Shown: positions 1 through 64,000 of the stretch, piece after piece
Layout: each line of letters opens with the position of its first letter
How positions within the stretch are numbered: the first letter of the stretch is position 1
Source: a virus
Taxonomy: Duplodnaviria > Heunggongvirae > Uroviricota > Caudoviricetes
Direction: 5' to 3' (one strand)
Virus record (IMG/VR): IMGVR_UViG_3300017917_003521
Length of the DNA stretch: 64,000 bases
The notes under the pieces: generated by a model
What the model saw: the letters and a program-made list of their open reading frames with translations, nothing else
Databases searched by the model: none
Told to the model about the DNA's origin: nothing
Program-made: the position numbers and the translations under genes

Positions 1-1
1 T

Positions 2-943
2 TCTGGTACATCAGGATCAAGTGGTACATCGGGTCTTACTGGATCTACCGGATCTTCAGGAACATCAGGAACAAGTCCTGCCATGGGTTCTTTAAACTAC
101 AGCCAAAACAAAGGTTCAAAAGTAACTGTATTAAACGGTGCTACTGTTCCATATACTGTAATTACAACTTCTATAACTACAAATGGTGGTCCTGTTCAAG
201 TAATTGTTAGTGGTGATGCTAATCCAACCTCAACAGGTGGTTGGGGTAGATTGGCAATTTATAGAGATAATACAAAAGTTGGACAAGAAGTTCAATATGA
301 GTCAAATGGTGGAAATGAGAATAATCCTTACTGTTTGCAAGTAATAGATACACCTTCACAAGGAACTTATATTTACAGCTTAAAGGTTACAGCAATTACA
401 GGTACTGCTGAATTTGGAGAGACTGAAGGTCCGATTATTTCAGTTGTTGAATTACAAAATGTTATAGGTGCTACTGGTGGTAGTGGTAGTTCTGGTACAT
501 CTGGTACTACTCCTACTACAAGTTTATCTTTATCAGAGAATTTAACAGTTAATGGAACTTCTTCATTTAATGGTTTAACTGTTTTACAAGAAGTTACTGA
601 AGTTATAAATTCAACACCTGGTGCTACGGCATCAACAATTGTTTATGATTTCTCATCTGGATCTAATTGGTATCACTCATCCGCTACTACTAACTATACT
701 GCTAATTTTACAAATATTCCAACAACCGATAACAGAGCAACAACTGTAACGATTGTTATAAATCAAGGAGCCACAGCTTATATACCAACTGCTGTTCAAA
801 TAGGTGGTGCTGGTCAAACAATTAAATGGGCTGGTGGTACCGCATCAGGAACAGCAAATCAAGTTGATATAGTTGGATTTACATTTATCAGAAGTGGTGG
901 TTCTTGGGCTCAAGTCTTAGGACAAATAAACACTTTTGATTAA
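2..943 (+). CDS. collagen-like (GSSGTSG triplet repeat) fiber protein, 5' partial (continues upstream of window)
   Basis: The frame is open from the window edge and in frame with the ATG at 83. Translating 2-82 gives SGTSGSSGTSGLTGSTGSSGTSG triplets, with a second GSGSSGTSGTT run mid-protein. The same repeat type occurs in the minus-strand gene 58792-60444. Confidence 0.5.
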   Translation, partial: SGTSGSSGTSGLTGSTGSSGTSGTSPAMGSLNYSQNKGSKVTVLNGATVPYTVITTSITTNGGPVQVIVSGDANPTSTGGWGRLAIYRDNTKVGQEVQYESNGGNENNPYCLQVIDTPSQGTYIYSLKVTAITGTAEFGETEGPIISVVELQNVIGATGGSGSSGTSGTTPTTSLSLSENLTVNGTSSFNGLTVLQEVTEVINSTPGATASTIVYDFSSGSNWYHSSATTNYTANFTNIPTTDNRATTVTIVINQGATAYIPTAVQIGGAGQTIKWAGGTASGTANQVDIVGFTFIRSGGSWAQVLGQINTFD

Positions 944-3014
944 TATGCTAAGTAGATTGTCATCATTCTCTGGACCTTTATCACCAGCTTTTAGAATACC
1001 AATTGGTGGATTTACTACTAATGGACTTATATTGAGATATATTATTGGTGATACTAATTCTTATAATCAAGGAACAAGTTTAACGGATCTACAGGGTAAT
1101 TCTAATGGAACTTTAGTGAATGGTTCAACTTACTCATTAAATGGATATCTTAATTTTGATGGTAGTAATGATTATTTAATGACCAACACATCACTTAATT
1201 CTAAATTATCACCAAACACCTCATCAAATATAATTTCTGTCTTTACTTGGTTTTATCCAGAAGATAATGGTGTTATTGTAACTGAACAGGGAAGTTCATC
1301 TTTAAACAGTGGGTGGCACACATCTATTATTGAGGTGTTATCGAGTCAGTTAAAGTTTTGTTTATGGTCAGACTTAGGAAATCCTATTGGTCATATTATA
1401 ACATATTCAATTTCTCTCTATAATTGGTACTATGTTGGATTAACATATGATGGAACAACATTAAGGGCGTATGTTAATGGTCAAATAGTAGGAACTTCTG
1501 TTTTTACTAGATCTACACCTAATCCAACAAATGGTCTTCATTATGCTATAGCTGCTAATGATTCTACAGATTTAGACGGTCAAGTTTTTTCTGGACCTGG
1601 TGGCACTTATGCTAAAATGAAGTTTGGTGATTTTCATGTTTATAACACAGCTCTTACTCAACAACAAATTCTTAATAATTACAATTATACTAAATCCAAT
1701 TATATTTATACAGGTAGTATGTCTATTTGGATTGATGCAAATGACCCTGAGAGTTTTTCAGGTGGCTTAGTTAATGATTTAAGTGGTAATAACTATAATC
1801 ATACTTTAACATCAGGTGCTACATCATCTACAGTATTTGGTTTCAAATCTTTTGATTGTTCAACTGGTGATAAAAGAATTGTAGTGAATGGCACAGGACC
1901 TACATTACCGACAACCGGATACACATATGTTGTCTGGTCAAGACTTGTAAGTGATAATTTCTCATCATTTAGAACTTTACTTTATACAAATTCACCTAAA
2001 TACACACCTATTACTATTACTAATGGAACAAATACACTGGGATATTGGGACTCATCATTTAGAACTTCTGGATATGGTCTAACATCTTCTGTTGATGTCT
2101 GGGTTCAATATGCTGTTGTTGGAGACAATTCATCACAAACATTCTATATAAACGACACACAGGTAGGAAACACAATTTCTTATGGAGCTGGTGGAACTAC
2201 ACACTGGGGACTAGGTGGTAACGATACAGCTACTCAGCCTTTTGGTTATGTTGGAAATATGATGTTTTATAATAAAAAGCTAACACAGATTGAGATTAAA
2301 CAAAATTATGATGCTCTTAAAAATGTCTATAAGAATGGTGATTTTGTAGTCAATAATTTAAAGCTTTATTTTAATCCTGCTAGTTATCTAAGCTATCCAA
2401 ATTCTGGAACAACTGTTACTGATTTAAGTGGAAATTCTCTAAATGGTACTTTATCAAATGTCACTTTTAATAAAACATATTTTACATTTAACGGTTCTAA
2501 TTCTCAAATTGCTATTACTGACAATGCTTTACTAGAACCGGGTTCGGGAGATTGGACTATGGAGGTTTGGATTAAACCTACATCTCTCTCAGCGGCTGGA
2601 CAAGTGGTTTTAGGTAAGTTTGATCCAGGTGGTCTATCCGCTGATATATCATATGCGATTAGAATTAGTAGTAGTAATATTAGAGCGGATTTTAGTAATG
2701 GGTCTAGCGCTGTAACTACATCTAATTATACTTTATCATTAAACACTTGGATTCACCTAACTTATGTATTTAATAATGTTTTAAATAATAATATAATAAC
2801 ATATATAAATGGTGCTTCATATAGTACCACAACTCATAGCTTTGCTAGTATATTAAATACATCAGCTAATCTTTATTTAGGCTCATATAATAATGGTGAA
2901 TATCCTCAGTATTTTACTGGTCAGATGGGTATAGTAAGATTATATAGTTCTGCTTTAAGTTCTTCAGATGTTTCTAAAAACTTTGAAGCTAATAGAGGTA
3001 TTTACGGAATTTAA
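936..3014 (+). CDS. N/S/T-rich fiber or receptor-binding-like protein with repeated concanavalin A/LamG-like jelly-roll segments
   Basis: 692-aa ORF with repeated motifs 'NFDGSNDYL' and 'FNGSNSQIAITDN...WTMEVWIKP' typical of LamG/ConA-like lectin folds. It overlaps the upstream fiber gene by 8 nt. Confidence 0.5.
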   Translation: MINMLSRLSSFSGPLSPAFRIPIGGFTTNGLILRYIIGDTNSYNQGTSLTDLQGNSNGTLVNGSTYSLNGYLNFDGSNDYLMTNTSLNSKLSPNTSSNIISVFTWFYPEDNGVIVTEQGSSSLNSGWHTSIIEVLSSQLKFCLWSDLGNPIGHIITYSISLYNWYYVGLTYDGTTLRAYVNGQIVGTSVFTRSTPNPTNGLHYAIAANDSTDLDGQVFSGPGGTYAKMKFGDFHVYNTALTQQQILNNYNYTKSNYIYTGSMSIWIDANDPESFSGGLVNDLSGNNYNHTLTSGATSSTVFGFKSFDCSTGDKRIVVNGTGPTLPTTGYTYVVWSRLVSDNFSSFRTLLYTNSPKYTPITITNGTNTLGYWDSSFRTSGYGLTSSVDVWVQYAVVGDNSSQTFYINDTQVGNTISYGAGGTTHWGLGGNDTATQPFGYVGNMMFYNKKLTQIEIKQNYDALKNVYKNGDFVVNNLKLYFNPASYLSYPNSGTTVTDLSGNSLNGTLSNVTFNKTYFTFNGSNSQIAITDNALLEPGSGDWTMEVWIKPTSLSAAGQVVLGKFDPGGLSADISYAIRISSSNIRADFSNGSSAVTTSNYTLSLNTWIHLTYVFNNVLNNNIITYINGASYSTTTHSFASILNTSANLYLGSYNNGEYPQYFTGQMGIVRLYSSALSSSDVSKNFEANRGIYGI

Positions 3015-3032
3015 TAATTTAATATATAGATT

Positions 3033-3998
3033 ATGATTAAAAGATATTTAGACTTTGTAAAAGAAGATTTTAATGGATTTCATTCACTTGGTGAGTGGAT
3101 TGAATCATTGATAGATGATGAGTATGTTAGAAATATAGTAGCTCGTTATACAAAAGATTCAGATGCTTCTATTGACTTATCTAATGCTATTAATATCTTA
3201 GATGATAAGACCAAAAATGAAATTAAATATCAAATTGATAATTACTTACAAAATGGCATTGAAGAGAAAGAACCTCAATTTTTAGTATCTACTGACATTG
3301 AGCAATTAACAGAAGCATTAGCCGATGAAATTACAATTGCTGGTAAAGGTATATTTACATCTTTCTTAAAGTCATTAACCAGTTTGGGTCAGAAAGAAAG
3401 TCAACCTTCCTTTGAAAAATGTCCAGAAGACTTCTTATTATACTATCATTATCCAAATCTTCAATCTGAAGTAGTTAAACAAATATTTTCAAGATTTAAA
3501 TCACTAACAAGATATATTGATTTAGTTGATTATCAAAAAAATGAAGTTGATTTATACTTCGGTGTTAGATGTGATGGTGAGTTTGAGTATGGACTACATT
3601 ATGATAATAATCAACCAATTGGTAGATTCAAATTATCACAGTCTACAATTAAGTGGATTTGCCAATTAGATTCTAAATCAGCTTCTTCTTTAAAAAAAGA
3701 ACTAGTTAATTTAACATATGCTGATATCATAACATTTGGTAAGATTAAATCAGATATGTCTTCATTTCAACCTGGTTATTTTGAAAAGAAATTATCACCA
3801 ACTATAAAAGATAGAGTTATATCTTTTGGATATTACGGTATTGGTAGATGGGATAATGGTAAATTAGACGAAGGTGAGTTTCAGAATATTAAAAATAACT
3901 TCACTACTTGGTTACTTTCTAAGAGATGGGGTAGTAAAGTTTTAATAAGTGTTAAACCAATGTCCTTTTGGGTTTATCTACACATAAAATTAAAATAA
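3033..3998 (+). CDS. hypothetical protein (N-terminal MIKRYLDFVKE motif family)
   Basis: 321-aa ORF. Its N-terminus resembles the K-[KR]-[FY]-x-x-F-[IV]-KE motif shared with the ORFs at 8995-10500(-) and 26168-27097(-). Confidence 0.45.
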   Translation: MIKRYLDFVKEDFNGFHSLGEWIESLIDDEYVRNIVARYTKDSDASIDLSNAINILDDKTKNEIKYQIDNYLQNGIEEKEPQFLVSTDIEQLTEALADEITIAGKGIFTSFLKSLTSLGQKESQPSFEKCPEDFLLYYHYPNLQSEVVKQIFSRFKSLTRYIDLVDYQKNEVDLYFGVRCDGEFEYGLHYDNNQPIGRFKLSQSTIKWICQLDSKSASSLKKELVNLTYADIITFGKIKSDMSSFQPGYFEKKLSPTIKDRVISFGYYGIGRWDNGKLDEGEFQNIKNNFTTWLLSKRWGSKVLISVKPMSFWVYLHIKLK

Positions 3999-4000
3999 CT

Positions 4001-4462
4001 ATGAAACATTTAAAGAAATTTGAAAGTTTAGGACTTATTAAAGATTGGAATTTACTTTTATCTGATGAGGATTTCAAAAAGAATGCTGAGGAGTTTGACA
4101 GTATTGTTGAAGCTTATATTGAATATGCTCAAGAGGGTTATGAAATATCATTTGAAACTGCTTATGGTACAAGAGTAATCATTTCTTGGAATGACTATAA
4201 TAGTAAAAATGAAAAGTATCAAGAATTTATACACGGTCTTGGAGCTAGAGGTTTCTTCTTTACATCAAAGATAAAATTACCTTATGATTATAGTAAACTT
4301 CAATCTCTTTTAGAAGATGTTCAAAGTTGTGTAGATAGATTAAGTGATATGGGTTGGATTTTAGTTGAATTTAAAGTTATTGGAATATCACCTGATAATA
4401 AAATAACACATAGTGAATATAACCCGTCTCATATCAGGGTTGAACATGAATTTAAAAAGTAA
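4001..4462 (+). CDS. hypothetical protein, MKHLKKFESL N-terminal family
   Basis: The track ORF is 3968-4462. The internal ATG at 4001 gives MKHLKKFESLG, matching the N-terminal motif of at least 8 other ORFs, so the start was moved there. Confidence 0.45.
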   Translation: MKHLKKFESLGLIKDWNLLLSDEDFKKNAEEFDSIVEAYIEYAQEGYEISFETAYGTRVIISWNDYNSKNEKYQEFIHGLGARGFFFTSKIKLPYDYSKLQSLLEDVQSCVDRLSDMGWILVEFKVIGISPDNKITHSEYNPSHIRVEHEFKK

Positions 4463-4472
4463 TATATACATT

Positions 4473-4784
4473 ATGAAATACTTAAAGAAATATAATGAAA
4501 ACTCAGAACAACAAGATCCTATTTTTGCTATAACAAAGATTAAGGAAAACTTTAGCAAAGAAGAGGTTCAGGAAATGCTGAATAAAGAAATTGAACAATG
4601 GACACCGGAAGAAAAAGACTTTGATTTTTATACAAGTTCTGGTAATGGCGAAGCTGAAGATGTTATTATAAATCAAATGATTTCTTGGTTTGAGAAAAAG
4701 TATTATTCTCTATCCGATGAAAACTCAGAAGAAGTTAAACAACTGATTCTAAAAGAATATGAGTTTCTAAACTTTAACTATTAA
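4473..4784 (+). CDS. hypothetical protein, MKYLKKYNEN N-terminal family
   Basis: Internal ATG at 4473 of track ORF 4413-4784. The family motif sits at the N-terminus and an intrinsic terminator follows at 4795-4830. Confidence 0.45.
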   Translation: MKYLKKYNENSEQQDPIFAITKIKENFSKEEVQEMLNKEIEQWTPEEKDFDFYTSSGNGEAEDVIINQMISWFEKKYYSLSDENSEEVKQLILKEYEFLNFNY

Positions 4785-4794
4785 ACTATAAACA

Positions 4795-4830
4795 AAAACT
4801 TTTCTATAACAAGAAAAGTTTTTTTTGTTT
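4795..4830 (+). terminator. intrinsic terminator
   Basis: AAAACTTTTC / GAAAAGTTTT 10-bp stem, followed by TTTTTTGTTTTAT. Confidence 0.6.
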
Positions 4831-4831
4831 T

Positions 4832-5302
4832 ATGAAACAGCCAAGTAAAGAAGATTTAATAAAAAAATGGGCACCTATTTTAGGGTCTATGGGTATGACT
4901 GGTTCACAATTAGATAATTTATCACAGTTAGCCGAAAATCAGTCTAATCAAATATTAGAAGAAGAAAATAAAACTGAAGAGTTTCCAAGTTTATTTCCAA
5001 TGGCTATGAAAATCTCAGCAAAAACTATTGGAATGGATTTAGTATCCGTTCAACCAATGACTGGACCAGGTGGAATGTCTGAAGAAGAAAGAAAAAGAAT
5101 TGAAGCTGAAGTTAAACAAGAGAATCGTGATTCTAAAATTGACGCTTTAGTAGAAGGAACTGAATACAATGAAAAGAAAGTAGAAGACCATCCTGATTAT
5201 AGACCTGGTAGTGGCGGTCAATTATTTTATATGGATTATACATATGGTTCCACACATAAGAAAACAAGAAGAAGTAAAAAGAAGAAAAATGGCGGTATTT
5301 AA
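4832..5302 (+). CDS. hypothetical protein
   Basis: 156-aa ORF directly downstream of the terminator at 4795-4830. Confidence 0.4.
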   Translation: MKQPSKEDLIKKWAPILGSMGMTGSQLDNLSQLAENQSNQILEEENKTEEFPSLFPMAMKISAKTIGMDLVSVQPMTGPGGMSEEERKRIEAEVKQENRDSKIDALVEGTEYNEKKVEDHPDYRPGSGGQLFYMDYTYGSTHKKTRRSKKKKNGGI

Positions 5303-5474
5303 GAGTCCGGGCGTTTTTGTCAAAGAAGAAGATATAGATATTGTTTATCCAAGGTTTTCTAAAAGATATACAAGAAGGATAAAAATAGGTAAAATATTTT
5401 ATATAGATGTTCCTAATATTATTATAACTTCTACTCCAAAAGGAGGACCCACAAACTTTCCACAAATCTGGTAA
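5289..5474 (+). CDS. small hypothetical protein (MAVFKSPGVF...)
   Basis: Internal ATG of track ORF 5211-5474. It overlaps the stop of 4832-5302 by 14 nt and fills the gap before 5504. Confidence 0.25.
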   Translation: MAVFKSPGVFVKEEDIDIVYPRFSKRYTRRIKIGKIFYIDVPNIIITSTPKGGPTNFPQIW

Positions 5475-5503
5475 TGAAAACATGATAGAGTAATATATAC
5501 TCT

Positions 5504-5839
5504 ATGATAAATGTTTATTTGATATGCTCCGAATTTGAAGGTAGAAGATTGTACAAGATAGGTTATACGAGAAGAGATGTTTCTAAAAGAATTAAAGAGT
5601 TGAAGACTGGTAATGGTTCAGATCTTTACATAATAGATTCATTTAAGTCAAAATGGGGTACTAAAATAGAGGCTCAGTTACATAGAACATTTAAAAGTAA
5701 AAAAGTCAACGGTGAGTGGTTTGATTTAACAGATGATGATGTTAAATCATTTATGGATAAATGTAAGTCTACTCACGATGTATTAGAAATTATAACAAAC
5801 AATAATACCTACTATATGGAGACTGGACGTTTATTTTAA
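5504..5839 (+). CDS. T5orf172 / MUG113 (GIY-YIG-like) domain protein
   Basis: The segment 'YKIGYTRRDVSKRIKELKTGNGSDLYII...EAQLHRTFKSKKVNGEWFDL' matches the T5orf172 family signature. Confidence 0.5.
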   Translation: MINVYLICSEFEGRRLYKIGYTRRDVSKRIKELKTGNGSDLYIIDSFKSKWGTKIEAQLHRTFKSKKVNGEWFDLTDDDVKSFMDKCKSTHDVLEIITNNNTYYMETGRLF

Positions 5840-5884
5840 ACTAAAAACATCATTTAATATATAAATAAAAAATATTTTTCAAAT

Positions 5885-6154
5885 ATGAGTTCAATGAAAG
5901 AAATGGCAATTAGAGAGTATATCACTAAAGTTGATTTTAAAAATAGTGATTGGAAACTTTCTCAATTAAAAGAAGATATGAGAAAATTTTTAGGTGAAGA
6001 GCCTGGAGTTGATGTCATTTACAAAAAAGATGTTATGGTTAATGAATTTACAGGTGAATCTAAAGAGTTTTTAGATATTGATAAAATACAAATAGTATTT
6101 ACAGATACTGATGATAAATTTAAAAAGATAGAATTCATTTTAGGTGATATTTAA
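5885..6154 (+). CDS. hypothetical protein
   Basis: 89-aa ORF tightly packed in the + block. Confidence 0.4.
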   Translation: MSSMKEMAIREYITKVDFKNSDWKLSQLKEDMRKFLGEEPGVDVIYKKDVMVNEFTGESKEFLDIDKIQIVFTDTDDKFKKIEFILGDI

Positions 6155-6156
6155 TT

Positions 6157-6516
6157 ATGGAAAAAACTAAAATAATAGCTGATATTGTAGACTATCTTGG
6201 TAAATACGAAGATGGTATATTAGTTCTATTGTCTGTTAATTATAATGATATTAGTTTCACAGAAGGAACTTTATATTACTCTGATAAAATGTTGGCTTTA
6301 ACAGTTGACGAATCAATTGAAAATGAAATAGGAAGTCCCATTGAACTTTGGGATGGTTATAGAGAATTACTTGAATCTATACTTAAAAGAGTTGTACCAT
6401 ACAATGAAATTATCAACAGAATGGATGAGATAAATTTATCTCAATATGATATTTCTAAAATAGAATCTAAAGAAGCTGAGGACATAGATGACTCAGATAT
6501 TCAAATTTCAGAATAA
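6157..6516 (+). CDS. hypothetical acidic protein
   Basis: 119-aa ORF starting 3 nt after the previous stop. Confidence 0.4.
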   Translation: MEKTKIIADIVDYLGKYEDGILVLLSVNYNDISFTEGTLYYSDKMLALTVDESIENEIGSPIELWDGYRELLESILKRVVPYNEIINRMDEINLSQYDISKIESKEAEDIDDSDIQISE

Positions 6517-6562
6517 ACCAAACACAGATTATTTGATATAATAAAAAAATAATCTATGTTTA

Positions 6563-8311
6563 ATGCTTATTAGTGAATTAGGAATTAGAGGATTCAAATC
6601 TTATGGAAATAACGAACAAATCTTAAAATTAAATACTGAAAAAGGAGAATTAATTCTTCTTGTTGGAAATAACGGAGCTGGTAAATCTTCTTTGTTAGAT
6701 TCCTTCGATTACACACTTTATGGTAAAGTTAGAGGTCGTAAAAAGAAATGGGCTACTTTATCAACACTACCAAATAGAATTAACGGTGAACTACTTAATA
6801 GAATTAAATTCAATTCTTTAGGTACTGAAGTAGAAGTTAAAAGAGGTATTTCACCTTCTGTTTTGGAACTTATTGAAAATGGAGTTCCAAATGAAAGAGC
6901 CGGTAAAGGAAATATTGACGAAAAGATTGAAAAGTATATCGGTATGGATATCGAGACTTTTAAATCATTTATTTCAATGTCTATTAACGACTTTAAAAAC
7001 TTCATCTCACTTTCAAATGAAGAAAAACAATTACTTCTTGATAAATTATTTAACCTTGAGGTTATCAATATTTTAAATAGTATCTTAAAAGATATTGCTA
7101 AGAATAATAAAACCAAAGCCGCTTCTTTTGATGCTGAAATTAGAACCTTAGATGACTCTATTGCCTCTATTCAAAGGTCTATTGATAAAGCTATTGAAAG
7201 ACAAAAAGAAGAAGCCAGACTGGCTTTAGAACGTGAAAAAGAAGATATTCAATCTGAGATTGATAGAATCACAAATGAGATGAATTCCAGAAAAGATGAT
7301 TATAAGTCTTTGAAGGAAAAAATGGATAAAATAAAAGAAAAAGATTCTGAATTAGTTGAAGAGTTAGATAAAGAGAAAAGACAACTCATCAACTGTCAAA
7401 ATGATATTAAGAATGTTCAAAGAGAGTTAGACTTATATGATTCTGGTAAATGTCCAACTTGTAAAACAGATTTTGATTCGGTTCACTTTGCTAATTTAAG
7501 AACAGCTTTAGAAGAAAAAAAATTAGGCTTTGAAAATATTAAAGCTGAGATTGAAGCTAATGTTACTAAAGTAAGAGAAAGACAAACTAAGTTAAAATCT
7601 TTATCAGAAACTACAACAACAGCTTTTAATGATTTAAGTTATTTGTTGAAAAATTATAAATCAGAGATTGATAAATTAACTCAAAAGAAAGCTACTCAAA
7701 CAGTTCCTGTTAATACTACACCTTCAGTTAACATTCAAGAGTTTCAAGATACAATTGAAGAGCTTAAAGAAAAGAAAGTAGTTAGTACTGATAAAATTAC
7801 TGAATGTAAAGAAAAAGAACTTTATTATAAAGAGTTGAATAGAATCTTTGGTGAAGATGGTGTTAAGAAGTCAATTATTGCTGGTATTATCAAGCCAATT
7901 AATCACTTTATTGCTGAGAATATTAAAAAGATGGGATTGCCATTTGAGGTAAAACTAGACGAGACTTTTACGGCAGAGATTAAACAATTAGGTTCTCAAA
8001 TTGAACACGATTCTTTATCAACTGGTGAAACTAAGAAAGTAAACATTAGTATCTTAATTGCTTACTTGAAATTGATTAGAACTAAACGACATATCAATAT
8101 TTTGTTCTTAGACGAGGTTTTTTCATCGATAGATATCGAAGGTATAGATTCTATTTTGACACTCTTAAAATCGTTTGCAAACGATTACAACATTAATATT
8201 TTTGTTGTTCACCATGCTATTTTGAATCAAGAGATGTTTGATAGAATATTGAAGATTAATAAAGAAGTATTCTCATCAATTGAAGAAGTTAATTTAGACT
8301 ATGGATCTTGA
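6563..8311 (+). CDS. Rad50/SbcC-like ATPase (P-loop, coiled coil, CxxC zinc hook)
   Basis: N-terminal Walker A 'LLVGNNGAGKSSL', a long coiled-coil middle, 'CPTCKTDF' at the coil apex, and a C-terminal 'ILFLDEVFSSIDIEG' D-loop/Walker B. Confidence 0.6.
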   Translation: MLISELGIRGFKSYGNNEQILKLNTEKGELILLVGNNGAGKSSLLDSFDYTLYGKVRGRKKKWATLSTLPNRINGELLNRIKFNSLGTEVEVKRGISPSVLELIENGVPNERAGKGNIDEKIEKYIGMDIETFKSFISMSINDFKNFISLSNEEKQLLLDKLFNLEVINILNSILKDIAKNNKTKAASFDAEIRTLDDSIASIQRSIDKAIERQKEEARLALEREKEDIQSEIDRITNEMNSRKDDYKSLKEKMDKIKEKDSELVEELDKEKRQLINCQNDIKNVQRELDLYDSGKCPTCKTDFDSVHFANLRTALEEKKLGFENIKAEIEANVTKVRERQTKLKSLSETTTTAFNDLSYLLKNYKSEIDKLTQKKATQTVPVNTTPSVNIQEFQDTIEELKEKKVVSTDKITECKEKELYYKELNRIFGEDGVKKSIIAGIIKPINHFIAENIKKMGLPFEVKLDETFTAEIKQLGSQIEHDSLSTGETKKVNISILIAYLKLIRTKRHINILFLDEVFSSIDIEGIDSILTLLKSFANDYNINIFVVHHAILNQEMFDRILKINKEVFSSIEEVNLDYGS

Positions 8312-8591
8312 TAATTTAATAATTGAGTATTTGAATCTGAGATTAGAAAAGGTTAGGTCTGTTAAAAGGCAAAGTTGGCAAGTAGCTGCAGAGATTAGAG
8401 ATAAAGAGCGCCTGAAATCAAAAGAAATATGGCAAATCTTAGCTCCAGGTGGTGAGTTTGTTGATTGGAATACTTGTGATAAAATCATAGATGATTATTG
8501 CTTACAAGTTTATAATTGTAGTACATATGATTATTCACTTTGTGTAAAATCTATAGAAAGAGTGAAAAAGTTAAGAGAGCTAGGTATATGA
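8301..8591 (+). CDS. hypothetical protein
   Basis: 96-aa ORF overlapping the upstream stop. Confidence 0.35.
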   Translation: MDLDNLIIEYLNLRLEKVRSVKRQSWQVAAEIRDKERLKSKEIWQILAPGGEFVDWNTCDKIIDDYCLQVYNCSTYDYSLCVKSIERVKKLRELGI

Positions 8592-8998
8592 TTTTAATTA
8601 TAGATGAAAAGATTATTGGAGAAGTAAACAAGGTTTTATTAACATCAACACTTGGTGATAATTATGTTACAGTTATTGTTAGTTGTGATGATAGTAAAAA
8701 ATTTTTCCTTGATTGGTTAGATTTTTATTCTAAACAACCTGCTAATGTATTTGATGAAAAAACACTCATTATATATGATGAAGTTTATGATAACTTAATA
8801 ACAATATATGACTCTTATATTAAAGAGATTTTGAAATCTTATACAGATTGGTTTGGTAAAAAATTTGATAACATGTTTGAAATACATGTTGGTTACAAAG
8901 ACTTTGAAGAAAAAAAACCCAGAGGTGAATCTGAGTTTTATAAAAATATCTATAAATCTTATTTAAGAGATAAAAAAATCAATCAAATCATAAATTAA
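8588..8998 (+). CDS. hypothetical protein
   Basis: Internal ATG (MILIIDEK) of track ORF 8540-8998, overlapping the upstream stop by 4 nt (ATGA). Confidence 0.4.
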   Translation: MILIIDEKIIGEVNKVLLTSTLGDNYVTVIVSCDDSKKFFLDWLDFYSKQPANVFDEKTLIIYDEVYDNLITIYDSYIKEILKSYTDWFGKKFDNMFEIHVGYKDFEEKKPRGESEFYKNIYKSYLRDKKINQIIN

Positions 8999-10500
8999 CA
9001 TTCGTTACAAGAGTAATCGCCTCGACCATCGCAGCTTGAACATTCAACATCACCGTTTCCTCTACACTCACCACAAGTGACATTACCAGAACCTCCACAT
9101 TCACCACATTCAATTTCATTTCCTTCTTCGTCTTCACCTAGATTACCAGATCCATCACATTCACCACATTGAACATTACCATCACCACCACACTCGTTGC
9201 AGGAATGTTCACCACTACCATAACAGTCACTACACTCTTGTCTACCAGAACCTCCACAATATTCACAAGTACCAATGTGACCACCCCCAGTATCTTCTAG
9301 TGTAAGACCTCCATTATCTATGTTTGATAATATACCATTTCCTTCTTGAAAGTACTTTAATGTATCTAAGTAAGGATAGTTACTGTAGTATTTCTTAGTA
9401 AGAGTAACTTTTAAATTCAAATCAGCCGTAGATCCATCCGGTGCAATTGTTCTTCCACTATCAGTACTACTGTTGTGAAATTTTACATACCAACCATTTT
9501 CTTTAGCGAAGTCTCTATATAATTGAACATCTGAATCGTTTATAGTATAGATTCTATCTAAGAATTTTTTACCATCATCTAACGTCCATAATAATGCTCT
9601 TCCTACAATTTTTTCATCGTCATCTTGAGATTTGAAAATTACTAGACTAACTTGTTCTGGATTTTCTGTGTAAATTTCTAACCAAGATTCGCGAGCACTA
9701 GCCATACAAGAAGAACCTAAAGTTCCTCTTCTTTCATAGTATGTATTACTATTATACCAATAATGAATATCACTACCTTTAACAACATGAAAGTAAGAAA
9801 ACTTATCATTCAATTTATCGATAGTTGCTTTGAAAAGATTAACAAATGCTTCATAATCTTTATCTTGAACATCTGTAACACCAGCCGCTCTTAATATTGC
9901 TCTAGCTCCTCTGCCAACTTTAATATCTTGTCTGTTTTTCGACCAAACTTCTCTCATTAAAGCAGATACTGAGTCAATTAGTCTTAGTTTATCTTGATTG
10001 TAAACACCTTGTCCTATTTCAACTCCTTCTTTATCTGTACCTTGACCACCTTTCCATTTAATCCAAAAGTATGTTTTACCTGATGATTCAGATGTTACTT
10101 TAGCAACCACTTCACCTATATCTCTTGAGTTAGGTTTGTATGGTTCAGAACCTTCTTCATAAGTATAACCTAATTTACCAAAAATACTATTATTTGAGTC
10201 TTTATGTTTTAACCAACCACCACCTGATCCTGTAAATCTATATTCTTCTTTAACTTGACCTAATATTTCTTGTGCCTTTCTATCGGGAATAAAATTTAAA
10301 CTATCATTTTTATCCAATGTTATATCAAAATAATTTGACTGAACTGGAACATCTTTGTTTTCAATTTCAAGTAATTTTTTAGCTATTGGATTTTCAATCT
10401 TAGCTAATGCTCTTCTTAATTTTTCTGAATAAACTACATTAGACTCTAACAAAAGATACTCTAGTGATTCGTTTATAAAATTGGAATATTTCTTAATCAT
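8995..10500 (-). CDS. protein with C-terminal array of ~8 DnaJ-type CxxCxGxG zinc-finger repeats; N-terminal MIKKYSNFINE family motif
   Basis: The C-terminus 'CEYCGGSGRQECSDCYGSGEHSCNECGGDGNVQCGECDGSGN...CGECGGSGNVTCGECRGNGDVECSSCDGRGDYSCNEC' is a run of CxxCxGxG units. The N-terminus carries the family motif. Confidence 0.5.
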   Translation of the reverse strand: MIKKYSNFINESLEYLLLESNVVYSEKLRRALAKIENPIAKKLLEIENKDVPVQSNYFDITLDKNDSLNFIPDRKAQEILGQVKEEYRFTGSGGGWLKHKDSNNSIFGKLGYTYEEGSEPYKPNSRDIGEVVAKVTSESSGKTYFWIKWKGGQGTDKEGVEIGQGVYNQDKLRLIDSVSALMREVWSKNRQDIKVGRGARAILRAAGVTDVQDKDYEAFVNLFKATIDKLNDKFSYFHVVKGSDIHYWYNSNTYYERRGTLGSSCMASARESWLEIYTENPEQVSLVIFKSQDDDEKIVGRALLWTLDDGKKFLDRIYTINDSDVQLYRDFAKENGWYVKFHNSSTDSGRTIAPDGSTADLNLKVTLTKKYYSNYPYLDTLKYFQEGNGILSNIDNGGLTLEDTGGGHIGTCEYCGGSGRQECSDCYGSGEHSCNECGGDGNVQCGECDGSGNLGEDEEGNEIECGECGGSGNVTCGECRGNGDVECSSCDGRGDYSCNEC

Positions 10501-10571
10501 TTCAACTATGTTATATTTTACGGATATAAGTATATATTAAATATATAAAGTACAAAAAACAATTTATTATT

Positions 10572-10763
10572 ATGCTAGTAGTTAAAGTTGAAGGAAATAT
10601 GACAATTGAAAAAGCTCTTAAAACACTTAAAAGAAAGTGGGACAAAACAAAATCTATGAAAGAGCTTAGAGAAAGAAAAGAGTTCAAAAAGAGATCAGTT
10701 AAAAGACGTGATGAAATCACTAGAGCCGCTTATATTCAGAAGAAATATAGAAATAATGATTAA
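10572..10763 (+). CDS. rpsU: ribosomal protein bS21
   Basis: The sequence 'LVVKVEGNMTIEKALKTLKRKWDKTKSMKELRERKEFKKRSVKRRDE' aligns with bacterial S21 (MPVIKVRENE...FKR...ELRRREFYEKP...). Phage-encoded S21 is known from Bacteroidetes and Pelagibacter phages. Confidence 0.7.
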   Translation: MLVVKVEGNMTIEKALKTLKRKWDKTKSMKELRERKEFKKRSVKRRDEITRAAYIQKKYRNND

Positions 10764-11052
10764 AAAACTGCTTAGTTTATTTCCTAATCAAACTAATAAA
10801 ACATATGACTTAGGGAAATTACAAAAATCTGGTTTTATAAAAAATTTAGATGATTTATCTGCTTGTCCAAATTGTAAAAGTAAAGATATAATTTGGGAGT
10901 TCTTTATACCAACAGATGGTTCTAAAACAACTCAAGATAGTTTATCTATTTGTAGAGATTGTGGTTACAATGATAAAAGAGGTGCATTTGAAGAAACAAA
11001 TAAAGCCATTTTTAGACAACAAAAAATTAATCAAATATTAGATGGGATTTAA
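10708..11052 (+). CDS. zinc-ribbon protein
   Basis: Two Cys pairs, 'CPNCKSKD' and 'CRDCGYND'. Confidence 0.4.
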   Translation: MMKSLEPLIFRRNIEIMIKKLLSLFPNQTNKTYDLGKLQKSGFIKNLDDLSACPNCKSKDIIWEFFIPTDGSKTTQDSLSICRDCGYNDKRGAFEETNKAIFRQQKINQILDGI

Positions 11053-11257
11053 TAAAAGATTTATCAGTCGTAAAAATTTAGAAATAATAGCTGAACAAGG
11101 TTTAGATAGTTTGATTAATTATATAATTAAACCGGATGCTCTTATAATAGAGTCTGATGGTATTTCAGAAAAAGTTTGTGATATTGTAGGTAATACAAAA
11201 GATAAAAAAGAAATTAAGAAAAAATTAAAAGAAATAGGATTCTATGAATTTGAATAA
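11042..11257 (+). CDS. hypothetical protein
   Basis: 71-aa ORF. Confidence 0.35.
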   Translation: MGFNKRFISRKNLEIIAEQGLDSLINYIIKPDALIIESDGISEKVCDIVGNTKDKKEIKKKLKEIGFYEFE

Positions 11258-11954
11258 AAACTACTATAGTATTCTTGGTGTTAAAAATACCGATGATGAA
11301 AAGACTATTAAAAAAGCTTATTATAAATTATCATTCACTAACCACCCTGATAAAGGTGGTGATGCTATTCTTTTTAGTGAGATGACAGAAGCATACGATA
11401 TTCTTTGTAGTGATAATAGAAAAGACTATGATTTAAAAAGTAAATTTGGAAATAACTATAACGAATATTTTGAATTATTTGATGTAAATATTGATTTTGA
11501 TTTTGATAAAGAAAAGTCAAATTTTGAAAAGTTTAAAAAATATGAAGTTAATGATATATATGTAACCATTGATGACAATTTTAATGGTTCATTAGAATAT
11601 GAGAGATGGGTAAAATGTAAAACTTGTGATGGTACTGGAAAAGACTTATCTGCAAAAATTGTTATTAAAGATAATGATGGTAATATTTTAAGAACTTTTG
11701 ATGCTGATGATGGATGTGATTTTTGTGAGGGCTCTGGTAAAGACTATAAAGGAGAAACTTGTAATTTTTGTCAAGGAGCTGGCAAAGTAGGACTAACACC
11801 ATGTAAAAAGTGCAACGGTGAAAAAAGAATATTAGGTAAACAAAAATTATCTGGAATTAAGCTAACAGGTGATGAGACTAAAATAGAATCAATGGGTAAC
11901 TGTTCTAAAGATGTTGTAGGAATGGTTGGATCTCTTATTCTAAAGAGAGGTTAA
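11244..11954 (+). CDS. DnaJ-like co-chaperone (J domain with HPD plus CxxCxGxG zinc-finger repeats)
   Basis: 'YYSILGVKNTDDEKTIKKAYYKLSFTNHPDKGG' is a J-domain with the HPD motif. It is followed by 'CKTCDGTGKD', 'CDFCEGSGKD', 'CNFCQGAGK' and 'CKKCNGEKR'. Confidence 0.65.
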   Translation: MNLNKNYYSILGVKNTDDEKTIKKAYYKLSFTNHPDKGGDAILFSEMTEAYDILCSDNRKDYDLKSKFGNNYNEYFELFDVNIDFDFDKEKSNFEKFKKYEVNDIYVTIDDNFNGSLEYERWVKCKTCDGTGKDLSAKIVIKDNDGNILRTFDADDGCDFCEGSGKDYKGETCNFCQGAGKVGLTPCKKCNGEKRILGKQKLSGIKLTGDETKIESMGNCSKDVVGMVGSLILKRG

Positions 11955-12845
11955 TTCTAAAAATCTAGGAATTAAATTTTCAAATCCTCTTTTTTTACAA
12001 TTTTCAATTATATAATTTAAGAACCATTTAACATACTTTTCGTTATAAGTATCTGTATTTTTTCTTAAAAAAACCTTATCGTATCCAATATGATATATAT
12101 GATTATATGAATTTTGCCAATTCCATAAACCATCAACTTCTTCTGATTTATTCCAGCCTTTACCTGTATTAAAAGTACTTAGTAAAGTTTTCTGATTAAC
12201 ATTCATATCTATTGCTAGTTCTGCTAAGAATCTTTGTTCAATAAAATAAACACTATACTTATTTAAGTTTTTGTTTTCAACTGAACACTTTTTCATCCAA
12301 TTTATACCTATATTGGTATATTTATCTTTCAAATCTTTATTATTTAGATATACAAGACTTGCATTAAGTGGCATGTTTTTCCAATTTGAATCATAGTTTA
12401 TTTCATAGTCAGATATTATAATATCACTGTCCGTGTAACAGGATAATGATAAATCTTCTTTATATGATGTTACTAAATCATAATTAAATATATTCCAATC
12501 AGATATACTATCCCATATAAGAATATCACAATCAATAAATAAAAAAGGATTATTTAACTCTTTATAAACTCTTAGTTTAGAATTAGACCAAAATATAGAT
12601 TTATTTATACCAATATCACTTTTTAACAAGTCTGTATTTATTTCAGACCATGAATCTGATATATTATATTTATTTAATAACTCTAGTATTTTATCATCAG
12701 TGTAAAATATTAACGGTGTATTAGGATTTTTAATTTTCCATATATTAGCATTTAGCCACATTAATGCTAATTCATAACTTGTTAATTGCTGTGGATATGA
12801 ATCTTTTGTATAAGGTACACTTTCTAGAACTTGAATTCCTATCAT
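11940..12845 (-). CDS. putative glycosyltransferase (DxD-type nucleotide-sugar transferase fold)
   Basis: 'LIFYTDDKILELL' and 'FLFIDCDILIWDS' resemble the DxD motifs of GT-A-fold transferases. Assignment is weak. Confidence 0.3.
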   Translation of the reverse strand: MIGIQVLESVPYTKDSYPQQLTSYELALMWLNANIWKIKNPNTPLIFYTDDKILELLNKYNISDSWSEINTDLLKSDIGINKSIFWSNSKLRVYKELNNPFLFIDCDILIWDSISDWNIFNYDLVTSYKEDLSLSCYTDSDIIISDYEINYDSNWKNMPLNASLVYLNNKDLKDKYTNIGINWMKKCSVENKNLNKYSVYFIEQRFLAELAIDMNVNQKTLLSTFNTGKGWNKSEEVDGLWNWQNSYNHIYHIGYDKVFLRKNTDTYNEKYVKWFLNYIIENCKKRGFENLIPRFLELTSL

Positions 12846-12875
12846 TTAATTTTTATTAATAAATAATAAAAATGT

Positions 12876-15800
12876 TTAAGATTTTTCAAATTTAACATCT
12901 AAATTTGTATAATCAACCCAGTAGAATCCATCTTTAATTGATAAAGAATTTTCAAATTTAGTTCCTAACAATTCTTGTGCAATAACACCTCTAAATCTAT
13001 TTTTGTTATTAACATAATTCCACTCATAGATATTTATACCCATTAGACTTAATCCAACTTTCACAATATTTTCTTTCAATCTTATATCAGAGAAGCCGCC
13101 ACTTCCTACAGTTTCATTTGAGAAAAGAAAGTTAGTGTTATTTGTCTCATATAAAGCTGTATTACCAACACCAGCACCTACACCACCTACGCCTAATCCA
13201 ACACCACTAACTACGGTATTAGAATTTTGTGTACTTATACTGTCAAGGCCGATAGATATATTATTTATAAAACTAAAGTTTTCATTACTATAATCAATAA
13301 ATGGCGATATACCCTGGAATGGAACTTGAACTCCTTTATTTATATTATCTTCTGTGAAATATTGGAAGAAAGGAATCATATCAACTTCATAAAAATGTAA
13401 GTTATCTATGTAATACTCATTTTTAGTAGTAGTATTAGAACTTAAACCTTGGAAATTCATTGATAAGTTTCTCTTATTATAAAAATATTCCATTTTTTTC
13501 TTCTTATTAGTTGTTAAGTGATTTACGTTTTTATAAACTGGTAAATATGTAGCATCTGTTCTAAAGCTAAAAGTGAGTCCGGATAGACTTATACTTCTAT
13601 ATGTATAGTTTAAATTATCAAAATGTATAAATGGTGTATAAATAACTGCAAACTTTTTAGTAACATCAGTGTAAAGTGATGTGTTATTAGTAGAGTATGT
13701 AACTAGATCAAACTCTACTTTTGTGTATCTTAATTTTTTTATTTCCTCATTTGTTCTATTATTTACATCATCTGCAGGATTAGGAACTATATCTAATATA
13801 CCACCTCTACTCATTGATGTTACTTTTAATAGATTTCCTGTATCTTCTTCAGAGTTTGATGATACTCTCGAAAAATCTATAAATGTTGGAGAAACACTTG
13901 AGTATGTCCAACCTTGATTTAAAAATACATCACTATTAAAAGTAGATACAACTCCTGAGGTTAGTCCATAAAATGCAGTAAATACACCACCAAAATCATC
14001 TTCAAACAGACCAGCATCACCTATATAATCATCAAATATTTTATATTTTGTTCCTAATTTATATTTTCTTATAGTTGTTGAAAAACTATCTCTGAATGTT
14101 GATGAACTTTCAAGTACATCATTTGTTACATAACCATATAGGTTATTTTCAGAATAACTTCTCTTTGAAACAGAGTTTAATACACTTTGAGGTTTCCCTA
14201 TATTAGTTGCAGAGGTATTATCAAATACCACATCTAACCAAGAATTGTAAACAAATACAGCATTACTTTCAGCAGATACATTAGATGTTACTTTTGAAAT
14301 GTTATTTGATTTGAAATCTATATTTTGTATTAAACCTTTTGATAGATTAACTGTTATTTGACCACCTTCATTTAAACTATCGCTACCCCAATCTTGATCT
14401 ATTACTATTTGATACGGATTCACAACCTGTGTTACAATATGTTCACCATCATATTGTGGATTTACATCTTTGTCAGTCTTGTCAATAATTATCACATCAC
14501 CAACAGATAAACCGTGAGGTACACTATTTGTTCCAAATTGCAAACCAACAGAACCTGAACTGAATATAGTATCTACAAATGGTGGTACTGTATATTTTTG
14601 AGAATAGAAATGTCCACCATCAAATACACCATCTATCCAATGTGAGTTATACATTTCAGTTATCAAAGGATATCCTTTAAATAAACCGTAATTCCAAATA
14701 CCTTTAAAGTATCCATTTAAGAAACCACCAGATAACCAAACATTTTTTGTAACATATATTCTGTGATTATCAGAGTCTCTTTCAATTCTTCTTAAAGGAA
14801 AATTATTATCAAACTCAACAATAATACTATTTGTTGTTTTATTTATTATAGTGTAATATCCTTTTATAAGCTTTCTATCCTCATTAATATCTATTGATAC
14901 TATATTAGAAATTGAAACATTATCTCCGATATTGAATTTAGACACAGACGATTCTGGTCCAATAATTTGAACTCTCCATCTTTTAGATTTATTATAGTTA
15001 AAGAATAATGAAACATTTGTAAATTCATACATATTATCATCTACTCTCCATCCTGTATTCCAAACACCATTTTCCCATATACCTGCTTTAAATGAACCAT
15101 TTCCCATTTTTGAGTATATTTTACTAATACCTGGATTGTATAATGATGCGGTTGCATTTATAGTATTACCTGTTCCAACTAAAGTCGAGTATGCTACATT
15201 TGATAGACCGGTCGCTATTGAATATGTTGGTGCGTTACTCATAACATATTGTCTATTGTTTCCAGGATGGTATCCACCTTCTATTTTTATATTAGATAAA
15301 TATATAGAAGAATATGTAGGACTTGAAGATGTAGCACCAGCGAATCCACCAACAAATAATATGTATTTATTTCCTCTTAGACCATAAAATGCATGAGATA
15401 TAGAAGAAGTCAGAGATGTAGCACCAGTTGATGAAACACTTTGTGTTAATGTCGCTAGTAACGTAGCACCAGTTGGTGGTGTGTATACTCCAGATTGCAA
15501 AGCTACCCAGTCCGGATCAGATAAAACAGGTGCGTTTGATGTGTATATTCTCAATGGAAAGTTTCCATTATTTTGATAACCAAAAGAAATATTATAGTAT
15601 GTATAAGGTATGAATTTATATAAACCATTATTCAACCTATACCCTATTCTTGATGCTTTAGCACCGTTTGGACCACCAACAGGAAAATAACCTCTTACAC
15701 TAGCACTAGCACTAGTTGAAGGTGTTCCATAAACATAATCATACCAGTAGTATTTATCTGAGTTTTTGTCATAATACCAACCAAGTGAATTTTTAACACT

Positions 15801-16256
15801 GGGTAATAACTCTGTTCCAGTTTCTTTGTAGTATGAAAAACCTAATATATTAAAATCTAATTCATTTAGTTTAAAATCTGTTATACCTCTAATTCCACTA
15901 AATGTTCCATTAGCTTTGAATGTTGCTCTATTAGTTGATACTAAGTTTGTAGTTGGTGTTGAGTAGTGAAAAAAACTTTGAGTTCCCAATCCAGATGGTA
16001 CTGTGTTTGTAGATGTCATTCCTCTTGTATAACTCAACTCATCTGCCCAAGCTGGTGAAACAGAAAAAGATGCCGCATTTGCATACAAACCAACCGTATT
16101 AGTTACTATTTGATACGTTTTATTTGTTGAATAAGTATAAGAACCCGCATTATTATAAAGAGTGTAAATACCACCTACTATTGTACGAGTAGTATCTAAT
16201 TGTAGCCTGTTTGGTGAGGCTGTTAGTTTCCAATGATTATATCCTGACAGAGGCAT
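12876..16256 (-). CDS. tail fiber/spike protein with C-terminal intramolecular chaperone (peptidase S74-like) domain
   Basis: The 1126-aa protein ends '...FSDIRLKENIVKVGLSLMGINIYEWNY...GVIAQELL', matching the conserved SDxRxKxNI Ser-Lys dyad motif of phage fiber intramolecular chaperone domains. Confidence 0.6.
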   Translation of the reverse strand: MPLSGYNHWKLTASPNRLQLDTTRTIVGGIYTLYNNAGSYTYSTNKTYQIVTNTVGLYANAASFSVSPAWADELSYTRGMTSTNTVPSGLGTQSFFHYSTPTTNLVSTNRATFKANGTFSGIRGITDFKLNELDFNILGFSYYKETGTELLPSVKNSLGWYYDKNSDKYYWYDYVYGTPSTSASASVRGYFPVGGPNGAKASRIGYRLNNGLYKFIPYTYYNISFGYQNNGNFPLRIYTSNAPVLSDPDWVALQSGVYTPPTGATLLATLTQSVSSTGATSLTSSISHAFYGLRGNKYILFVGGFAGATSSSPTYSSIYLSNIKIEGGYHPGNNRQYVMSNAPTYSIATGLSNVAYSTLVGTGNTINATASLYNPGISKIYSKMGNGSFKAGIWENGVWNTGWRVDDNMYEFTNVSLFFNYNKSKRWRVQIIGPESSVSKFNIGDNVSISNIVSIDINEDRKLIKGYYTIINKTTNSIIVEFDNNFPLRRIERDSDNHRIYVTKNVWLSGGFLNGYFKGIWNYGLFKGYPLITEMYNSHWIDGVFDGGHFYSQKYTVPPFVDTIFSSGSVGLQFGTNSVPHGLSVGDVIIIDKTDKDVNPQYDGEHIVTQVVNPYQIVIDQDWGSDSLNEGGQITVNLSKGLIQNIDFKSNNISKVTSNVSAESNAVFVYNSWLDVVFDNTSATNIGKPQSVLNSVSKRSYSENNLYGYVTNDVLESSSTFRDSFSTTIRKYKLGTKYKIFDDYIGDAGLFEDDFGGVFTAFYGLTSGVVSTFNSDVFLNQGWTYSSVSPTFIDFSRVSSNSEEDTGNLLKVTSMSRGGILDIVPNPADDVNNRTNEEIKKLRYTKVEFDLVTYSTNNTSLYTDVTKKFAVIYTPFIHFDNLNYTYRSISLSGLTFSFRTDATYLPVYKNVNHLTTNKKKKMEYFYNKRNLSMNFQGLSSNTTTKNEYYIDNLHFYEVDMIPFFQYFTEDNINKGVQVPFQGISPFIDYSNENFSFINNISIGLDSISTQNSNTVVSGVGLGVGGVGAGVGNTALYETNNTNFLFSNETVGSGGFSDIRLKENIVKVGLSLMGINIYEWNYVNNKNRFRGVIAQELLGTKFENSLSIKDGFYWVDYTNLDVKFEKS

Positions 16257-16313
16257 CTACTTTTTTATTTTTTATTTTATATTTTATATATTTATAATTT
16301 CGTTTTACTACCT

Positions 16314-19300
16314 TTAAGCTTCTTCTACCGCTTCAAGACCTGGGTCTATAAGAGCTTCTCCAGCAACATAAGAGTATGGATTAAATCCAGAAGATGACCA
16401 TCCGTTTGTGCTTTGTGAGTTAGTTGGTATAACCTCAGCTACTGCTGACTTTATAGTAGTTTCTTCACCACCAGGAACTAAGAATATATTCCAAATATGA
16501 CATGAAGAAGTACCACTCCAAGACATACCTCTTTTTAAGATACTATAAACATAGTCACTGTCTACAATACCATCAAATTCAAATGATGATCCATACCAGT
16601 TACCGTTTCTCCATTTACCATTTTCCCAGAATACGTTAAATGCATTCATATATGATGCTATTCCGTTTTCCCATATCATACCAGTTGCCGTACCTATAAT
16701 AAAATTGCCATTTTTCCATCTTGAGATATAGAAATCACTTTGTTCAAGATCTCCATTTTGCCAATAACAAGTATTATCATTTATATTAAATGATTGAGTT
16801 GGTGATCCATTTCTTCTAACATAAGGATTAAACGAACTACTTATAAATTTACCTCTTTCGAATGCACCATCTAACCAAACAGAACTATTCATTTCACCAC
16901 TTGTGTGACTAAATGTACCTGATAACCAAAGAGCATTTGTAAATTTAGCTTTTTTAGGTGGTAAGTTAATCTTTTCTAAGGTGTTAGCTTTTACAATTTT
17001 TGTAAAAAACTTTTTATCTTTAATAAATTTATCCTTTGTATTTGTAAACATACCACTTCTCCACTTGCCCCAATAAGAATAAGTATATGAGTCTACAAAT
17101 GTATTAGCATTAGCACAAGTTAATCCTGAAACTGGATTTCCTCCACTTCCTTGAAACTCACCATATAAGAAAACACCATTATTCCAAACTCTTCCCTTGA
17201 ATATACCTCCGTTAAAGTCACCTGTGTACCATATTGAATTAGTTAAGCCATTTGCATTTCCAAATTCACCACCATTAAATGTTCCATTTTCCCAGCCATA
17301 ATCAACTTGATTTGTGCTATCACTAATAGACCAACCATATGATGATAAGAATTTACCACCATTGAATATACCATTTTTCCATTTAGCATTTGTTATAAAT
17401 TGACCACCATTAAATGTTCCATTTTCCCATATTGATGAGTGTGATAGTCCTTGATTTATATCAGAACCAAATAAACCATTTAAGAATAATCCATCTTTCC
17501 AAACTATACTTTGTGTTATATAACCTGAAGGACTTTGATTAATATCAACTGAGTAAATTGTTGCATTCTCTACTGTTGCATAACTTATTGTGCCGTTATA
17601 GAAGTGTGTATCAGTGGATGATATTTGATTACTACCAATTATACCATTTGAGTAAATACCATCATACCATTTAGAATAGTAGAATCTACCGTTAGAAAAA
17701 GTTCCTGATTCCCAATCTGATTTGAAAAACTCACCATTTAAGAATCTACCATTTTGCCAAGAATTTCTATTATTAGGTAATGTTCCTTTTCTGTAGTAAG
17801 AGTTTATATTTTCAGAATAGTAGAAAGGATTTGATGTGGTAGCCGAGCCGTTAAATGTTCTTGAATTATAGAATGTACCACCGTCAAAAATACCATCAAT
17901 CCATCTAGTATCTCTAATCGTACCTTTGCTAAATGTTGGACCATTCCATATAGAATTCTGAACTATACCTGAGTTCCAAGAGTCAGATCCTGTTACAAAG
18001 AAAGAATTTAAATATGTAGCATTTGATAAAATATTACCGTTATTTGAGAATATAGAATCAGATACTACTAGATTTCTTATTTTTTCTAAATTGTTAAAAT
18101 CTTTATCAAAGTAATCGTAATCTAAATTTTGAATTATAGAGTTACTGAAATAAGTTCTTCTTAAAAATCCAGATTTTACATTTGATTTACTTATTTTTAA
18201 TTTCTTTATATGACCATATCTATTCTCAGCTTTATCTGTATAAAAATAACCATTTGAAGCAGATAAACTTATTATCTGGCTATATGTTCCAACTTCTTGT
18301 AATTTATAAACACCATTTGTGTTAGATATAACCTTATAAGTATCAGGTATTCTATACAAATTCACACCATCATTAAAATCAACAGAATCTAAGAATACAA
18401 TATCTCCAACCTTGAATAGACTGGATTCTTTATAGTTAACATCATATGATGTAGTTGCTGTTAAATATAGATTTGAATCTATAGATAAACTATAACTACC
18501 ACCTGTTGTAAAAGGAACAGTTATATTATTATCGTTGTTTAATTCAATATGTGTTCCACCGTTCCAATCTGAATTTTCTATTAAGCCACTATCAAAGTCA
18601 GAATCAACTATAAATGCTTTTGATATATCAATTATATTAGAAACAGAATATGTAAAAGTAGAAGAATTATAATTAAAGTCTATGTTTTCACTAGTTATTA
18701 AAGAAGATGTATCAAATCTACTTACCCAAATATCTAAAGAATAGTGTGTACTATTAGGATTTTCAACATTTATTTTAGTATAAGTTCTTACTCCATTAAT
18801 TCCAAAAGATCCAGTTGCTGAATTAAATTTATATTTATTATCTTCTGGTGTAGACAAGAAAGCTGAATATTCATAACCTCTTTTACCTATTGGATTTAAT
18901 CCAAAATTCTCTTCAGTATATTCTGTCCAAGAACCAATTTTGAATTTTTTATCAAAAAAGTTAATAACATCTTTTGATAGATTATTTATTTTAAGACCCT
19001 TTAGATAAAAAACATCACCTGTTCTAAGTCTTTCATATCCAGTTTTATCAATATAAAACTTGAATACTTTTTGATCTATACTATTTGATGAACTAAATGT
19101 AAATCCATTAAGTATTGTCTCAGATGCAGTTAATTCATCATAAGCGTGTATCTTTATAAGATTATCACTATTATAACTTGAATTTTTAAAAACAGAACTA
19201 TTAAAGTATGAATTAATTGATTTTGTCTTTTCAAATTTAGAATTATTTGATTTTGTATTTTTTAACTCTGACTCTTTTAGATAAGAGTGATTAAATACAC

Positions 19301-20666
19301 AGTCATTAAAAAATGCTTTATTTATTTTATTCACATATGGTACATTATATCCTAAAATCTCATTCTCAACAACTGAAAATGTTGCTGTAGATTGAGTTCC
19401 AAATTGAGTTCTATAAAAAGATCCATTCTCAATAATGGATTGTTCAATTATTGAGTCATTAATAAAATTATAACCTCTACCAGCATTATTAGGTGAATTT
19501 ACTTTTTGATATGGTAATCCAAACTCATCAAAGCTTGAAAAGAAACTTTGAGATGCTGTATACAAAGTGTTAAAAGTTCCTTTTTTCCATATTGTATTTA
19601 TCATCGCACCAACGTTCCAAGTTGATTCCTCACCATGCCAGTTAATTCTAGTTTTATATTGACCATATAATCCTCCATTCCAAACTCCTCTGAAATTACC
19701 ATCTCTAAAATTACCTTTAGCTATGTATGGTCTGAAGTAGTTAACATCTACAACCCATTCTGAAAAAACAGGACCTACATACCACTTATAAACATATCCT
19801 TCTTTATACTCTTTACCAAAATGAGTAAAACTACCATTCATTATCTTAATTCTATCTACATTTGAATATGTAGGTGATAAAGCATACGAGTATGTTCCTG
19901 AATCAAAATATGTTGTTATGTTAGTCCAACTACCTGAGTTATCTCTTACATAGAATCCTGGTGTACCAGATACACCATTGTTTAACCCCCAGCCTTGTAC
20001 TCCTGAATAGTTGTTATCTATGTAAGCGATATTATTTTGATAATATCCAAATTTATATTCAAATAATCCACCTCTTGTTGTAATTGCTCTATTTGCTTGT
20101 AGAAATTCTTCCTCATTTCTGATATAAAAAATCTTTATAAAGTCATCATCTTTTGATGATGTATAAGGAGAAACACCAGTATAATCAATATCTAATACAA
20201 TTTTACAGTTATCTACTAAAAGTATTTTATAACCATCTCTTCCTTTTTTATATTTATTTTTCTCTATTAATAAGTCACTATCATAAGAACCATTAACTAT
20301 AAATACTCTATCACCTACTTTTAATTCAGTGTTTACTTCAGTGTAAAATAATGTTTTAGTAAAACCTTTTATTACATAAGGCTCAACCCAATTTAATAAT
20401 CTACAACTGAATGTTTTGTCTGTACTTTGAATTAAACCTGCTAGTGGATCAAAACCAACTAACTTTATATCCATTCCTAATCCATCAAGTTCGGCTTTTG
20501 TTATTAGTAAAGGCTTAGTTGCTAACTTATTATTAATAAGTTTAATACTACTATTCGTTAATGTAGGTACATTACTAATAGGCTCACTATATTGTGGTGT
20601 ATTTTTTTCTAAAGGTATATTAAATATTTTTTTTCTAATATTTGAATCAATAGATTGAGTAGCCAT
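16314..20666 (-). CDS. large structural protein (1450 aa) with many W-x-NG-x-F-x-GG-x-F repeats
   Basis: Repeats such as WENGTFNGGQF, WKNGIFNGGKF and WENGTFNGGEF recur throughout. It sits in the structural block next to the fiber gene. Confidence 0.5.
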   Translation of the reverse strand: MATQSIDSNIRKKIFNIPLEKNTPQYSEPISNVPTLTNSSIKLINNKLATKPLLITKAELDGLGMDIKLVGFDPLAGLIQSTDKTFSCRLLNWVEPYVIKGFTKTLFYTEVNTELKVGDRVFIVNGSYDSDLLIEKNKYKKGRDGYKILLVDNCKIVLDIDYTGVSPYTSSKDDDFIKIFYIRNEEEFLQANRAITTRGGLFEYKFGYYQNNIAYIDNNYSGVQGWGLNNGVSGTPGFYVRDNSGSWTNITTYFDSGTYSYALSPTYSNVDRIKIMNGSFTHFGKEYKEGYVYKWYVGPVFSEWVVDVNYFRPYIAKGNFRDGNFRGVWNGGLYGQYKTRINWHGEESTWNVGAMINTIWKKGTFNTLYTASQSFFSSFDEFGLPYQKVNSPNNAGRGYNFINDSIIEQSIIENGSFYRTQFGTQSTATFSVVENEILGYNVPYVNKINKAFFNDCVFNHSYLKESELKNTKSNNSKFEKTKSINSYFNSSVFKNSSYNSDNLIKIHAYDELTASETILNGFTFSSSNSIDQKVFKFYIDKTGYERLRTGDVFYLKGLKINNLSKDVINFFDKKFKIGSWTEYTEENFGLNPIGKRGYEYSAFLSTPEDNKYKFNSATGSFGINGVRTYTKINVENPNSTHYSLDIWVSRFDTSSLITSENIDFNYNSSTFTYSVSNIIDISKAFIVDSDFDSGLIENSDWNGGTHIELNNDNNITVPFTTGGSYSLSIDSNLYLTATTSYDVNYKESSLFKVGDIVFLDSVDFNDGVNLYRIPDTYKVISNTNGVYKLQEVGTYSQIISLSASNGYFYTDKAENRYGHIKKLKISKSNVKSGFLRRTYFSNSIIQNLDYDYFDKDFNNLEKIRNLVVSDSIFSNNGNILSNATYLNSFFVTGSDSWNSGIVQNSIWNGPTFSKGTIRDTRWIDGIFDGGTFYNSRTFNGSATTSNPFYYSENINSYYRKGTLPNNRNSWQNGRFLNGEFFKSDWESGTFSNGRFYYSKWYDGIYSNGIIGSNQISSTDTHFYNGTISYATVENATIYSVDINQSPSGYITQSIVWKDGLFLNGLFGSDINQGLSHSSIWENGTFNGGQFITNAKWKNGIFNGGKFLSSYGWSISDSTNQVDYGWENGTFNGGEFGNANGLTNSIWYTGDFNGGIFKGRVWNNGVFLYGEFQGSGGNPVSGLTCANANTFVDSYTYSYWGKWRSGMFTNTKDKFIKDKKFFTKIVKANTLEKINLPPKKAKFTNALWLSGTFSHTSGEMNSSVWLDGAFERGKFISSSFNPYVRRNGSPTQSFNINDNTCYWQNGDLEQSDFYISRWKNGNFIIGTATGMIWENGIASYMNAFNVFWENGKWRNGNWYGSSFEFDGIVDSDYVYSILKRGMSWSGTSSCHIWNIFLVPGGEETTIKSAVAEVIPTNSQSTNGWSSSGFNPYSYVAGEALIDPGLEAVEEA

Positions 20667-20713
20667 TTAAATTAGTAAAGTATTTTATGTATATATTATT
20701 TATTAAAGGTTTC

Positions 20714-20744
20714 TTTGATATTAAACTTTGATTATTTATATTTG
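20714..20744 (+). promoter_or_regulatory. Bacteroidetes-type promoter (TTTG ... TATATTTG) upstream of Sir2 gene
   Basis: TTTG at 20714-20717 and TAnnTTTG at 20737-20744 with a 19-nt spacer. ATG at 20754. Confidence 0.45.
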
Positions 20745-20753
20745 TAAAATATT

Positions 20754-21470
20754 ATGGATAAAAAGAAAGTTTTGATTTTTACTGGTGCTGGAGTATCTGC
20801 TGAAAGTGGGGTTGCTACTTTTAGAACAGGTGATGATGGTCTTTGGTATAATCATAAAGTAGAAGATGTTGCAACCCCTGATGGTTGGCGTAGAGATAAA
20901 GAAAAAGTTCTTAATTTCTACAATATGAGACGTGCTCAATTAAAAGATGTTGAGCCAAATCTGGCACATAAAATTATAGCTGAATTAGAAAAAGATTTTG
21001 ATGTTGCTGTTGTTACTCAAAACGTAGATAATTTACACGAAAGAGCAGGTTCAACAAACGTTATTCATTTACATGGTGAATTAACAAAAGTTCGTTCAAC
21101 ATTAGATCCTTCATTGGTTTATGATTGGACTGAAGATTGTAACTTAGGTGATAAATGCGAGAAAGGTTCTCAATTAAGACCTCATATTGTTTGGTTTGGT
21201 GAAAATTTAGATGAAAAAAATACCGACTTAGCTACAGAAGTTGCTATGGATTGTGATTTTTGTGTAATTGTTGGTACTTCAATGCAAGTAGCTCCAGCTA
21301 ATCAAATTCCATTCTTAACAAAAAGTAATACTCTTATCTATATTATTGATCCATCTGATATGGATTTTTATATCGATAAACAAAGAAAACCATTTTTAAA
21401 TCATATTAAAGATGTTGCTTCTGTTGGTATGGAAAAAGTAAGAAAAGATTTATTAGAAATTATTAAATAA
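20754..21470 (+). CDS. cobB: NAD-dependent protein deacylase, Sir2/CobB family
   Basis: Motifs 'FTGAGVSAESGVATFR' and 'TQNVDNLHERAGS', the catalytic 'HLHGEL', and a Zn module with two Cys pairs. Confidence 0.7.
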   Translation: MDKKKVLIFTGAGVSAESGVATFRTGDDGLWYNHKVEDVATPDGWRRDKEKVLNFYNMRRAQLKDVEPNLAHKIIAELEKDFDVAVVTQNVDNLHERAGSTNVIHLHGELTKVRSTLDPSLVYDWTEDCNLGDKCEKGSQLRPHIVWFGENLDEKNTDLATEVAMDCDFCVIVGTSMQVAPANQIPFLTKSNTLIYIIDPSDMDFYIDKQRKPFLNHIKDVASVGMEKVRKDLLEIIK

Positions 21471-21473
21471 AAT

Positions 21474-21704
21474 ATGAAAAAAGAATATTACAACGAATTA
21501 TTCGGTGGTAAAAAATACGGTGACTATATGGTTTATGGTTTAGATAAATCAGAATCTAAATATGAGGATTTAATAAATCTATTTGGTGATTACTATAACT
21601 CAGATACCTTTCAAGAAGAATCAGAAGAACAAAAGGCTATTCGTGAAGCTAAAGAAAAAGCTGAAAAAAGAAATAATAAGATTGACCAAATTTTAGGAGA
21701 ATAA
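21474..21704 (+). CDS. hypothetical protein
   Basis: 76-aa ORF. Confidence 0.35.
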   Translation: MKKEYYNELFGGKKYGDYMVYGLDKSESKYEDLINLFGDYYNSDTFQEESEEQKAIREAKEKAEKRNNKIDQILGE

Positions 21705-22264
21705 TGTCACAGATATCAATTTTTGATTGGCTTACGGCTTTACTAATAGTCTTGCCTTTATTTGGATTGTTTATATCAATTCCAAGTTTTGTATCTATGT
21801 ATAAACTTGGATTCAAAGCTTATAGACAACAATTGAGACTTTTAAAGATTATGATTAGAAAAGTATCAACAGGTTATAAAATTACACATAATCAGTTATA
21901 TACATACACTGGTATGAGTAGTGGACCTCAAACTGTAACTAAATCAGAAACTAGCCACTTCTTTCCAATTTTTGTTGATAAAGAGCATTTATTAATTTTA
22001 ACAAAGAAAGAAGGCCCTTTCAATACTCTTTATATTCAATACTCTGAACATAAAAATGATCAATGGTCAAATGATAATGTTGAAATAAAAACATCAAGTT
22101 GTTTACTTACTCAACTTCTTAATGATAGATTTCAGAAAAAAGTTGATAATCTTATGAAAGAATCTATTCAACTTGATGATGTTAAAAATCTAAATGATTT
22201 ACTAAATAGTCAAATAACTTCTATCAAAAGAGAAGAAGTATTAAACTCTATATTAAATGGATAA
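21704..22264 (+). CDS. membrane protein (N-terminal transmembrane helix)
   Basis: 'LTALLIVLPLFGLFISIPSFV' is a hydrophobic helix. Confidence 0.4.
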   Translation: MSQISIFDWLTALLIVLPLFGLFISIPSFVSMYKLGFKAYRQQLRLLKIMIRKVSTGYKITHNQLYTYTGMSSGPQTVTKSETSHFFPIFVDKEHLLILTKKEGPFNTLYIQYSEHKNDQWSNDNVEIKTSSCLLTQLLNDRFQKKVDNLMKESIQLDDVKNLNDLLNSQITSIKREEVLNSILNG

Positions 22265-22413
22265 GAAAGATATTATTATAGTTGACCATATTAGTATGAT
22301 AAGTTCTACTAAAGTGGATGAAAGTTTATTAGAAAAACTTAACATTCGTGTAAAGAATATTCGCAAGTATAGAGGTAGGATTGAAAGACGAAAAGAAAAA
22401 ATAAAAAGAATTT

Positions 22414-22605
22414 ATGAATAATAGAGACGTTATTGATATCTTTGGACAGTTACTTAATAGTAATAAAGAAATTATGATGTTGAAAGCTAGACAAACTGGT
22501 AAGTCAAATGTTGCCTCACATTTAATGGATTGGAAAAAACTATATGATAAACATGAAAGAGTAAGATTAAGAAAAGAAACCATAAAACGACTTTTTAATA
22601 TATAA
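22414..22605 (+). CDS. small basic hypothetical protein
   Basis: 63-aa ORF. Confidence 0.3.
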   Translation: MNNRDVIDIFGQLLNSNKEIMMLKARQTGKSNVASHLMDWKKLYDKHERVRLRKETIKRLFNI

Positions 22606-22620
22606 TCTTAACAAAAAGAA

Positions 22621-23187
22621 ATGAATATTATGAATTTACAAGAATTATTGAATAAATGGAGTATTAAATGTGATGTTAATACATTACTTGCTATGTGGAA
22701 CGAATCTCACAGAGCATATCACACTCTAACTCACTTAAATGATTTAATTGACCAAATCAATGAGAATAAATCAAAATATTCTGAAAAAGAATATGAGAAA
22801 CTAATCATCGCTTCTCTTTTTCATGATTGTGTTTATGACCCAATGAAAAATGATAATGAGGAAAAATCAGCTGAGTTCTTTGAGTCTTGTTGCGTTGATA
22901 AAAATAATTCAGATGTTCAAGAAATTAAACAAATAATTCTTGATACAAAAACACATGAATCTACTACACCACTTTCTGAATCATTCAACTACTATGATAT
23001 GAGTATTGTTGAGAGAGATTTTGACCAATTATTGGAGTGGGAAAATGGTATTCACGAAGAATATAAAGTATATGGTGATGCTTATAAAGAAGGTAGATTA
23101 AAATTCCTAGAATCTCTTTTGGATAAATATCCACATAATACTGATAATTTGATTAAATTAATTGATTGGGTAAAAAATAACTATTAA
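22621..23187 (+). CDS. HD-domain phosphohydrolase-like protein
   Basis: 'HRAYHTLTHL...ASLFHDCVYDP' gives an H...HD metal-binding pattern. Confidence 0.4.
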   Translation: MNIMNLQELLNKWSIKCDVNTLLAMWNESHRAYHTLTHLNDLIDQINENKSKYSEKEYEKLIIASLFHDCVYDPMKNDNEEKSAEFFESCCVDKNNSDVQEIKQIILDTKTHESTTPLSESFNYYDMSIVERDFDQLLEWENGIHEEYKVYGDAYKEGRLKFLESLLDKYPHNTDNLIKLIDWVKNNY

Positions 23188-23188
23188 A

Positions 23189-23656
23189 ATGAAAGAATAT
23201 GGTATCTTATATGCTAAGGTTGTTTTTCCAAGAACTCATAAATTGGAATGGCTAGCTCATTGTCATTTAACTAATATACTACCAAAAGATTTACAAACCG
23301 AAATACGAAGATTATCTAATGATATTAATCAGAAATGGAAAGATTCAATTGTAATACCTATGGACAATTCCATTATGCCTGGTTGCACAACTGAACCGGA
23401 AGTAATTGAAGAGGTTGCTAATGATATTTACAAAGGAATGTTAGATATTTTTAAAAGACTATCTGGTGATGAAAATTGTATCAGATTAGTTTACGGTACT
23501 GGTGAGTTAGATGAAGAACATATAAAAACAGTTGTATCAACACATGAGATTGGTTCTTTTCCAATAATGGTTAAAATTGGTCACTTTTTAGATTATGGTG
23601 AATCCGGTAAGAGTTACGGTAGATTCACTTACGAACCAGGTATATTTAAAGTATAA
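23189..23656 (+). CDS. hypothetical protein
   Basis: 155-aa ORF, 1 nt after the previous stop. Confidence 0.4.
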   Translation: MKEYGILYAKVVFPRTHKLEWLAHCHLTNILPKDLQTEIRRLSNDINQKWKDSIVIPMDNSIMPGCTTEPEVIEEVANDIYKGMLDIFKRLSGDENCIRLVYGTGELDEEHIKTVVSTHEIGSFPIMVKIGHFLDYGESGKSYGRFTYEPGIFKV

Positions 23657-23682
23657 AAACCTCTCAATGAGAGGTTTTTTAA
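23657..23682. terminator. bidirectional intrinsic terminator between convergent genes
   Basis: AACCTCTC...GAGAGGTT stem flanked by A-run and T-run. Confidence 0.55.
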
Positions 23683-23952
23683 TTAGTTAGACCAGTTAGG
23701 ATTAGCTATGATTAGTTTACCACGTTCAACTCTAGGAATTTCTCCTAAATCTTGATTATCAGCATACTCAATATCTTCATCATAGAATTTTTTACCATTG
23801 AACATAATATAATTAGCTTCATCTTTACCTCTATGTGAAAAACCTTGACCTCTTAATGAGTCATGAGCAGCATCAGAAACCTTATCTCCTGATAACCAAG
23901 AAAATAAACCTTCCTTTACTGAAAAACTTTCAAATTTTTTAATGTGTTTCAT
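23683..23952 (-). CDS. hypothetical protein, MKHIKKFESF N-terminal family
   Basis: N-terminal family motif. Confidence 0.4.
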   Translation of the reverse strand: MKHIKKFESFSVKEGLFSWLSGDKVSDAAHDSLRGQGFSHRGKDEANYIMFNGKKFYDEDIEYADNQDLGEIPRVERGKLIIANPNWSN

Positions 23953-23981
23953 GTTAGTATTATTTTTTATTAATGTATATA

Positions 23982-24704
23982 TTAATAATTCATAATCAAA
24001 AATTCAGTTCCCATTATTGTCATTCTAGAGTCAAACTTACAATTAGAGTAAAGATCCTCAATTCCATCAAAATAGTAATAACTTAAAAGAAACTTACCTT
24101 TAATATTATTTAATACATTTGCTAATTCTTTGTGAGTTTCTTTTCCAAAATCGTGATTAATATAATATTCTTCTTTGCCAAAGTATGGTGGATCCACATA
24201 AAAAAATGCAGATTCTGAATCATATTTACTAATTACTTCTTTATAATCTAGATTCTCAATAGATGTTATCTTTTCTAAATGGTATTTATATGCCTGATAC
24301 TTCATTTTGAAAATCTTAAATTCAGTATCACCTCTCCAAGAATCTTTTCCTATTTCATATGGTGATGAGCAACAAAGTATAACTAACCAATAAAGCGAAA
24401 TTAAAAACTCATCTTTTTCTTTTAACAAACTTTTTAAGCAAAATTTATAGTAATTTTCATCTACTTTAGTTTCATTAACAAGATTAATGAATTCGGTATT
24501 ATTCAGATTTTTAAATAAAATATGATTTAGATAGTTTTTATCATTATAGATAAAATTTATATTCTTGAACTTAGTAAAATCAAGTGCAAAAAAAACACCA
24601 AACATTCCACCGAATGGTTCTACATAAGTAGAAATATCCTTTGGAATATTTGGCGTGATAAAATTAGCGAATTTAGATTTTTCTCCTAGATAGGGTATTA
24701 ACAT
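23982..24704 (-). CDS. DNA N6-adenine methyltransferase (Dam / D12 class)
   Basis: Motif I 'YVEPFGGMFGVFF' and motif IV 'DPPY' ('FFYVDPPYFG'). Confidence 0.75.
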   Translation of the reverse strand: MLIPYLGEKSKFANFITPNIPKDISTYVEPFGGMFGVFFALDFTKFKNINFIYNDKNYLNHILFKNLNNTEFINLVNETKVDENYYKFCLKSLLKEKDEFLISLYWLVILCCSSPYEIGKDSWRGDTEFKIFKMKYQAYKYHLEKITSIENLDYKEVISKYDSESAFFYVDPPYFGKEEYYINHDFGKETHKELANVLNNIKGKFLLSYYYFDGIEDLYSNCKFDSRMTIMGTEFLIMNY

Positions 24705-24713
24705 CTAAATTGA

Positions 24714-24956
24714 TTAATTTTTTGACTTCACAGATTTTTTAATTTCTTTGTGAAGTTGTTTGAAGATGGATTTAACTTTTCCAAACTTCATTTCACCGCT
24801 GATAGCAGACATATAAGCAGATTCTAATCTAGCCATTCTTTCTTGAATTGGTGAATTAGTTACTTCAGTCTTATTTTCAGCTTTTTTTCTTCTTGTAGTA
24901 GTAGTTTTAGCCGCTGTTGACATTTTCTCTACTTTGTTTTTGTTTGTTGTTGACAT
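24714..24956 (-). CDS. small lysine-rich basic protein
   Basis: 80 aa, K/T-rich. It may bind nucleic acid. Confidence 0.35.
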   Translation of the reverse strand: MSTTNKNKVEKMSTAAKTTTTRRKKAENKTEVTNSPIQERMARLESAYMSAISGEMKFGKVKSIFKQLHKEIKKSVKSKN

Positions 24957-25007
24957 AAAAATTATTATTGTAGGTATTATACAATTGAAATAATAATTTG
25001 TTTATTA

Positions 25008-26117
25008 TTATTTTTTAAATTCTTTTTTGTCATTAGAAATATAGAAATTATCAAAGTTGTAGTATTTTTCATACACCTCTTTAACTTTTTTCATATTAAC
25101 CTCATCTAAAATGTCATACACAGACCAACCTTTAGGATTGATATATTGATTAACATTTTTATATCTTAGAATTTCATCTTTTTCCATTCTTACTTTATAG
25201 TAGTCTTTTACAAGATTAAATCTGTCTTTAGTCAGATACTTTTCAGGTTTTGTAATAACTTCTTTTACTGAATCAACAACAGCATTAAAGTTCTTGTTAG
25301 ATGTTTGAGTAGCAATAGTGTTGATACCTTGTTCATTCATTCTACTTTGATAACAATGAACATAGTATACTAAACCTTTCTTTTCACGAATATCTTGATA
25401 AAGAGGTGACATCAAACCAAGTGATAACATAGCATTAATGTAATGAACATAAGCAAAATCTTCTTCAATAACTGGTGAAAGAATAGCAATAGACGTTTTA
25501 TCTTTGAAATCATTATTTAATTCTAATGGAACTTTATGGTCACCAAAAGCTATATTTTTAACAATTTTTCTTTCTGCAAAGTCTAAAGAATTATTTTTAT
25601 ACTTTTTATTTTTTGAAACATTGATAATTTTTGTTGGCTTAGCATATTGAAGTTCAAAGAAGTTAAGACAATCCATGAACTTCATAGACTCTAAATCTTG
25701 TTTTAATCCAATTGGATCGTAATCTCCAAATAGTTTACGACTAAGATTTAACATATGTGACTGTGATTGGTCATTGAAACAATCCATATATTCTTCAAGA
25801 ACAATATTTCTTTCATTTTCAAACTGTTCTTTAGTAACATTGAATTCACCAAGTAAGTCCATAAACTCACCTTTCCACTTATTTACTTTTTCATCAAGTC
25901 CTGTTAAATAAAAAACGATTTCGTTATTTGAAGTGTAGGCATTCCAGTCAATACCATCTCTATCAAAATCTTCTTGAAGATGATCAAAGTTTTTACACAT
26001 TAAATGTTCCATTAAATGGCTAATGCCATACCAACCTTTTTTCTCAAGGTTTGTTGAACCTTCATAAACTACATAAAAACCAGAAAGGTCTGTTTGAGAT
26101 TTTAAATTTACTATCAT
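25008..26117 (-). CDS. M16 (pitrilysin/insulinase)-family metallopeptidase-like protein
   Basis: Inverted zinc motif HxxEH in 'GISHLMEHLMCK', with a downstream Glu in 'ENERNIVLEEY' about 70 residues later. Confidence 0.55.
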   Translation of the reverse strand: MIVNLKSQTDLSGFYVVYEGSTNLEKKGWYGISHLMEHLMCKNFDHLQEDFDRDGIDWNAYTSNNEIVFYLTGLDEKVNKWKGEFMDLLGEFNVTKEQFENERNIVLEEYMDCFNDQSQSHMLNLSRKLFGDYDPIGLKQDLESMKFMDCLNFFELQYAKPTKIINVSKNKKYKNNSLDFAERKIVKNIAFGDHKVPLELNNDFKDKTSIAILSPVIEEDFAYVHYINAMLSLGLMSPLYQDIREKKGLVYYVHCYQSRMNEQGINTIATQTSNKNFNAVVDSVKEVITKPEKYLTKDRFNLVKDYYKVRMEKDEILRYKNVNQYINPKGWSVYDILDEVNMKKVKEVYEKYYNFDNFYISNDKKEFKK

Positions 26118-26167
26118 TTATATACACTTTTATTTAGTGTTATATATTTAATAAATAAGAATGTTTA

Positions 26168-27097
26168 TTACTTATTAATGTCAAATTGAGACCAAATGAT
26201 AAGATCACCATCTATATATTGTGTCTCGGTAGGAATCCACTTTAAGTAAGCAATGAATCTAGAAGATATTTCTTCACCGGTAATCTTAGTTCCAAATTTT
26301 GAATTTATTTTATCAGCAATACCTTGACAGAAAATAATTAATCTATCCTCTTCAACTACTGAAAATTCATTAATTGTTACAAATTGTTCAATATAGCTTT
26401 GTACAACTTTATTATAGTTTGCGGTTGTTGGATTATCTGTTAAGTTTTTAGTAATTATCTCTGACCAATTTTCCTTTAAATCATCTTGTAAATAAGTAAG
26501 AGCTACCTCATAATACTTCTCCATTAGACCAGGAATCTCATTGATATAAAGTTGACCATAAGGTGTTTGATGATATCCGTATTTATATCTAATTATAATC
26601 TCATCATCTTCATCAAAGTTAGCCCAACCATCACCACCAAGAGCAATTTGATTTTTATCAAGTCCTAATTTATCAGCAGTGAAGTAAAGATAAATATCAC
26701 AATAACCATTTTTACTATCTAATCTTGTTGACTTATACCACTCAAAGAAATCTTTACCAACTATTTTATTTGCTTCTTCTGAAAAAATAAGTTTAATCAT
26801 TTCAAAAGACCAACCTTTTTTTGTTTCAAGTTCAGATTGCATATTTTTATAATCATGCTCAGGATTAGCATTTGCTCTTTTACAAAGATCTGAAAAATAA
26901 CCTGTGTATTCATCTGAAGTTAATTCATCTATATCTTCAGTAAAAGTATCTCTTAACTCATTGATATCTTTTGAATTATTATCATCAATCATCTTTTTAA
27001 CATCTGACTCTGTAATAACAATAAGATTCTTGTCTAAGTCAAAAACCTGAACTGATTCTTTAATAAAATCACTGTACTTCTTCAGCTTGTTCTTCAT
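26168..27097 (-). CDS. hypothetical protein (MKNKLKKYSDFIKES N-terminal family)
   Basis: 309-aa ORF with the N-terminal family motif. Confidence 0.45.
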   Translation of the reverse strand: MKNKLKKYSDFIKESVQVFDLDKNLIVITESDVKKMIDDNNSKDINELRDTFTEDIDELTSDEYTGYFSDLCKRANANPEHDYKNMQSELETKKGWSFEMIKLIFSEEANKIVGKDFFEWYKSTRLDSKNGYCDIYLYFTADKLGLDKNQIALGGDGWANFDEDDEIIIRYKYGYHQTPYGQLYINEIPGLMEKYYEVALTYLQDDLKENWSEIITKNLTDNPTTANYNKVVQSYIEQFVTINEFSVVEEDRLIIFCQGIADKINSKFGTKITGEEISSRFIAYLKWIPTETQYIDGDLIIWSQFDINK

Positions 27098-27215
27098 TTA
27101 ACTCTTTTTTGATTTCTTCTTTTTCCTCTTTTAATTCAGGAATATAGTTTATCCATTCTTCATCCATATAACCAATGTCGCTGTTGTTGCAATATGCAAA
27201 TGGCTTATTTTTCAT
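27069..27215 (-). CDS. small ORF (48 aa) overlapping start of 26168-27097
   Basis: Minus-strand ATG at 27215. It fills the gap 27098-27226 and is acidic. Confidence 0.2.
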   Translation of the reverse strand: MKNKPFAYCNNSDIGYMDEEWINYIPELKEEKEEIKKELNEEQAEEVQ

Positions 27216-27226
27216 AAAAGTATATA

Positions 27227-28210
27227 TTAATAAAAATTTCTATTTTTTAAGTAGTTTAAAAAATTAAACGACTCATCTTCATAAGTTTTTAATATTTCTT
27301 TTGTTATATGTATTTCTAAAAGATCATCAAGGTATTTATTTTTTTGAAAATAATGTTCAGCTGGATCTTTTGCGATTTTACTTATAAGTGTTTTAGTCGG
27401 AATGCTATTCATTTCAAAGAATTCTTTGAGAATAGCAGAACTTCTTAGACCAACTTCATCTTTGTCTGAAAAAATAACAATACTGCTGGGTTTCTTTTTT
27501 AGTAATTGATAAAGTTGAACTCCTGACCACATAGCACTTGAACAACTAACTGAATTTTTACTTAGATTTGAAAGTGCCATTGTATCGAAAATACCTTCAG
27601 TTATCCAAATTTCTTTATTCTCACTTATCTGATTTAATCCCCATACTGGAATATCTGGACAAGCTAATGAATACTTTAATGTTCTTGTTGAACCATTACT
27701 TTCAATTCCTATTTTTCTAACTGCGCAATTTACTAATCTATTATTCTCATCAAATAATGGTATAACTATACCACCATTTTCTACCTTATCTTCTAATACT
27801 CTACTCAAAACAGGATGTACACTAGCACCAATTATCTTTAATTGTTCTTTATCCTTAAAGTTTGACAATCCTAAAATATCCCAATTAAGTATTGTTTTTT
27901 CACCTAGACCTCTTTTTTCTAAATAATTATATTCTTCTTGACTAAGCATTCCAGAATTTTCTATGAAAAAATCAGTTAAGCTATCAATATCCTTTTTATG
28001 AATGATAACATCTTCCTCATTTACATTTAACTCATTTACATTTATTTCAACCATTCTATCATCATCCGACCAATTAGACTTACATTCTTTTAATTGATTT
28101 TCGATCCTAACTAAAGTAATAGGATTTAACTCTGGTAGAAAATTTGAAACAACGCCTTTAACAGATCGGTTATTGTATAAAATAAATCCGAGTTCTTCTT
28201 GAGTGTACAT
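27227..28210 (-). CDS. Toprim-domain protein (primase/topoisomerase-like)
   Basis: 'EIWITEGIFDTMAL' is a Toprim glutamate motif and 'IVIFSDKDEVG' a DxD motif. Confidence 0.4.
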   Translation of the reverse strand: MYTQEELGFILYNNRSVKGVVSNFLPELNPITLVRIENQLKECKSNWSDDDRMVEINVNELNVNEEDVIIHKKDIDSLTDFFIENSGMLSQEEYNYLEKRGLGEKTILNWDILGLSNFKDKEQLKIIGASVHPVLSRVLEDKVENGGIVIPLFDENNRLVNCAVRKIGIESNGSTRTLKYSLACPDIPVWGLNQISENKEIWITEGIFDTMALSNLSKNSVSCSSAMWSGVQLYQLLKKKPSSIVIFSDKDEVGLRSSAILKEFFEMNSIPTKTLISKIAKDPAEHYFQKNKYLDDLLEIHITKEILKTYEDESFNFLNYLKNRNFY

Positions 28211-28287
28211 AATTTATATATTTAGAAAAATTAGTTGTCGAATTGAAATATATTTTCTATATTTGTAGAAATAATATATTCAAATAA

Positions 28288-28926
28288 ATGATAAAAGTTG
28301 GTCTCTCAGGTAATAGATATTCAGGAAAAGATGAAGTTTGTAATCAATTCCGCAGGATTTCTATTCCTGTATTTGAAGCTGATGTAGTTTTAAGATTTAT
28401 TATACATCATAATTTTGAAGTAAATAAAGAAATTAAATCTAGATTGAGTGAATTGTATGGTACATATGAAACTTATATTTCACCAGAGTTTGCAAAATCA
28501 AAAGAAGAAATTGACATTATTATACAATGTGCTCAAGATGAATTATTCAGAGCATATGAACAATTCTCAATAAAAAATAAATCATCAATTTATACAATAT
28601 TTAATTCATCTATACTTTATGAAACTAAATGGAATAAAGTTATGAATTATAATATCTCTGTCTTTGCTCCAAAGATTACAAGAATGGAGAGATTTCAAGA
28701 ACTTACTAAAAAGAAAGTATCAGATATTGCTTTCTTATTAAGAAATGAAATTGATGATTTAGATAAGAACAAAATGGCTAACTTTGTATTACATAGTTAT
28801 AGCGGCAGAGACGTAAAAAGACAAGTTCATGAAATAGACCAGTTTGTGATAGATTCATATCTTAGAATGGAACAAACAGACAAATTAACTCCAGATGGTA
28901 AAGGTATAATTTTAACACATTTTTAA
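28288..28926 (+). CDS. P-loop kinase, T4 gp1 dNMP-kinase-like
   Basis: N-terminal 'VGLSGNRYSGKDEV' resembles the 'G.KRSGKDT' loop of phage deoxynucleoside monophosphate kinases. Confidence 0.35.
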   Translation: MIKVGLSGNRYSGKDEVCNQFRRISIPVFEADVVLRFIIHHNFEVNKEIKSRLSELYGTYETYISPEFAKSKEEIDIIIQCAQDELFRAYEQFSIKNKSSIYTIFNSSILYETKWNKVMNYNISVFAPKITRMERFQELTKKKVSDIAFLLRNEIDDLDKNKMANFVLHSYSGRDVKRQVHEIDQFVIDSYLRMEQTDKLTPDGKGIILTHF

Positions 28927-29369
28927 TGAAAAATAAAATTAGAATTAAGTTAGTTTCACCAACTTCCAATAAGTTAGCATTTGTTAAACTTATTAAAGAT
29001 TGTAGTGATATGGGTTTGAAAGAGGCAAAAGATATTTGTGACTTTTTACATGCGAATCCTGGTGTTGTTAAAGAATTCGAAACTAGAAAAGTTGACTCTA
29101 ATGGTAATCATATAGACTTTAGAAAAAAGTTTGCTAATGATATCAAAAGTATTGATGGTAAATTTATTGTAAATGGTGGTTCTCAATGGGAGAGAGATGT
29201 AAAAATGCTAAAGCTTGGTATTGGTGACACATCTGACTATTGTGAGGTTATCAAAGAAAATATTTTAAATAGTTTGGATAATTCAGAAGAGCTACTTAAC
29301 TTTGTACTCTCGAAACTTTCTAAAAAAGAATTAGAAGAAGTTTTTAATAAAATCAATATAGAATTATAA
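28926..29369 (+). CDS. protein with N-terminal ribosomal protein bL12 C-terminal-domain-like module
   Basis: 'IKLVSPTSNKLAFVKLIKDCSDMGLKEAKDICDFLHANPGVVKEFETRKV' aligns with the bL12 CTD (FDVIL..[21 protein letters not shown]..VKE), including the hallmark GLKEAKD. Confidence 0.5.
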   Translation: MKNKIRIKLVSPTSNKLAFVKLIKDCSDMGLKEAKDICDFLHANPGVVKEFETRKVDSNGNHIDFRKKFANDIKSIDGKFIVNGGSQWERDVKMLKLGIGDTSDYCEVIKENILNSLDNSEELLNFVLSKLSKKELEEVFNKINIEL

Positions 29370-29765
29370 ATGGCAAACGCTTGGATACATTCAAAATCTT
29401 CTGCTCGTAAATACGGAGGAGAACCAGAAGATTATCTTAATATTCATATAAAAATGGATTGTTCAAAGGCTTATGTTGCTGATAACAGACACAGAGCATT
29501 AACACACACTAATTTTTGGATTCATGAGGTAATGATACCTATTTTTGGTTATACAATGACCAATTCGGCTGGAAGAGTCGTATCTGTCAAAGATATTTGT
29601 GAACAACACATACTTGAAGACTTTGGTATGAAGTTTATTCCTACCGCACAAGATTACATTGAAAACATGGAATTTAAAGACTGGATGCAAAATGGTATCA
29701 AAGGACATCCAACATCCTTTGACAAACTAGCAGAAAAAGGTAATATTAAAGTAAATTTAGACTAA
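29370..29765 (+). CDS. hypothetical protein
   Basis: 131-aa ORF whose start abuts the previous stop. Confidence 0.4.
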   Translation: MANAWIHSKSSARKYGGEPEDYLNIHIKMDCSKAYVADNRHRALTHTNFWIHEVMIPIFGYTMTNSAGRVVSVKDICEQHILEDFGMKFIPTAQDYIENMEFKDWMQNGIKGHPTSFDKLAEKGNIKVNLD

Positions 29766-29768
29766 TAT

Positions 29769-30494
29769 ATGATAGTAGTTTGTAAAAGACCAACTAAAAG
29801 ACTTGTCAAAGGAGTTCAATATGAAGTCGTTAACTTATGGAATTCCGGTAATAATCAAAGATGGCAAGAAGGAAAAGTTCAAATATTAGGAATTGGAACA
29901 TTCATAGTTGATAACTTCACTGATGTCAATGGAAATCCTCTTCCGAAGACAGATATTATTACTCCTCTTCAACCGCTTCAAACATTAAAATTTGAAGATT
30001 TGAAAAAAGGTGATATTTTAGTTTGTACATCAGATAGTTATAAAACCTTGGGTAAGGGTTGCATGTATCAAATTGAAATATTAAACCAAAAATCTAGTCA
30101 GAGAATAGGTTGGAATAAACAACCCTATACACACACTGAACAAAAAATTAAATTTGTTGGTATACCTCGTACAATTAAATTTAGTAGTTGGAGGTTTAGA
30201 AAACTCACACCACAAGAATCTCGTGAGATTTCTTTAAATTCTGTTTTACATGGTGAAGAACCTGTAATTGTAAAATCAAAAGATATTCGTAAGATTGAAA
30301 TGGCTGCTAACAAAGAGTTAGAATTAATGACAGCTCTTTCAAAATCAATAATTGATCCTAATAGACATCACCTATCTATTTTAGATTGGGCTTGTCAGAA
30401 ATCAGGTGATAATCTTGGTATTAATACTGAAGACTATTCATCAATGATGAATATGAGTCTAAAAGATATTCTTGAAAAAATCGAAACAAAATAA
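29769..30494 (+). CDS. hypothetical protein
   Basis: 241-aa ORF. Confidence 0.4.
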   Translation: MIVVCKRPTKRLVKGVQYEVVNLWNSGNNQRWQEGKVQILGIGTFIVDNFTDVNGNPLPKTDIITPLQPLQTLKFEDLKKGDILVCTSDSYKTLGKGCMYQIEILNQKSSQRIGWNKQPYTHTEQKIKFVGIPRTIKFSSWRFRKLTPQESREISLNSVLHGEEPVIVKSKDIRKIEMAANKELELMTALSKSIIDPNRHHLSILDWACQKSGDNLGINTEDYSSMMNMSLKDILEKIETK

Positions 30495-30516
30495 AAATAA
30501 ATTATATACAATAACT

Positions 30517-31005
30517 ATGACAAATGACAAGTTCGCAGTTTTGAAAGAAAAACAAGCAGAAATTGAAAAACTGAAAAAAGAAATGTTAGAAGCGTCTAAC
30601 AAGATTTTTACAGACCTCACAAAAACAATTTTTGAAGATCATCCTAAGGTTGAATCTTTTGGATGGACACAGTATACTCCATATTTTAATGATGGTGACA
30701 CATGTACGTTCTCTGCACACACAGACTATATTTATTTAAATGGAGAAAGTGTAGATGAGGCTAAATGGTTAAGTCCTGTTAATGTTAAAACTTGGGGTAC
30801 TTGGAACCGTGAAAAAAGAGTTTATGAAGGACGAGAAGAAGTTCCTAATCTGGATTACGATAAAGAATTAGCTGATGCGGTTGAAGAGATTAAAGAGTTT
30901 CTTCATCACTTTGATAATGACTTTTTCTTATCCCAATTTGGAGACCACGCTGAGGTAACAATAACAAGAGAAGGTGTTGATATTAATGAATGTGAACACG
31001 ATTAA
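30517..31005 (+). CDS. hypothetical protein
   Basis: Internal ATG (MTNDKFAVLKEK) of track ORF 30472-31005, which avoids overlap with 29769-30494. Confidence 0.4.
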   Translation: MTNDKFAVLKEKQAEIEKLKKEMLEASNKIFTDLTKTIFEDHPKVESFGWTQYTPYFNDGDTCTFSAHTDYIYLNGESVDEAKWLSPVNVKTWGTWNREKRVYEGREEVPNLDYDKELADAVEEIKEFLHHFDNDFFLSQFGDHAEVTITREGVDINECEHD

Positions 31006-31055
31006 TAAGTAACAATTAAAATAGTAAATAATAAATTAAATTAAAAAAAAAGAAA

Positions 31056-32969
31056 ATGAGTAACATTTTAGATTTTATGTCAAATTATTGGTGGATTGGT
31101 GTAATCCTCCTTTGTGTAGTAATGTATCGATTCATTCTACGAGTATTCTTCGGTCTTGTGATTGTACCAGAAGATAAAATTGGTTTAGTAACCAAAAAGT
31201 TTGTTCTTTGGGGTGAAAACATGGAGTTAACAGGTGACCGAATCATCGCAACTAAAGGTGAAGCTGGTTATCAAGCAGAAACACTATCACCTGGTTTACA
31301 TTGGTTTATGTGGCCTTGGCAGTATTCAGTGGATATGCAATCATTCATTGTTATCCCTGAGGGTCATATTGGTCTAGTATCTGCTAAAGATGGTTCTGTT
31401 CCAAAAACAGGTCGAATCTTGGGTCGTAGTGTTGAGTGTGAAAACTTCCAAGATGCAATGGCTTTCTTAAACAACGGTGGTCAAAAAGGTAGACAAGCCG
31501 CATTTATTCCAAATGGTGTTTATAAGATTAATACACACTTATTTGAAGTATCTGCTGTTAAACAGGCAACTATTCAAGAGAATATGGTTGGTATTGTTAC
31601 TACTCTTGATGGTGAGCCACTTGAGAATGGACAAATTGCTGGTAAAAACGTAGAGGCTCATAACAACTTCCAAAACTTTGACCAATTCTTAGAGTCTGGT
31701 GGTAACCGTGGTCTACAACAACAAGTTATCTTGGCTGGTTCTTATAACTTAAACCCTTGGGCTGTTCAAGTTGAAGAAGTTCAAATGACTGAAATTCCTA
31801 TTGGTCACGTTGGTGTTGTTATTTCTTATGTTGGTGAAGATGGTGTTGACGTAACTGGTGCTAACTTCAAACACGGTAACTTAGTTGGTAAAGGACAAAA
31901 AGGTGTTTGGGCTGAGCCGCTTGGACCTGGTAAATACCCTGTTAATAAATACACTAACAGAGTTGAGTTAGTTCCAACTACTAACCTTGTATTGAATTGG
32001 GCATCTGCTCGTACAGAGTCTCACAACTTAGATAAGAACTTGAATACAATCACAGTTCGTTCTAAAGATGGTTTCCCATTCAACTTAGACGTGTCTCAAA
32101 TTATTCACATTCCAATGACAGAAGCACCAAAAGTAATCGCTCGATTTGGTAATATGAATAACCTTGTATCTCAAGTACTTGAGCCTACAATTGGTAACTA
32201 CTTCCGTAACTCAGCTCAAGACTCTGATGTTATTGCTTTCTTAACAACTCGTAAAGAACGTCAAGACTCAGCAAAACAACATATCTCTAAAGTATTAGAT
32301 GAATATAACGTTTATGCTGTTGATACTTTGATTGGTGATATTGTTCCACCACAAGAGTTGATGAAAACTTTGACTGACCGTAAAATTGCTCAAGAGCAAG
32401 AGGTGACTTTTGAAACTCAAAAGAAAGCCGCTATGTCACGTCAAACATACGAGAAAGAGACAGCTATTGCTGATATGCAAGCAGAGGTTGTTAAAGCTGA
32501 CCAAGGTGTTCAAATTGCTGAAAGACACGCTGACGCTTCTGTTAAGAAAGCAACTGGTGATGCTCGTTCAGTTAAAATTAACGCTGAAGCACAAGCAGAA
32601 GCTACCAAGTTGAAAGCTGAAGCAGATGCTACAAGAACATCACTTATTGGTAATGCTGAGGCTGAAGCTATCCTTTCTAAGGGTAAATCTACAGCAGAAG
32701 CTTACAAACTAGCCGTTGAGGCGATGGGTAAAGAAAACTTTACAACATTTAAGGTTACCGAAGAGATTGGTAAGAACGGTGTGAAAATCATGCCTGACTT
32801 GTTAATCAATGGAGGTGGACAAAGCGGGAACGGTGCAATAGATGGATTATTGGGAGTTCAAATTCTTAATATGATGGGAAACCAAGTTAAGACTTTGAAC
32901 GACACAACAGTGAAGTCGGTAGAAAATTCTGATGAGCCTGTTGAAGACTCTAAAAAGAGTAAGAAGTAA
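31056..32969 (+). CDS. SPFH/band-7 (flotillin-like) membrane protein with C-terminal coiled coil
   Basis: N-terminal TM 'WWIGVILLCVVMY' and an SPFH core '...LIGDIVPPQELMKTLTDRKIAQEQ'. The C-terminus is a long A/E/K-rich coiled coil, followed by an intrinsic terminator at 32985-33018. Confidence 0.65.
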   Translation: MSNILDFMSNYWWIGVILLCVVMYRFILRVFFGLVIVPEDKIGLVTKKFVLWGENMELTGDRIIATKGEAGYQAETLSPGLHWFMWPWQYSVDMQSFIVIPEGHIGLVSAKDGSVPKTGRILGRSVECENFQDAMAFLNNGGQKGRQAAFIPNGVYKINTHLFEVSAVKQATIQENMVGIVTTLDGEPLENGQIAGKNVEAHNNFQNFDQFLESGGNRGLQQQVILAGSYNLNPWAVQVEEVQMTEIPIGHVGVVISYVGEDGVDVTGANFKHGNLVGKGQKGVWAEPLGPGKYPVNKYTNRVELVPTTNLVLNWASARTESHNLDKNLNTITVRSKDGFPFNLDVSQIIHIPMTEAPKVIARFGNMNNLVSQVLEPTIGNYFRNSAQDSDVIAFLTTRKERQDSAKQHISKVLDEYNVYAVDTLIGDIVPPQELMKTLTDRKIAQEQEVTFETQKKAAMSRQTYEKETAIADMQAEVVKADQGVQIAERHADASVKKATGDARSVKINAEAQAEATKLKAEADATRTSLIGNAEAEAILSKGKSTAEAYKLAVEAMGKENFTTFKVTEEIGKNGVKIMPDLLINGGGQSGNGAIDGLLGVQILNMMGNQVKTLNDTTVKSVENSDEPVEDSKKSKK

Positions 32970-32984
32970 TCTTCATACTATTCA

Positions 32985-33018
32985 AAAACCCTCTGATTAA
33001 TTTCAGAGGGTTTTTTTA
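32985..33018 (+). terminator. intrinsic terminator after SPFH gene
   Basis: CCCTCTGA / TCAGAGGG stem followed by TTTTTTTATTTT. Confidence 0.65.
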
Positions 33019-33031
33019 TTTTAAAATATTT

Positions 33032-33286
33032 GTGTATATTTGCCTTATGTCAAGAACTCAAAAAGGTGATATATTGATTTGCTCAACAAATAAGCTTTAT
33101 GGAATGAAGCAGCTATTAGTTGTTGGTGAACAATATAAAGTTGTTGATATATATGAAATGACTGAAAAGAAAATAGTTGATGTGATTCGTGTAAATACAA
33201 ACGAAAGGCTAGGTCTATTTGATGATAGACATTTTATACCAATAGATGTTTGGCGAGAATTTCAACTAAGAAAGATATTAGAATAA
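33032..33286 (+). CDS. hypothetical protein
   Basis: 84-aa ORF. Confidence 0.35.
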   Translation: MYICLMSRTQKGDILICSTNKLYGMKQLLVVGEQYKVVDIYEMTEKKIVDVIRVNTNERLGLFDDRHFIPIDVWREFQLRKILE

Positions 33287-33798
33287 TGTTAAAAGGTAAA
33301 GACATATTTACATTTGTAAGATTTGGTGGTCTTGATTTGAAGAATCAAAAAGGATTCTCTCAAAATCCAGAGACTTATCATCAACCACCTGCAACTCGTG
33401 GTTTTTATGCTATGCCTAAAATTGCTCAAGAGTTCTTTCTTATTGGTTCTTTAGATTCTACTCAACCTGGAACTTTTGCTAAAAAGACTGAAGATCCTAA
33501 CTATCAAAAAAATAAACTTCGTCAAATTCGTAAAGAGTTTAGAAAAACAGATGGTGAAATCTGGCATCATCTTGAAGAATATACTGATATAAAAGATGTT
33601 CTTCAAAGACATGGTTCTTGGGTTAAAACTGATATCAAAACTTGGGCTAAAGCCTTTTCTAAAATGTCTACTATTATGAGATATGGTAGAGCCAAATATG
33701 ATTTAGATTATGGTATCAATCAACATGGTGATGGTAAAGGAGTTGTTGGTTGGTACTCTAAAGACCACTGTGAAGTTTTCTTTGATGAAAAAGTGTAA
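33286..33798 (+). CDS. hypothetical protein
   Basis: Internal ATG (MLKGKDIF) of track ORF 33250-33798. Its start overlaps the previous stop in a TAATG arrangement. Confidence 0.4.
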   Translation: MLKGKDIFTFVRFGGLDLKNQKGFSQNPETYHQPPATRGFYAMPKIAQEFFLIGSLDSTQPGTFAKKTEDPNYQKNKLRQIRKEFRKTDGEIWHHLEEYTDIKDVLQRHGSWVKTDIKTWAKAFSKMSTIMRYGRAKYDLDYGINQHGDGKGVVGWYSKDHCEVFFDEKV

Positions 33799-33800
33799 TT

Positions 33801-34544
33801 ATGTATAACAAGATATATGACTTTTGTAAAGTAAGAAACCTTGGTAGTGTTTATTCTAATACAGATGAGCCTACACCAAGGGTTAAATTCATTACTGATT
33901 TATTAGAGTCAGAAGGAATTGACTATGAATTAGATATTTTTAAGTCAAGAAATATTTCTTGTTACAACATTATCATGAAAGGCAATTCAACTAAAATGGT
34001 TGTTGCTCATCACGATATTAGTAATCCTAATATTGATAATGCTAATGATAACTCAGCTTCTGTTATCAATGCTATTATGATTAAGAAGTTATTACCAGAA
34101 ACTAATGTTGTTCTATTAGATGGTGAGGAATGTGGTGGACTTGGTTCTCAAAGATGTTCAGAACAAATTAATGAAGGATATTTCGGTAAAATTGATTGGG
34201 TTCTTAATTTAGAACTAACAGGTAAGGGTGGTAAATACTTCTTTATTGGTAACTATCCAGGTGTTTTATCAAATCATATTAAATCAATTTTTGATTGTCC
34301 TATTACAAATACTCCTTTTAACGATTCTGTTACTTTTAGAAAGAATGGAATTGACTCTTGTGTTATTAATCCTATTCCACCTTTAAATGAGGGTAAAACA
34401 TCTTGTGTTAAATGGGATGATAATACTTATTTAGATTACTCAATGCTATATAATTGTCATTCTAAAAAGGATTCTATTGATACAATAGACATTCTTGATA
34501 TGAAAGAGTTTGTAGAAGATGTTGTGTTAAAAATTCTAGCATAA
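33801..34544 (+). CDS. clan-MH zinc peptidase-like protein (M20/M28/M42-type)
   Basis: 'VVAHHD' and 'LLDGEECGGLGS' resemble the His/Asp and Glu-Glu metal-ligand motifs. Assignment is weak. Confidence 0.35.
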   Translation: MYNKIYDFCKVRNLGSVYSNTDEPTPRVKFITDLLESEGIDYELDIFKSRNISCYNIIMKGNSTKMVVAHHDISNPNIDNANDNSASVINAIMIKKLLPETNVVLLDGEECGGLGSQRCSEQINEGYFGKIDWVLNLELTGKGGKYFFIGNYPGVLSNHIKSIFDCPITNTPFNDSVTFRKNGIDSCVINPIPPLNEGKTSCVKWDDNTYLDYSMLYNCHSKKDSIDTIDILDMKEFVEDVVLKILA

Positions 34545-34584
34545 AAAATTAATATATACTGATATAAAAAATTCAGTTTTATTA

Positions 34585-35046
34585 ATGAAACATTTACAAA
34601 AATTTGAGGCATTTAGAAATCCCTACATTGATAGAAGAGTTCCTTCTAAGCCTAAAGAAATAGCTTATCTAAAAGAACCTGTTGAAATCAGAATTGATGT
34701 TGAGAAAATAACACACGCTGGTGATAGACAGTGGAGACACGGTCTTGATGAGAAAATAACAGATGAAGATATTATTGATACAATTGAATTAGCAATTGAA
34801 GAATTAACAATTGCACTAATGCAAGATAAATTTAACATCACTCAATTAGAGGATGATTATCCGACTAAAGGTGTAAGAGCTGGTCAACCAAACAGATTTG
34901 TAATTAGAAATAAAACAAATGACTTAAATGTTGTTTGTCAGTTGACACCAGGTGATAATGAATTTAAATTAACTGTAATCACAGTTATGAAAAAGCCAGA
35001 TTTTAGAGCATACTCTGGTCAATATGTAATTGAAGTAAAATCATGA
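34585..35046 (+). CDS. hypothetical protein, MKHLQKFEAF N-terminal family
   Basis: N-terminal family motif. Confidence 0.45.
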   Translation: MKHLQKFEAFRNPYIDRRVPSKPKEIAYLKEPVEIRIDVEKITHAGDRQWRHGLDEKITDEDIIDTIELAIEELTIALMQDKFNITQLEDDYPTKGVRAGQPNRFVIRNKTNDLNVVCQLTPGDNEFKLTVITVMKKPDFRAYSGQYVIEVKS

Positions 35047-35522
35047 AACACTTAAATAGATTTAATGAAAGTTGGACACCTGATGAAAGTCGTCTAATGA
35101 AGGATTTTACAGAATCTGATAAAAAATTCTTTGATGAAGTATTTGCTGAGTTTATTGATTTAGGTGCCAAATCCGAATTATATGAGAGTAAAGTGACTCA
35201 CTTTGAAGGTCGTGGTGGTTCTGGTAGATACGAACAAATGGTTAAAAGATATAGAATATATGTGGATTTAGCAAATATGGCTTCTAAAGGTAGATCAATT
35301 GGTAGTAGATTAGTTGACTTGGTTAGATATACAGAATCTTTGAATGAGTTATTATTAGAGTTGTACTCTTGTATTAGTAAGATTAAAGAAGAAGAAGATT
35401 ATAAGTATGTTGGTACACACAGTTATAGTAATAAAAATTCAAAAGTTAAGTTAAATCATGAAGGATATGATGAAAGTGAAGTACCTGATAGATTTAATAT
35501 CGTATTAGAATTATATAAATAA
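35043..35522 (+). CDS. hypothetical protein, MKHLNRFNES N-terminal family
   Basis: N-terminal family motif, 4-nt overlap with the previous gene, and a terminator downstream at 35526-35552. Confidence 0.45.
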   Translation: MKHLNRFNESWTPDESRLMKDFTESDKKFFDEVFAEFIDLGAKSELYESKVTHFEGRGGSGRYEQMVKRYRIYVDLANMASKGRSIGSRLVDLVRYTESLNELLLELYSCISKIKEEEDYKYVGTHSYSNKNSKVKLNHEGYDESEVPDRFNIVLELYK

Positions 35523-35525
35523 AAA

Positions 35526-35552
35526 AACCTCAGATTTCTCTGAGGTTTTTTC
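35526..35552. terminator. bidirectional intrinsic terminator between convergent genes
   Basis: AACCTCAGA / TCTGAGGTT stem, A7 upstream and T6 downstream. Confidence 0.65.
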
Positions 35553-35568
35553 TTTCTGTAAAAATCTA

Positions 35569-36666
35569 TTAACCAACGGTCAAGAAGATTTTACGGGACA
35601 TTCTATCCACTGAAAGAACTTTCACTTTGATATCTTGTCCTTGTGAGAACCTTTTACCAAGTTTTTCCATTTCTGAAGTGTGGATAAGACCAACAGTTTC
35701 GTCATCAAGGTTCACTAAAGTGCCAAATGCTTTGGTGTCTTTAACAGTACCTTCAATGATTTGACCATTTTTAATTGTGTCCCACAGGGTCTCTCTCAAG
35801 ATTTGAGTAAGGATAATTTTATCCTTAATAACCTCTTTAATGTAGAATTCAATTTGGAATCCTGGTGAGATTGAAGATAACTTCTCAGCCCAGTCTGGAT
35901 TAACATTTGCTTTATGGATCATTCCAGTTAAGCACTCATTGAACTCAACAAAGACACCAAATGGAGTTGTACCGGTAACGTGACCACTGTACACTTTGTT
36001 GTACTCCAATTCCTTAATTGCTTCAGGAATTAAAGTTTGAAGATACTTACGTCTTGAAACGATATAAGTTCCTTCGTTTTGGGCATAAGATTCAATCATA
36101 ACATTGAATGTTTGTCCAACAATTGAGTTAGGATCGTGAAGCTTGTTAATACCAGCAAGTGTATTTGGCATAAAGCCTGGTAATGTTACACCACCGTGTG
36201 TTAACTCAACATCATAGCCAGCTGGGTTAAGACTCTTAACCGTAACCATTACTGATTGACCTTCTTCTAAGGATTTTAAGTTAGCGTGTGCTCTTGACTC
36301 ATATAGAGAAGAAACACTTCCTTTAATCATAAAATTATCTTGATTAATATCAGTGATTAATACATCAATTAAGTCACCTAAATTAAGGTTCTTGAAGTAC
36401 TTAGATTCACTAACTCTATCCTCTATTCTAACGTCATCTTTGTATCCTGGTACACTAAATATAAATTGGCCTGCTGACTTACCAACATATTTAGCAGATA
36501 CAACTTGACCTTTCTCAGGGATTGCAATTTCATCAAGGTTATAAAGCTTTAGCATTTCTTGATACTCTTTTGTGTTTTTGTTTCGAGTACCTTTTTTTGA
36601 AAATTTAACTTCTTCAAAGACGTCCATTAAATCTTCATTACCGATTGTGTTTTTTATCATATTCAT
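35569..36666 (-). CDS. ribosomal protein S1-like protein (four S1 RNA-binding domains)
   Basis: Repeated S1-type OB folds, e.g. 'GQVVSAKYVGKSAGQFIFSV' and 'GQIIEGTVKDTKAFGTLVNLDDETVGLIHTSEM...GQDIKVKVLSVDRMSRKIFLTV', parallel the S1 repeats (G.v.G.V....GaFV.l.....GLvH.Se). Confidence 0.55.
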   Translation of the reverse strand: MNMIKNTIGNEDLMDVFEEVKFSKKGTRNKNTKEYQEMLKLYNLDEIAIPEKGQVVSAKYVGKSAGQFIFSVPGYKDDVRIEDRVSESKYFKNLNLGDLIDVLITDINQDNFMIKGSVSSLYESRAHANLKSLEEGQSVMVTVKSLNPAGYDVELTHGGVTLPGFMPNTLAGINKLHDPNSIVGQTFNVMIESYAQNEGTYIVSRRKYLQTLIPEAIKELEYNKVYSGHVTGTTPFGVFVEFNECLTGMIHKANVNPDWAEKLSSISPGFQIEFYIKEVIKDKIILTQILRETLWDTIKNGQIIEGTVKDTKAFGTLVNLDDETVGLIHTSEMEKLGKRFSQGQDIKVKVLSVDRMSRKIFLTVG

Positions 36667-36723
36667 ATTTTTTACAAGTTACAAGTTAGTATATTGATTA
36701 CATGTTTAATTGTTTAGATAATA

Positions 36724-37137
36724 TTAAAAATTTCTTTTGATATTATTTCTAGTCATATAATCTCGAACTCTTGCTGCCTCTTCATACTTTTCTTTTTTGA
36801 TTAGGTCATCAAGCTTACTATTAAGTTCTTTAGTTATTTCTTCTATATTTTTTTCTTTTGAAAGTTGTTTTATATCATCAATAAATGAATTATAGAAGTT
36901 TTCCATTTGTGATATATCCATAAAATAAACTGGAACAGGCATAGGTAACATCTTTTGTTCAGATGATTTATCCTCTTCTAATTCTTTTAGTTTATCACTA
37001 TTTTTGATTTTTTTAATAAAATCTTCAGTTAATGCAGAATTCTCAACTAAATACTTAGCCAAGTGATAAGGTCTGTTTTTAAACATTTTTAAAAGTATTA
37101 CTAAACTACGATATAATTCCTCATTTTCCATATTCAT
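36724..37137 (-). CDS. hypothetical protein with C-terminal UVR-like motif
   Basis: 'KYEEAARVRDYM' resembles the UvrB/UvrC UVR motif (EEAAxxRDxI). Confidence 0.35.
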   Translation of the reverse strand: MNMENEELYRSLVILLKMFKNRPYHLAKYLVENSALTEDFIKKIKNSDKLKELEEDKSSEQKMLPMPVPVYFMDISQMENFYNSFIDDIKQLSKEKNIEEITKELNSKLDDLIKKEKYEEAARVRDYMTRNNIKRNF

Positions 37138-37161
37138 TTTATATGATTATGGTTAACTTGT

Positions 37162-37851
37162 TTAGATCTTTTCAAATAAAATGCTAAAATAATAATCAAA
37201 GTTATATGAACTTGATGGTTTTTCCTGAGTGAATAAAACCTTTATCTCTGATTCATCATAAGATAAATCAACTTGTCTTTTTTTCAATAGATTAGAATCT
37301 GATATTATTGTAGAATTCCAATTATTTTTATATCTTAAAACATTCTGACTTCTTAAATCTGTGTAAGATACATACATATCTAGTCTACTAAATTTATATC
37401 TATTTAATACATTTTTATCAACGTACTCTCTTATTGCAGTATTTATGTCATTTGTTTTTGTTAAAGAATTACTTATTCCTTCAAATGTTCTATATCTTTT
37501 AAGAGTTGAAAATAAATAATCAGTTAATATATTTTTGACGTTAATATTTAATATCCACTTTGTATTGGTTTCTCTTTGAGAATCAAATTGAGAATCATCA
37601 ATACTCAAATTGTGATTAAGTTTCATATTATCTGATGCTGAATAAACCATTGTTTGTAAAGATGATTCTGCTGCTAAATCAATTTGTTCACCATTACTTC
37701 TTTGATAATAGATAATATTTTGATTAGATATGTAAACATTATCTTCTACATCAAGCATTTTAGAACCAAAGAAATTACTTTCCTCTACCATATTAAAAGT
37801 ACCATATATTGGTGTGTTGTTGTATTCTGGTGATATATAACTTCTTCTCAT
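37162..37851 (-). CDS. hypothetical (structural-block) protein
   Basis: 229-aa ORF abutting the 1370-aa gene. Confidence 0.4.
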   Translation of the reverse strand: MRRSYISPEYNNTPIYGTFNMVEESNFFGSKMLDVEDNVYISNQNIIYYQRSNGEQIDLAAESSLQTMVYSASDNMKLNHNLSIDDSQFDSQRETNTKWILNINVKNILTDYLFSTLKRYRTFEGISNSLTKTNDINTAIREYVDKNVLNRYKFSRLDMYVSYTDLRSQNVLRYKNNWNSTIISDSNLLKKRQVDLSYDESEIKVLFTQEKPSSSYNFDYYFSILFEKI

Positions 37852-40800
37852 TATAGATTTATATTTTTTATAGCATCTTGTATTCCTATATTTACAATAT
37901 TCTTTATAATAGCTTGGTCTGACTCAAACTTTAAAGTATTTTCAACTTTATTAGATGTTAAATAATGATAATAATTATCCCAAGTTGACTTAAATATAAA
38001 AGTATCTACAGTCGTATATCCAAACTCATCTATCATTGGATAAATTGATTTTAAATCTTTAACATTGTATAATTTAAGTATACTTTCTTTATGATTAACT
38101 TTTCTTATTTTTCTTTCTTTGATTAAACCAAAATTTGTTAATGTTGTATCAAACTTGTAGTTACTTTCTATTACATTATAATTTGAATCAATTTTAGGAG
38201 ATTCAAATAAATCTATTGAGTAGAAAATAGGCATATAAAAACCGCTAAACCTATAGATAATATCATCTGTTATATTAACAGCACCACTGTAGTTTATAGT
38301 AGGTTTAGGTGTATCTTTATTAGATGTTATATCTGCCGCAATAGGTACATTATTATAATAATTCAAATTGTCTAAATTATTATTTATAGATTTTAATACT
38401 TTAGTTGGCTTCAAATCTTTTGGAGTTTCTAATGGTTTATAATTAATTGAATTATACTTCATTACAACTTCATCCGGTGTTTCACATGTTATAAAATAAG
38501 GAAGTCCTTCTATATTATTATAGTTGTACTTTTTAATTGTTCCGTCCTCATTTATTATTATGTAGTTAACATAATCAGTAAATCCGTTCTTACTTGATAA
38601 ATCATTTATAGATTGAATGAAATTATAAGCTGTTAGTTTAGAATTTAACTCATTGTATAAAATATCTCTATCCGATTCAGATAAATTACCAATTGTATTA
38701 TCAGCAATATCTATATTTATGAGTATATTTTTCCATTTTTTATTAATATAAATATTTATACCATTTTGTAACGTTGATTTTGATGTGTTACTATTTATCA
38801 TATAATATGAGTTGTTCATCTCTATTATAGGATTTGTAGATTGATTATAAATAATTGAAGTGTCCGGCACAAGAGAATAAACTCTAATCCAGTCAGATGA
38901 AACACCTGGCTCATTTCCAGTAGACGAACCAGAAGGTATACTTTGATATACTATATCTTCATGTACTACATAAGTAGAACTAGCATAAGATAAACTTGGA
39001 TTCCAAATTTGAATCTCTGACCATTTTTTACTAACTGATTGTGTTGCTACCCAATAATATTGACCAACATTATCAAATACATCTTTTTTATCTAAAGAAC
39101 TTCTAAATGCATTATAAACTTTTGAAACATTATAAGGCATTTGATAATCAGGTCGGTGATTATTGCTTGATGTCATAGACATATAATATTGACCTTTAAA
39201 TAGAACAACACTACCTAATGAATAACCAGTTGAATCAGAAGTTACAGGGTTCCATAAATCATCTGTTCCACCTGTATAATAATAGTAGTCTCCATTATTA
39301 TAAATCACATCTCCATTTTGACCAACTCCATTACCTGGGTAAGTACCAGTAGGATTCCAAAATATAGAATTAAACCCTGGTGTATAAACAGTCCAACCAG
39401 TTTGATTATATGGTGCTGATATTGCATTTTTTATTAAACTATACTCTTTTATCGGATTTGTTGTTATAGATATAATTGAAGATTGGTATAAAATATCATC
39501 TTTAACAACTATATCACCTGGTTGATAAGTTTTATCCATCTTCCAATCATCAAATATAGTCCAACTCATTAGATTCTGAGATTGAGTAAGTGAGCCAAAA
39601 TTATCACCAGATGGTGAATCAATAACAGCCCAATCATTATCTGATAGAAGAATTGAGAATTTATATCCATCAAAACTATTTGATGTTTTTAAGTTAAATA
39701 CTTCTACTTTTCCAGTCTCATCTTTTCTAGCATTCTCAATATCATAAATTAAAAACTTTAATCCCCTAAATAATGTTATATTAGGTATAGATTTATCACC
39801 TTTATTAAATAGTGAATATTTTTTTGAATTTTTCTTTATTTTATAGTTATCAAAGATAGAATTCATTTCAAAGAAATGAGAAAAGTAATCAAAGATATAT
39901 GTAGCAGATGATGTAGCAGATGATGAATAAGTTCCTAAATTTAAATATTTATTTAACTCAAATTTAAATGATGTGTCTATTCCAGACTTATTTTGTTTTT
40001 CAACATGTAAACTATGGTGTACATAAGAATATGTAGATGAGTTTATAGTATAGAAGTAGTCTAAATTTCTTTCTATTCTTTTAGGATTAGGATCAAACGG
40101 ATTAGTAGTTCTATTGTAATCTTCAAATAACAAAGAGTTATTAAGTAAATAAGGTACATCATTAGCTGATATAGAGTTTTGAAATCCCCATCTACAATAC
40201 ACATCATTCTTTCTCCATATCTCTGATAAATCACCATTATCTATTTTAAATGTTTCATAATTTGCTGTATACTCAGATGATACTGGTATATTAATAACTT
40301 CTCCTTTATATACAAAATCATCATAGTTTCTAGGAATTGATTTACTAGAAAGATCAATCATATACATTTTACTTTCATCTGTTTCTGTAAGATCATACTT
40401 TTTCTCATATTCAAATTTTGAATATTCAGTATCTACTATTCTAGTATCAAAATCTTTTATATCAGTGAATTTTAACTTATAGATATTAAACTTTTTTGGT
40501 GGATTATTAGCATCAACAATAAAGCTAACTTTTTTAGTATAACTAGGATCTGATTTATTTACAAAATAAGTATAATCATTCTCATTAATTTTAAATGAAT
40601 AGTCACTGTTTATTCTAATTCTAGTTGTTTCAGTAACTACACCATTTACTAATTCTGGTCCTTTCTCTCTTACTAAATTATGAAAAACACCATCTATTTC
40701 AATTAACCAAACATCAGCGGTGTCCCAATCTGAGATTTCATAATTAGTGTTATCATACTTTAATAATCTATTAGGATAAGTTGTTTCATCACCTATCAAT

Positions 40801-41963
40801 CCAGTGTTTTTATTTAACATTGATTGTTTTCCAGATAAATTAATATCTGATATTATTCTATACTTAGTGACTTTTTTAGTAGAATACTCTTGTGAAATAA
40901 CCTGACCACTTTTAATTGGTTGTAAAACTGAAGGTATTTCTTCAACAAATTTTTCAACTTTATAATACTCACTATTATATTCGACATAATATATCTTATG
41001 ATCAAGAAAGCCTTCCATAAAAGGATCTTCACTTGTTGGTGATTGTAATATATTACCATCTAAAATAACAACATCATTTTTAAGAAATGGTGTTATGTAA
41101 GGTGATATACTTGTTACTTTAACCATATCATCTATATAAAACCCGTAGTATCTATTTATTGACCATTTTCTAAGTGTATCTGAGTTTGCTGGTGTATCAT
41201 CAAAAAGAAAAGACATGTTTAGTATATTTGGAAAGACAATTTTATTATTTTTGTATCCATCAAATATAAATCTCTCAAACTCAAATATTTCTTTTTCTTC
41301 TCTATATACAGATTCTAAGAACATAGATTTGCTAGTATAACCACCTGTTTCATAATCAATACCATTCCATTTAGAAAACTCTAAATTGTCAAAACTCATC
41401 TCAAATGGTGTTAAAGGAAAAAAAGAGTTACTACTAAAGTTTGTATCAAGCCACTCACCTAAAACTGACTTTTTTGTCAAATCAAAAATCTTAACAGTTT
41501 TAAGGTTGTTTAATATTTTTGATTTAAAGTTTTCTTTTTTAACCTCATCAACTCCAGGCCCATCAACTCTAAATATTATAAAGTTTTTTGGTAATCCTAA
41601 TGTTGATATGTATAATGGTGCAAAATATTCAAACTCTTCTTTATAGTTTTTATTGTTAATAATATTTCTAGCACCATATTGATATATCTCGTCATATTGT
41701 AAAGAGTAGTCTTTACTAGAAGAGTCAACATCTTTTTCATATTTTATAAAAAATGCAGTTTCAGATGGAAGTTTATCATAGAAATAAGGAATCAACTCAT
41801 CATAATAATTATTCTTAATAAAAGAAACTTTCTTAAACTTTGAGTTTGAGAGTTCTTCTTTAGACTCAATGCTATTAAGTGATAGATTATAATTACTATC
41901 TACCATTACTTTAACATTTGTTGTTAATCCTACATTAGTTCTTAATATTGCAAAACTTTTCAC
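37851..41963 (-). CDS. large virion structural protein (1370 aa)
   Basis: Long N/Y/S-rich ORF in the structural block. No motif recognised. Confidence 0.5.
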   Translation of the reverse strand: MKSFAILRTNVGLTTNVKVMVDSNYNLSLNSIESKEELSNSKFKKVSFIKNNYYDELIPYFYDKLPSETAFFIKYEKDVDSSSKDYSLQYDEIYQYGARNIINNKNYKEEFEYFAPLYISTLGLPKNFIIFRVDGPGVDEVKKENFKSKILNNLKTVKIFDLTKKSVLGEWLDTNFSSNSFFPLTPFEMSFDNLEFSKWNGIDYETGGYTSKSMFLESVYREEKEIFEFERFIFDGYKNNKIVFPNILNMSFLFDDTPANSDTLRKWSINRYYGFYIDDMVKVTSISPYITPFLKNDVVILDGNILQSPTSEDPFMEGFLDHKIYYVEYNSEYYKVEKFVEEIPSVLQPIKSGQVISQEYSTKKVTKYRIISDINLSGKQSMLNKNTGLIGDETTYPNRLLKYDNTNYEISDWDTADVWLIEIDGVFHNLVREKGPELVNGVVTETTRIRINSDYSFKINENDYTYFVNKSDPSYTKKVSFIVDANNPPKKFNIYKLKFTDIKDFDTRIVDTEYSKFEYEKKYDLTETDESKMYMIDLSSKSIPRNYDDFVYKGEVINIPVSSEYTANYETFKIDNGDLSEIWRKNDVYCRWGFQNSISANDVPYLLNNSLLFEDYNRTTNPFDPNPKRIERNLDYFYTINSSTYSYVHHSLHVEKQNKSGIDTSFKFELNKYLNLGTYSSSATSSATYIFDYFSHFFEMNSIFDNYKIKKNSKKYSLFNKGDKSIPNITLFRGLKFLIYDIENARKDETGKVEVFNLKTSNSFDGYKFSILLSDNDWAVIDSPSGDNFGSLTQSQNLMSWTIFDDWKMDKTYQPGDIVVKDDILYQSSIISITTNPIKEYSLIKNAISAPYNQTGWTVYTPGFNSIFWNPTGTYPGNGVGQNGDVIYNNGDYYYYTGGTDDLWNPVTSDSTGYSLGSVVLFKGQYYMSMTSSNNHRPDYQMPYNVSKVYNAFRSSLDKKDVFDNVGQYYWVATQSVSKKWSEIQIWNPSLSYASSTYVVHEDIVYQSIPSGSSTGNEPGVSSDWIRVYSLVPDTSIIYNQSTNPIIEMNNSYYMINSNTSKSTLQNGINIYINKKWKNILINIDIADNTIGNLSESDRDILYNELNSKLTAYNFIQSINDLSSKNGFTDYVNYIIINEDGTIKKYNYNNIEGLPYFITCETPDEVVMKYNSINYKPLETPKDLKPTKVLKSINNNLDNLNYYNNVPIAADITSNKDTPKPTINYSGAVNITDDIIYRFSGFYMPIFYSIDLFESPKIDSNYNVIESNYKFDTTLTNFGLIKERKIRKVNHKESILKLYNVKDLKSIYPMIDEFGYTTVDTFIFKSTWDNYYHYLTSNKVENTLKFESDQAIIKNIVNIGIQDAIKNINL

Positions 41964-41977
41964 CTAATAAAATTATT

Positions 41978-44900
41978 TTATCTTACAGAAACATTTATAG
42001 CCTGTGTAGCCTTTTTAACTATTACTTTACTTCTATTTATGTTAAATTTAATACTAAAAGTAAACGGTCTATTTTCAGCTTCATTTTCTAAGAAAAACTT
42101 AACTTTCTTAATATGCTTAACAGTTTGTTTACTTGAGTTTAAGTTTACATATTTATAGTTTAATCCATTTTGATTAATATCAAGTGAATTTAATTTAAAG
42201 TAAATATTAATAGGTATAATAATTGAATTATTATCACCAGTATTAACTGTTTTAACCTTTTCTGAATTTGTTTCTACTATAGTTTCTAAGTTAGGAACAA
42301 CAGGATGAATAGTTGTTAATAATTTAGAAGTTGAAGAGACAGATGGATTTGTATCTACCCATTTCGAAGGATCTAATAAAGATTTATTGTTACCAACAAA
42401 TGATAATATAGAAGATTCATTAAATCCAACATTATACTCACTAGAGGATAATACATTTGTTATTGAGTTAGAAACATTTGTTGTAAATAAATTACCAATA
42501 TTCTCTGATAGTTTAGTAACACTTGTTTCTAAAACAGAATCGTAGTTAACCATCCAGATAAATTGATTATCTAATTGGCTTCTAGTTTGACCACTTGTAT
42601 CTGATGTTATTAACTCATCCTGGTCATTAACCCAGAAAGTTTGTGGTGCCGCTGTATTATAGTAGCTAGGATTTTGTAAATATGTTCTATTTGATAATAA
42701 TCCTAATGCAGAACTTGTTGATTTATTTCTAATCTTAACAACAAAATCTTTTATAACATAGATATTGTTAGCATATACTCTACCTGTTGGTATTCCTGCT
42801 CCACTGTAAGAGTCTAAATAATCTTCACATTCAACATTGAATGTTGTTTCACTTCCATTAGATATAACAAACTCTTGGTTATTTCTAAGAATAACAACTT
42901 CAAGTTCACCTTTAACTCTTTTAATTCTTTCTTCTAGTGATGATATTCTATCTTGAAGACTCTTTAAATATGTAAATAAATCTAAGGCTACACCGTTTTC
43001 ATCTTTGAAACCTGATAATATCTTATCACTATCATGATGATATGTTAAATTATTAACAACTACTGTATCAGATAAGTGATCATCTAAACCTTTAGCTGAT
43101 AGCTCTTGGTTCATTTTAATCTTTAAATCTTCTGATGTTGCTTCTTTTAATATGAAATCACTTTCATTTAATACATTATTTAAATCATCCGGAAACTCAA
43201 CTGTTAAAATCTCAGACCAGTCTGATTCAGTAGGTGACTCAGGCCAACCAACTTCAGAAATTGATTTAATTCTTATTTCTATTTTTTCATTTGCTTGAAT
43301 ACTAAGATCTAATTGGTTTATATTTGGTGTATCAGCGTTTTCAATATCTTCAATTTCCCAAGTATATTCACCATTTGCTGGATTATAGTTTCTTTTTCTA
43401 GCATCTGTCTTAAACTCATTCCAATTAGAGAATGCAGCTTTTGATTGTGTGTTATCAACTGTAAATGTTTCTACAGGTGGCTCAGCACCATCTTTAGATA
43501 CATATCTATATTGAACTCTAAATTGAACAATTTCTTGTGGTCTAGTTCCTCTTGTAATAACAGGTGATGGAATAGTCCAGAAACCTCTAACTCTAAACTT
43601 AGGTTCTACTTTTGTTTTAGGGTTATTAGATAATGTTAATATTTCTTGTGTAGTTGTTGCTAATAACTTACTTCTACTATCTTTTTTTCTAATAAGTTCT
43701 TCTATTTCAAGAGCTACTTGTTTTTTCTCTGCTTCAGATTTAAATTTAACAAATTTAGATTTAGCATTTTTATCAACTATAGCATCTTGTATTTGTTGAA
43801 CCTCTGATTTTAAAGTTAACTGATAGTTATGCTTTTGTTTAATTAAATTAGAATCTGGTGTATCTGTTAAGTGTCTATTTATCTGAACAACTTTGAAATT
43901 ATCTAAATTTAATGTTGGTGATATTGGTGTACCTGATAGTGAATTAGGTGTTTTCTTAGCAACTAAATCCTTTAATACTGTACCATAGTCATATACATAG
44001 TCTGTATAGAATTGTTCCATAGTAAGACCATTTTGAGGAGCTGTTGAATCTAATGTTAAGTCATTAGACCAAAAACCAGTACCTAAACTCCAGTTTCTAG
44101 CTAACAAGTGATTATCAGCATTAATTGGTTTAACAAATATCACGTTTCTTTCATTATAGCCAATACTAATTTTAACTGTCTTATTGTAAATAACAGGTGA
44201 ATATATTTTAAGACTTCCTAAAGCAACAGGTATAGGTTCCATTCCTTCAACTCTTTCAAGTCTAACTCTTGGTCTGGATTCAGCAGTAGAAACTTCAATA
44301 ACTTTATACCTTGTAGAAGTTTTTTCTGAATTAACAATAACCTCACTATCAATAGATAATTGAGCTGTTTCATTTGTTGACCTAACTAAATAAGTTAATG
44401 TGTCTAGTACATACCAAAGTTTTCTATTGATTCTATCTTCTTGTATTTCTAAAACACTAAACTGACCATCATATAATAAATCATGTGGATCTAAATCAAA
44501 TACCTCTTCATCAAATTTTGGATTAGTTGGATCAATAACACCGGGTGTTGTTGTATGCCAGTTTTCAAAATCTGTTATTAAAATACTAGAGTTACCTCTA
44601 AATAAAGTGTTAAAACTATTTAATGCAGATTGACCTAAATTAGTCAATGCACCAGAAGCATCTTTAGCAAAATCAACAATATACCTTCTAGATTGAATTT
44701 TTCTAACATTATTTTCTACTTTGCCTGTTAAATCTAACTCAACTGATATTATTGGACTCATTAAACCATCAAAGAACCAATTGTTTACAGCCTTAAATTT
44801 ATTTATAGTTCCTAATGCTCCGACCGCACTTGGTTCTCTGTTTAAGTCAACTGTGATTATCTTTTTATACTTGTTTTGATTTGAGGTTGCTATCATAGCA

Positions 44901-45145
44901 CCTGCTGCATCAATACTGTATAAAGAATTAATATTATTATTTAATCTATCAATTTCACCTTTTAGTGAGTTGAAAGAAGGTATTGCGAATGTTCTTAGAA
45001 CACCGTTTTCATCATATACTCTTATATTTACTGAGTTGTCTTGTGTAGTAGCAAGTGAATTAATTTGACTTAGAATTTCTATAATATTTTTATTAGAAGA
45101 AATTACCTGGTCTGCTACTGTCGGAAATGAACTTTGAATAGGCAT
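41978..45145 (-). CDS. large virion structural protein (1055 aa)
   Basis: Long ORF, first gene of the minus structural block. No motif recognised. Confidence 0.5.
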   Translation of the reverse strand: MPIQSSFPTVADQVISSNKNIIEILSQINSLATTQDNSVNIRVYDENGVLRTFAIPSFNSLKGEIDRLNNNINSLYSIDAAGAMIATSNQNKYKKIITVDLNREPSAVGALGTINKFKAVNNWFFDGLMSPIISVELDLTGKVENNVRKIQSRRYIVDFAKDASGALTNLGQSALNSFNTLFRGNSSILITDFENWHTTTPGVIDPTNPKFDEEVFDLDPHDLLYDGQFSVLEIQEDRINRKLWYVLDTLTYLVRSTNETAQLSIDSEVIVNSEKTSTRYKVIEVSTAESRPRVRLERVEGMEPIPVALGSLKIYSPVIYNKTVKISIGYNERNVIFVKPINADNHLLARNWSLGTGFWSNDLTLDSTAPQNGLTMEQFYTDYVYDYGTVLKDLVAKKTPNSLSGTPISPTLNLDNFKVVQINRHLTDTPDSNLIKQKHNYQLTLKSEVQQIQDAIVDKNAKSKFVKFKSEAEKKQVALEIEELIRKKDSRSKLLATTTQEILTLSNNPKTKVEPKFRVRGFWTIPSPVITRGTRPQEIVQFRVQYRYVSKDGAEPPVETFTVDNTQSKAAFSNWNEFKTDARKRNYNPANGEYTWEIEDIENADTPNINQLDLSIQANEKIEIRIKSISEVGWPESPTESDWSEILTVEFPDDLNNVLNESDFILKEATSEDLKIKMNQELSAKGLDDHLSDTVVVNNLTYHHDSDKILSGFKDENGVALDLFTYLKSLQDRISSLEERIKRVKGELEVVILRNNQEFVISNGSETTFNVECEDYLDSYSGAGIPTGRVYANNIYVIKDFVVKIRNKSTSSALGLLSNRTYLQNPSYYNTAAPQTFWVNDQDELITSDTSGQTRSQLDNQFIWMVNYDSVLETSVTKLSENIGNLFTTNVSNSITNVLSSSEYNVGFNESSILSFVGNNKSLLDPSKWVDTNPSVSSTSKLLTTIHPVVPNLETIVETNSEKVKTVNTGDNNSIIIPINIYFKLNSLDINQNGLNYKYVNLNSSKQTVKHIKKVKFFLENEAENRPFTFSIKFNINRSKVIVKKATQAINVSVR

Positions 45146-45235
45146 GTTTTTAATCTGTTGATTTTTTATTATATATTAAATTCTACTCATTTCTTTAATA
45201 TTTGTTTTTAGTAAATTATTTCTTATATTTGCTAC

Positions 45236-45475
45236 ATGATGAAAATTTATAAGATTACATTTAACGATGGTGGTTGGCATAGTGGTTCACTACCCAGTAT
45301 AACAATAGTTGCTAAGTCTAGTGATGATGCAAAAGAAAAAGCATTATCTGAAAATCCAAGATATAAGCAAGGATATGATGTTTGGGTTTCTGAGTTCAAG
45401 ATTGAGGGTTATGTAATTGAGGTGTATGACGAGAAGACATACAATCGTGATAAAAATATTGAAAAAATTCTTTAA
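45236..45475 (+). CDS. hypothetical protein
   Basis: 79-aa ORF. Confidence 0.35.
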   Translation: MMKIYKITFNDGGWHSGSLPSITIVAKSSDDAKEKALSENPRYKQGYDVWVSEFKIEGYVIEVYDEKTYNRDKNIEKIL

Positions 45476-45502
45476 TTAGTAAAAATTGATTATCTTTGTA
45501 AA

Positions 45503-47326
45503 ATGATTGAACAACTAAAAGCGCAAATTATTAAGGCGAATGATGCCTATAGATTGGGTGAACCAATTATATCAGATGCTAAATACGACCAATTGGTTGA
45601 GGAATTAGCACTATTATCTCCAAATGATGAGCTATTAACCAAAGTCGGTCACGTTGTAGCAGACGAATCTCGTAAAAGTAAACTTCCTATTGAGATGGCT
45701 TCAATGAATAAGATTAAGTCAATGGAAGATGTTGAAGATTGGTGCCGTCTTAAAGGTATTTCTAAGTCTGAATATGTAGTTATTACACCAAAATTTGATG
45801 GTCTCTCATTATGTGTTAATGAGACTACATCAGAGGCTTGGACTCGTGGTGATGGTGAGTATGGTCAAAAATCAAGCGAACATTATTCTTTGATTCAAAA
45901 TCATCTTAATTTAGATGAACAATCATTTTCTTTTACTTATGGTGAGGTAATGATGCCTAAGCAGGTATTTGTTGATAAATATTCAGCAGACTTTGCTAAT
46001 CCTCGTAACTTAGTGGCTGGTCTTTTGAATTCAAAAGAACCTAGTCAATCTTTGAAAGATTGTCAATATATTAAATATGGTGCAATCTGTAATAAGAACT
46101 TTTCAACTAAACAAGAATTATTAAACGAACTTAATATTGGTCAGAGTGTTAAAGTTCAATATCATATCTGTAAACTATCTGACCTTGATGAAGATTTACT
46201 AATTCAATTGTTTCATCAGTACTCAACTGATTATGAAATCGATGGATTAATTATAGAGTTAAATGATCTTAGTTTACAAAAGCAATTAGGTCGTGAAACT
46301 TCATCTAATAACCCTTGCTATGCAAGAGCATTCAAACATCCAAGTTTTGAACAGTCCGCTGAAACTGAAATCATCGGTATTTCTTGGAATATTTCTAAGC
46401 AAGGCTATCTAAAACCAACACTACATATTAACCCTGTTCGTTTAGATGGTGTTACTGTGTCTAATGTAACTGGTAACAATGCTCGTTTTGTAAAAGACCT
46501 AGGAATTGGAGTTGGTGCAAAAGTTGTAGTAAAGAGAAGTGGTATGGTTATTCCCATTATTGCTGATGTTATTACACCTGTTGAGTTTCAAATGCCTAAC
46601 GTTGATAATATCGACTGGAATGAGAATGGTGTTGAGTTAGTAACTCTTGTTGAAACTGACGACCAAAAACTTAAAAAGATTGTTGCCTTCTTTGAAATCC
46701 TAGAAGCAGACAATGTGTCAGAAGGCGTTATCACTCAACTTTGGGAAGCTGGTCACAAAACAATCAAAGATATTCTTAATCTTAAAAAAGAAGATTTAGA
46801 AAAGATTGACCGTTTTGGAAAACGTAAAGCCGAAATCGTCTATAACTCAATTCAAAAATCTATTACTGGTGTTCAACTTTCTAAAGTTCAACACGCTACC
46901 GGTATCTTTAAAGGTCTTGGTAGTAAGAAACTGGCTTTACTTGAACATTTCACAACTAAACCAAGTTTAGACCAAGTGATGTCTATTGAGGGATTTGCTG
47001 AAGTTTCTGCTAAATCATATATTGATAGTTATGATGTGTACTTTGACTTTGTTAAAGACTTACCAATCACTATTGAAGAAAAAGTAAAAGCTGTTGCTGT
47101 TGGAACCGACCTAGAAGGTAAACAATTTGTATTCACCGGTGTTCGTAGAGCTGACTTGGAATCAGTTATCGAATCTCGTGGTGGTAAGATTGGTTCTGGT
47201 GTTAGTAAAAATACAACACACCTTGTGATGAAATCTGTTGGTTCTGGCTCTTCTAAAGAAAAGAAAGCAATTGAATTAGGAGTTGAAGTTATTACTGTTG
47301 AACAATTAGAAAATTTATTAGCATAA
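45503..47326 (+). CDS. ligA: NAD-dependent DNA ligase
   Basis: Adenylation motif KxDG in 'VITPKFDGLSL', LigA-type N-terminus 'AYRLGEPIISDAKYDQL', and a C-terminal BRCT 'KQFVFTGVRRADLESVIESRGGKIGSGVSKNTTHLV'. Confidence 0.85.
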   Translation: MIEQLKAQIIKANDAYRLGEPIISDAKYDQLVEELALLSPNDELLTKVGHVVADESRKSKLPIEMASMNKIKSMEDVEDWCRLKGISKSEYVVITPKFDGLSLCVNETTSEAWTRGDGEYGQKSSEHYSLIQNHLNLDEQSFSFTYGEVMMPKQVFVDKYSADFANPRNLVAGLLNSKEPSQSLKDCQYIKYGAICNKNFSTKQELLNELNIGQSVKVQYHICKLSDLDEDLLIQLFHQYSTDYEIDGLIIELNDLSLQKQLGRETSSNNPCYARAFKHPSFEQSAETEIIGISWNISKQGYLKPTLHINPVRLDGVTVSNVTGNNARFVKDLGIGVGAKVVVKRSGMVIPIIADVITPVEFQMPNVDNIDWNENGVELVTLVETDDQKLKKIVAFFEILEADNVSEGVITQLWEAGHKTIKDILNLKKEDLEKIDRFGKRKAEIVYNSIQKSITGVQLSKVQHATGIFKGLGSKKLALLEHFTTKPSLDQVMSIEGFAEVSAKSYIDSYDVYFDFVKDLPITIEEKVKAVAVGTDLEGKQFVFTGVRRADLESVIESRGGKIGSGVSKNTTHLVMKSVGSGSSKEKKAIELGVEVITVEQLENLLA

Positions 47327-47329
47327 TTT

Positions 47330-47671
47330 ATGTCACTAATACATCATTTAGGAAAAGCGGAGACCTCTCAAGAAGGCGTGAATGATTTAGTAAAAGATTT
47401 AGAAACTTGTGTACAAACACTTGAGAATATCAATAGTATTCTAAAAGGTTCAAAATCAAGTGGAAGATCATATGTAGAAACTGAAGTCAATAAAAAAATT
47501 GAAGATGGTATATTAGATTCAATTCATAATGCTAATAATCACCAATTAAGTGTTATATTAAATGGTGGCTATAGATTCAGATTTTATACTGAATTGAATA
47601 ATAAAGAAACATTAAGAAACGAAATACAAAAAAGATTAAGAGATAACAAATTAAAAGAATTAGGACTATGA
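47330..47671 (+). CDS. hypothetical protein
   Basis: 113-aa ORF. Confidence 0.4.
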   Translation: MSLIHHLGKAETSQEGVNDLVKDLETCVQTLENINSILKGSKSSGRSYVETEVNKKIEDGILDSIHNANNHQLSVILNGGYRFRFYTELNNKETLRNEIQKRLRDNKLKELGL

Positions 47672-48051
47672 TATTTTTAGGAATTTTAATAGGATTTATT
47701 TTAGGTCTTCCAATTGGATTTATTAAGTGGAAGAAAAAACAAGAACCTGTTGTTGAGAAATATACAAGACGAGGTTTATTAGGTAAAGAATTTAGCGTAA
47801 CTGATGGTATAACCGGTAGAAAAAGCACAGTTGAGTGTAACTTTGAAATTGGTGAATTAGAATCAACAGATACTCTTTCAAAAATTGAAGTAATATTTGT
47901 TAAATCAAATCAATCTGAATATAACACAGACTCTAATAAAAAGAGATTGATTGATATGATTGACAATACTTGGGTTAACTCCAAGGATATTATGTGGATT
48001 ACAACTACGGCTGATGTTAGAAACAAAAAAATAGACCAAGTTTTAAATTAA
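47668..48051 (+). CDS. membrane-anchored hypothetical protein with conserved C-terminal ADVRNKKIDQVLN tail
   Basis: N-terminal TM 'IFLGILIGFILGLPIGFI'. The C-terminal 13 residues match the end of the ORF at 48502-48807. Confidence 0.4.
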   Translation: MIFLGILIGFILGLPIGFIKWKKKQEPVVEKYTRRGLLGKEFSVTDGITGRKSTVECNFEIGELESTDTLSKIEVIFVKSNQSEYNTDSNKKRLIDMIDNTWVNSKDIMWITTTADVRNKKIDQVLN

Positions 48052-48052
48052 T

Positions 48053-48505
48053 ATGGACAAACAAAAACTAGATAATATATTTAGTTATCTACCACCCTCA
48101 CTTGATAAGGTTAAAGATAAACTATATGAGAATGGTGATGAAGTTGGTCTTAAAACTGGTTATGAGCCTTATATTCAACACACACCAGAAGTGGTAGAAG
48201 AAGTACAGGCGACATTTATAGAACTATGTGTAAAAGAAGGTGTTTTACCTGAGAAGTTTTTAGAAGGTAAAATTCATCGTCAAGGTATTATCGGTAGATA
48301 TTTAGATGATTCTGGTTCTGGTACTTATAAATATTGGCATAGATTTATGTGTATTGATGAAAAGTATCGTGAGTGGGAACAGCCTTATTATGCAATAAAC
48401 ATTGAGAAAGAAGGAAAAAATTTTACTGGAGTTTGTATTAACACTTTATCACCAGATTTAGTGACATTCTTTAGAGACCAAAAAATTAAAGAGTTACTAT
48501 CATGA
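48053..48505 (+). CDS. hypothetical protein
   Basis: 150-aa ORF. Confidence 0.4.
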   Translation: MDKQKLDNIFSYLPPSLDKVKDKLYENGDEVGLKTGYEPYIQHTPEVVEEVQATFIELCVKEGVLPEKFLEGKIHRQGIIGRYLDDSGSGTYKYWHRFMCIDEKYREWEQPYYAINIEKEGKNFTGVCINTLSPDLVTFFRDQKIKELLS

Positions 48506-48807
48506 AATTTGAAGAAGTTAAATTTCCACATATAAAGTATATTTCTGAAATCCAAGATAAACCTGAAACAGAAAGTACTCTTTATTATCTTGGTGGTGAA
48601 CCTGAAGAAAACCATTCAAGATTGACTATAGGTAAAAAATATATTGTCAGAACTGCATCATACTCACCCACATCTGATGTTGAGAGAGTTAGTGTGTGGA
48701 CATGTTCTGATGATGAAAATAAAGGAAAATTATGTAGGATAAATCTAGATAATTTTGGTACCTTTGCAGATGTTCGTAATAATAAAATCAATCAAATAAT
48801 CAATTAG
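48502..48807 (+). CDS. hypothetical protein with conserved C-terminal ADVRNNKINQIIN tail
   Basis: The C-terminal tail is paralogous to that of 47668-48051. Confidence 0.4.
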   Translation: MKFEEVKFPHIKYISEIQDKPETESTLYYLGGEPEENHSRLTIGKKYIVRTASYSPTSDVERVSVWTCSDDENKGKLCRINLDNFGTFADVRNNKINQIIN

Positions 48808-48841
48808 TGAATTAAAATTAAAATACCTATAAACAATAAAC

Positions 48842-49618
48842 ATGAATTACAATCCGGTCAAACAAACAAAAAATTATGAAAAAAACAACACAACAGAGCC
48901 AACTTTTGCTGATATATATAATATAAATTATTCGGGTGAGCAATCACCATTAAAGGCAAAAAACGGCAATATTGAGGATGAACTAATGACTCCTCAACCA
49001 AAAAATGAACGGCAAATTATGGAATCGAAGGCGATTTTATTTAGCGAACAAGAAAAAATCTTTAGAGAAAGAACGGGTAAGGATTTCTCTACACTTTACA
49101 CAAAGTATTACCCAAAATTAGTTTATTTTACTTCAAAAATTACTAATGACCCTCAAAAAGCCGAAGACATCTCAACAGACTCATTCATGGCGGCTTTTGA
49201 AAAAATTGAGAAATATGAAAAAGAAAAATCTCAATTTTCTACCTGGCTATTTACAATAGCAAAAAACTTAGCACTTCAAGATCTTAAAAGCGAAAAGAAA
49301 ACTATGTCTCTTGACATTGAGTTTGATGATGAAGGTACAACTATGAAAGACTTTATCCAAGAAGAGGATAATGACAATCATTTACATGAAATTCATGCTA
49401 AAAAGGCTGAGATCATGAAAAGACACATATCAAACCTGAAAAGTCCATATCGTGATGTTATTGAAATGAGAGAGCTTAAAAGAATGTCATATAAAGATAT
49501 TTCTGATAAATTAAATCTTAACCTATCAACTGTAAAATCTCAAATTAGAAATGGAAGAGCTATATTAGTTCGTGAAACTAAGAAAGAGTTTGATGCAATT
49601 GATGAAATGCTAATGTAA
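48842..49618 (+). CDS. sigma-70 family (ECF-like) RNA polymerase sigma factor
   Basis: Region-2-like 'AEDISTDSFMAAFEKIEKY...FSTWLFTIAKN' and region-4 HTH 'MRELKRMSYKDISDKLNLNLSTVKSQIRNGRAIL'. Confidence 0.65.
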   Translation: MNYNPVKQTKNYEKNNTTEPTFADIYNINYSGEQSPLKAKNGNIEDELMTPQPKNERQIMESKAILFSEQEKIFRERTGKDFSTLYTKYYPKLVYFTSKITNDPQKAEDISTDSFMAAFEKIEKYEKEKSQFSTWLFTIAKNLALQDLKSEKKTMSLDIEFDDEGTTMKDFIQEEDNDNHLHEIHAKKAEIMKRHISNLKSPYRDVIEMRELKRMSYKDISDKLNLNLSTVKSQIRNGRAILVRETKKEFDAIDEMLM

Positions 49619-50932
49619 ATGAACATAGAATCTTTAGGAAGACAGGCTATAGAAAGAATCAAATCTGAATGGGGTTTACCACTACATGGATTTGTTGCTG
49701 GTGGTGCCATAGCAAACATTGTTTGGGAATTGGTATCCGGCAATAAAGCAATTGTAAATGATATTGATATCTTTGTATTTGATGGTTTTGAAGAAAAACT
49801 AGACACTGAAAAGAAGTCGTTATTCAACTATCAAGAAAAAGAAACAAAGTATTATGAGGATTATGGTGGAATGAATTTTAGTAATTACACCAAAGATTTT
49901 TATTCTATAGTCGAGTCTGAAAGAGATGAAATGTTTAACACTATTAGATACAAGTCAAATACATCAGACCCATCTTTAATCATTAAGTCATTTGACATTA
50001 ACGCAACTAGAATTGGCTATGATATTGATAATGATAAATTATACTGGACTTCTGAGTTTGAAGAGTTTTTAAAGACTGGTGAACTAATGGTTTCTAATTT
50101 AATGACACCATCACATACAGCTGTTCGTATAGCTAAAAAATCTAAAGAGTTAAAAGCTAAACTCGATGAGTTTGAATTTAAATTGCTTCAATATGCTCTT
50201 TCTTATCGTTTTATAGACAGAATTAAACTAAGATTCAGAGAAAGATATTTAGAAATGTGTAGAGAACACAAAGATATATTATCTAACTATTTTCAACTTT
50301 CAAGAGATTTAGAAGCCGAAGATTTTGTAAAACAAAAAACTGGAGAAGATGTGGAACTTTATTATCTAGTCTCAATTGATAGTGAAAAAGAAGTAAAAGA
50401 GGTTTCTTTAGTTGGTGATTTTGAAAAACTTGTTTACAATAGTTTACCAAAGATTTTTCAAGATGATAATCTTAATAGAATATTTAAGTCAACTGATTTT
50501 CTTTTTTATATGAGGAACATCTATAATAAAGAAAAAAATATTAAAGACTTATGGTCTAAGCTATACTATTTCTTTGATAATGTTCATTATATAGACAGAG
50601 AGATAAGTAACGAAGATATGGAATTACTTGAAAGGTTTTCTAAATATGCTCCTGACTCTATTGAAAATCTAAAAGGATTAAAGATGTCAGAACAAATTGA
50701 TATTATCAAAAAGTTTTTAGACACTTTTAAAGAGGATCCACTTATAGCAATTTCAATCTTAGAAAGTGTTAAAGTAGATAAAGATATTATACTCGATGAG
50801 CAAACAATGTTATTACTAGAGCTCTCTGTTAGAAAAAAGATTATTAATGATACAAGAGGTAAAGTTAATAAAATACTTAACATTGAAGAAGTTGTAGATA
50901 AAAACAATAGTAATAATATTTGGGAATTCTAA
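49619..50932 (+). CDS. hypothetical protein (437 aa)
   Basis: ORF whose start abuts the sigma-factor stop (TAAATG). Confidence 0.45.
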   Translation: MNIESLGRQAIERIKSEWGLPLHGFVAGGAIANIVWELVSGNKAIVNDIDIFVFDGFEEKLDTEKKSLFNYQEKETKYYEDYGGMNFSNYTKDFYSIVESERDEMFNTIRYKSNTSDPSLIIKSFDINATRIGYDIDNDKLYWTSEFEEFLKTGELMVSNLMTPSHTAVRIAKKSKELKAKLDEFEFKLLQYALSYRFIDRIKLRFRERYLEMCREHKDILSNYFQLSRDLEAEDFVKQKTGEDVELYYLVSIDSEKEVKEVSLVGDFEKLVYNSLPKIFQDDNLNRIFKSTDFLFYMRNIYNKEKNIKDLWSKLYYFFDNVHYIDREISNEDMELLERFSKYAPDSIENLKGLKMSEQIDIIKKFLDTFKEDPLIAISILESVKVDKDIILDEQTMLLLELSVRKKIINDTRGKVNKILNIEEVVDKNNSNNIWEF

Positions 50933-50976
50933 ACATTTATAGAAAAAGTTAATATAAAATAAAAAATAAAAAGAAT

Positions 50977-51300
50977 ATGGTATCATATATTACTGAATTG
51001 AATGAGAACAACTATGATGAATTTGTAAGTGAAGGCATTGTTCTTGTTGACGTTTGGGCCACATGGTGTGGACCTTGTAAGGCAATCGCTCCGATAATCG
51101 ATCAAATATCTAATGAATATTTAGGTAAAATTAAAGTTGGTAAATGCGATGCTGATGCTAACAGAGATAAAGTTATGTCATTAGGTGTTAGAAACATTCC
51201 AACTTTATTCCTTTACAAAGATGGTCAAATAGTTGACCAAATGAGCGGTGGTGGCGCTAAGTCTAAATTTACTGATTTTATTGATAAACATTTAGCTTAA
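50977..51300 (+). CDS. trxA: thioredoxin
   Basis: Active site 'WATWCGPCK' and a thioredoxin-fold cis-Pro motif. Confidence 0.85.
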   Translation: MVSYITELNENNYDEFVSEGIVLVDVWATWCGPCKAIAPIIDQISNEYLGKIKVGKCDADANRDKVMSLGVRNIPTLFLYKDGQIVDQMSGGGAKSKFTDFIDKHLA

Positions 51301-51872
51301 TGTTATCTTACCAAGATATTTTAAATCTTATTAAAGAATCTGATTTCACACTTGTTGGTTATACCTTCAAGGATGAAAGAATTAAAGATGAATTACTTTC
51401 TAATTTTAACTATGTTGAGATTGAAAAAGTCAATTCGTCTTTTTCTTTTAAATCATTTTTAAGAGACCTTAAACTAGAATCTTTATTAGAAAATAAGTCT
51501 GTAAAAAATCCAGAGTATATTCTTTTAGATATTAATAATATAAGATTTGAAGAAAAGGATAGTTTAGGTGGTAGACAAAGAGTTATTAGAAGTTTTGTTG
51601 AAAATCTTAGAAGTCAATTATATACAGATTATTCTGAATTTCCTGGAAGTTCTCAATTTAAAGTTATTCTAACATCTTCTTTATATAGAAGTGGTGTAAA
51701 TTCTAATAATGATGGTATTAATAATTTCAGTGGGGGAAGTGGTCCAATTTATTCTTCTGATTTAGCTTTGACTATAATTGATAATAAGATTACAATAATC
51801 AAGAATAGATTTGGCAACAATGGTGATGAAATAGTATATAAATTTCAAGAAAATTTAACTACATTTGCATAA
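51300..51872 (+). CDS. hypothetical protein
   Basis: 190-aa ORF. Confidence 0.4.
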   Translation: MLSYQDILNLIKESDFTLVGYTFKDERIKDELLSNFNYVEIEKVNSSFSFKSFLRDLKLESLLENKSVKNPEYILLDINNIRFEEKDSLGGRQRVIRSFVENLRSQLYTDYSEFPGSSQFKVILTSSLYRSGVNSNNDGINNFSGGSGPIYSSDLALTIIDNKITIIKNRFGNNGDEIVYKFQENLTTFA

Positions 51873-52306
51873 TGAAAATTACAACAAATAGAAAAGCATA
51901 TTACGAGTATTTTGTGTTGGAAGAATTCAACGCAGGAATTATGCTATTAGGTAGTGAAGTTAAATCTATTCGTGATGGTAACGTAACCATTACAGACTGT
52001 TTTGCTTATATTTCAAATGGTGAAATTTTCGTAAAGAATATGAAAGTTGCTAAATACAAACAAACTCATATTTTTGAAAAGCATGATGAAAATCGTGATA
52101 AAAAAATTCTTCTTAATAGAAAAGAGATAGATAAAATAGAAAAACTTTTACAAGATAAAGGTACAACTATGGTTCCTTTAGAAATATTTACCTCACATAA
52201 TAGAATCAAAGTTAAGATTGGTGTTGTAAAAGGCAAGAAGCTATACGATAAAAGAGAAACTATTAAAAAGAGAGATATCGAAAGAGAAATCCGCCGTAGC
52301 GTCTAA
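51872..52306 (+). CDS. smpB: SsrA-binding protein SmpB
   Basis: 'NRKAYYEYFVLEEFNAGIMLLGSEVKSIRDGNVTITDCFAYISNGEIFVKNMKVAKY' matches the SmpB N-terminal core, and the C-terminal basic tail is present. Confidence 0.75.
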   Translation: MKITTNRKAYYEYFVLEEFNAGIMLLGSEVKSIRDGNVTITDCFAYISNGEIFVKNMKVAKYKQTHIFEKHDENRDKKILLNRKEIDKIEKLLQDKGTTMVPLEIFTSHNRIKVKIGVVKGKKLYDKRETIKKRDIEREIRRSV

Positions 52307-52309
52307 TAT

Positions 52310-52678
52310 ATGCCTCGTAAACCAAAAGATATTGGTCCTTTATTGGATAAGTTAAGTAACTCATTTACTGAAGAAGATATACTCAGTTGTCTTATAGAAC
52401 TTGTAAAAGGTTACGAACCATATAAATATAGAGAGATTATTTATAATAATCCATATTATAAATCTTTAATACCTGATATACAGATTGATATAATTAATAA
52501 TTTAGAAGACGTTAAAAAATCAATAGTTAAAGAAATTGATCAGATTGAGTCAGAACTTAAAAAGATTGGAAACAAAGATTCATCTGAGCAACTAAAAAAT
52601 CTTAAAAAAGATTGTTTATCATTGATATATGAAATAGATGAAAGGAAAAAAGAAATAGAAATGTTATCTAAGTATTGA
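52310..52678 (+). CDS. hypothetical protein
   Basis: 122-aa ORF. Confidence 0.4.
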   Translation: MPRKPKDIGPLLDKLSNSFTEEDILSCLIELVKGYEPYKYREIIYNNPYYKSLIPDIQIDIINNLEDVKKSIVKEIDQIESELKKIGNKDSSEQLKNLKKDCLSLIYEIDERKKEIEMLSKY

Positions 52679-54292
52679 ATCTACATATCTTTCTAAGTCT
52701 TTAAGTTTTACCATATTCTCAGCTGTTCTCTTATCACCTTCCTCATATGAGTTAATATAGTATTGAATATCCTCTGGATAATGAAATTCATTTATAATAC
52801 TTCTTAAAGTTCCTGAAATTTCAAACTCATTAGTTCTTGATATTTTAAGAATAGACTCTAATTTTATAAGAATCATTCTTAAATCTTGAATTGTTTCAAT
52901 TTTCTGATTTTTTAAGTATGTTAATATTTTTTCACTTATTTTATTTACAGATTTAAATTGTTCTTTTATCTCAGGCGAATCACACTTTTCAATTAAAGAA
53001 ATACACTTTTGATATCTATTCGTGTAATCCATACTATTAGAATATAATCTTTTATATCTACTCTTAGCTTGTTCTAGATAGTACTTTTTATCTTCTATTA
53101 ATTCACTTCTAATAGAATTATATAAATTACCTAATATATACTCAGTTTCTTCTAAATTAGGTCTTGATTTGAATATAGAGATAAAGGCAAACTTACCACA
53201 AACATTCTTTATAATAATATTTTGCAAATCTTTAATTTCAGCAGTATCTATATTTATAGTTTTAGAAACAACTTGTGTTAAATATCTTTCTATATTTTGA
53301 CTCTTTATTTGCTCATCAGACATTAAACCTAAGGCGCCTTCCTTAGACTCTTCTCTTCCTTTTTTTGTCAAAGAAACAGGAGTTAATCCGGATTTTAATA
53401 AATCATCTATAGTTAAAACAACAGCAAAATCGGCTTTATCTATATCTTCGCTACTGCTAATTGACCAATCATAATCACTCCAACTTCCATAAGTAAATCT
53501 TGAATTTGATGGTAAGTTATAGTCTAAAGGATTTTCTGAATTTTCTTTTTTAACTTCTAAACCTTCTACCTCAATTGGCTCATCGGATGGTATATAGATG
53601 TGTAATTTATGATGGTCGCTACCTGGTGAATGAACACTATCAAGTGACCAAGAATATCTAAACTTATCACCATCTAACCACTCTCTCCAATTTACATTAT
53701 CTACATCATAATCTGGTTCTCCTCCACCTGCAACATTTTGAATAGCAAATATTTGACTTCCATCTCTCCAAAGTTTAGCCATTGCTAATCTACTCATATC
53801 ATCTGAATCATCTGAAAAAATACCAAAAATAATTTGACCGTGTCTTAAATCTTCGTAATTCTTTAATGGTTTTAATAAACCTGTTTTGACACCTAAATCA
53901 TTCTTAATATAATCTAACTCTTGTGAACTGAAAATATCACCACCACTTCTCCTTCTTCTATCCATTGACTCTCTGTAGTTTATAACTTTATTACCAGTGA
54001 CAGTGAATCCTAAATATCCTTTCTCTATTGAAAACCAAAATTTAAGACAGTATATACCTTTTGAGTTATTCACTTCTTCGGTATTTTTAAGTTTTAATGC
54101 CTTGAATCTATTTACATACTTAACATTTTCATCTTTTATATCACTGATAGGTATATCAAGTTCCTGTTGCATCTTTAATAGTTTATTCTTAAATCTATCA
54201 ACCGATTGTTTATCTACTTTAGTTTTAAGATACTTAATAACTTTAGAAATTGTAGATGACTCAAAAGCCTCGTATAATTTTAGATATTTCAT
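52664..54292 (-). CDS. hypothetical protein (542 aa), MKYLKLYEAFESS N-terminal family
   Basis: N-terminal family motif on a long ORF. Confidence 0.45.
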   Translation of the reverse strand: MKYLKLYEAFESSTISKVIKYLKTKVDKQSVDRFKNKLLKMQQELDIPISDIKDENVKYVNRFKALKLKNTEEVNNSKGIYCLKFWFSIEKGYLGFTVTGNKVINYRESMDRRRRSGGDIFSSQELDYIKNDLGVKTGLLKPLKNYEDLRHGQIIFGIFSDDSDDMSRLAMAKLWRDGSQIFAIQNVAGGGEPDYDVDNVNWREWLDGDKFRYSWSLDSVHSPGSDHHKLHIYIPSDEPIEVEGLEVKKENSENPLDYNLPSNSRFTYGSWSDYDWSISSSEDIDKADFAVVLTIDDLLKSGLTPVSLTKKGREESKEGALGLMSDEQIKSQNIERYLTQVVSKTINIDTAEIKDLQNIIIKNVCGKFAFISIFKSRPNLEETEYILGNLYNSIRSELIEDKKYYLEQAKSRYKRLYSNSMDYTNRYQKCISLIEKCDSPEIKEQFKSVNKISEKILTYLKNQKIETIQDLRMILIKLESILKISRTNEFEISGTLRSIINEFHYPEDIQYYINSYEEGDKRTAENMVKLKDLERYVDSILR

Positions 54293-54311
54293 ATCATATA
54301 TATTAAAAATT

Positions 54312-54344
54312 ATTTGGTAAAATAAAACTTTATTACTACTTTTG
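54312..54344 (+). promoter_or_regulatory. Bacteroidetes-type promoter, copy of conserved ~42-bp element ATTTGGTAAA...TACTTTTGTATAA
   Basis: TTTG 54313-54316 and TACTTTTG 54337-54344 with a 20-nt spacer. The first downstream CDS is about 450 nt away. Confidence 0.5.
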
Positions 54345-54797
54345 TATAAGAATTAACCAAGTCATTAAGATAAGAGTCTTCAAAAGACAAGCTTTTTGCT
54401 TCACAGTTATGATATAATGAATAAAGTGTGAGTCTTAATGAAATTATGGTAGTAAGTAGGTGACAAATAAGTTAACACCCTTGTTAAAAATCACTGAACT
54501 ACCTCGTATTAATATACTATGATAAAAATGAAGGGTGTAGATATGAAATCGAGTTGGTGATAAATATCTCAATAACTAATGAATAAACCCAACTCAAAGA
54601 AGATTTTACCGAGCAGAATGGTAACACTGCTCAACCAAGGCGATGAGCCATTAAAAGGTAATCCTAAGTGATGAGGTCACTAAAAGTCAAGTTCCAGGTT
54701 ACACATTGTAATTTGGGTAGAGGTTCTCGGATTCCGACCATTCTTGACAGAAGTTCCAAACTCTTCTTTTTAATTGAAATTTATTAAAAAACAAAAT

Positions 54798-55202
54798 ATG
54801 ACACTGAAAGAAAAAATTAATGCTGACTTTATGACAGCATTTAAGTCAAAGAACATGGTAGCAAAGAGTATCCTTTCTGTTGTAAAGGGTGAGATTCAAA
54901 CTGTTGAGAAAAACACTGGTTCAGATAATCTTTCAGATGCTGAGGTAACTAAGATCCTAACAAAAACTGTTAAGTCTCTTAAAGAAACTATTGCTCTGGC
55001 AAATGATGAAAAATCTAAACTTGAATTAGAAGTTCTTGAGGTATATCTACCAAAACAAATGTCCAAGGAAGAAGTTACTTCTAAGGTAAATGAGTTAGTT
55101 GGTTTAGGTATCACTCAAATCGGTGCTATTATGAAGGAGTTTGCTTCATTACCAGCTGATAAAAAAATGGTTTCAGAAGTTATCAAAGAAGTTATCAAAT
55201 AA
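54798..55202 (+). CDS. GatB/YqeY-domain protein
   Basis: 'MTLKEKINADFMTAFKSKNMVAKSILSVVKGEIQ' matches the YqeY N-terminus. The start is set at the internal ATG of track ORF 54774-55202. Confidence 0.55.
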   Translation: MTLKEKINADFMTAFKSKNMVAKSILSVVKGEIQTVEKNTGSDNLSDAEVTKILTKTVKSLKETIALANDEKSKLELEVLEVYLPKQMSKEEVTSKVNELVGLGITQIGAIMKEFASLPADKKMVSEVIKEVIK

Positions 55203-55238
55203 TTTGGTAACTTCTGATTTTATCCTTATATTTGATAT

Positions 55239-55490
55239 ATGGAAGAGAACAAAATCAAGAAGATATTAGTAGGAGTTTTAATTGTAATCTCTGCCTTTGC
55301 ATTTTACAATCTTTACTCAACAAGAGATTATAAACTAACTGTTTGTAATGGTTCAGGTATAACTTATATGGAAACTTTCATCTATTGTGATTCATTTGAA
55401 ATGGTTTCTACTAAAGAAGTTAAATTCTGGATTGACGGTAAAGAACAAACAGTTTTAGCAACTGATTGCGTTAGAGTTGAAACAAATTAA
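55239..55490 (+). CDS. small membrane protein
   Basis: TM helix 'ILVGVLIVISAFAFY'. Confidence 0.35.
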   Translation: MEENKIKKILVGVLIVISAFAFYNLYSTRDYKLTVCNGSGITYMETFIYCDSFEMVSTKEVKFWIDGKEQTVLATDCVRVETN

Positions 55491-55525
55491 GATATATTTT
55501 ATATAATATAAAAAAATTATAAAAT

Positions 55526-55738
55526 ATGCCTTATTTAAGAAACAATGGTGTGTACTCAAAAGAAGAGTATGTAGGTAAATCAATTGACGAAGCTAAAAAA
55601 TATGCCGAACAAGGCGGATTTACAATTAGAATAGTTGAAGAAGATGGTAAATCATTTATGTTAACAGCTGATGTTAAATCTGATAGACTGAACTTCAGAG
55701 TAACAGGTGGATATGTAACTGATGTCTACGGAGGATAA
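55526..55738 (+). CDS. small protein, possible I78-family peptidase-inhibitor-like
   Basis: 'GKSIDEAKKYAEQGGFTIRIVEEDGKSFMLTADVKSDRLNFRVTGGYVTDV' fits a weak I78 pattern. Confidence 0.3.
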   Translation: MPYLRNNGVYSKEEYVGKSIDEAKKYAEQGGFTIRIVEEDGKSFMLTADVKSDRLNFRVTGGYVTDVYGG

Positions 55739-55751
55739 AAAAAATAAAAAT

Positions 55752-55784
55752 ATTTGGTGAATTAAAAAAGACACCGTATATTTG
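55752..55784 (+). promoter_or_regulatory. Bacteroidetes-type promoter (TTTG ... TATATTTG)
   Basis: TTTG 55753-55756 and TATATTTG 55777-55784 with a 20-nt spacer. Same framework as the elements at 54312 and 55822. Confidence 0.45.
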
Positions 55785-55821
55785 TATAACAAAACAAGAA
55801 AATAAAAAAAATTCATATAAA

Positions 55822-55854
55822 ATTTGGTAAATTTAAAACTTTTTACTAATTTTG
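55822..55854 (+). promoter_or_regulatory. Bacteroidetes-type promoter (TTTG ... TAATTTTG), near-identical to element at 54312
   Basis: ATTTGGTAAATTTAAAACTTTTTACTAATTTTGTATAAA compared with ATTTGGTAAAATAAAACTTTATTACTACTTTTGTATAAG at 54312. Confidence 0.5.
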
Positions 55855-56028
55855 TATAAAATAAATCAAAAGAGACAAAAACTTTTTAATATATAAACAA
55901 ATGAGAACATTTAATACACATAAACATTTTAGTAAATCGAATAAGTGGTTTAGCAACCAGTTCGGTACTGAAAGTGTATTGCTCTCAAATAAGATGTAAC
56001 AAATCTATTTATACAAGACAATATTCAA

Positions 56029-56067
56029 AAGTCCGAACTTAACAAAAAGTTCGGACTTTTTTGTTTT
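56029..56067 (+). terminator. strong hairpin plus T-tract immediately upstream of first tRNA array
   Basis: AAGTCCGAACTT / AAGTTCGGACTT perfect 12-bp stem, 7-nt loop, then TTTTTTGTTTTATATGG. Confidence 0.55.
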
Positions 56068-56071
56068 ATAT

Positions 56072-56158
56072 GGTGTCGTTATTGTTAACGGAGAGTCGCA
56101 AGACGAGCATCTGGCTCTGTGAAAGCCAGGGTACGGGTTCGAATCCCGTACGACACCC
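56072..56158 (+). tRNA. aberrant tRNA-like gene (87 nt) with His-type GUG anticodon arm, encoded G-1:C73 and extra nucleotides in the D-region
   Basis: Hand fold. G-1 sits on the GTGTCGT/ACGACAC acceptor with discriminator C. The 3' two-thirds are perfect: TGGCT-CTGTGAA-AGCCA, then GGGT, then ACGGG-TTCGAAT-CCCGT. About 30 nt lie between the acceptor and anticodon stem, against about 20 in a canonical tRNA. Confidence 0.4.
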
Positions 56159-56164
56159 AAACAA

Positions 56165-56237
56165 GGAACCTAAGCTAATCAGGTGAAAGCACTGGACTGA
56201 AAATCCAGGGAGCCCGGATCGTTACCGGGAGGTTCCA
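56165..56237 (+). tRNA. tRNA-Phe(GAA)
   Basis: GGAACCT/AGGTTCC acceptor. Anticodon arm CTGGA-CTGAAAA-TCCAG, T-arm CCCGG-ATCGTTA-CCGGG. 73 nt. Confidence 0.65.
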
Positions 56238-56244
56238 CTAAAAT

Positions 56245-56318
56245 GGTGAATGTAGCTCAATCGGTAGAGCGTTGGTTTGTGGAGCCAAAGGCAGCGGGAT
56301 CGTAACCCGTCATTCACC
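56245..56318 (+). tRNA. tRNA-His(GUG) with encoded G-1
   Basis: G-1 then GTGAATG/CATTCAC, discriminator C. D-arm GCTC-AATCGGTA-GAGC. Anticodon arm TTGGT-TTGTGGA-GCCAA. Confidence 0.7.
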
Positions 56319-56323
56319 CAAAA

Positions 56324-56395
56324 GGAGACTTAGCTGAGACGGTTTAGCGTCTGGTTGAAGCCCAGAAGAGGTCGGTTCGATTCCGGCAGTCTCCA
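56324..56395 (+). tRNA. tRNA, anticodon GAA by hand fold (second Phe-like; G37)
   Basis: GGAGACT/AGTCTCC acceptor. Anticodon arm TCTGG-TTGAAGC-CCAGA, T-arm GTCGG-TTCGATT-CCGGC. 72 nt. Confidence 0.5.
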
Positions 56396-56401
56396 CAAAA
56401 T

Positions 56402-56483
56402 ACAGGTACTCATTGGTGTGACCAGCCGGTTCCAACCCGGTAATTCGTAAGAGTGGCTGTAGGTTCGAGTCCTACTACCTGTG
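56402..56483 (+). tRNA. aberrant tRNA-like gene (82 nt) with Trp-type CCA anticodon loop and 17-nt variable region
   Basis: ACAGGTA/TACCTGT acceptor. Anticodon arm CCGG-TTCCAAC-CCGG, T-arm GTAGG-TTCGAGT-CCTAC. The D-region is non-canonical. Confidence 0.4.
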
Positions 56484-56498
56484 CTAAAAGACAAACCT

Positions 56499-56569
56499 AC
56501 GGGTGTGGTGAAATGGTATCATGACGGTCTCCAAAACCGTTGTTCTTGGTTCGAGTCCAGGCACCCGTG
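56499..56569 (+). tRNA. tRNA-Trp(CCA)
   Basis: ACGGGTG/CACCCGT acceptor. Anticodon arm ACGGT-CTCCAAA-ACCGT, T-arm CTTGG-TTCGAGT-CCAGG. Confidence 0.65.
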
Positions 56570-56614
56570 CAAAATGATTAAGATGATGAAAACTAAGTTG
56601 AAATATAAACGCTA

Positions 56615-56645
56615 GGCAACGACCAAATGAATACGGGTCGTTGCC
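56615..56645 (+). repeat. perfect 10-bp-stem hairpin (GGCAACGACC / GGTCGTTGCC, 11-nt loop) inside tRNA array spacer
   Basis: Inverted repeat read directly from the sequence. It lies between tRNA-Trp and tRNA-Lys and has no T-tract on the + strand. Confidence 0.5.
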
Positions 56646-56657
56646 ATTAAAAACAAT

Positions 56658-56730
56658 GATTCCGTAGCTCAATTGGTGGAGCTTCCGGCTTTTAACCGGA
56701 AGGATGTGGGTTCGAGTCCCACCGGGATCA
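56658..56730 (+). tRNA. tRNA-Lys(UUU), canonical type I
   Basis: GATTCCG/CGGGATC acceptor, A73. D-arm GCTC-AATTGGTG-GAGC. Anticodon arm TCCGG-CTTTTAA-CCGGA, the same loop as E. coli tRNA-Lys. T-arm GTGGG-TTCGAGT-CCCAC. 73 nt. Confidence 0.8.
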
Positions 56731-56739
56731 CTAAATATT

Positions 56740-56826
56740 GATTCTGTCGCTTAGTGGCTATAGCAACTGGCTTTTAACCAGTAGAGATAATGTTCTCAAC
56801 CGTGGGTTCGAGTCCCACCAGGATCA
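56740..56826 (+). tRNA. type-II-like tRNA (87 nt) with Lys anticodon UUU, A73 and 19-nt variable arm
   Basis: GATTCTG/CAGGATC acceptor. Anticodon arm ACTGG-CTTTTAA-CCAGT. Variable arm A-GAGA-TAATGT-TCTC-AACC. T-arm identical to the canonical Lys gene. Confidence 0.55.
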
Positions 56827-56832
56827 CAAAAC

Positions 56833-56916
56833 ACTCCTGTCGCTCAGAGGCCGAGAGCAACTGGCTTTTAACCAGTAGACGAAAGTCCATCGTAGGTTCG
56901 AATCCTACCAGGGGTA
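56833..56916 (+). tRNA. type-II-like tRNA (84 nt) with Lys anticodon UUU, A73 and 15-nt variable arm (GAC-GAAA-GTC)
   Basis: ACTCCTG/CAGGGGT acceptor. D-arm GCTC-AGAGGCCGA-GAGC. Anticodon arm ACTGG-CTTTTAA-CCAGT. Variable AGACGAAAGTCCATC. T-arm GTAGG-TTCGAAT-CCTAC. Confidence 0.55.
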
Positions 56917-56921
56917 CAAAT

Positions 56922-57006
56922 GACTCCGTTTCCGTAGAGGCCGAACGGTTCTGACTCTTAATCAGATGACGAAAGTCCACCGTGGGTTCGAATCCCACCG
57001 GGGTCA
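56922..57006 (+). tRNA. type-II-like tRNA (85 nt) with Lys anticodon CUU, A73 and 15-nt variable arm (GAC-GAAA-GTC)
   Basis: GACTCCG/CGGGGTC acceptor. Anticodon arm TCTGA-CTCTTAA-TCAGA. Variable TGACGAAAGTCCACC. T-arm GTGGG-TTCGAAT-CCCAC. Confidence 0.55.
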
Positions 57007-57009
57007 CAA

Positions 57010-57068
57010 ATTGAAACTAAAAACTAAAAAGTAATTTTTTAGATAATTTTATAGTTTTTAGTTTTAAT
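57010..57068 (+). repeat. AT-rich nested inverted repeat downstream of tRNA array
   Basis: AAACTAAAAACTAAAAAG pairs with AGTTTTTAGTTTT, and an inner CTAAAAAG / TTTTTTAG pairing lies inside it. Confidence 0.4.
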
Positions 57069-57092
57069 ATATACATGAAATAAAATATATTT

Positions 57093-57641
57093 TTGTGTAT
57101 GAAAGAAGAAATAATTAAACTAATAAATGAGGGTTTTACATATGATGATATTACTAAAAAATTAGGTTGTTCTAAAAGTACAATATCTTATCATTGTAAT
57201 AAATTAAATTTAAAAAGTAAAAGTAAAAATATAGATGTAAATAGTGAACTTGTAAATAAAATTAACGAATTGTATAAATGTGGAAATAGCTCTTATACAA
57301 TATCAAAAATTTTAGGAATTTCAAAAAGTACAGCTCTTAAATATATTAGTAAAGAAAATATAAGGACTAAGAAAAAAACTAAAACTAAAAAGGATAAGTC
57401 CGAATACATAATGAGATGGAAGAAAAATCTTAAAAAGAGTTTAGTTGAATACAAAGGATCTAAATGTGAAATTTGTGGATATGATAGATGTATAGAGGCT
57501 TTAGAATTTCATCACTCTGATCCAAGTAAAAAGGATTTTTCAATATCTACAAAATTATTTGGAATTGAAAAAATGAAAAAAGAAGTAGATAAATGTTTAC
57601 TGTTATGTTCTAATTGCCATAGAGAAAAACATTATTTATAA
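57093..57641 (+). CDS. HNH homing endonuclease with N-terminal HTH repeats
   Basis: C-terminal 'CEICGYDRCIEALEFHHSDPSKKDF...LLCSNCHREKH' is an HNH motif. It lies between the two tRNA arrays. Confidence 0.6.
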   Translation: MCMKEEIIKLINEGFTYDDITKKLGCSKSTISYHCNKLNLKSKSKNIDVNSELVNKINELYKCGNSSYTISKILGISKSTALKYISKENIRTKKKTKTKKDKSEYIMRWKKNLKKSLVEYKGSKCEICGYDRCIEALEFHHSDPSKKDFSISTKLFGIEKMKKEVDKCLLLCSNCHREKHYL

Positions 57642-57649
57642 TAAAATTA

Positions 57650-57779
57650 GGGGATGTAGCTCAGTGGTAGAGTTTAAAATATCTCTTTTGAGGTTTTACC
57701 TTGAAAAAGTGTTGATTAAAAGAGTTACTTCGTTTGAATTGAAATCAAAAGGTCGTTGGTTCGAATCCAACCATCCCCG
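57650..57779 (+). tRNA. tRNA-like gene with 59-nt insertion between D-arm and anticodon stem; type-I scaffold, anticodon UGA, G73
   Basis: 5' part GGGGATG-TA-GCTCAGTGGTAGAGT. 3' part TTTGA-ATTGAAA-TCAAA, AGGTC, GTTGG-TTCGAAT-CCAAC, CATCCCC-G. The acceptor pairs perfectly. The 59 nt at 57674-57732 form their own hairpin (CTCTTTT...AAAAGAG). Confidence 0.4.
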
Positions 57780-57790
57780 CTAAAAAAATA

Positions 57791-57822
57791 TTTGTAAATC
57801 TCAGAAAAAAGATTTACTTTTG
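57791..57822 (+). promoter_or_regulatory. Bacteroidetes-type promoter (TTTG ... TACTTTTG) upstream of second tRNA array
   Basis: TTTG 57791-57794 and TACTTTTG 57815-57822 with a 20-nt spacer. Confidence 0.45.
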
Positions 57823-57964
57823 TAGAAACAAAGAATAAAAAATTAATATATAATAAAGTTATGAAAACAATTATGCTTACATCGAAGTCGTCAAGTAGTC
57901 GCTCGTCAAAAACGAGTGAGGTTCGATCGTATTCATAATAGTCGTATAAATAAGATATTATGTA

Positions 57965-58000
57965 AACCCTTCGAACCAAAAGTTTGAAGGGTTTTTTGTT
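57965..58000 (+). terminator. strong hairpin plus T-tract immediately upstream of second tRNA array
   Basis: AACCCTTCGAAC...GTTTGAAGGGTT stem, then the same trailing motif TTTTTTGTTTTATATGG as at 56056. Confidence 0.55.
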
Positions 58001-58006
58001 TTATAT

Positions 58007-58079
58007 GGTTCCATCGTCCAATTGGACAGGACACTCCGCTACGAACGGAGAAATGAGGGTTCGAATCCTTCTGGAACTA
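58007..58079 (+). tRNA. tRNA-Arg(ACG)
   Basis: Acceptor GGTTCCA/TGGAACT (G1-U72). D-arm GTCC-AATTGGACA-GGAC. Anticodon arm CTCCG-CTACGAA-CGGAG. T-arm GAGGG-TTCGAAT-CCTTC. Confidence 0.65.
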
Positions 58080-58084
58080 CAAAT

Positions 58085-58168
58085 GGAGAAGTAATTTGGC
58101 CGGCGCCAAACACAGTCTTGAAAACTGCTGGTACCTTCGGGTATGGGGATCGACACCTCACTTCTCCG
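58085..58168 (+). tRNA. tRNA-Ser(UGA), type II, G73
   Basis: GGAGAAG/CTTCTCC acceptor. Anticodon arm ACAGT-CTTGAAA-ACTGC, the same loop as E. coli Ser UGA. Variable arm TGG-TACC-TTCG-GGTA. T-arm TGGGG-ATCGACA-CCTCA. Confidence 0.6.
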
Positions 58169-58173
58169 CAACC

Positions 58174-58256
58174 GGAAGGAGTCCGAATGGACGAGGACAC
58201 CGCCTTGAAAGCGGCTGGGTCGAAAGGCTTTGGGGGTTCGATTCCCTCTTCTTCCG
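58174..58256 (+). tRNA. tRNA-Ser(UGA), second copy, type II, G73
   Basis: GGAAGGA/TTCTTCC acceptor. Ser-like D-arm TCC-GAATGGACGA-GGA. Anticodon arm ACCGC-CTTGAAA-GCGGC. Variable arm with GAAA loop. T-arm GGGGG-TTCGATT-CCCTC. Confidence 0.55.
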
Positions 58257-58261
58257 CAACT

Positions 58262-58347
58262 GGAGAGTAAACTAGTCAGGGTACTAGCACCGCCTGCTAA
58301 GCGAGTGGCACGGTAAAACGTGTGAGTTTCGAATACTCTGCTCTCCG
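58262..58347 (+). tRNA. tRNA-Ser(GCU), type II, G73
   Basis: GGAGAGT/GCTCTCC acceptor. D-arm CTAG-TCAGGGTA-CTAG. Anticodon loop CTGCTAA. Variable arm CACG-GTAAAA-CGTG. Confidence 0.55.
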
Positions 58348-58354
58348 CTAAATT

Positions 58355-58440
58355 GGAGAATAAACTGATGAGGTCATCAGCCACGCCTGGAAAGCGTCGG
58401 GTACGTTCAATCGTATGGGTTTCGAGTACTCTGTTCTCCG
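58355..58440 (+). tRNA. tRNA-Ser(GGA), type II, G73
   Basis: GGAGAAT/GTTCTCC acceptor. D-arm CTGA-TGAGGTCA-TCAG. Anticodon loop CTGGAAA. Variable arm TACG-TTCAAT-CGTA. Confidence 0.6.
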
Positions 58441-58458
58441 CAACAAATAATAAATAAT

Positions 58459-58767
58459 ATGGAAGCAATTTACACAAGATTCTCAAGAAGAGAGACATCG
58501 TTTGAAAACACATTAATTCTTTTACAAGAATTGTTAAATGAAAGATTGTTACCAGATTACAAAAGAATTTGGGTTCAAGCTTCTAATTCCGGTAGAACAA
58601 GATTCTGCTTTACTATATTTCCTAATACAGGACAATATACTATGAGATTCCTAGATGCTGGCTCTTTTAGACAATTCAGAACAGATGGTAATTTAGAGGA
58701 AGAAATAGACTTAATAGAGAGGTTTATAGATTCTTTAAGATCTAATACACTAAATGGTGTTATATAA
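58459..58767 (+). CDS. hypothetical protein
   Basis: 102-aa ORF followed by a bidirectional terminator. Confidence 0.4.
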   Translation: MEAIYTRFSRRETSFENTLILLQELLNERLLPDYKRIWVQASNSGRTRFCFTIFPNTGQYTMRFLDAGSFRQFRTDGNLEEEIDLIERFIDSLRSNTLNGVI

Positions 58768-58794
58768 AAAAGAGGCATTTGCCTCTTTTTTTTA
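58766..58794. terminator. bidirectional intrinsic terminator
   Basis: AAGAGGC / GCCTCTT stem flanked by A6 and T8. Confidence 0.6.
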
Positions 58795-60444
58795 ATATAC
58801 TTTTCTTAAAACAAACATAGTGGAATATATTATGTTACTTGTACTTGCTGTGTTCCACTCTGCTGTGATACTTAATGTATTAGATATTGTTGTATCAAAT
58901 GTTGTACTATTTATAGTACTAAAATCAGAACCCTCAAGTGTTACACCTGAGTCCTTAATATAAGTAAATGCACCTGAAGATGCTATAACTGCTATACCAG
59001 CCGGACCTACATTTCTTATTGTAAATAAAACCTCGACATTCCAGTTTCTATCTGTTGATGTATCTAAGTCTATAGCTCCCGTATCTGCAAATAAAACACC
59101 AGCGATTGTTTTTATTCTAATAGTAAGAGTAGCTGTACCTAAACATGATATTTTACCAGCCATTCTCAAGAAATAACTATCACCTATAGCAAAATTATTT
59201 GCCGGAACTGTATAAGCCCCAACTCCTGTACCAATTAAACTTGTTTCAACTACTGTGTTTGTTATGGTATTTCCATTTGATGTTTGAGCAAATAATCCAA
59301 CTGGTGGTGTTGATCCTGATGTACCTGATGAACCGGATGTTCCACTTGTTCCTGATGAACCGCTAGTTCCTGATGAACCGCTAGTTCCTGATGAACCTGA
59401 TGAACCATCAGCTCCAAAAAGTGAATAACTAATTGAATATGTTTTTGTATCTTGATAATTACCTACTGAACCAGATATAAATGAAACATTTAGTTGAATA
59501 TATGTTGTGTTATCGACCGATGAAGTAACAGAATATAAGCCAAAACGAGATGTATCTTCAATATCTGTTATTTTTATATGAGCCTTTGAGTTATAAGAAT
59601 TTACATAATCATTAAGAGATAACAACCAATTATATACATTTGTTGAATTTAAATCATTTATATTAATATAAATTACTGTAGATGAATTTATAACTGGAGT
59701 ATCTGTGTCAAATCCTTGACTTGAAGAACCCACACTACCTAACGAATATATCCATCTTAAACTATTAGACCCATCTAAACCACTAGATCCTTGAGATCCT
59801 TGAGCACCACTTGTACCAGAAGATCCAGATGTACCACTAGACCCTGAAGTACCAGAAGATCCAGCCGAACCAACAGTACCTGATGTTATCCATCCTATAG
59901 AATAACTACTACCACTGGTTACTGAACCATTATATGATATCATCGTACAACTAAAATCCCAGAAAGTTCCTAGGTCATTAGAAGTCATTACTTGAAATAT
60001 AGCGTAATTGTTAGGTGAACCAGCCTCTGATATTTGTAAATATCCTTGTCCTGAATATAGTGATATATAAGTACCTAATGATGATAACCAGTTCTGAGCA
60101 TTACCATTTGCTGATGTATAGTTTATTTTGACATTATTAGAGGGTGATGATAAAGGTCCTGTTAAACTAAACTGACCATTTACTGTTTCAAGTCCATTTA
60201 CCCATCTTAAATTATTAGATCCATCTGCACCTTGTGCACCATTAACACCTGAAGTTCCACTGGATCCTGAAGTTCCACTTGATCCACTTGATCCTGTTCC
60301 TGCACCTGAACCTACTTCAGATACGGTTCCTGTGTCTGTTTTTATTCTAAGTTTTCCATCTAGGTCTAGTGCTAATAAAATACCAGATGATGGAGTTGGT
60401 GCTCCTGTAACATCGATATATGTCGAAAATAAAATTGAACTCAT
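58792..60444 (-). CDS. collagen-like repeat (GSSGTSG) fiber protein
   Basis: Three blocks of 'GSSGTSGSSGTSG' triplets within a 550-aa S/T/N-rich protein, paralogous to the repeats in 2-943. Confidence 0.55.
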   Translation of the reverse strand: MSSILFSTYIDVTGAPTPSSGILLALDLDGKLRIKTDTGTVSEVGSGAGTGSSGSSGTSGSSGTSGVNGAQGADGSNNLRWVNGLETVNGQFSLTGPLSSPSNNVKINYTSANGNAQNWLSSLGTYISLYSGQGYLQISEAGSPNNYAIFQVMTSNDLGTFWDFSCTMISYNGSVTSGSSYSIGWITSGTVGSAGSSGTSGSSGTSGSSGTSGAQGSQGSSGLDGSNSLRWIYSLGSVGSSSQGFDTDTPVINSSTVIYININDLNSTNVYNWLLSLNDYVNSYNSKAHIKITDIEDTSRFGLYSVTSSVDNTTYIQLNVSFISGSVGNYQDTKTYSISYSLFGADGSSGSSGTSGSSGTSGSSGTSGTSGSSGTSGSTPPVGLFAQTSNGNTITNTVVETSLIGTGVGAYTVPANNFAIGDSYFLRMAGKISCLGTATLTIRIKTIAGVLFADTGAIDLDTSTDRNWNVEVLFTIRNVGPAGIAVIASSGAFTYIKDSGVTLEGSDFSTINSTTFDTTISNTLSITAEWNTASTSNIIYSTMFVLRKVY

Positions 60445-60524
60445 CTATATTGGTTTATTTTTAATAATCTATATATTTATTTTGATAAATGCCATTTATT
60501 TTTTATTTTTGTTAAAATTTTAAT

Positions 60525-60917
60525 ATGGGACATTGTATATCAATATATCTAATGAATAAGTCAGAATTAAGAGATCATAAAATTAATTCTGTGCTAGAAG
60601 ACAAGAATTCTAAAGAAATAAAATGGGTTGAGCTTGATTCAGGTGTAGTAGCAACAACTCACATTCCAAACATCAGAGACTACGGAAAAGACAAAACAAT
60701 TGCTAAAATATCAACCGATTATTTTGGTGGTGCCGGACACCAAGAAGCAAAACTATTTATTAATAACAAAAAAGAATACGACCAATCAAGTGAGTTTGAT
60801 TGGTCTACTAGACCTATTAATGATGTTTTAAAATTAATGGGTATTAATAAAAAAGACGGAATGGATGAATTTGATACCATTGGTCTAAGTAGGTATCGTT
60901 CAAATGGAGACTTTTAA
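60525..60917 (+). CDS. hypothetical protein
   Basis: 130-aa ORF. Confidence 0.35.
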   Translation: MGHCISIYLMNKSELRDHKINSVLEDKNSKEIKWVELDSGVVATTHIPNIRDYGKDKTIAKISTDYFGGAGHQEAKLFINNKKEYDQSSEFDWSTRPINDVLKLMGINKKDGMDEFDTIGLSRYRSNGDF

Positions 60918-60918
60918 T

Positions 60919-61095
60919 ATGAGTGAGTCAAAGATTATAAAACTAATATTAGTAATTTCTATGCTTTCTTTAGCTTTTTTTACAGGCAAAGAATGTATCT
61001 TATCTACATTAATATACTATAAGATACTAATGGGATCATTCTTCTTATTTTTTATATACGAAGCAATGAGAATTTATTCAATAAAAACAAAATAA
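60919..61095 (+). CDS. small membrane protein
   Basis: Internal ATG (MSESK) of track ORF 60904-61095, with two hydrophobic helices. Confidence 0.3.
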   Translation: MSESKIIKLILVISMLSLAFFTGKECILSTLIYYKILMGSFFLFFIYEAMRIYSIKTK

Positions 61096-61098
61096 TAT

Positions 61099-62169
61099 AT
61101 GAAGATAAACGAAAAATTTCTAGAAAGCTATTTAAATAGCAATTCACCAACCGGTTTTGAGTATGAACTAGGTGGTCAAAAAGTTTGGATGGATTATATC
61201 TCCAAGTTTGTAAACAAGGTAGACATTGATAACTATGGCACTGCATATGGTGTTATGGGTAATATGAACTCTGATTTCAAAGTGGTAATTGAAGCACACT
61301 CTGATGAAATCTCTTGGTTTGTAAATCACATTGATTCAAATGGCTACATTAAAGTAATTAAAAACGGTGGTTCTGATGCTCAGATTGCTCCTTCAATGAG
61401 AGTAACACTTTGGGGTGAAAAAGGACCAGTAGATGGTATCTTTGGTCATCCAGCAATTCACATTCACTATCGTAAAGATAAAGTAGACTTAGATTCTATT
61501 TTTATTGATGTTGGTGCTGCTAATAAAGATGAAGTAATTGAAATAGGTATTAAAGTAGGAACTGTAGTTACTTTCAAAGATGGTTTTATGAAGTTGAATA
61601 AAAACTACTACACTGGTCGTGCTTTAGATAACCGTATTGGTGGTTTTATGATTGCTGAAGTTGCTCGTAGATTAAAAGAAAAAGGCAAAGAACTTCCTTA
61701 TCAATTGTATATTGTTAACTCAGTTCAAGAAGAAATTGGTCTTCGTGGTGCTGAAATGATTGCTCAAACAATTAAACCAAATGTGGCAATTATTACTGAT
61801 GTTTGTCATGAAACATCTGCTCCTTGTTACACTGCTTCTAAAGAAGGTGAATCGGTTGCTGGTCAAGGTGGTGTTATTACAAGAGCTCCGGCCGTTCATA
61901 ATAAACTAAGAAAGTTAGTACTTGATGTTGCTAATGATAAAGAAATTCCTTTTCAATTGTCGGCTTCTTCTCGTTCAACAGGAACAGACACAGAATCATT
62001 TGCTTATTCAAATGGTGGTGTTCCTTCGGTTTTGGTTTCACTTCCTTTGAAGTATATGCACACAACTTGTGAAACTTGTCATAAAGACGATGTTGAAAAT
62101 GTTATTAAGTTAATCTATCACACACTCTTGAGTATACAAGAAAATCATAATTTTAAGTATAACTCTTAA
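61099..62169 (+). CDS. M42-family (TET/FrvX-like) aminopeptidase
   Basis: 'FKVVIEAHSDEISWFVNHI' is the M42 H.DE.G-type motif. The length fits, and a terminator follows at 62176-62201. Confidence 0.55.
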   Translation: MKINEKFLESYLNSNSPTGFEYELGGQKVWMDYISKFVNKVDIDNYGTAYGVMGNMNSDFKVVIEAHSDEISWFVNHIDSNGYIKVIKNGGSDAQIAPSMRVTLWGEKGPVDGIFGHPAIHIHYRKDKVDLDSIFIDVGAANKDEVIEIGIKVGTVVTFKDGFMKLNKNYYTGRALDNRIGGFMIAEVARRLKEKGKELPYQLYIVNSVQEEIGLRGAEMIAQTIKPNVAIITDVCHETSAPCYTASKEGESVAGQGGVITRAPAVHNKLRKLVLDVANDKEIPFQLSASSRSTGTDTESFAYSNGGVPSVLVSLPLKYMHTTCETCHKDDVENVIKLIYHTLLSIQENHNFKYNS

Positions 62170-62175
62170 AAAGAA

Positions 62176-62201
62176 AACCCACTCATTTGAGTGGGTTTTT
62201 T
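62176..62201. terminator. bidirectional intrinsic terminator
   Basis: AACCCACTCA / TGAGTGGGTT stem flanked by A-run and T6. Confidence 0.6.
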
Positions 62202-62202
62202 A

Positions 62203-62565
62203 TTAATATTTAGGTATTTTCATATCTGTTGTTATTTCAATTTTGAAATTGAAACCAGTATCATCATCTGTACTATATTTAACTTCAGAGTCATAGTCAC
62301 CACCAAATGTTGTTGGTTTTGGTCCATACATTCTAGCTCTTCTTCTTTCTTCTTCATCTCTTAATTTGGCTTCATGTTTAGCAACCAACTCTTCAAATGT
62401 TAAGTTCATATCAGGATTCTCAACAGGTTGTTCTCCTCTTGTTGAGAATTGTTGAGGTTGATGTCCGTACTTTCTAAGAAGTTGTTCAGCTTCCCAACTA
62501 TCGATATTAGCTGGTTGTGTTGTTTCTTCTTGATTCTGTATAATTCTTACTTCTGGTCTATTCAT
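62203..62565 (-). CDS. hypothetical protein
   Basis: 120-aa ORF. Confidence 0.4.
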   Translation of the reverse strand: MNRPEVRIIQNQEETTQPANIDSWEAEQLLRKYGHQPQQFSTRGEQPVENPDMNLTFEELVAKHEAKLRDEEERRRARMYGPKPTTFGGDYDSEVKYSTDDDTGFNFKIEITTDMKIPKY

Positions 62566-62569
62566 AAGA

Positions 62570-63001
62570 TTAGTTTATTTTATCTAAATATATTTCATTT
62601 CCATATCTATCTAATTCCCAACCTTCTATTGGATTATTTTTTAGATATCTGTAATATATTTTGGTTCTTTTTGTTATTGGTTCACTTTCAGTTCCTTTAC
62701 CAAGACCCTTAATTGTAATCATTTCACACCAAGGATTTTTCTGAATAAAGTCAGGTATAATTAAACCAAAGATAGTTTTTAACAATCTATATATGTTTGT
62801 TTGTACAATATCAAAAGTCCAATCTGAACCACTTTTAACACGATAAAGTATTTCTACTTCGCCTTGAGGTTTTCTGTCTATTTCAACTCTAAATTCATTT
62901 TGACCATCTGAAAAAAAATAGTAATAGGTAGCCTCTTGTAGACCACCATATTCAAATGAATAAGACTCAACAAATTCAAATATTTGTTTTATAAACTTCA
63001 T
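62570..63001 (-). CDS. hypothetical protein
   Basis: 143-aa ORF. Confidence 0.4.
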   Translation of the reverse strand: MKFIKQIFEFVESYSFEYGGLQEATYYYFFSDGQNEFRVEIDRKPQGEVEILYRVKSGSDWTFDIVQTNIYRLLKTIFGLIIPDFIQKNPWCEMITIKGLGKGTESEPITKRTKIYYRYLKNNPIEGWELDRYGNEIYLDKIN

Positions 63002-63065
63002 ATCATATATATTAATAAACTTAGTTGATAATAGTAATATAATAATAAAAAAAACAAAGTTATAA

Positions 63066-63695
63066 ATGGCAAATGGTGTCTATAAAATAACAGAAGACTT
63101 TGAAAAAGCTTTGTCCGATTATACAGGTGCTCCCTATGTAGTAACAGTTGACAATCAAAGTAATGCACTTTTTCTTGCTCTAATGTATGAAAAAGTATGC
63201 GGTATGGAAATTACTATACCATCAAGAACTTATCCTTCAGTTCCTTGTGAAATTATTCATGCTGGGGCAAAAGTAAAATTTGAACCAGTTGAAGGAAAAA
63301 CAATTAAAGGCGCTTATCAGTTATCACCAACAAATGTTTGGGACTCTGCTTTAAGTTTTACTGCTGATATGTATAAACCGGGAACTCATATGTGTATATC
63401 ATTTACTGGGCCTTACAAGCACTTTAAATTGAGTAAAGGCGGTGCTATTCTTACTGATAGTCTAGAAGCATATCATTGGTTCAAAAGAGCAAGATATTCT
63501 GGTAGAAGAGAATGTTCATATCACGATGATCATTTTGATATGTTAGGTTGGAACTTTTATATGATGCCAGAATTGGCAACAAGAGGTTTATTATTAATGA
63601 ATCAGTTTTATAATACGGATGGTACTAAAAAACACAATGATGATTTAGAGTTACCATATCCTGATTTATCAAAATTTGAAATTTATACAAAGTGA
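63066..63695 (+). CDS. short DegT/DnrJ/EryC1-like (sugar aminotransferase-fold) protein
   Basis: 'FEKALSDYTGAPYVVTVDNQSNALFLAL' resembles the DegT N-terminal motif. 'SFTGPYKHFKLSKGGAILTD' resembles the PLP-lysine region. At 209 aa it is far shorter than canonical enzymes. Confidence 0.35.
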   Translation: MANGVYKITEDFEKALSDYTGAPYVVTVDNQSNALFLALMYEKVCGMEITIPSRTYPSVPCEIIHAGAKVKFEPVEGKTIKGAYQLSPTNVWDSALSFTADMYKPGTHMCISFTGPYKHFKLSKGGAILTDSLEAYHWFKRARYSGRRECSYHDDHFDMLGWNFYMMPELATRGLLLMNQFYNTDGTKKHNDDLELPYPDLSKFEIYTK

Positions 63696-64000
63696 TAAAA
63701 GCATTAATTGGTAATGGTGGACATGCTCGTGAGGTTATGTCACAAATGGGTATTGAATTAACGAGATTTGTAGATGATGAATATTGGATTAAAGGTGATA
63801 GTAAATTACTACCATTATCTAAGTTTAATCCAGAAAAATATGCTATTATGATAGCAATTGGTGATTCTAAAGATAGATTTGAAATGTCTAAAAAACTACC
63901 AAAAGAAACCATTTATTTCTCATTTGTACATCCAACTGCTTTAATAATGGATTCTAAAATAGAAATAGGTGATGGATCTTTTATTGGTGCTTATTCTATT
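63692..64000 (+). CDS. NeuD/PglD-like hexapeptide acyltransferase, 3' partial (runs off window)
   Basis: GTG start overlaps the previous stop (GTGA). 'VIKALIGNGGHAREV' matches the NeuD/PglD N-terminal GAGGHA motif. It is absent from the track because of the GTG start. Confidence 0.4.
   Translation, partial: MIKALIGNGGHAREVMSQMGIELTRFVDDEYWIKGDSKLLPLSKFNPEKYAIMIAIGDSKDRFEMSKKLPKETIYFSFVHPTALIMDSKIEIGDGSFIGAYSI

Follow-up and report, generated by a model that had tools for sequence, protein, structure and literature searches.

Two short N-terminal tags on unrelated proteins of a Mahaphage-type megaphage, one resembling the T4 capsid-targeting sequence

Tagged genes of the window and their promoter-like motif

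The window is a 64,000-nucleotide stretch of DNA (IMGVR_UViG_3300017917_003521). It derives from a Mahaphage-type megaphage of Bacteroidetes and runs colinear with the 290-362 kb region of the complete genome LR745206 (634,780 bp); genome G+C is 29%. Nine of its genes start with one of two short peptide tags (Table 1): six with tag A (consensus MK[HY][LI][KR]x[FY][EN][ES]) and three with tag B (consensus M-I-K-[KR]-Y-x-x-F-[IV]-x-E-[SN]). The first-pass annotation had listed these nine N-termini, and all nine start codons and peptides are present in the sequence; it had described a single shared motif, where we find two distinct ones. A tenth, degenerate candidate, MKFIKQIFEFVES, was absent from its list. 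The orthologue of this gene (LR745206 361812-362258) lies within a run of five tagged genes.

Table 1. Tagged genes, the promoter-like motif copies ahead of them, and two neighboring genes in the window
Feature	Position	Strand	TAATATATA copy ahead	Tag and remarks
Tag B protein, 321 aa	3033..3998	+	3020..3028 (+)	MIKRYLDFVKE; tag MIKRYLDFVKED encoded at 3033-3068; sequence verified
Tag A protein, 153 aa	4001..4462	+		MKHLKKFESL; start 3 nt past stop codon of 3033 gene
Tag A protein, 103 aa	4473..4784	+	4460-4468 (+)	MKYLKKYNEN
Capsid-protein paralogue, truncated, 156 aa	4832..5302	+		Adjoins three tagged genes; gp23-type N-terminal propeptide and N-arm kept
Tag B protein, 501 aa	8995..10500	-	10531-10539 (-)	MIKKYSNFINE; MIKKYSNFINESLE
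Tag A protein, 89 aa	23683..23952	-	23976-23984 (-)	MKHIKKFESF; motif 23 nt upstream
M16 zinc peptidase (HLMEH)	25008..26117	-		Pfam Peptidase_M16 and M16_C
Tag B protein, 309 aa	26168..27097	-	27221-27229 (-)	MKNKLKKYSDFIKE; MKNKLKKYSDFIKES; tag offset by three residues
Tag A protein, 153 aa	34585..35046	+	34550-34558 (+)	MKHLQKFEAF
Tag A protein, 159 aa	35043..35522	+		MKHLNRFNES; start overlaps stop codon of 34585 gene
Tag A protein, 542 aa	52664..54292	-	54297-54305 (-)	MKYLKLYEAFE; MKYLKLYEAFES
Candidate degenerate tag, 143 aa	62570..63001	-	63006-63014 (-)	MKFIKQIFEFVES; motif at 4-nt spacing

The 3033 gene has a 66% identical orthologue in LR745206 (290120-291082) that keeps the tag as MIIKKYIKFIKEN, and the 4473 gene a 53% identical one (291084-291374) that begins MKYLRKYNES. 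The 4473 ATG lies 4 nt after the end of its promoter-like motif; an in-frame ATG is also present upstream, at 4446. No syntenic orthologue of the 4001 gene and no orthologue of the 23952 gene was found in LR745206, and the site syntenic with the 27097 gene holds a different tagged gene, starting MIYLRLFESH. Pfam and PHROG searches with the 321-aa protein and with the 153-aa protein encoded at 4001 gave no match. The truncated capsid-protein paralogue was aligned against the capsid proteins of six relatives; its match to Pfam Gp23 (E=9.7e-5, residues 52-90) is slightly under the curated cut-off, and its orthologue is at LR745206 291407-291880.

The promoter-like motif TAATATATA occurs 17 times in the window, against 4.8 expected. 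In LR745206 it lies ahead of 33 of the 71 tagged genes and 111 of the 828 untagged genes (odds ratio 5.6, p=2e-10), among them the portal, protease-scaffold and tail-tube genes. It is also found before tRNA genes, a tRNA-synthetase-like gene and an SbcC-like gene, and so is not strictly a late promoter. Tag starts lie 4 nt after promoter-like motifs, behind leaders of 16-30 nt, or within operons; no Shine-Dalgarno sequences are visible. The 35043 start is operon-internal, so the tag is not tied to the mRNA 5′ end.

Abundance and conservation of the tags

Tag A is found on 54 and tag B on 17 of the 899 genes of LR745206; tagged genes make up about 8-12% of genes, and about 1 in 8 within this stretch. 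The two tags co-occur, with runs that reach 15 of 33 genes. Taking chance expectation from the position-specific N-terminal residue frequencies of untagged genes, 0.016 tag A cases are expected among the 75 genes of the window and 6 are observed, and the N-termini of the window as a group exceed chance about 400-fold; for the 899 genes of LR745206, 0.19 are expected and 50 Met-anchored cases observed. Of the window's 2,177 ATGs, 6 fit the pattern MK[HY][LI]..[FY][EN], each at the head of a long ORF, and [LIVM]K[KR][YF]..F[IVL].E has three matches in its six-frame translation, all N-terminal. Over the 193,152 aa of LR745206 the tag A core is N-terminal 54 times and internal 6 times, the tag B core 17 and 9 times; the internal counts are at chance level (compositional expectations 3.3 and 8.4), and N-terminal enrichment is 50-400 times. 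Both tags are thus real and restricted to N-termini, and selection maintains them at the peptide and not the DNA level.

Both tags are confined to a single viral clade. MKHLKKFE-encoding DNA was found at 50 viral loci, nearly all with homologues common to LR745206, and tag B at 75, of which 68 have such homologues; 596 Gb of cellular genomes yielded 12 matches to MKHLKKFE-encoding DNA, mostly spurious.

The tags are among the best-conserved segments of the two families examined by alignment. In the 501-aa tag B protein an unknown domain precedes eight DnaJ-type CxxCxGxG zinc fingers. The protein has over 1,000 homologues, none named; all of the 59 that were aligned (55-90% identity) have Y5 and F8, and 58 of them have E11. 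The family of the 542-aa tag A protein (120 homologues, 33-100% identity) keeps its N-terminus as MK[YH]L[KM]L[FY]EAF[EQ]S. In AlphaFold2 models the tags have pLDDT of 40-53 beside confident domains: about 50 for residues 1-19 of the 501-aa protein and above 80 for the domain that follows, and below 50 for residues 1-9 of the 542-aa protein and about 85 for the remainder. The 542-aa protein matched no solved fold. Conserved yet predicted to be unpacked, the tags have the character of a linear motif recognized by a partner.

Comparison with the T4 capsid-targeting sequence

[quoted passage not shown] In the IPIII signal, targeting needs positions 4 and 7 and processing needs positions 8 and 10 (PMC9026906). 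The T4 record has MKTYQEFIAE in IPII and IPIII, and MKTFKEFTST at the start of IPI. Tag B reproduces the four mapped residues as Y-x-x-F-I-x-E. When a matrix built from megaphage tag B alone was scored over 15,185 T4 positions, IPIII ranked first and IPII second, and the gp23 maturation site FLTE|A (Glu65) was also recovered; tag B matches the T4 signal quantitatively. Like the T4 signals, tag A has Lys at position 2, a hydrophobic residue at position 4 and an aromatic one at position 7. It is without the T4-type [LI]-x-E cleavage site, and its matrix recovered neither T4 IPI nor the scaffold.

The clade has a T4-type portal, a gp21-like protease-scaffold fusion and a gp23 capsid protein, with matches for the portal (5e-23), terminase (4e-50) and capsid protein (Pfam Gp23, 1.8e-26). 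The protease-domain profile matches T4 gp21 (PDB 5JBL) at 5e-7, with His72 and Ser127/128 invariant in seven sequences; the single-protein Pfam match (E=0.005) is under the curated cut-off. The homologue in phage PTm1 is annotated as prohead core scaffolding protein and protease. These head genes are those of relatives and do not lie in the window; by synteny, this phage would have them too. The clade scaffold has at least 10 tandem 14-residue repeats, YSEY[LI]AENLDKNI, and provides 5 of the top 18 internal matches of the tag B matrix (169,778 positions); the capsid-protein propeptides conserve [IML]-x-E-N, e.g., SINEN. Tag B resembles both scaffold and propeptide. The reverse test with a scaffold-repeat matrix is weak, N-termini being enriched only 2-2.6 times.

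The first-pass annotation had read the shared N-terminus as a possible capsid-targeting sequence. This is supported for the genes starting at 3033, 10500 and 27097, by Y-x-x-F-I-x-E, the tag B matrix and the T4-type head genes; for the six MK[HY]LK.FE proteins, with no [LI]-x-E and a matrix that misses T4 IPI and the scaffold, support is weak.

Both the T4 CTS and the megaphage tags are N-terminal peptides, 10-19 residues long, whose cargo proteins evolve fast and are otherwise unrelated; in both, position 2 is Lys, position 4 aromatic or hydrophobic and position 7 Phe. Tag B additionally shares F-I-x-E, with Glu at the cut site. Both groups have the gp20, gp21, gp22-like and gp23 head system. 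Non-homologous tagged genes swap between relatives at fixed sites, between conserved flanks, and T4 internal-protein genes likewise turn over at fixed sites. The differences are several: a megaphage genome has at least 70 tagged genes and T4 about 3-6; tag B stands one residue out of register (M-I-K-K-Y versus M-K-T-Y); the megaphage has the second tag without an [LI]-x-E site; its cargo is mostly acidic and includes enzymes; and its protease and scaffold are one fused protein, the scaffold with tandem 14-residue repeats.

Interpretation of the tags

The reading we favor, with a probability of about one half, is that these are short peptide sorting tags on unrelated cargo, tag B being a cleavable CTS and tag A a second tag. 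We infer docking, cleavage, packaging and ejection as follows. Through its amphipathic Y..F face, tag B would attach cargo to the scaffolding core while the prohead assembles; a cut after the Glu of [IV]-x-E would follow, made by the gp21-type protease, which is fused to the scaffold in this clade; and the cargo, freed inside the capsid, would be ejected with the DNA into the host. Tag A is the commoner tag, and because the two co-occur its destination is probably the same as or related to that of tag B. The setting of the tagged genes fits this reading: they favor the promoter-like motif that the portal, scaffold and tail-tube genes also have, some adjoin the truncated capsid-protein paralogue, and their products are soluble, membrane-like segments being found in 1 of 71 of them and in 74 of 828 untagged proteins.

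Some observations run against packaging. The share of about 8-12% of genes far exceeds every known packaged-protein set, T4 having about six proteins with such a signal, and the tagged proteins are acidic (median pI 5.0). T4 IPII and IPIII are basic. The CTS-bearing internal proteins of T4 relatives are described as basic (PMC9026906).

That the tagged proteins are so numerous and acidic fits a cytoplasmic role better, and the tags, mainly tag A, could be genuine sorting or recognition peptides for a non-capsid partner: for M16 peptidase processing, hand-off to the chaperone-like J-domain and zinc-finger proteins of the phage, timed degradation, or targeting to an intracellular assembly. Tag A has neither the T4-type cleavage site nor similarity to the scaffold, and the gene of an M16 peptidase that looks active (HLMEH) lies between tagged genes; in a set of 50,697 phage records M16 is found only in five Mahaphages, the largest, of at least 634 kb. 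The M16 family includes mitochondrial presequence peptidases, and [KR]-x-[FY] followed by E/N/S is loosely like the presequence R-3 motif. Speculatively, M16 could be the enzyme that processes the tags instead. Mitochondrial presequences are, by analogy only, likewise short, basic, amphipathic N-terminal tags on many unrelated proteins; they differ in greater length, degeneracy and richness in Arg. Nothing implies an import machinery in the megaphage, and a link to the phage M16 would be conjecture. We consider a non-capsid partner possible but rather unlikely: it has no known precedent in phages, LR756501 and LR756504 encode M16 but have few canonical tag A genes, and tag A shares genomes and gene runs with tag B, which clearly matches a capsid signal.

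The nine had also been called a gene family, and tagged proteins might be highly diverged paralogues of one ancestral gene of which the N-terminus alone is recognisable. There are a few small sub-families (one with four members, one with three, eight pairs), and some tag A proteins have a further common stretch, ...F.EL.D.GF, seen by eye. The family does not hold together, however: 80 tagged proteins with their first 14 residues trimmed fell into 67 BLAST clusters, of which 57 have a single member. The proteins are 63-663 aa long, 72 of 81 tagged proteins have no Pfam domain, and tag B is carried by such unrelated folds as an RNA ligase, a DHH phosphoesterase, a 2H-phosphoesterase fused to an exonuclease, and the zinc-finger array. 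The tag appears to be an add-on to its cargo: residue 25 of the tagged RNA ligase aligns with residue 8 of untagged T4 Rnl1, so about 17 residues are extra. Common descent of the tagged proteins is therefore very improbable.

We give still less credence to a nucleotide element with no peptide meaning, a by-product of AT-rich codons or of leaderless initiation without Shine-Dalgarno sequences. The 29% G+C, the lack of visible Shine-Dalgarno sequences, the many starts 4-6 nt past the promoter-like motif and the slightly AT-richer codons of L4 and F7 would suit it. Synonymous codons at tag positions otherwise vary at background rates (AAA 78% versus 74%, CAT 80% versus 71%), and the tags occur equally at leaderless-like, leadered and operon-internal starts. 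AT-biased codon usage had been set beforehand as the test of the motif, which withstood it: the related and equally AT-rich Bacteroidetes phages PTm1 and Lak-B5 have the motif in 0 of 61 and 0 of 45 genes. With the chance expectations and the few cellular matches given above, this reading is largely refuted. Hardly to be credited either is a mobile regulatory cassette of promoter and 5′ coding stretch, conserved as DNA and shuffling small genes by recombination on the model of the promoter-stem-loop cassettes of T4-type phages (PMC2839356): tagged genes are replaced between conserved flanks and many have TAATATATA ahead, but the 9-mer is on only about half of them at variable spacing, and the tag-coding part is unconserved at synonymous sites, leaving too little identity for homologous exchange.

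Sorting tags on packaged cargo have partial parallels outside T4. Phage P1 DarB has an N-terminal packaging signal (PMC9024508), a short stretch that by itself brings a large anti-restriction protein, or a reporter, into the capsid, from which it is delivered into the host; the Dar proteins differ in having no common consensus and no T4-type scaffold, and in being a single cargo set rather than bearers of a genome-wide tag. The giant phages phiKZ, 201phi2-1 and SPN3US have propeptides on head and ejection proteins (PMC5694885). Their prohead protease is gp21-related, like that of the megaphage, and cleaves after Glu, as is proposed for the latter; many of their internal or ejected proteins carry N-terminal propeptides, and the paralogues gp53 and gp54 have an identical 15-residue N-terminus. 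They are a different lineage without a gp22-like scaffold, and their propeptides are mostly over 100 residues, with no common decapeptide and a cleavage logo of A/S/G-x-E.

Since one tag closely copies the T4 capsid-loading signal, these megaphages may, if the favored reading is true, pack and inject dozens of different proteins.

Two N-terminal peptides on unrelated proteins

Nine window proteins carry one of two conserved N-terminal peptides of about ten residues, tag A and tag B. The first-pass annotation had described them as a gene family with a single shared motif. All nine N-termini are present exactly as it reported, but they follow two separate patterns, and beyond the tag the nine proteins have no mutual similarity; none has a Pfam or PHROG match. 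An ordinary paralogous family can be set aside, since similarity along the proteins outside the motif was not detected. Once 14 residues were removed, BLAST placed 80 tagged proteins of the window and of its complete colinear relative LR745206 in 67 clusters, 57 of them singletons.

The sharing of N-termini is real, and much larger than first reported. Tags begin at Met1 or, for some tag B cases, 1–3 residues in. A loose tag A pattern matches 6 of the 2,177 window ATGs, every one a true gene start, and tag B has three matches in the six-frame translation, all N-terminal; position-specific N-terminal residue frequencies of untagged genes predict 0.016 tag A starts in 75 genes. LR745206 (634,780 bp) was taken whole, with 899 ORFs called at a minimum of 50 aa. 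Among its 193,152 residues the tag A core is found 54 times within the first eight residues of a protein vs. 6 times elsewhere, and the tag B core 17 times N-terminally vs. 9 times elsewhere. The internal counts match compositional expectation (3.3 for A, 8.4 for B), and several of these matches, at residues 5–24, are probably real starts where the ORF caller had gone too far upstream. By the N-terminal counts about 8% of the genes are tagged under strict patterns, and more by eye.

Could an AT-rich genome produce such N-termini by codon bias? Composition does not explain the tags: none was found in 61 genes of Tenacibaculum phage PTm1, which has 29.5% G+C and a Bacteroidetes host, or in 45 genes of the AT-rich phage Lak-B5. 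Synonymous codons within the tag are used at genome-background rates (AAA for K2, 78% vs. 74%; CAT for H3, 80% vs. 71%; AAT for N8, 78% vs. 81%), with a mild A/T excess only at L4 and F7. Tagged starts lie 4–6 nt past a promoter-like motif, past leaders of 16–30 nt, or overlapping the preceding stop codon (4001, 35043). Background codon use and this varied placement point to conservation at the peptide level rather than to a DNA element, and the tags are very probably peptide-level sorting or recognition signals. No description of these two motifs was found in the literature searched.

The promoter-like 9-mer, TAATATATA, has 17 window copies vs. 4.8 expected, and is loosely similar to the T4 late promoter TATAAATA. 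Its spacing to the ATG falls into two classes, 4–6 nt and 16–30 nt, the shorter of which suggests leaderless mRNAs. It precedes 144 of the 899 LR745206 genes, including those for portal, protease-scaffold and tail tube, and is enriched ahead of tagged genes (33/71 vs. 111/828 untagged; odds ratio 5.6, p=2e-10); it also precedes tRNA genes, as at the window tRNA array, and non-structural genes. Host-type TAnnTTTG motifs are somewhat depleted ahead of tagged genes (5/71 vs. 128/828 others, p=0.056). A 48-aa ORF that starts 5 nt past a copy of the motif extends in another frame over the start of the tagged 27097 gene; it is perhaps a small gene upstream, coupled to the tagged one in translation.

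Distribution among relatives

The window (29% G+C) holds about 75 tightly packed genes, none with Shine-Dalgarno sequences; Bacteroidetes-type TAnnTTTG elements stand ahead of some. Megablast found as relatives only three metagenomic "uncultured phage" genomes of 634–642 kb at about 74% identity, which are the Mahaphage genomes with predicted Bacteroidetes hosts (Al-Shayeb et al., 2020; PMC7162821). For 44 window genes there is a best match in LR745206, nearly all colinear within its 290–362 kb, at 29–84% amino-acid identity. Four large fibre-like window proteins are likely tail fibres or adhesins. Several of the Lys and Trp tRNA calls are 83–88 nt, unusual for these isoacceptors, and may hold insertions or be mis-assigned.

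Features of the window and of LR745206, with motif patterns
Feature	Location	Strand	Remark
Tag A, M-K-[HY]-[LI]-[KR]-x-[FY]-[EN]-[ES]	window starts 4001, 4473, 23952, 34585, 35043, 54292		
Tag B, M-I-K-[KR]-Y-x-x-F-[IV]-x-E-[SN]	window starts 3033, 10500, 27097		27097 offset by three residues
Tenth, degenerate tag candidate	window 62570-63001	-	
TAATATATA copies	window 3020-3028, 4460-4468, 5491-5499, 5855-5863, 22596-22604, 34550-34558, 55887-55895, 57065-57073, 57844-57852		
TAATATATA copies	window 10531-10539, 20690-20698, 23976-23984, 27221-27229, 45170-45178, 54297-54305, 63006-63014	-	
48-aa ORF	window 27069-27215	-	
Truncated major capsid protein paralogue, 156 aa	window 4832-5302	+	ortholog LR745206 291407-291880
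501-aa protein	window 8995-10500	-	
Divergently oriented neighbour of the 501-aa gene	window 11244-11954	+	
M16 (insulinase/pitrilysin-type) zinc peptidase, HLMEH	window 25008-26117	-	81% identical to LR745206 ortholog
Fibre-like protein, 689 aa	window 945-3014	+	Laminin_G_3 domains
Fibre-like protein, 1,126 aa	window 12876-16256	-	S74 intramolecular chaperone domain
Fibre-like protein, 1,450 aa	window 16314-20666	-	pentapeptide-repeat match below Pfam cut-off
Fibre-like protein, 550 aa	window 58792-60444	-	collagen repeats
SPFH/Band-7 protein, 637 aa	window 31056-32969	+	host-like function
S1-domain RNA-binding protein	window 35569-36666	-	host-like function
NAD-dependent DNA ligase with BRCT	window 45503-47326	+	host-like function
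SmpB (tmRNA partner)	window 51872-52306	+	host-like function
tRNA array, ten genes	window 56165-57007 and 58007-58080		Phe x2, His, Trp x2, Lys x4, Arg
Protease-scaffold fusion, 707 aa	LR745206 198546-200669 (L067:2546-4669)		
83-aa protein of three scaffold repeats	LR745206 460435-460686 (L072)		
2H/Acb1-like phosphoesterase fused to DEDD exonuclease	LR745206 448257-449573	-	tag B cargo
DHH phosphoesterase with winged helix	LR745206 105634-107625	-	tag B cargo
T4-type RNA ligase 1	LR745206 470485-471747	+	tag B cargo

DNA encoding MKHLKKFE was found at 50 IMG/VR loci, all of 22–36% G+C; 49 of these matches begin real ORFs (59–287 aa) for diverse proteins, and nearly all of the loci encode homologues of LR745206 proteins. 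The same pattern had 12 matches among genomes of bacteria and archaea totalling 596 Gb, mostly in very short ORFs, and the real ones lie on AT-rich contigs of metagenome bins with a viral look. The tag B pattern was found at 75 viral loci, 68 of them with LR745206 homologues, on equally diverse cargo of 56–756 aa. Both tags occur together on the same viral contigs, and tagged genes form runs (15 of 33 genes in locus L044, 9 of 22 in locus L028); in LR745206 a tagged neighbour is present for 27 of the 71 tagged genes vs. 10.6 expected. At syntenic sites, between conserved flanks, tagged genes without homology swap for one another.

In the more distant genome LR756501 (735 kb) tag B is frequent and tag A is replaced by variants such as MIKKFKLFE, and few strict matches to tag A lie around the capsid-protein genes of LR756501, LR756504 and LR756500; tag form thus varies by lineage. 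A search of 50,697 phage records turned up no cultured member with tags. The closest relative in culture to be identified was PTm1, with a capsid protein 29% identical, and its 50-kb region examined has no tags. The tags are clade-specific peptides, of two kinds, on unrelated proteins.

Cargo and candidate partners

The tag is conserved yet apparently not packed against the protein that bears it. The 501-aa window protein has more than 1,000 unnamed homologues; in 59 aligned ones (55–90% identity) Y5 and F8 never vary and E11 is kept in 58. Even members of the 542-aa family with overall identity as low as 33% retain MK[YH]L[KM]L[FY]EAF. In AlphaFold2 models that are confident elsewhere the tags are low-confidence ends: residues 1–19 of the 501-aa protein have pLDDT of about 50, with a helix predicted at 2–16, and residues 1–9 of the 542-aa protein fall below 50. 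The tagged LR745206 RNA ligase matches T4 Rnl1 (1e-23) with its residue 25 aligned to ligase residue 8, so that its tag is an extra stretch of about 17 residues. Strong conservation combined with a lack of intramolecular packing, as these models suggest, would be expected of a short motif that a partner reads.

Few of the tagged proteins contain a known domain. Besides the tag B enzymes listed in the table, these include a Toprim-like protein, also with tag B, a NUDIX protein and an M15 (cell-wall) peptidase; the 2H-exonuclease fusion had no match in a PDB sequence search. Several of these enzymes could plausibly serve in counter-defence, delivered ready-made. Tagged proteins are soluble, a membrane-like segment being found in 1 of 71 vs. 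74 of 828 untagged LR745206 proteins. At its end the 501-aa protein carries eight DnaJ-type CxxCxGxG zinc fingers. Its divergently oriented neighbour has a J-domain-like start, MNLNKNYYSILGV, and weak similarity to the zinc-finger region; the two could form a split DnaJ-like chaperone pair. Fold searches of the PDB gave no significant match for the 501-aa model (weakly GNAT-like, E=0.03) and helical-repeat noise only for the 542-aa model.

The reading partner might lie outside the capsid. The M16 zinc peptidase, found among the 50,697 phage records only in five Mahaphage genomes of at least 634 kb, is conceivable as an alternative processing enzyme, particularly for tag A. The acidity of tagged proteins (median pI 5.0 vs. 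5.7 for the rest) would suit a role outside the capsid. The M16 gene does not follow tag A cleanly across genomes; near that of LR756501 there are many tag B genes together with MI[KR]KFK[LI]FE variants.

Head machinery and proposed capsid targeting

The clade has T4-type head genes, including portal (5e-23), terminase (4e-50) and a Gp23 capsid protein (Pfam, 1.8e-26), and also sheath, tube and gp4; these were seen in LR745206 and viral contigs of the clade, outside the window, and are predicted for the window phage by synteny. Directly upstream of the capsid-protein gene is that of a 707-aa protein, whose PTm1 homologue is annotated "prohead core scaffolding protein and protease". A profile of seven relatives matches its N-terminal domain to T4 gp21 (PDB 5JBL, 5.1e-7), with His72 and Ser127/128 unchanged in all seven; the single-sequence Pfam match has E=0.005, below the curated cut-off. 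Homology, the His and Ser residues and synteny together point to a Peptidase S77 like the T4 gp21 prohead protease. The rest of the protein is scaffold and contains, in tandem, at least 10 copies of a 14-residue repeat, YSEY[LI]AENLDKNI, each with an [LI]-A-E site. The 83-aa protein of three such repeats may be a small prohead-core protein. The peptides MIKKYSNFINESLEYL, MKHLKKFESFSVKE and MKYLKKYNENSEQ are candidate substrates for the protease domain (residues 1–170).

At first pass the shared N-terminus was said to resemble a capsid-targeting sequence such as that of T4. In the T4 record, internal proteins IPII and IPIII begin MKTYQEFIAE and IPI begins MKTFKEFTST. In IPIII the main determinants of targeting are residues 4 and 7, and those of processing are residues 8 and 10; Asp at 10 stops processing with targeting unaffected (PMC9026906). 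The T4 signal occupies the extreme N-terminus (10–19 residues), and the tags are likewise N-terminal, with internal matches at chance. Its Y4 and F7 correspond in the same register to [LI]4 and [FY]7 of tag A, and at the same i/i+3 spacing, shifted by one, to Y5 and F8 of tag B; all four mapped residues are identical and identically spaced in the Y-x-x-F-I-x-E of tag B. The T4 processing site is [LI]-x-E, cut after Glu (I8 and E10 in IPIII). Tag B has [IVL]-x-[ED] in 17 of 17 cases, with E in 15, and scores like the gp23 site, whereas tag A lacks this site and has [FY]-[ND]-E or [FY]-E. The T4 signal, like the tags, sits on unrelated, fast-replaced cargo, and T4-related phages have poorly conserved internal proteins with similar targeting sequences (PMC9026906).

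A matrix built from megaphage tag B only was scanned over the 15,185 positions of 69 T4 ORFs, and its two best matches were the signals of IPIII (first) and IPII (second). Further matches included FGSFLTE/A of gp23, in which Glu65 is the maturation site of the 65-residue propeptide (PMC5694885), and [LIV]-x-E sites of gp22 and gp67. The tag A matrix found neither IPI nor the scaffold. The resemblance to T4 is clear for tag B and weak for tag A. We consider tag B somewhat more probably than not a cleavable T4-type capsid-targeting sequence; that tag A goes to the same destination is possible but rather doubtful.

Among internal matches of the tag B matrix, the scaffold accounts for 5 of the best 18 and 12 of the best 103. 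The reverse scan, with a scaffold-repeat matrix, gave N-terminal enrichment of only 2–2.6-fold, and for this weakness we hold mimicry of a scaffold repeat by tag B as a moderate hypothesis only. Tag A had no scaffold match in its top 300; its mimicry of the capsid-protein propeptide (A/L)MKKW was dropped, that segment ranking 795th of 184,162 positions. Across the clade, the capsid-protein propeptides share WMSEYAE...[IML]-x-E-N (SINEN is one case), in agreement with the FINE[SN] end of tag B. In the window the truncated capsid-protein paralogue comes next after the genes at 3033 (tag B), 4001 and 4473 (both tag A), in an order conserved in LR745206. The paralogue keeps the gp23-type propeptide (KKWAPIL...) and N-arm FPMAMKISAKTIGMDLVSVQP and then diverges; it could be a decoy or capsid-directed carrier.

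On this reading the shared N-termini would be a greatly enlarged version of T4 capsid targeting, with a second type of tag. In its full form, to which we give a probability of roughly 0.3, two decapeptides would send some 70–100 different proteins, 8–12% of the proteome, into the capsid for co-injection, as a packaging code readable from sequence; tag A would then act as a novel targeting signal that does not undergo T4-type cleavage, and tag B would mimic one scaffold repeat. The packaged cargo would include enzymes that could plausibly counter host defences, namely the 2H-exonuclease fusion, the DHH phosphoesterase, the RNA ligase, the NUDIX protein and the cell-wall peptidase. We know of no precedent for at least 70 cargo species per genome.

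Tag B is close enough to the T4 signal for test in the existing T4 packaging system, and could extend protein-delivery tools to Bacteroidetes phages. Should the capsid reading fail, the presence of both decapeptides, well conserved, on some 70 viral proteins without relation to one another would still suggest an undescribed recognition system. What is known of huge phages comes from metagenomes alone, and only a minority of their genes have been given a function; a tag marking a common fate would annotate about a tenth of these genomes at once. Were the full reading right, sequence alone would suffice to list the proteins that uncultured giant phages inject. Such a tag would show which proteins reach the host with the DNA, and would explain part of the need for very large capsids.

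Follow-up and report, generated by a model that had tools for sequence, protein, structure and literature searches.

A clade-typical translation gene set in a segment assigned to a Mahaphage-type huge phage of Bacteroidota

We consider it likely that the window (the whole stretch of DNA analysed, 64,000 nucleotides) comes from the genome of a huge phage in the Mahaphage clade with a host among the Bacteroidota, and that its clade-typical, vertically conserved set of translation genes serves the mechanism proposed below. The set consists of genes for a bS21 homologue, a bS1-like protein, a protein with a fold like that of the bL12 C-terminal domain (CTD), SmpB and a YqeY-like protein (Table 1). 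All five open reading frames had been named in a sequence-only reading and were found at the positions and on the strands given there. The five domain calls also hold: searches with PF01165, PF00575, PF00542, PF01668 and PF09424 all gave matches, and AF2 models compared using Foldseek support the S1-like and L12-like assignments.

Phage origin and relatives

The phage origin assumed for the window was borne out. Two complete phage genomes from Al-Shayeb 2020, LR745206.1 (634,780 bp), which is the closest complete genome to the window, and LR756502.1 (642,428 bp), share the order and orientation of the five translation genes and have a similar tRNA array after them. DNA identity to both genomes is ∼74%, over parts of the window, and the identity of the five proteins to their counterparts is 34–71%. 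Both genomes are assigned to Mahaphage, and the synteny with them argues for membership of the window in that clade; genomes of >634 kb were assigned to Mahaphage with Bacteroidetes as predicted hosts (Al-Shayeb 2020; PMC7162821). Other phage-like genes in the window encode a tail-fibre chaperone domain, a collagen-repeat protein, a primase, LigA and a sigma factor; neither a terminase gene nor one for the major capsid protein was recognized in the window.

Table 1. Coordinates of the features of the window discussed in the text.
Feature	Position	Strand	Description	Basis
bS21 homologue	10572..10763	+	63 aa, Bacteroidia type	PF01165, TIGR00030
CoaE-like gene	28288..28926	+	dephospho-CoA kinase family	PF01121 (E = 1.6e-10)
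L12-CTD-like protein	28926..29369	+	147 aa, two domains: bL12-CTD-like fold (aa 4–82), four-helix C-terminal domain (aa 87–146)	PF00542, AF2, Foldseek
DUF6915 gene	29370..29765	+	directly downstream of the L12-like gene	PF21866 (E = 2e-36), phrog_8143
bS1-like protein	35569..36666	-	365 aa, four S1/OB domains (aa about 55–117, 138–204, 226–288, 303–364)	PF00575, AF2, Foldseek
SmpB neighbourhood	48842..54292	mixed		Pfam
SmpB	51872..52306	+	144 aa, full length including C-terminal tail	PF01668, NF003843, TIGR00086
YqeY-like protein	54798..55202	+	GatB/YqeY domain; ~870 nt upstream of the tRNA array	PF09424, phrog_1460
tRNA array	56071..58441	+	16 tRNA or tRNA-like genes	ARAGORN, Rfam, relaxed scans, sequence reading, folds
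Lys-anticodon tRNAs	56740..57007	+	three in tandem (UUU, UUU, CUU), A73, long variable arm	MFE fold
Endonuclease-like ORF	57093..57641	+	HTH and HNH motif, within the tRNA array	HTH Pfam matches; CxxC...HH motif in translation
Ser tRNAs	58085..58441	+	four in tandem (UGA, UGA, GCU, GGA), long variable arms	MFE folds

bS21 and the S1-like protein

Bacteroidota ribosomes start translation without Shine–Dalgarno pairing. A Shine–Dalgarno-like core is present upstream of four of the 62 genes in the window, and the leaders are A/T-rich. The bS21 homologue scores 40.9 bits with Pfam PF01165 (cut-off 27) and passes the equivalog cut-off of NCBIfam TIGR00030 (31.3 bits against 28.95). Its best solved relative is the bS21 of Flavobacterium johnsoniae (7jil_z), to which residues 1–57 align without a gap, and Tyr54, the aromatic residue expected of the Bacteroidia type, is retained in this alignment. 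In published work, Tyr54 of bS21 was reported to stack on the anti-Shine–Dalgarno tail of 16S rRNA (PMC9723584) and bS21 to stabilize bS1 on the ribosome (PMC10123108).

The S1-like protein matches PF00575 with an E value of 8e-21, with only two of its repeats individually significant, and its AF2 model consists of four OB barrels. Residues 16–363 align to the NCBIfam models of bS1 and are collinear with bS1 domains 1–4 from the N-terminus, at scores of 94–122 bits that lie below the equivalog cut-offs of 368–918 (94.5 bits against 577 for TIGR00717, rpsA, and 122.3 bits against 624 for the best equivalog model). The top Foldseek match of the model is E. coli bS1 on the 30S subunit (9gut_B; E = 5e-22). 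Among the relatives listed, the best 120 all have a length of about 360 residues and an identity of 69–96%. A short helix is predicted at residues 11–17, where the pLDDT is about 36 and where F17 is invariant in the family. The N-terminal helix of E. coli bS1 docks on uS2 via Phe5 and Phe9 (PMC10123108); the phage protein has a leucine at the position equivalent to Phe5, and F17 is the sole invariant phenylalanine of its N-terminal helix.

We infer that phage proteins remodel the host ribosomes. In the infected cell, the bS21 of the phage and its S1-like protein would act at the 30S platform, where bS21 adjoins bS1, and would favour initiation on the A/U-rich leaders of the phage, which lack a Shine–Dalgarno sequence.

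The L12-CTD-like protein

The match of the L12-like protein to PF00542 is marginal (27.3 bits against 25.9) and covers profile positions 3–43 of 67. The protein lies far below the NCBIfam equivalog cut-off for bL12, with TIGR00855 matched at positions 58–101 only. In the AF2 model (pLDDT 78) the N-terminal domain has the order β-α-α-β-α-β, and its top matches among solved structures are bL12 CTDs, with ClpS close behind. The family comprises 56 clusters with one common architecture, in which K16, V20, K21, I23, K24, G30, L31 and K35 are invariant and correspond to K65, I69, K70, V72, R73, G79, L80 and K84 of E. coli bL12. These E. coli residues lie in helices 4 and 5, which are established as binding translation factors (Kothe 2004, as cited in PMC12548414).

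No match to the bL12 N-terminal domain profile PF16320 was obtained for the protein at E ≤ 1, and its C-terminal domain shows no relationship to the bL12 N-terminal domain profile (hhalign probability 0.5%). Lack of this domain rules out the canonical seat on the ribosomal stalk, so that recruitment of factors via the bL12 CTD, as put forward earlier, would not proceed through the stalk in the normal way. Since the GTPase-binding surface of helices 4 and 5 is kept and the stalk anchor is absent, this soluble protein most likely has EF-Tu, EF-G, IF2 or RF3 as its binding partner away from the stalk, and in the proposed mechanism it would be a decoy or an adaptor for these factors.

The stop codon of a CoaE-like gene overlaps the start of the L12-like gene, an adjacency that is kept in three related loci (L001, L002 and L010), and the DUF6915 gene also adjoins the L12-like gene in L002 and L010. 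This conserved arrangement bears on an alternative that we regard as unlikely, namely that the S1-like protein, the L12-like protein or both do not act on ribosomes. On this view the S1-repeat protein would serve as an RNA chaperone of general function, or assist in mRNA decay or transcription as a cofactor, and the L12-fold protein would put its fold to another task, such as that of a ClpS-like adaptor or of a partner to the CoaE-like and DUF6915 genes. Such roles would fit the low scores of both proteins, which fall well short of the bS1 and bL12 equivalog cut-offs, and the nearness of ClpS in the fold search. S1 domains are ubiquitous RNA-binding modules, and a true rpS1 is for this reason hard to confirm, as was also pointed out by Al-Shayeb 2020 (PMC7162821). 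The ribosomal reading is nevertheless favoured by the collinearity of the S1-like protein with bS1 from the N-terminus and its top structural matches to bS1 on the 30S subunit, by retention throughout the L12-like family of the helix 4 and 5 residues that match the factor-binding face of bL12, and by the sequence HMM searches, in which the L12-like protein matches L12 alone and gives no match to ClpS.

SmpB

SmpB scores 178 bits over the full length of PF01668 and passes the NCBIfam equivalog cut-offs (178.4 bits against 130 for NF003843, and 170.9 bits against 119.1). The alignment to solved SmpB structures spans residues 3–142 and takes in both the GKK.YDKR motif and the basic tail. The C-terminal tail is conserved, with GKKLYDKRETIKKRDIEREIRR aligning with GKKKYDKREAIKKREMERKIRE of 7ljp_A. 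The gene stands in the order sigma factor, 437-residue nucleotidyltransferase-like protein, thioredoxin, orf190, SmpB, orf122 and orf542 (on the minus strand), and most of this neighbourhood is found with its order kept in eight related contigs. Across all eight contigs covering its block, the identity of SmpB is 63–88%.

Searches with ARAGORN and Rfam found no tmRNA, either in the window or across LR745206.1 as a whole. With no phage tmRNA found in these sequences, we presume the tmRNA of the host to be the partner of SmpB. For the ribosome rescue previously ascribed to SmpB, neither sequence supplies a tmRNA. In the proposed mechanism, phage SmpB and host tmRNA together would keep ribosomes from staying stalled. 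Reliance on host tmRNA also speaks for another reading, in which SmpB is no rescue factor working for the benefit of the phage but titrates or redirects that tmRNA, either to block the tagging of phage proteins and their degradation or as a sensor of stress in the host; the use of tmRNA by phages for sensing the state of the host is mentioned in Al-Shayeb 2020 (PMC7162821). We consider this improbable: SmpB is complete and conserves the C-terminal tail that it needs to work on the ribosome, and its retention in the eight contigs fits a working factor as well as a decoy.

The YqeY-like protein and the tRNA array

The start of the YqeY-like gene is an ATG within an open reading frame that opens at a TTG at position 54774. 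The protein scores 59.7 bits with Pfam PF09424 (cut-off 27) over profile positions 1–142 of 143 and matches the solved YqeY structures 1ng6 and 8xje. The YqeY domain is a known tRNA binder, and a tRNA array follows the YqeY-like gene in eight of nine related loci, the exception being L008. In the GlnRS of D. radiodurans a YqeY domain extends the anticodon-binding domain, and GatB also contains one (PMC1865053); the cellular role of YqeY itself is poorly characterized (PMC13374519). Together, the array and the YqeY-like protein would support the decoding of an AT-rich genome that is also rich in Lys, Ser and Phe.

The earlier count of about 17 tRNAs comes close to the 16 tRNA or tRNA-like genes of the array, but these lie beyond the interval 10572–55202 to which they had been assigned. 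Ten were reported by ARAGORN with default settings and 11 by Rfam at the gathering score, and the remainder of the 16 were added by searching with relaxed settings, by reading the sequence directly and by folding. The array begins with an irregular His-like gene followed by Phe, His, Phe, Trp (with a long variable arm), Trp and Lys, and continues with the three Lys genes with long variable arms, one interrupted tRNA, Arg and four Ser. The interrupted tRNA (57650–57780; ARAGORN intron mode) is directly preceded by the endonuclease-like ORF, the presence of which varies among relatives.

The Lys-anticodon tRNAs with long variable arms fold by MFE into a cloverleaf with the additional arm. They have 18 homologues from seven genomes, among which compensatory changes were found in 19 of 23 pairs and the anticodon loop CTYTTAA is invariant. 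MFE folds of the Ser tRNAs at 58085, 58262 and 58355 have an 8 bp acceptor stem, a 4 bp T stem and a long D stem, and that of the Ser tRNA at 58174 is a 7/5 cloverleaf with a long variable arm. The Ser tRNAs also give sub-threshold matches to the tRNA-Sec model. The conserved tRNAs with long variable arms and Lys and Trp anticodons are the more novel item in the window.

The array may be more than a codon supply. The class-II-shaped Lys (UUU, CUU) and Trp (CCA) tRNAs, the 8/4 Ser tRNAs and the irregular His-like tRNA could conceivably form a structurally deviant set that sustains decoding under tRNA-directed defences and is serviced by phage factors, a suggestion that we offer as doubtful. If it is true, decoding could continue while anticodon nucleases or other such defences attack the host tRNAs, above all tRNALys, and servicing the set would fall to the adjacent YqeY-like protein, to SmpB and to the off-stalk L12-CTD protein.

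Conservation and rarity of the gene set

Homologues of all five proteins are found in two of 50,697 phage records, and both are the closest relatives of the window. The five-gene combination is therefore rare among phages at large, yet it is typical of the Mahaphage clade and already published in kind: S1, S21, L7/L12, SmpB and tmRNA were named as huge-phage genes, and redirection of host translation by such genes was proposed for huge phages (Al-Shayeb 2020; PMC7162821). The sequence-only reading was accordingly right about rarity, but the combination is not new, being syntenic in LR745206.1 and LR756502.1 and published for the clade.

An origin of these genes as recent passengers from a host, or as contamination from assembly, without any role for them in the phage, is extremely improbable. 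On the one hand, bS21 and SmpB are similar enough to cellular proteins to pass equivalog thresholds, and many database matches to 'phage' SmpB are host genes at prophage ends. On the other, two complete phage genomes show synteny for the whole five-gene set, and eight contigs for the SmpB–YqeY block; protein identity across these syntenic relatives is only 34–88%, the G+C content is uniform across the genes (about 28–32%) and the flanking genes are phage genes. Synteny at this level of identity points to long vertical retention, and the translation genes are confirmed as a block that the largest phages known from Bacteroidota inherit stably. The bS21 that keeps Tyr54, the four-domain bS1-like protein and the stalk-less L12 C-terminal-domain protein offer constructs for testing viral re-tooling of Bacteroidota ribosomes. 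The gene set is nothing new in kind; the practical value of the window lies in a more precise anatomy and in the array's unusual tRNAs.

Comparison with known systems

The window belongs to a genome separate from LR745206.1 and LR756502.1, and a 205 kb metagenomic contig carries its exact L12-like protein. The architecture of the L12-like protein and the tRNA shapes were not dissected in Al-Shayeb 2020 (PMC7162821).

Viral ribosomal proteins were treated by Mizuno et al. 2019 (as cited in PMC7162821). In the bS21-encoding phages of freshwater Bacteroidetes (Chen et al. 2022; PMC9723584), bS21 likewise mimics that of Bacteroidetes, including the aromatic residue 54, and substitution into host ribosomes was proposed as its role. 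Those phages are up to 331 kb in size and carry bS21 among structural genes, whereas in the window the gene lies between those for a Zn-finger-repeat protein and DnaJ and is, unlike in those phages, accompanied by S1, SmpB, YqeY and L12-CTD genes.

The S1-like protein shares with bS1 the multiple S1 repeats collinear with domains 1–4, and its best structural matches are to bS1 on the 30S subunit. It differs in having four domains, compared with six in E. coli bS1, and about 50 extra N-terminal residues ahead of domain 1. With bL12, and with the stand-alone bL12-CTD proteins of other phages (for example Ralstonia phage RSJ5, A0A077KTD1, and the crAss-like cr126_1), the L12-like protein has in common its CTD fold and the conserved GLKEAKD stretch in helices 4 and 5. 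It lacks the N-terminal dimerization and bL10-binding domain of bL12 and has instead the four-helix C-terminal domain, which is seen only in its own family of proteins of about 132–160 residues.

Mukai et al. 2017 (PMC5389517) described (8/4) tRNASer, a shape known from phage tRNA clusters, along with (8/4) tRNAHis, and three of the four Ser tRNAs of the array have the 8/4 shape. We found no description in the literature of phage tRNAs that combine a long variable arm with a Lys or Trp anticodon. Precedents for a class-II shape with neither a Leu nor a Ser anticodon are the allo-tRNAs (PMC5389517) and the nev-tRNAs of nematodes (PMC3333845); unlike these, the Lys- and Trp-anticodon tRNAs of the array combine a normal 7/5 acceptor branch and A73 with the long variable arm.

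Translation genes and genome context

All five translation genes of the sequence-only reading (bS21, an L12-like protein, an S1-like protein, SmpB and a YqeY-like protein) were found at exactly the coordinates that it had assigned to them. Each of the five domain assignments was backed by Pfam at or above the curated thresholds, and structure models and fold searches support the bL12 C-terminal domain (CTD) and S1 calls. The start of the YqeY-like gene (ATG 54798) lies within an open reading frame that opens at TTG 54774. The NCBIfam models divide the set into two grades, with bS21 and SmpB above the equivalog cut-offs and the S1-like and L12-like proteins far below them. Four of the five proteins already have a family in PHROGs, and no further translation genes emerged when about 40 more ORFs in the window were compared with Pfam and PHROG.

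A megablast search of 50,697 phage records returned only three relatives, the uncultured phages LR745206.1, LR756502.1 and LR756504.1 (634–642 kb). Genomes larger than 634 kb have been assigned to the Mahaphage clade, for which Bacteroidetes hosts are predicted, and S1, S21, L7/L12, SmpB and tmRNA have been reported in huge phages (Al-Shayeb 2020, PMC7162821). LR745206.1 and LR756502.1 each encode a homologue of every one of the five proteins, with gene order and orientation preserved (tblastn and a local recheck); host contamination as the source of these genes is rejected on the synteny and divergence among the relatives. The other ORFs of the window are phage-like, encoding tail-fibre and collagen-repeat proteins, a primase, LigA and an SbcC-like ATPase, together with a sigma factor, DnaJ, Sir2, Dam, thioredoxin and peptidases. 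A block with the order sigma factor, nucleotidyltransferase-like protein, thioredoxin, orf190, SmpB, orf122, orf542, YqeY and tRNA array is largely intact, with its order kept, on eight related contigs (75–642 kb).

Two structured RNAs were observed in relatives. GOLLD RNA (RF02032, 287 bits) lies among the tRNA genes of LR745206.1, the nearest relative with a complete genome (positions 25875–26280 of locus L018, approximately 420,875–421,280 of the genome), and the DUF805b motif (RF02914) scores above the gathering threshold in both published relatives (locus L002, 8751–8785; locus L011, 17639–17673). Rfam detected no GOLLD RNA in the window, and the DUF805b motif has no match there.

Features of the window
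Feature	Coordinates	Strand	Remarks
Zinc-finger-repeat protein, 501 aa	8995–10500	-	Flanks bS21
bS21	10572–10763	+	
DnaJ homologue	11244–11954	+	Other flank of bS21; J domain and zinc-finger region
CoaE-like, L12-CTD-like and DUF6915 genes	28288–29765	+	Tight run; stops and starts overlapping or adjacent
L12-like protein	28926–29369	+	147 aa
S1-like protein	35569–36666	-	365 aa
SmpB	51872–52306	+	
YqeY-like protein	54798–55202	+	
Intergenic stretch	~55900–56065	+	Beside tRNA block; ends in terminator-like hairpin
Irregular His-anticodon (GUG) tRNA-like gene	56071–56158	+	Enlarged D region, extended acceptor/T branch
Trp-anticodon (CCA) tRNA, long variable arm	56402–56484	+	From folding
Canonical tRNATrp	56499–56570	+	Adjoins long-variable-arm Trp tRNA
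Canonical tRNALys	56658–56731	+	Just upstream of the three tRNAs in the next row
Three tandem tRNAs, long variable arm	56740–56827, 56833–56917, 56922–57007	+	Lys anticodons UUU, UUU, CUU; A73
HTH and HNH-type endonuclease ORF	57093–57641	+	Inserted in tRNA array
Interrupted tRNA	57650–57780	+	Directly after endonuclease ORF; halves ~50–65 nt apart
Intergenic stretch	~57880–57996	+	Beside tRNA block; ends in terminator-like hairpin
Four tandem Ser tRNAs	58085–58441	+	From relaxed searches and folding

The L12-like protein

The L12-like protein matches PF00542 with 27.3 bits (cut-off 25.9) over profile positions 3–43 only, and the NCBIfam bL12 model over positions 58–101 only (24 bits versus 84.4). 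Its family comprises 56 clusters of 112–209 aa, nearly all of 144–167 aa, that are conserved over their full length; the contigs carrying them reach 481 kb. The AlphaFold model, with the family alignment as input, consists of a β-α-α-β-α-β domain (residues 4–82) followed by four helices. The closest solved structures are bL12 CTDs and then ClpS, itself a structural neighbor of the bL12 CTD. The family-invariant residues Lys16, Val20, Lys21, Ile23, Lys24, Gly30, Leu31 and Lys35 align with Lys65, Ile69, Lys70, Val72, Arg73, Gly79, Leu80 and Lys84, respectively, of E. coli bL12. These residues belong to helices 4 and 5, which make up the established binding face for translational GTPases (Kothe 2004, cited in PMC12548414). 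The L12-CTD protein would thus be expected to act on GTPase factors off the stalk.

No bL12 N-terminal domain (PF16320) was found in the protein by Pfam. A permuted bL12, in which the C-terminal helices would be the relocated N-terminal domain, was rejected on the same lack of a PF16320 match and on an hhalign probability of 0.5% in a profile–profile comparison with hand-entered bL12 N-terminal sequences. Among 1.84 billion representative proteins, the C-terminal helical domain occurs outside the same architecture (~132–157 aa) only as shorter fragments, and this wide scan yielded no functional clue. The run of CoaE-like, L12-like and DUF6915 genes is kept in relatives, with no DUF6915 match in L001, a locus of LR745206.1.

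bS21 and the S1-like protein

The phage bS21 (PF01165, 40.9 bits versus 27) is nearest to that of Flavobacterium johnsoniae and retains Tyr54, a residue that in Bacteroidetes reportedly stacks against the anti-Shine–Dalgarno tail in its sequestered state (PMC9723584). Of the two flanking proteins, the 501-residue one ends in a run of many CxxCxGxG-like zinc-finger repeats and has no Pfam hit.

The S1-like protein matches PF00575 with an E value of 8e-21 and aligns over its whole length with the NCBIfam bS1 models, scoring 94–122 bits against cut-offs of several hundred. Its model contains four OB barrels, with E. coli bS1 on the 30S subunit as the top structural matches. Relatives number 2,392 at E ≤ 1e-10, the best 120 of which are uniform in length and 69–96% identical. 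The gene is also present in genomes of 735, 636 and 462 kb and, in partial form, in Lak phages (tblastn). Phe17 is invariant in the family and falls within a short helix predicted near the N terminus, where model confidence is very low; bS1 uses an N-terminal helix with Phe5 and Phe9 to dock on uS2, and is reportedly stabilized on the ribosome by bS21 (PMC10123108).

A four-base Shine–Dalgarno core precedes only four of the 62 genes in the window, and the leaders are A/T-rich; phages with a putative rpS1 rarely have Shine–Dalgarno sequences (Al-Shayeb 2020, PMC7162821). The place of action of bS21 and the S1-like protein would be the 30S platform, and the step affected would be initiation.

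SmpB and the YqeY-like protein

SmpB matches PF01668 over its full length (178 bits), and its alignment to solved SmpB structures extends through the C-terminal tail. The 735-kb genome has the gene as well, as do all fifteen Lak records (tblastn); many other 'phage' SmpB matches, located at record ends, resemble host genes next to the attachment sites of prophages. No tmRNA was detected by ARAGORN and Rfam in the window or in the complete LR745206.1, nor was any found in nine related loci, and the partner of the phage SmpB would therefore have to be the host tmRNA, with which it would support ribosome rescue. A 'tmRNAp' call from a relaxed ARAGORN run was implausible, overlapping real tRNAs, and was discarded. 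The adjoining 437-residue nucleotidyltransferase-like protein matches NTP_transf_6 only below threshold, so that a CCA-adding role is unsupported.

The YqeY-like protein matches PF09424 over its full length (59.7 bits) as well as solved YqeY proteins. In a GlnRS the YqeY domain is fused to the anticodon-binding domain, and GatB contains it too (PMC1865053), and yqeY lies just downstream of rpsU in some bacteria (PMC13374519). With the tRNAs, the protein would support decoding.

The tRNA array

The array contains 16 tRNA or tRNA-like genes, close to the 'about 17' of the sequence-only reading, and all of them lie downstream of the range 10572–55202 in which that reading had placed them. Default ARAGORN calls ten and Rfam 11; the total combines the default calls with relaxed searches, sequence reading and folding, which added the four Ser tRNAs, the irregular His-anticodon gene and the interrupted tRNA.

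The variable loop of Lys tRNAs is normally short. The three long-variable-arm Lys-anticodon tRNAs have 18 homologues in seven related phage genomes; these fold into a cloverleaf that also bears a variable arm, base changes are compensatory at 19 of 23 pairs, and the anticodon loop is invariant. A73 and the UUU anticodon would favour charging with Lys. The long-variable-arm Trp tRNA has a homologue in the related locus L003 (~15060–15143) with a compensated variable-arm stem. In a literature search of incomplete coverage, we found no published long-variable-arm tRNAs with Lys or Trp anticodons in phages. All but one of the four Ser tRNAs fold into a shape whose acceptor stem has 8 bp and whose T stem has 4 bp, together with a long D stem; none of the four is recovered by ARAGORN at default settings, and only one by Rfam at the gathering score (58174–58256, 29.7 bits). 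The irregular His-anticodon gene is kept in related loci L003 and L005, and its counterpart in L001 and L002 is normal-sized. ARAGORN in intron mode reads the interrupted tRNA as Glu(UUC), with an insert of 48 nt; only some relatives have the endonuclease ORF that precedes it. The intergenic stretch upstream of the Ser tRNAs weakly matches the Bacteroides sRNA BTnc005 (23 bits, far under the gathering score).

ARAGORN finds 59 tRNAs in the whole LR745206.1 genome, including Arg(UCU) and Pro(AGG) of 90 nt, Asn(GUU) of 87 nt, Gln(UUG) of 82 nt and Leu tRNAs as short as 74–76 nt. These odd sizes suggest that, in this clade, the length of the variable arm is not tied to the anticodon. AAA and AAG account for 8.3% of codons in the window and their lysines align with lysines of cellular homologues; the code is therefore standard. 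The stop codons (54 TAA, six TGA and two TAG) show no sign of recoding in any of the 62 genes.

Comparison with known systems

The gene set from which the sequence-only reading had argued for remodelling of host ribosomes is confirmed as an observation, and the interpretation given there is supported in part, with remodelling as a putative outcome. We infer that the best reading is the published proposal of redirected host translation, in a sharpened form. What is most novel here is the anatomy of the tRNAs, along with the way the stalk-less L12-CTD protein is built. The 8/4 shape of three of the Ser tRNAs is one known from phage tRNA clusters (Mukai 2017, PMC5389517), and bL12-CTD proteins are also known in stand-alone form from other phages.

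What the first reader, a model, noticed from the sequence alone, without database searches (positions are those of the whole stretch)
28926..29369. Protein carrying a ribosomal bL12 C-terminal-domain-like module (GLKEAKD hallmark) fused to a novel C-terminal region
Residues about 6-55 align with the factor-binding CTD of L7/L12: 'FVKLIKDCSDMGLKEAKDICDFLHANPGVVKEFETRKV' against '[33 protein letters not shown]'. The N-terminal dimerisation and stalk-binding region is missing, and a roughly 90-aa unrelated domain follows. A free bL12 CTD could titrate EF-Tu, EF-G or IF2, or tether them to a phage complex.
Basis: partly seen in the sequence, partly recalled or inferred. Interest (0 to 1): 0.55.

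Follow-up and report, generated by a model that had tools for sequence, protein, structure and literature searches.

The report
Huge-phage protein with bL12 factor-binding domain
A large bacteriophage encodes a small protein whose first half copies the part of ribosomal protein L7/L12 that contacts translation factors, joined to a phage-only helical domain; such phage L12-domain genes are already known and its function is untested.

Summary
The ORF at 28926-29369 (+, 147 aa) is real and its bL12 similarity is significant. Pfam PF00542 scores 27.3 bits against a 25.9 cutoff, 55 of 56 close homologs hit it, and hhalign against authentic bL12 gives 96-97% probability. Residues 4-83 form a complete bL12 C-terminal-domain fold (beta-alpha-alpha-beta-alpha-beta; AlphaFold pLDDT 91.9), so the unrelated C-terminal part is about 63 aa, not 90. 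That part is an acidic four-helix domain with no detectable relatives. The bL12 N-terminal stalk anchor and the hinge are absent, so this is not a ribosomal bL12.

The gene belongs to a conserved operon (CoaE-like kinase, L12-like, DUF6915, a 241 aa protein, onward to Band_7). This order holds in all 15 related loci, including 476-635 kb huge phages. The gene is under purifying selection and was not found in cellular genomes.

An off-stalk adaptor for translational GTPases remains the best guess, but it is untested. The same "factor-binding" residues are equally conserved in non-ribosomal tandem-CTD proteins, some apparently secreted, so they mark the domain rather than prove factor binding.

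Phage bL12-domain proteins (Mizuno 2019) and rpL7/L12 in huge phages (Al-Shayeb 2020) are already published. This is a new member of a known kind, of moderate to low interest.

The parts
28926..29369 (+). Whole ORF, 147 aa plus stop: two-domain phage protein (bL12-CTD-like N-domain plus a four-helix C-domain)
   Evidence: ORF list and sequence. 56 close and about 100 distant full-length homologs. dN/dS 0.12-0.29 against three close homologs.
28935..29174 (+). Residues 4-83: complete bL12 C-terminal-domain fold (beta1 4-11, helix 16-26, helix 31-43, beta2 48-53, helix 65-73, beta3 79-83)
28971..29054 (+). Residues 16-43: equivalents of bL12 helices 4 and 5 with the GLKEAKD signature. Query residue i corresponds to mature E. 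coli bL12 residue i+49. L17, V20, K21, K24, G30, L31, K35 and D39 are at least 88% conserved across 102 non-redundant members.
   Evidence: Residue mapping from hhalign. Conservation. Helices 4/5 are the factor-binding site of bL12 (PMC6753160). K65 is functionally important (PMC6110070).
29085..29117 (+). Residues 54-64: variable loop between beta2 and the third helix. It carries insertions of up to about 25 aa in relatives.
   Evidence: Family alignment. The Pfam match ends at profile position 43 of 67. The deeper hhalign bridges the loop.
29175..29180 (+). Residues 84-85: Gly-Gly junction between the two domains. It is invariant among close homologs and replaces the long Ala/Gly/Pro hinge of bL12.
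   Evidence: Alignments. Direct reading of the sequence.
29181..29366 (+). Residues 86-147: acidic four-helix C-terminal domain (helices 86-96, 102-115, 120-129, 133-142). Its conserved motif is R90..K93.L95.LG98.G100....DY105. It has no detectable relatives outside this family.
28288..28926 (+). Upstream gene: CoaE-like (dephospho-CoA-kinase family) P-loop protein whose stop codon overlaps the L12-like start codon. It is the invariable partner gene.
   Evidence: Pfam PF01121 E=1.6e-10. PDB 1jjv. Directly upstream in 15 of 15 related loci.
29370..29765 (+). Downstream gene DUF6915, starting at the base after the L12-like stop codon. It is present in most relatives but not all.
   Evidence: Pfam PF21866 E=2e-36. 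Synteny table: absent in L006, L007 and L008.
29769..30494 (+). Next operon gene, 241 aa, unknown function. It is syntenic in every related locus long enough to include it.
   Evidence: No Pfam hit. tblastn synteny.
32984..33015 (+). Terminator-like hairpin (13-bp stem plus T-run) after the Band_7 gene. It probably marks the end of the plus-strand operon that begins at 28288.
   Evidence: Pattern scan. This is a consensus match only; the operon extent is inferred.

Best explanation
Shown: the gene encodes a phage-specific two-domain protein. Its N-terminal 83 residues are a complete, divergent copy of the C-terminal, translation-factor-binding domain of ribosomal protein bL12. It lacks bL12's N-terminal dimerisation and uL10-binding domain and its flexible hinge. 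A Gly-Gly junction joins it to an acidic four-helix domain found only in this family. It is a conserved, selected gene in an operon of a huge-phage lineage related to the 634-642 kb 'Mahaphage' genomes, for which Bacteroidetes hosts have been predicted.

Inferred mechanism: the protein cannot take bL12's normal place on the stalk, so it most likely works off the stalk as a bivalent adaptor. The basic bL12-like domain would use the conserved helix-4/5 face (K16, L17, V20, K21, K24, L31, K35, D39) to engage the G domains of host or phage translational GTPases (EF-Tu, EF-G, IF2, RF3). The second conserved surface, on the C-terminal domain (R90, K93, L95, G98, Y105), would bind another partner. 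The result would be to sequester or redirect factors during takeover of host translation.

My confidence in the identity and architecture is about 0.9. The stated confidence of 0.35 refers to the adaptor mechanism.
For: Homology and fold:
- Pfam PF00542 above its gathering cutoff, with 55 of 56 members matching.
- hhalign 96.2% over query 9-77 and 97.4% for the N-domain alone.
- AlphaFold pLDDT 91.9 with beta-alpha-alpha-beta-alpha-beta topology.

No stalk anchor:
- No PF16320 hit.
- C-domain against bL12 NTD gives 4.8% probability.
- No other bL12-like ORF in the window.
- TIGR00855 scores 24 bits against a cutoff of 84.4.

Two conserved surfaces, rich in charged residues that are expected to be surface-exposed, across 102 non-redundant members with median 38% identity. 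Both domains are under purifying selection, dN/dS 0.05-0.30.

Helices 4/5 are the documented binding site for IF2, EF-Tu, EF-G and RF3 (PMC6753160).

Context has a translation flavour: an S1-like protein 6 kb away and a 10-tRNA array. Huge phages are reported to carry rpL7/L12, S1, and EF-G/Tu/Ts genes (PMC7162821).

The family appears restricted to phages, and the two domains always occur together.
Against: - There is no binding or activity data of any kind.
- The 'factor-binding' residues are conserved just as strongly in 168 bL12-CTD units of non-ribosomal tandem-repeat proteins. These include 20 units in proteins with apparent signal peptides, where translation factors cannot be the partner. 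Their conservation may therefore reflect fold requirements or some other shared ligand.
- The N-domain is basic (pI 9.5; family median 8.7) whereas authentic CTDs are acidic (median 5.2), so its interaction properties may have changed.
- From background knowledge rather than any test here, isolated bL12 CTDs bind factors only weakly, so titration would need very high expression or avidity.
- The only experiment on a phage bL12-domain protein was ambiguous: one peptide was found in 70S fractions, but the tagged protein could not pull down ribosomes (PMC6375957).
- I had no model coordinates, so I could not check whether the C-domain occludes the helix-4/5 face.
Confidence: 0.35

Rival explanations
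1. The bL12-CTD fold is used here as a generic protein-interaction module with no link to translation. Its partner would be a phage protein from the same operon, most plausibly the translationally coupled CoaE-like P-loop kinase. The module could then act as an activating or regulatory subunit, much as bL12 stimulates P-loop GTPases.
For: The CoaE-like gene lies directly upstream, with overlapping stop and start codons, in 15 of 15 loci, down to 40% identity. bL12-CTD units occur widely in non-ribosomal and even apparently secreted proteins with the same conserved residues, so the domain is clearly reusable outside translation. The N-domain's charge has diverged from authentic CTDs. The CoaE-like protein has an unusual Walker A motif, GNRYSGKD.
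Against: Synteny alone does not show physical interaction. No precedent is known to me for a bL12 CTD acting on a nucleotide kinase. The translation-related neighbourhood (S1-like gene, tRNAs) fits the translational reading at least as well.
Confidence: 0.2
2. Stalk replacement. The C-terminal four-helix domain substitutes for the bL12 N-terminal domain by dimerising and binding the uL10 C-terminal helix. The phage protein would then replace host bL12 on the ribosome, as a domain-swapped bL12, and retune factor recruitment for phage mRNAs.
For: bL12 exchanges readily on ribosomes, and a phage bL12-domain protein was detected in 70S fractions (PMC6375957). The C-domain is helical and acidic like the bL12 NTD. 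Both domains are strongly constrained.
Against: hhalign of the C-domain against the bL12 NTD gives 4.8% probability, and there is no PF16320 hit in 56 members. There is no flexible hinge, only Gly-Gly; from background knowledge, the hinge is required for bL12 activity. In Mizuno's experiment the tagged phage protein did not co-purify ribosomes.
Confidence: 0.1
3. ClpS-like protease adaptor. The N-domain would function like ClpS, which has the same fold, delivering substrates to a protease. This would fit the M16 and M28 peptidase and SPFH/Band_7 genes nearby.
Against: Sequence identity to ClpS is only 5-6%, against 18-20% to bL12. None of 56 members hits the ClpS Pfam family, while 55 of 56 hit PF00542. 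The ClpS N-degron pocket motif (NDD.TP.; recalled from background knowledge) is absent from strand beta1 and the first helix on direct reading. ClpS and the bL12 CTD share one fold (background knowledge), so a ClpS structural hit is expected for any bL12 CTD.
Confidence: 0.04

Closest known systems
Bacterial ribosomal protein bL12 (L7/L12), C-terminal domain (Pfam PF00542)
   Same: Same beta-alpha-alpha-beta-alpha-beta fold and significant sequence homology across the whole domain. The GLGLKEAKD turn and the helix-4/5 residues K65, V66, I69, K70, R73, L80, K84 and E88 are retained as K16, L17, V20, K21, K24, L31, K35 and D39.
   Different: No N-terminal dimerisation or uL10-binding domain and no flexible hinge. 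It scores far below the bL12 equivalog cutoff (24 against 84.4 bits). The domain is basic rather than acidic. It has a variable loop insertion between beta2 and the third helix and carries an extra C-terminal four-helix domain.
Phage bL12-domain proteins described by Mizuno et al. 2019 (for example Ralstonia phage RSB3, Dinoroseobacter phage DFL12phi1, Salmonella phage FSL SP-076)
   Same: Phage-encoded, carrying only the bL12 CTD-type domain, either alone or embedded in unrelated polypeptide, with the factor-contact residues conserved (PMC6375957). Structurally, the best viral matches to the model are proteins of this kind.
   Different: Those were found in cultivated podoviruses under 80 kb, in varied genomic contexts. 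This family is a fixed two-domain architecture in a conserved operon of genomes from over 130 kb to 635 kb. It has no BLAST-level similarity to any cultured phage record: only two uncultured huge-phage records were hit.
rpL7/L12 genes reported in huge phages (Al-Shayeb et al. 2020)
   Same: The same kind of genomes. The only GenBank phage matches are 634,780 and 642,428 bp uncultured phage records. That paper lists L7/L12 among huge-phage ribosomal proteins and predicts Bacteroidetes hosts for the genomes above 634 kb (PMC7162821).
   Different: In the passages I read, the paper names the gene only as rpL7/L12 and groups it with elongation-step translation genes. I found no description there of the missing N-terminal domain, the extra C-terminal domain or the operon.
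ClpS, the N-degron adaptor of ClpAP
   Different: 5-6% identity, no ClpS Pfam hit in any member, and no N-degron pocket motif.
Non-ribosomal proteins with tandem bL12-CTD units (for example P0077, P0089, P0109, P0131)
   Same: The same domain with the same conserved residues, used outside the ribosome. They score similarly to authentic bL12 against the phage N-domain profile.
   Different: They carry 3-7 tandem units in proteins of 215-1056 aa, some with signal peptides. None carries the four-helix C-domain.

Membership tests
Ribosomal protein bL12 (L7/L12) | C-terminal domain with beta-alpha-alpha-beta-alpha-beta fold and the PF00542 sequence signature | tested here: met
Ribosomal protein bL12 (L7/L12) | N-terminal domain (PF16320) that dimerises and anchors the protein to uL10 | tested here: not met
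   No PF16320 hit at E<=1 for the query or at E<=0.01 for any of 56 members. The protein starts at beta1. C-domain against bL12 NTD gives 4.8% probability. No NTD-like ORF anywhere in the window.
Ribosomal protein bL12 (L7/L12) | Flexible Ala/Gly/Pro-rich hinge between the anchor and the CTD | tested here: not met
   Direct reading: only a Gly-Gly junction (residues 84-85) links the two domains, and there is no low-complexity linker.
Ribosomal protein bL12 (L7/L12) | Scores as an ortholog with the NCBIfam equivalog model TIGR00855 | tested here: not met
   24 bits against a cutoff of 84.4.
Ribosomal protein bL12 (L7/L12) | Binds translational GTPases and stimulates them on the ribosome | not testable with these tools
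   Only residue conservation could be examined, and the calibration shows it is not specific.
Viral bL12-CTD-domain proteins (Mizuno et al. 2019) | Encoded in a phage genome | tested here: met
   The window carries tail-fibre-like, SbcC, NAD-ligase and primase genes and a tRNA array. Homologs lie on viral contigs of 132-476 kb and in phage records of 635-642 kb. None was found in GTDB species genomes.
Viral bL12-CTD-domain proteins (Mizuno et al. 2019) | bL12 CTD domain without the bL12 NTD, alone or joined to unrelated sequence, with the factor-contact residues kept | tested here: met
   Description of the class in PMC6375957.
Viral bL12-CTD-domain proteins (Mizuno et al. 2019) | Association with host ribosomes | not testable with these tools
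   Needs biochemistry. Even the published case was ambiguous.
ClpS adaptor family (PF02617) | ClpS sequence family membership and the N-degron binding pocket | tested here: not met
SAP-like / MANF (ARMET) C-terminal domain, considered for the C-terminal domain | Significant profile match to ARMET_C or to solved MANF C-domains | tested here: not met

The most novel reading that the evidence does not exclude
The L12-like protein and its invariably coupled CoaE-like P-loop protein form a self-contained 'stalk domain plus NTPase' pair that works away from the ribosome. The bL12-derived domain would have been re-targeted from translational GTPases to a phage nucleotide kinase or NTPase with an atypical Walker A (GKD). 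The acidic four-helix domain would dock the pair onto a host target. This would be the first case of the ribosomal GTPase-activating module acting in a non-ribosomal enzyme system.
Probability: 0.1. Interest if true: 0.7.

Novelty: new member of a known kind. Interest (0 to 1): 0.35.

Why it matters
If the protein does bind EF-Tu, EF-G or IF2 away from the stalk, it would give a concrete, small and easily expressed handle on how huge phages of Bacteroidota intercept host translation. That idea has been proposed from gene inventories but never tested. The family would suit such a test, because it has two separate conserved surfaces that can be mutated independently.

The calibration made here also matters beyond this gene. 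The canonical "factor-binding" residues are equally conserved in non-ribosomal bL12-CTD repeats, some of them apparently secreted. That warns against reading any PF00542 hit in a virus as evidence of ribosome or factor engagement.

Tried and rejected
1. Domain-swapped bL12, with the C-domain acting as a relocated NTD: rejected. hhalign probability is 4.8% and there is no PF16320 hit.
4. Looking for the C-domain in other architectures: it occurs only in this two-domain architecture or in fragments of it.
5. Finding a donor lineage for the N-domain: the profile was scored against 80 named bL12 genes and 168 tandem units. Scores overlap (22-37 against up to 42 bits) with no phylum standing out. 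My recollection that Bacteroidota bL12 carries a 'KL..VK' pattern was not borne out by the two Bacteroidota sequences retrieved.
6. Search of GTDB species genomes for the family: none found.
7. The first E. coli bL12 homology search returned only Enterobacteria. I supplemented alignment A3 with three bL12 sequences recalled from memory (T. maritima, B. subtilis, M. tuberculosis). The conclusion was later re-checked with 80 database-derived bL12 sequences.
8. Three residue-level mutagenesis papers could not be read, so the residue list beyond K65 and 'helices 4 and 5' rests on background knowledge.
9. The sigma-70 promoter scan was uninformative: 21 sites found against 23 expected.

Full report
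**1. The observation**

Its start codon overlaps the stop codon of the upstream gene (TAATG), and the next gene starts at the base after its own stop.

The bL12 similarity is statistically sound:
- Pfam Ribosomal_L12 (PF00542) matches residues 7-50 with E=4.5e-6 and 27.3 bits, just above the curated cutoff of 25.9.
- The best PDB sequence hit is the E. coli L7/L12 C-terminal domain, 1ctf.
- 55 of 56 close homologs each hit PF00542 on their own, and nothing else.
- Profile-profile comparison with authentic bL12 gives 94.9%, then 96.2% with E=2.8e-9 using a deeper family alignment, and 97.4% for the N-terminal half alone.

**2. Corrected anatomy**

Beyond the loop, the segment DFRKKFANDIKSIDGKFIVNG corresponds to the last helix and strand of the bL12 CTD. 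The deeper hhalign alignment spans query 9-77 against bL12 59-115.

Two AlphaFold models show strand 4-11, helix 16-26, helix 31-43, strand 48-53, helix 65-73 and strand 79-83. The first has pLDDT 77.9 from 56 sequences. The second has pLDDT 91.9 and pTM 0.70 from 102 sequences. This is the complete beta-alpha-alpha-beta-alpha-beta fold.

After an invariant Gly-Gly (residues 84-85) comes a four-helix domain (86-96, 102-115, 120-129, 133-142). So the unrelated C-terminal region is about 63 aa, not about 90.

**3. What is missing**

- There is no bL12 N-terminal domain (PF16320) in this protein or in any of 56 homologs.
- No other bL12-like ORF exists in the window.
- There is no Ala/Gly/Pro hinge.
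- The NCBIfam bL12 equivalog model scores 24 bits against a cutoff of 84.4.
- I tested whether the C-terminal helical domain could be a relocated N-terminal domain. hhalign gives 4.8% probability, so there is no support.

The protein is therefore not a ribosomal bL12 and has no recognisable way to occupy bL12's site on uL10.

**4. The C-terminal domain**

A profile of this domain alone finds only proteins of about 120-142 aa with the same architecture, or fragments of them. The two domains are an obligate pair.

The domain is acidic (pI 4.55; family median 4.7). Across 102 non-redundant members it keeps the motif R90..K93.L95.LG98.G100....DY105.

**5. The family and its setting**

The family has 56 close homologs. 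An exhaustive profile search finds 1320 hits at E<=1e-3, about 100 of which are full-length two-domain proteins of 130-170 aa.

The window itself is phage. It carries tail-fibre-like proteins, SbcC, an NAD-dependent ligase, a primase and a 10-tRNA array, at about 29% GC.

Homologs lie on contigs of 132, 135, 476 and 481 kb. The only two GenBank phage records hit are uncultured phages of 634,780 and 642,428 bp. Al-Shayeb et al. report that their genomes above 634 kb fall in the 'Mahaphage' clade with predicted Bacteroidetes hosts (PMC7162821). No GTDB species genome encodes the family, within the reach of the patterns used.

Gene order is conserved. A Dam methyltransferase, an M16 peptidase and (in most loci) a primase lie on the minus strand. 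On the plus strand come the CoaE-like kinase, the L12-like gene, DUF6915 (in most), the 241 aa protein, and onward to Band_7, an M28 peptidase and an S1-like protein. The order CoaE-like then L12-like holds in 15 of 15 loci, down to about 40% identity, usually with overlapping stop and start codons.

Pairwise dN/dS against three close homologs is 0.12-0.29. Both domains are constrained, the C-domain more tightly in most pairs.

**6. How it may work**

hhalign fixes the mapping: query residue i corresponds to mature E. coli bL12 residue i+49.

The most conserved N-domain positions are L17, V20, K21, K24, G30, L31, K35 and D39 (88-100%), with K16 at 79%. They correspond to V66, I69, K70, R73, G79, L80, K84, E88 and K65 of bL12. 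That is the helix-4/5 surface, which is the documented binding site for IF2, EF-Tu, EF-G and RF3 (PMC6753160). K65 is functionally important (PMC6110070). The fuller residue list rests on my background knowledge of Helgstrand 2007 and Kothe 2004, which I could not read.

On helix 16-26 the conserved residues follow an i, i+3, i+4, i+7 pattern that includes two lysines. That indicates an exposed face rather than the core.

This supports, by inference, an off-stalk adaptor. The L12-like face would engage a translational GTPase and the conserved C-domain surface a second partner. A neighbouring S1-like gene (E=1.7e-35 to S1 models, below equivalog cutoffs) and the tRNA array fit a translation-takeover context.

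**7. An important caveat found along the way**

The profile search also recovered 43 proteins of 215-1056 aa that together carry 168 matched bL12-CTD units, usually 3-7 per protein. Five of them have apparent signal peptides or a lipobox by a crude sequence test; P0109 and P0131 are the clearest.

In those units the same positions are conserved just as strongly: K65 92%, K70 91%, K/R73 96%, L80 95%, K84 93%, D/E88 97%. In the 20 units from the putatively secreted proteins the figures are K65 95%, K70 95%, K84 100% and D/E88 100%.

These residues therefore characterise the domain in every context. They cannot be taken as specific evidence for factor binding.

In addition, the phage N-domain is basic (pI 9.5; family median 8.7), whereas authentic CTDs are acidic (median 5.2). 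The phage profile scores authentic CTDs of all phyla at 22-37 bits and tandem units at up to 41.7 bits. They overlap, so no donor lineage can be named.

I therefore give the adaptor mechanism only about 0.35. I keep three rivals: a non-translational partner such as the coupled CoaE-like P-loop protein (0.2), stalk replacement (0.1), and a ClpS-like role (0.04).

**8. Comparison with what is known**

Mizuno et al. 2019 described phage bL12 domains that lack the rest of bL12. These are often embedded in larger proteins, keep the EF-G and EF-Tu contact residues, and were proposed to provide interfaces for translation factors. Their ribosome-association experiment was ambiguous (PMC6375957).

Al-Shayeb et al. 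2020 list L7/L12 among huge-phage translation genes (PMC7162821). Later genome notes annotate 'L7/L12 C-terminal domain' proteins in other phages. UniProt-derived names in the viral fold library say the same.

So the kind is known. To my knowledge the following are not described:
- the fixed two-domain architecture with a unique four-helix domain;
- its obligate coupling to a CoaE-like gene;
- its status as a core operon gene of this huge-phage lineage.

**9. Verdict**

This is a new member of a known kind. I score interest at 0.35.

Noticed in passing
window 35569-36666 (-): A 365 aa protein aligns over residues 16-363 with 30S ribosomal protein S1 models (E=1.7e-35) but falls far below the equivalog cutoffs. 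It is a second ribosomal-protein-like gene, 6 kb from the L12-like gene, and is syntenic in all relatives examined.
   Followed up: partly
window 28288-28926 (+): The CoaE-like (dephospho-CoA kinase family) protein has a Walker A motif reading GNRYSGKD, with Asp where Ser/Thr normally follows GK. The homolog in the 634 kb phage reads the same. The gene is always translationally coupled to the L12-like gene.
   Followed up: partly
window 29370-29765 (+): The DUF6915 protein gives weak but concordant hits to the catalytic domain of cysteinyl-tRNA synthetase in two libraries (Pfam E=0.0046, NCBIfam E=0.0073; residues 45-106). It has no relative among solved structures.
   Followed up: partly
proteins P0077, P0089, P0109, P0131, P0144, P0196, P0199: Large cellular proteins carry 3-7 tandem, complete bL12 C-terminal domains. 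Some have a signal peptide or lipobox, which implies an extracytoplasmic use of this 'ribosomal' domain with the same conserved residues.
   Followed up: partly
proteins P0176 and P0147: These proteins are Lys/Ile/Asn-rich, as expected for AT-rich genomes, and have 3-4 L12-CTD-like modules starting at residue 1 (MKIKLVSIGRNKIRVVKLVK...). They score highest against the phage N-domain profile and may be related phage proteins.
   Followed up: no
window 56165-58080 (+): An array of 10 tRNA genes (Phe x2, His, Trp x2, Lys x4, Arg). Several of the Lys and Trp genes are 83-88 nt long, which is unusual for class I tRNAs. They may be mis-assigned, carry an intron, or be otherwise atypical.
   Followed up: no
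window 25008-26117 (-), 31056-32969 (+), 33801-34544 (+): M16 peptidase, SPFH/Band_7 and M28 peptidase genes flank the operon and are syntenic across the lineage. This is a conserved proteolysis- or membrane-scaffold-flavoured neighbourhood of unknown meaning.
   Followed up: no
window 28258-28265 and 32984-33015 (+): TATATTTG, which resembles the Bacteroidetes -7 promoter element (from background knowledge), lies 22 nt upstream of the CoaE-like ATG. There is no Shine-Dalgarno sequence before the L12-like ATG. A strong terminator-like hairpin (13-bp stem plus T-run) follows the Band_7 gene, suggesting an operon spanning 28288-32969.
   Followed up: no
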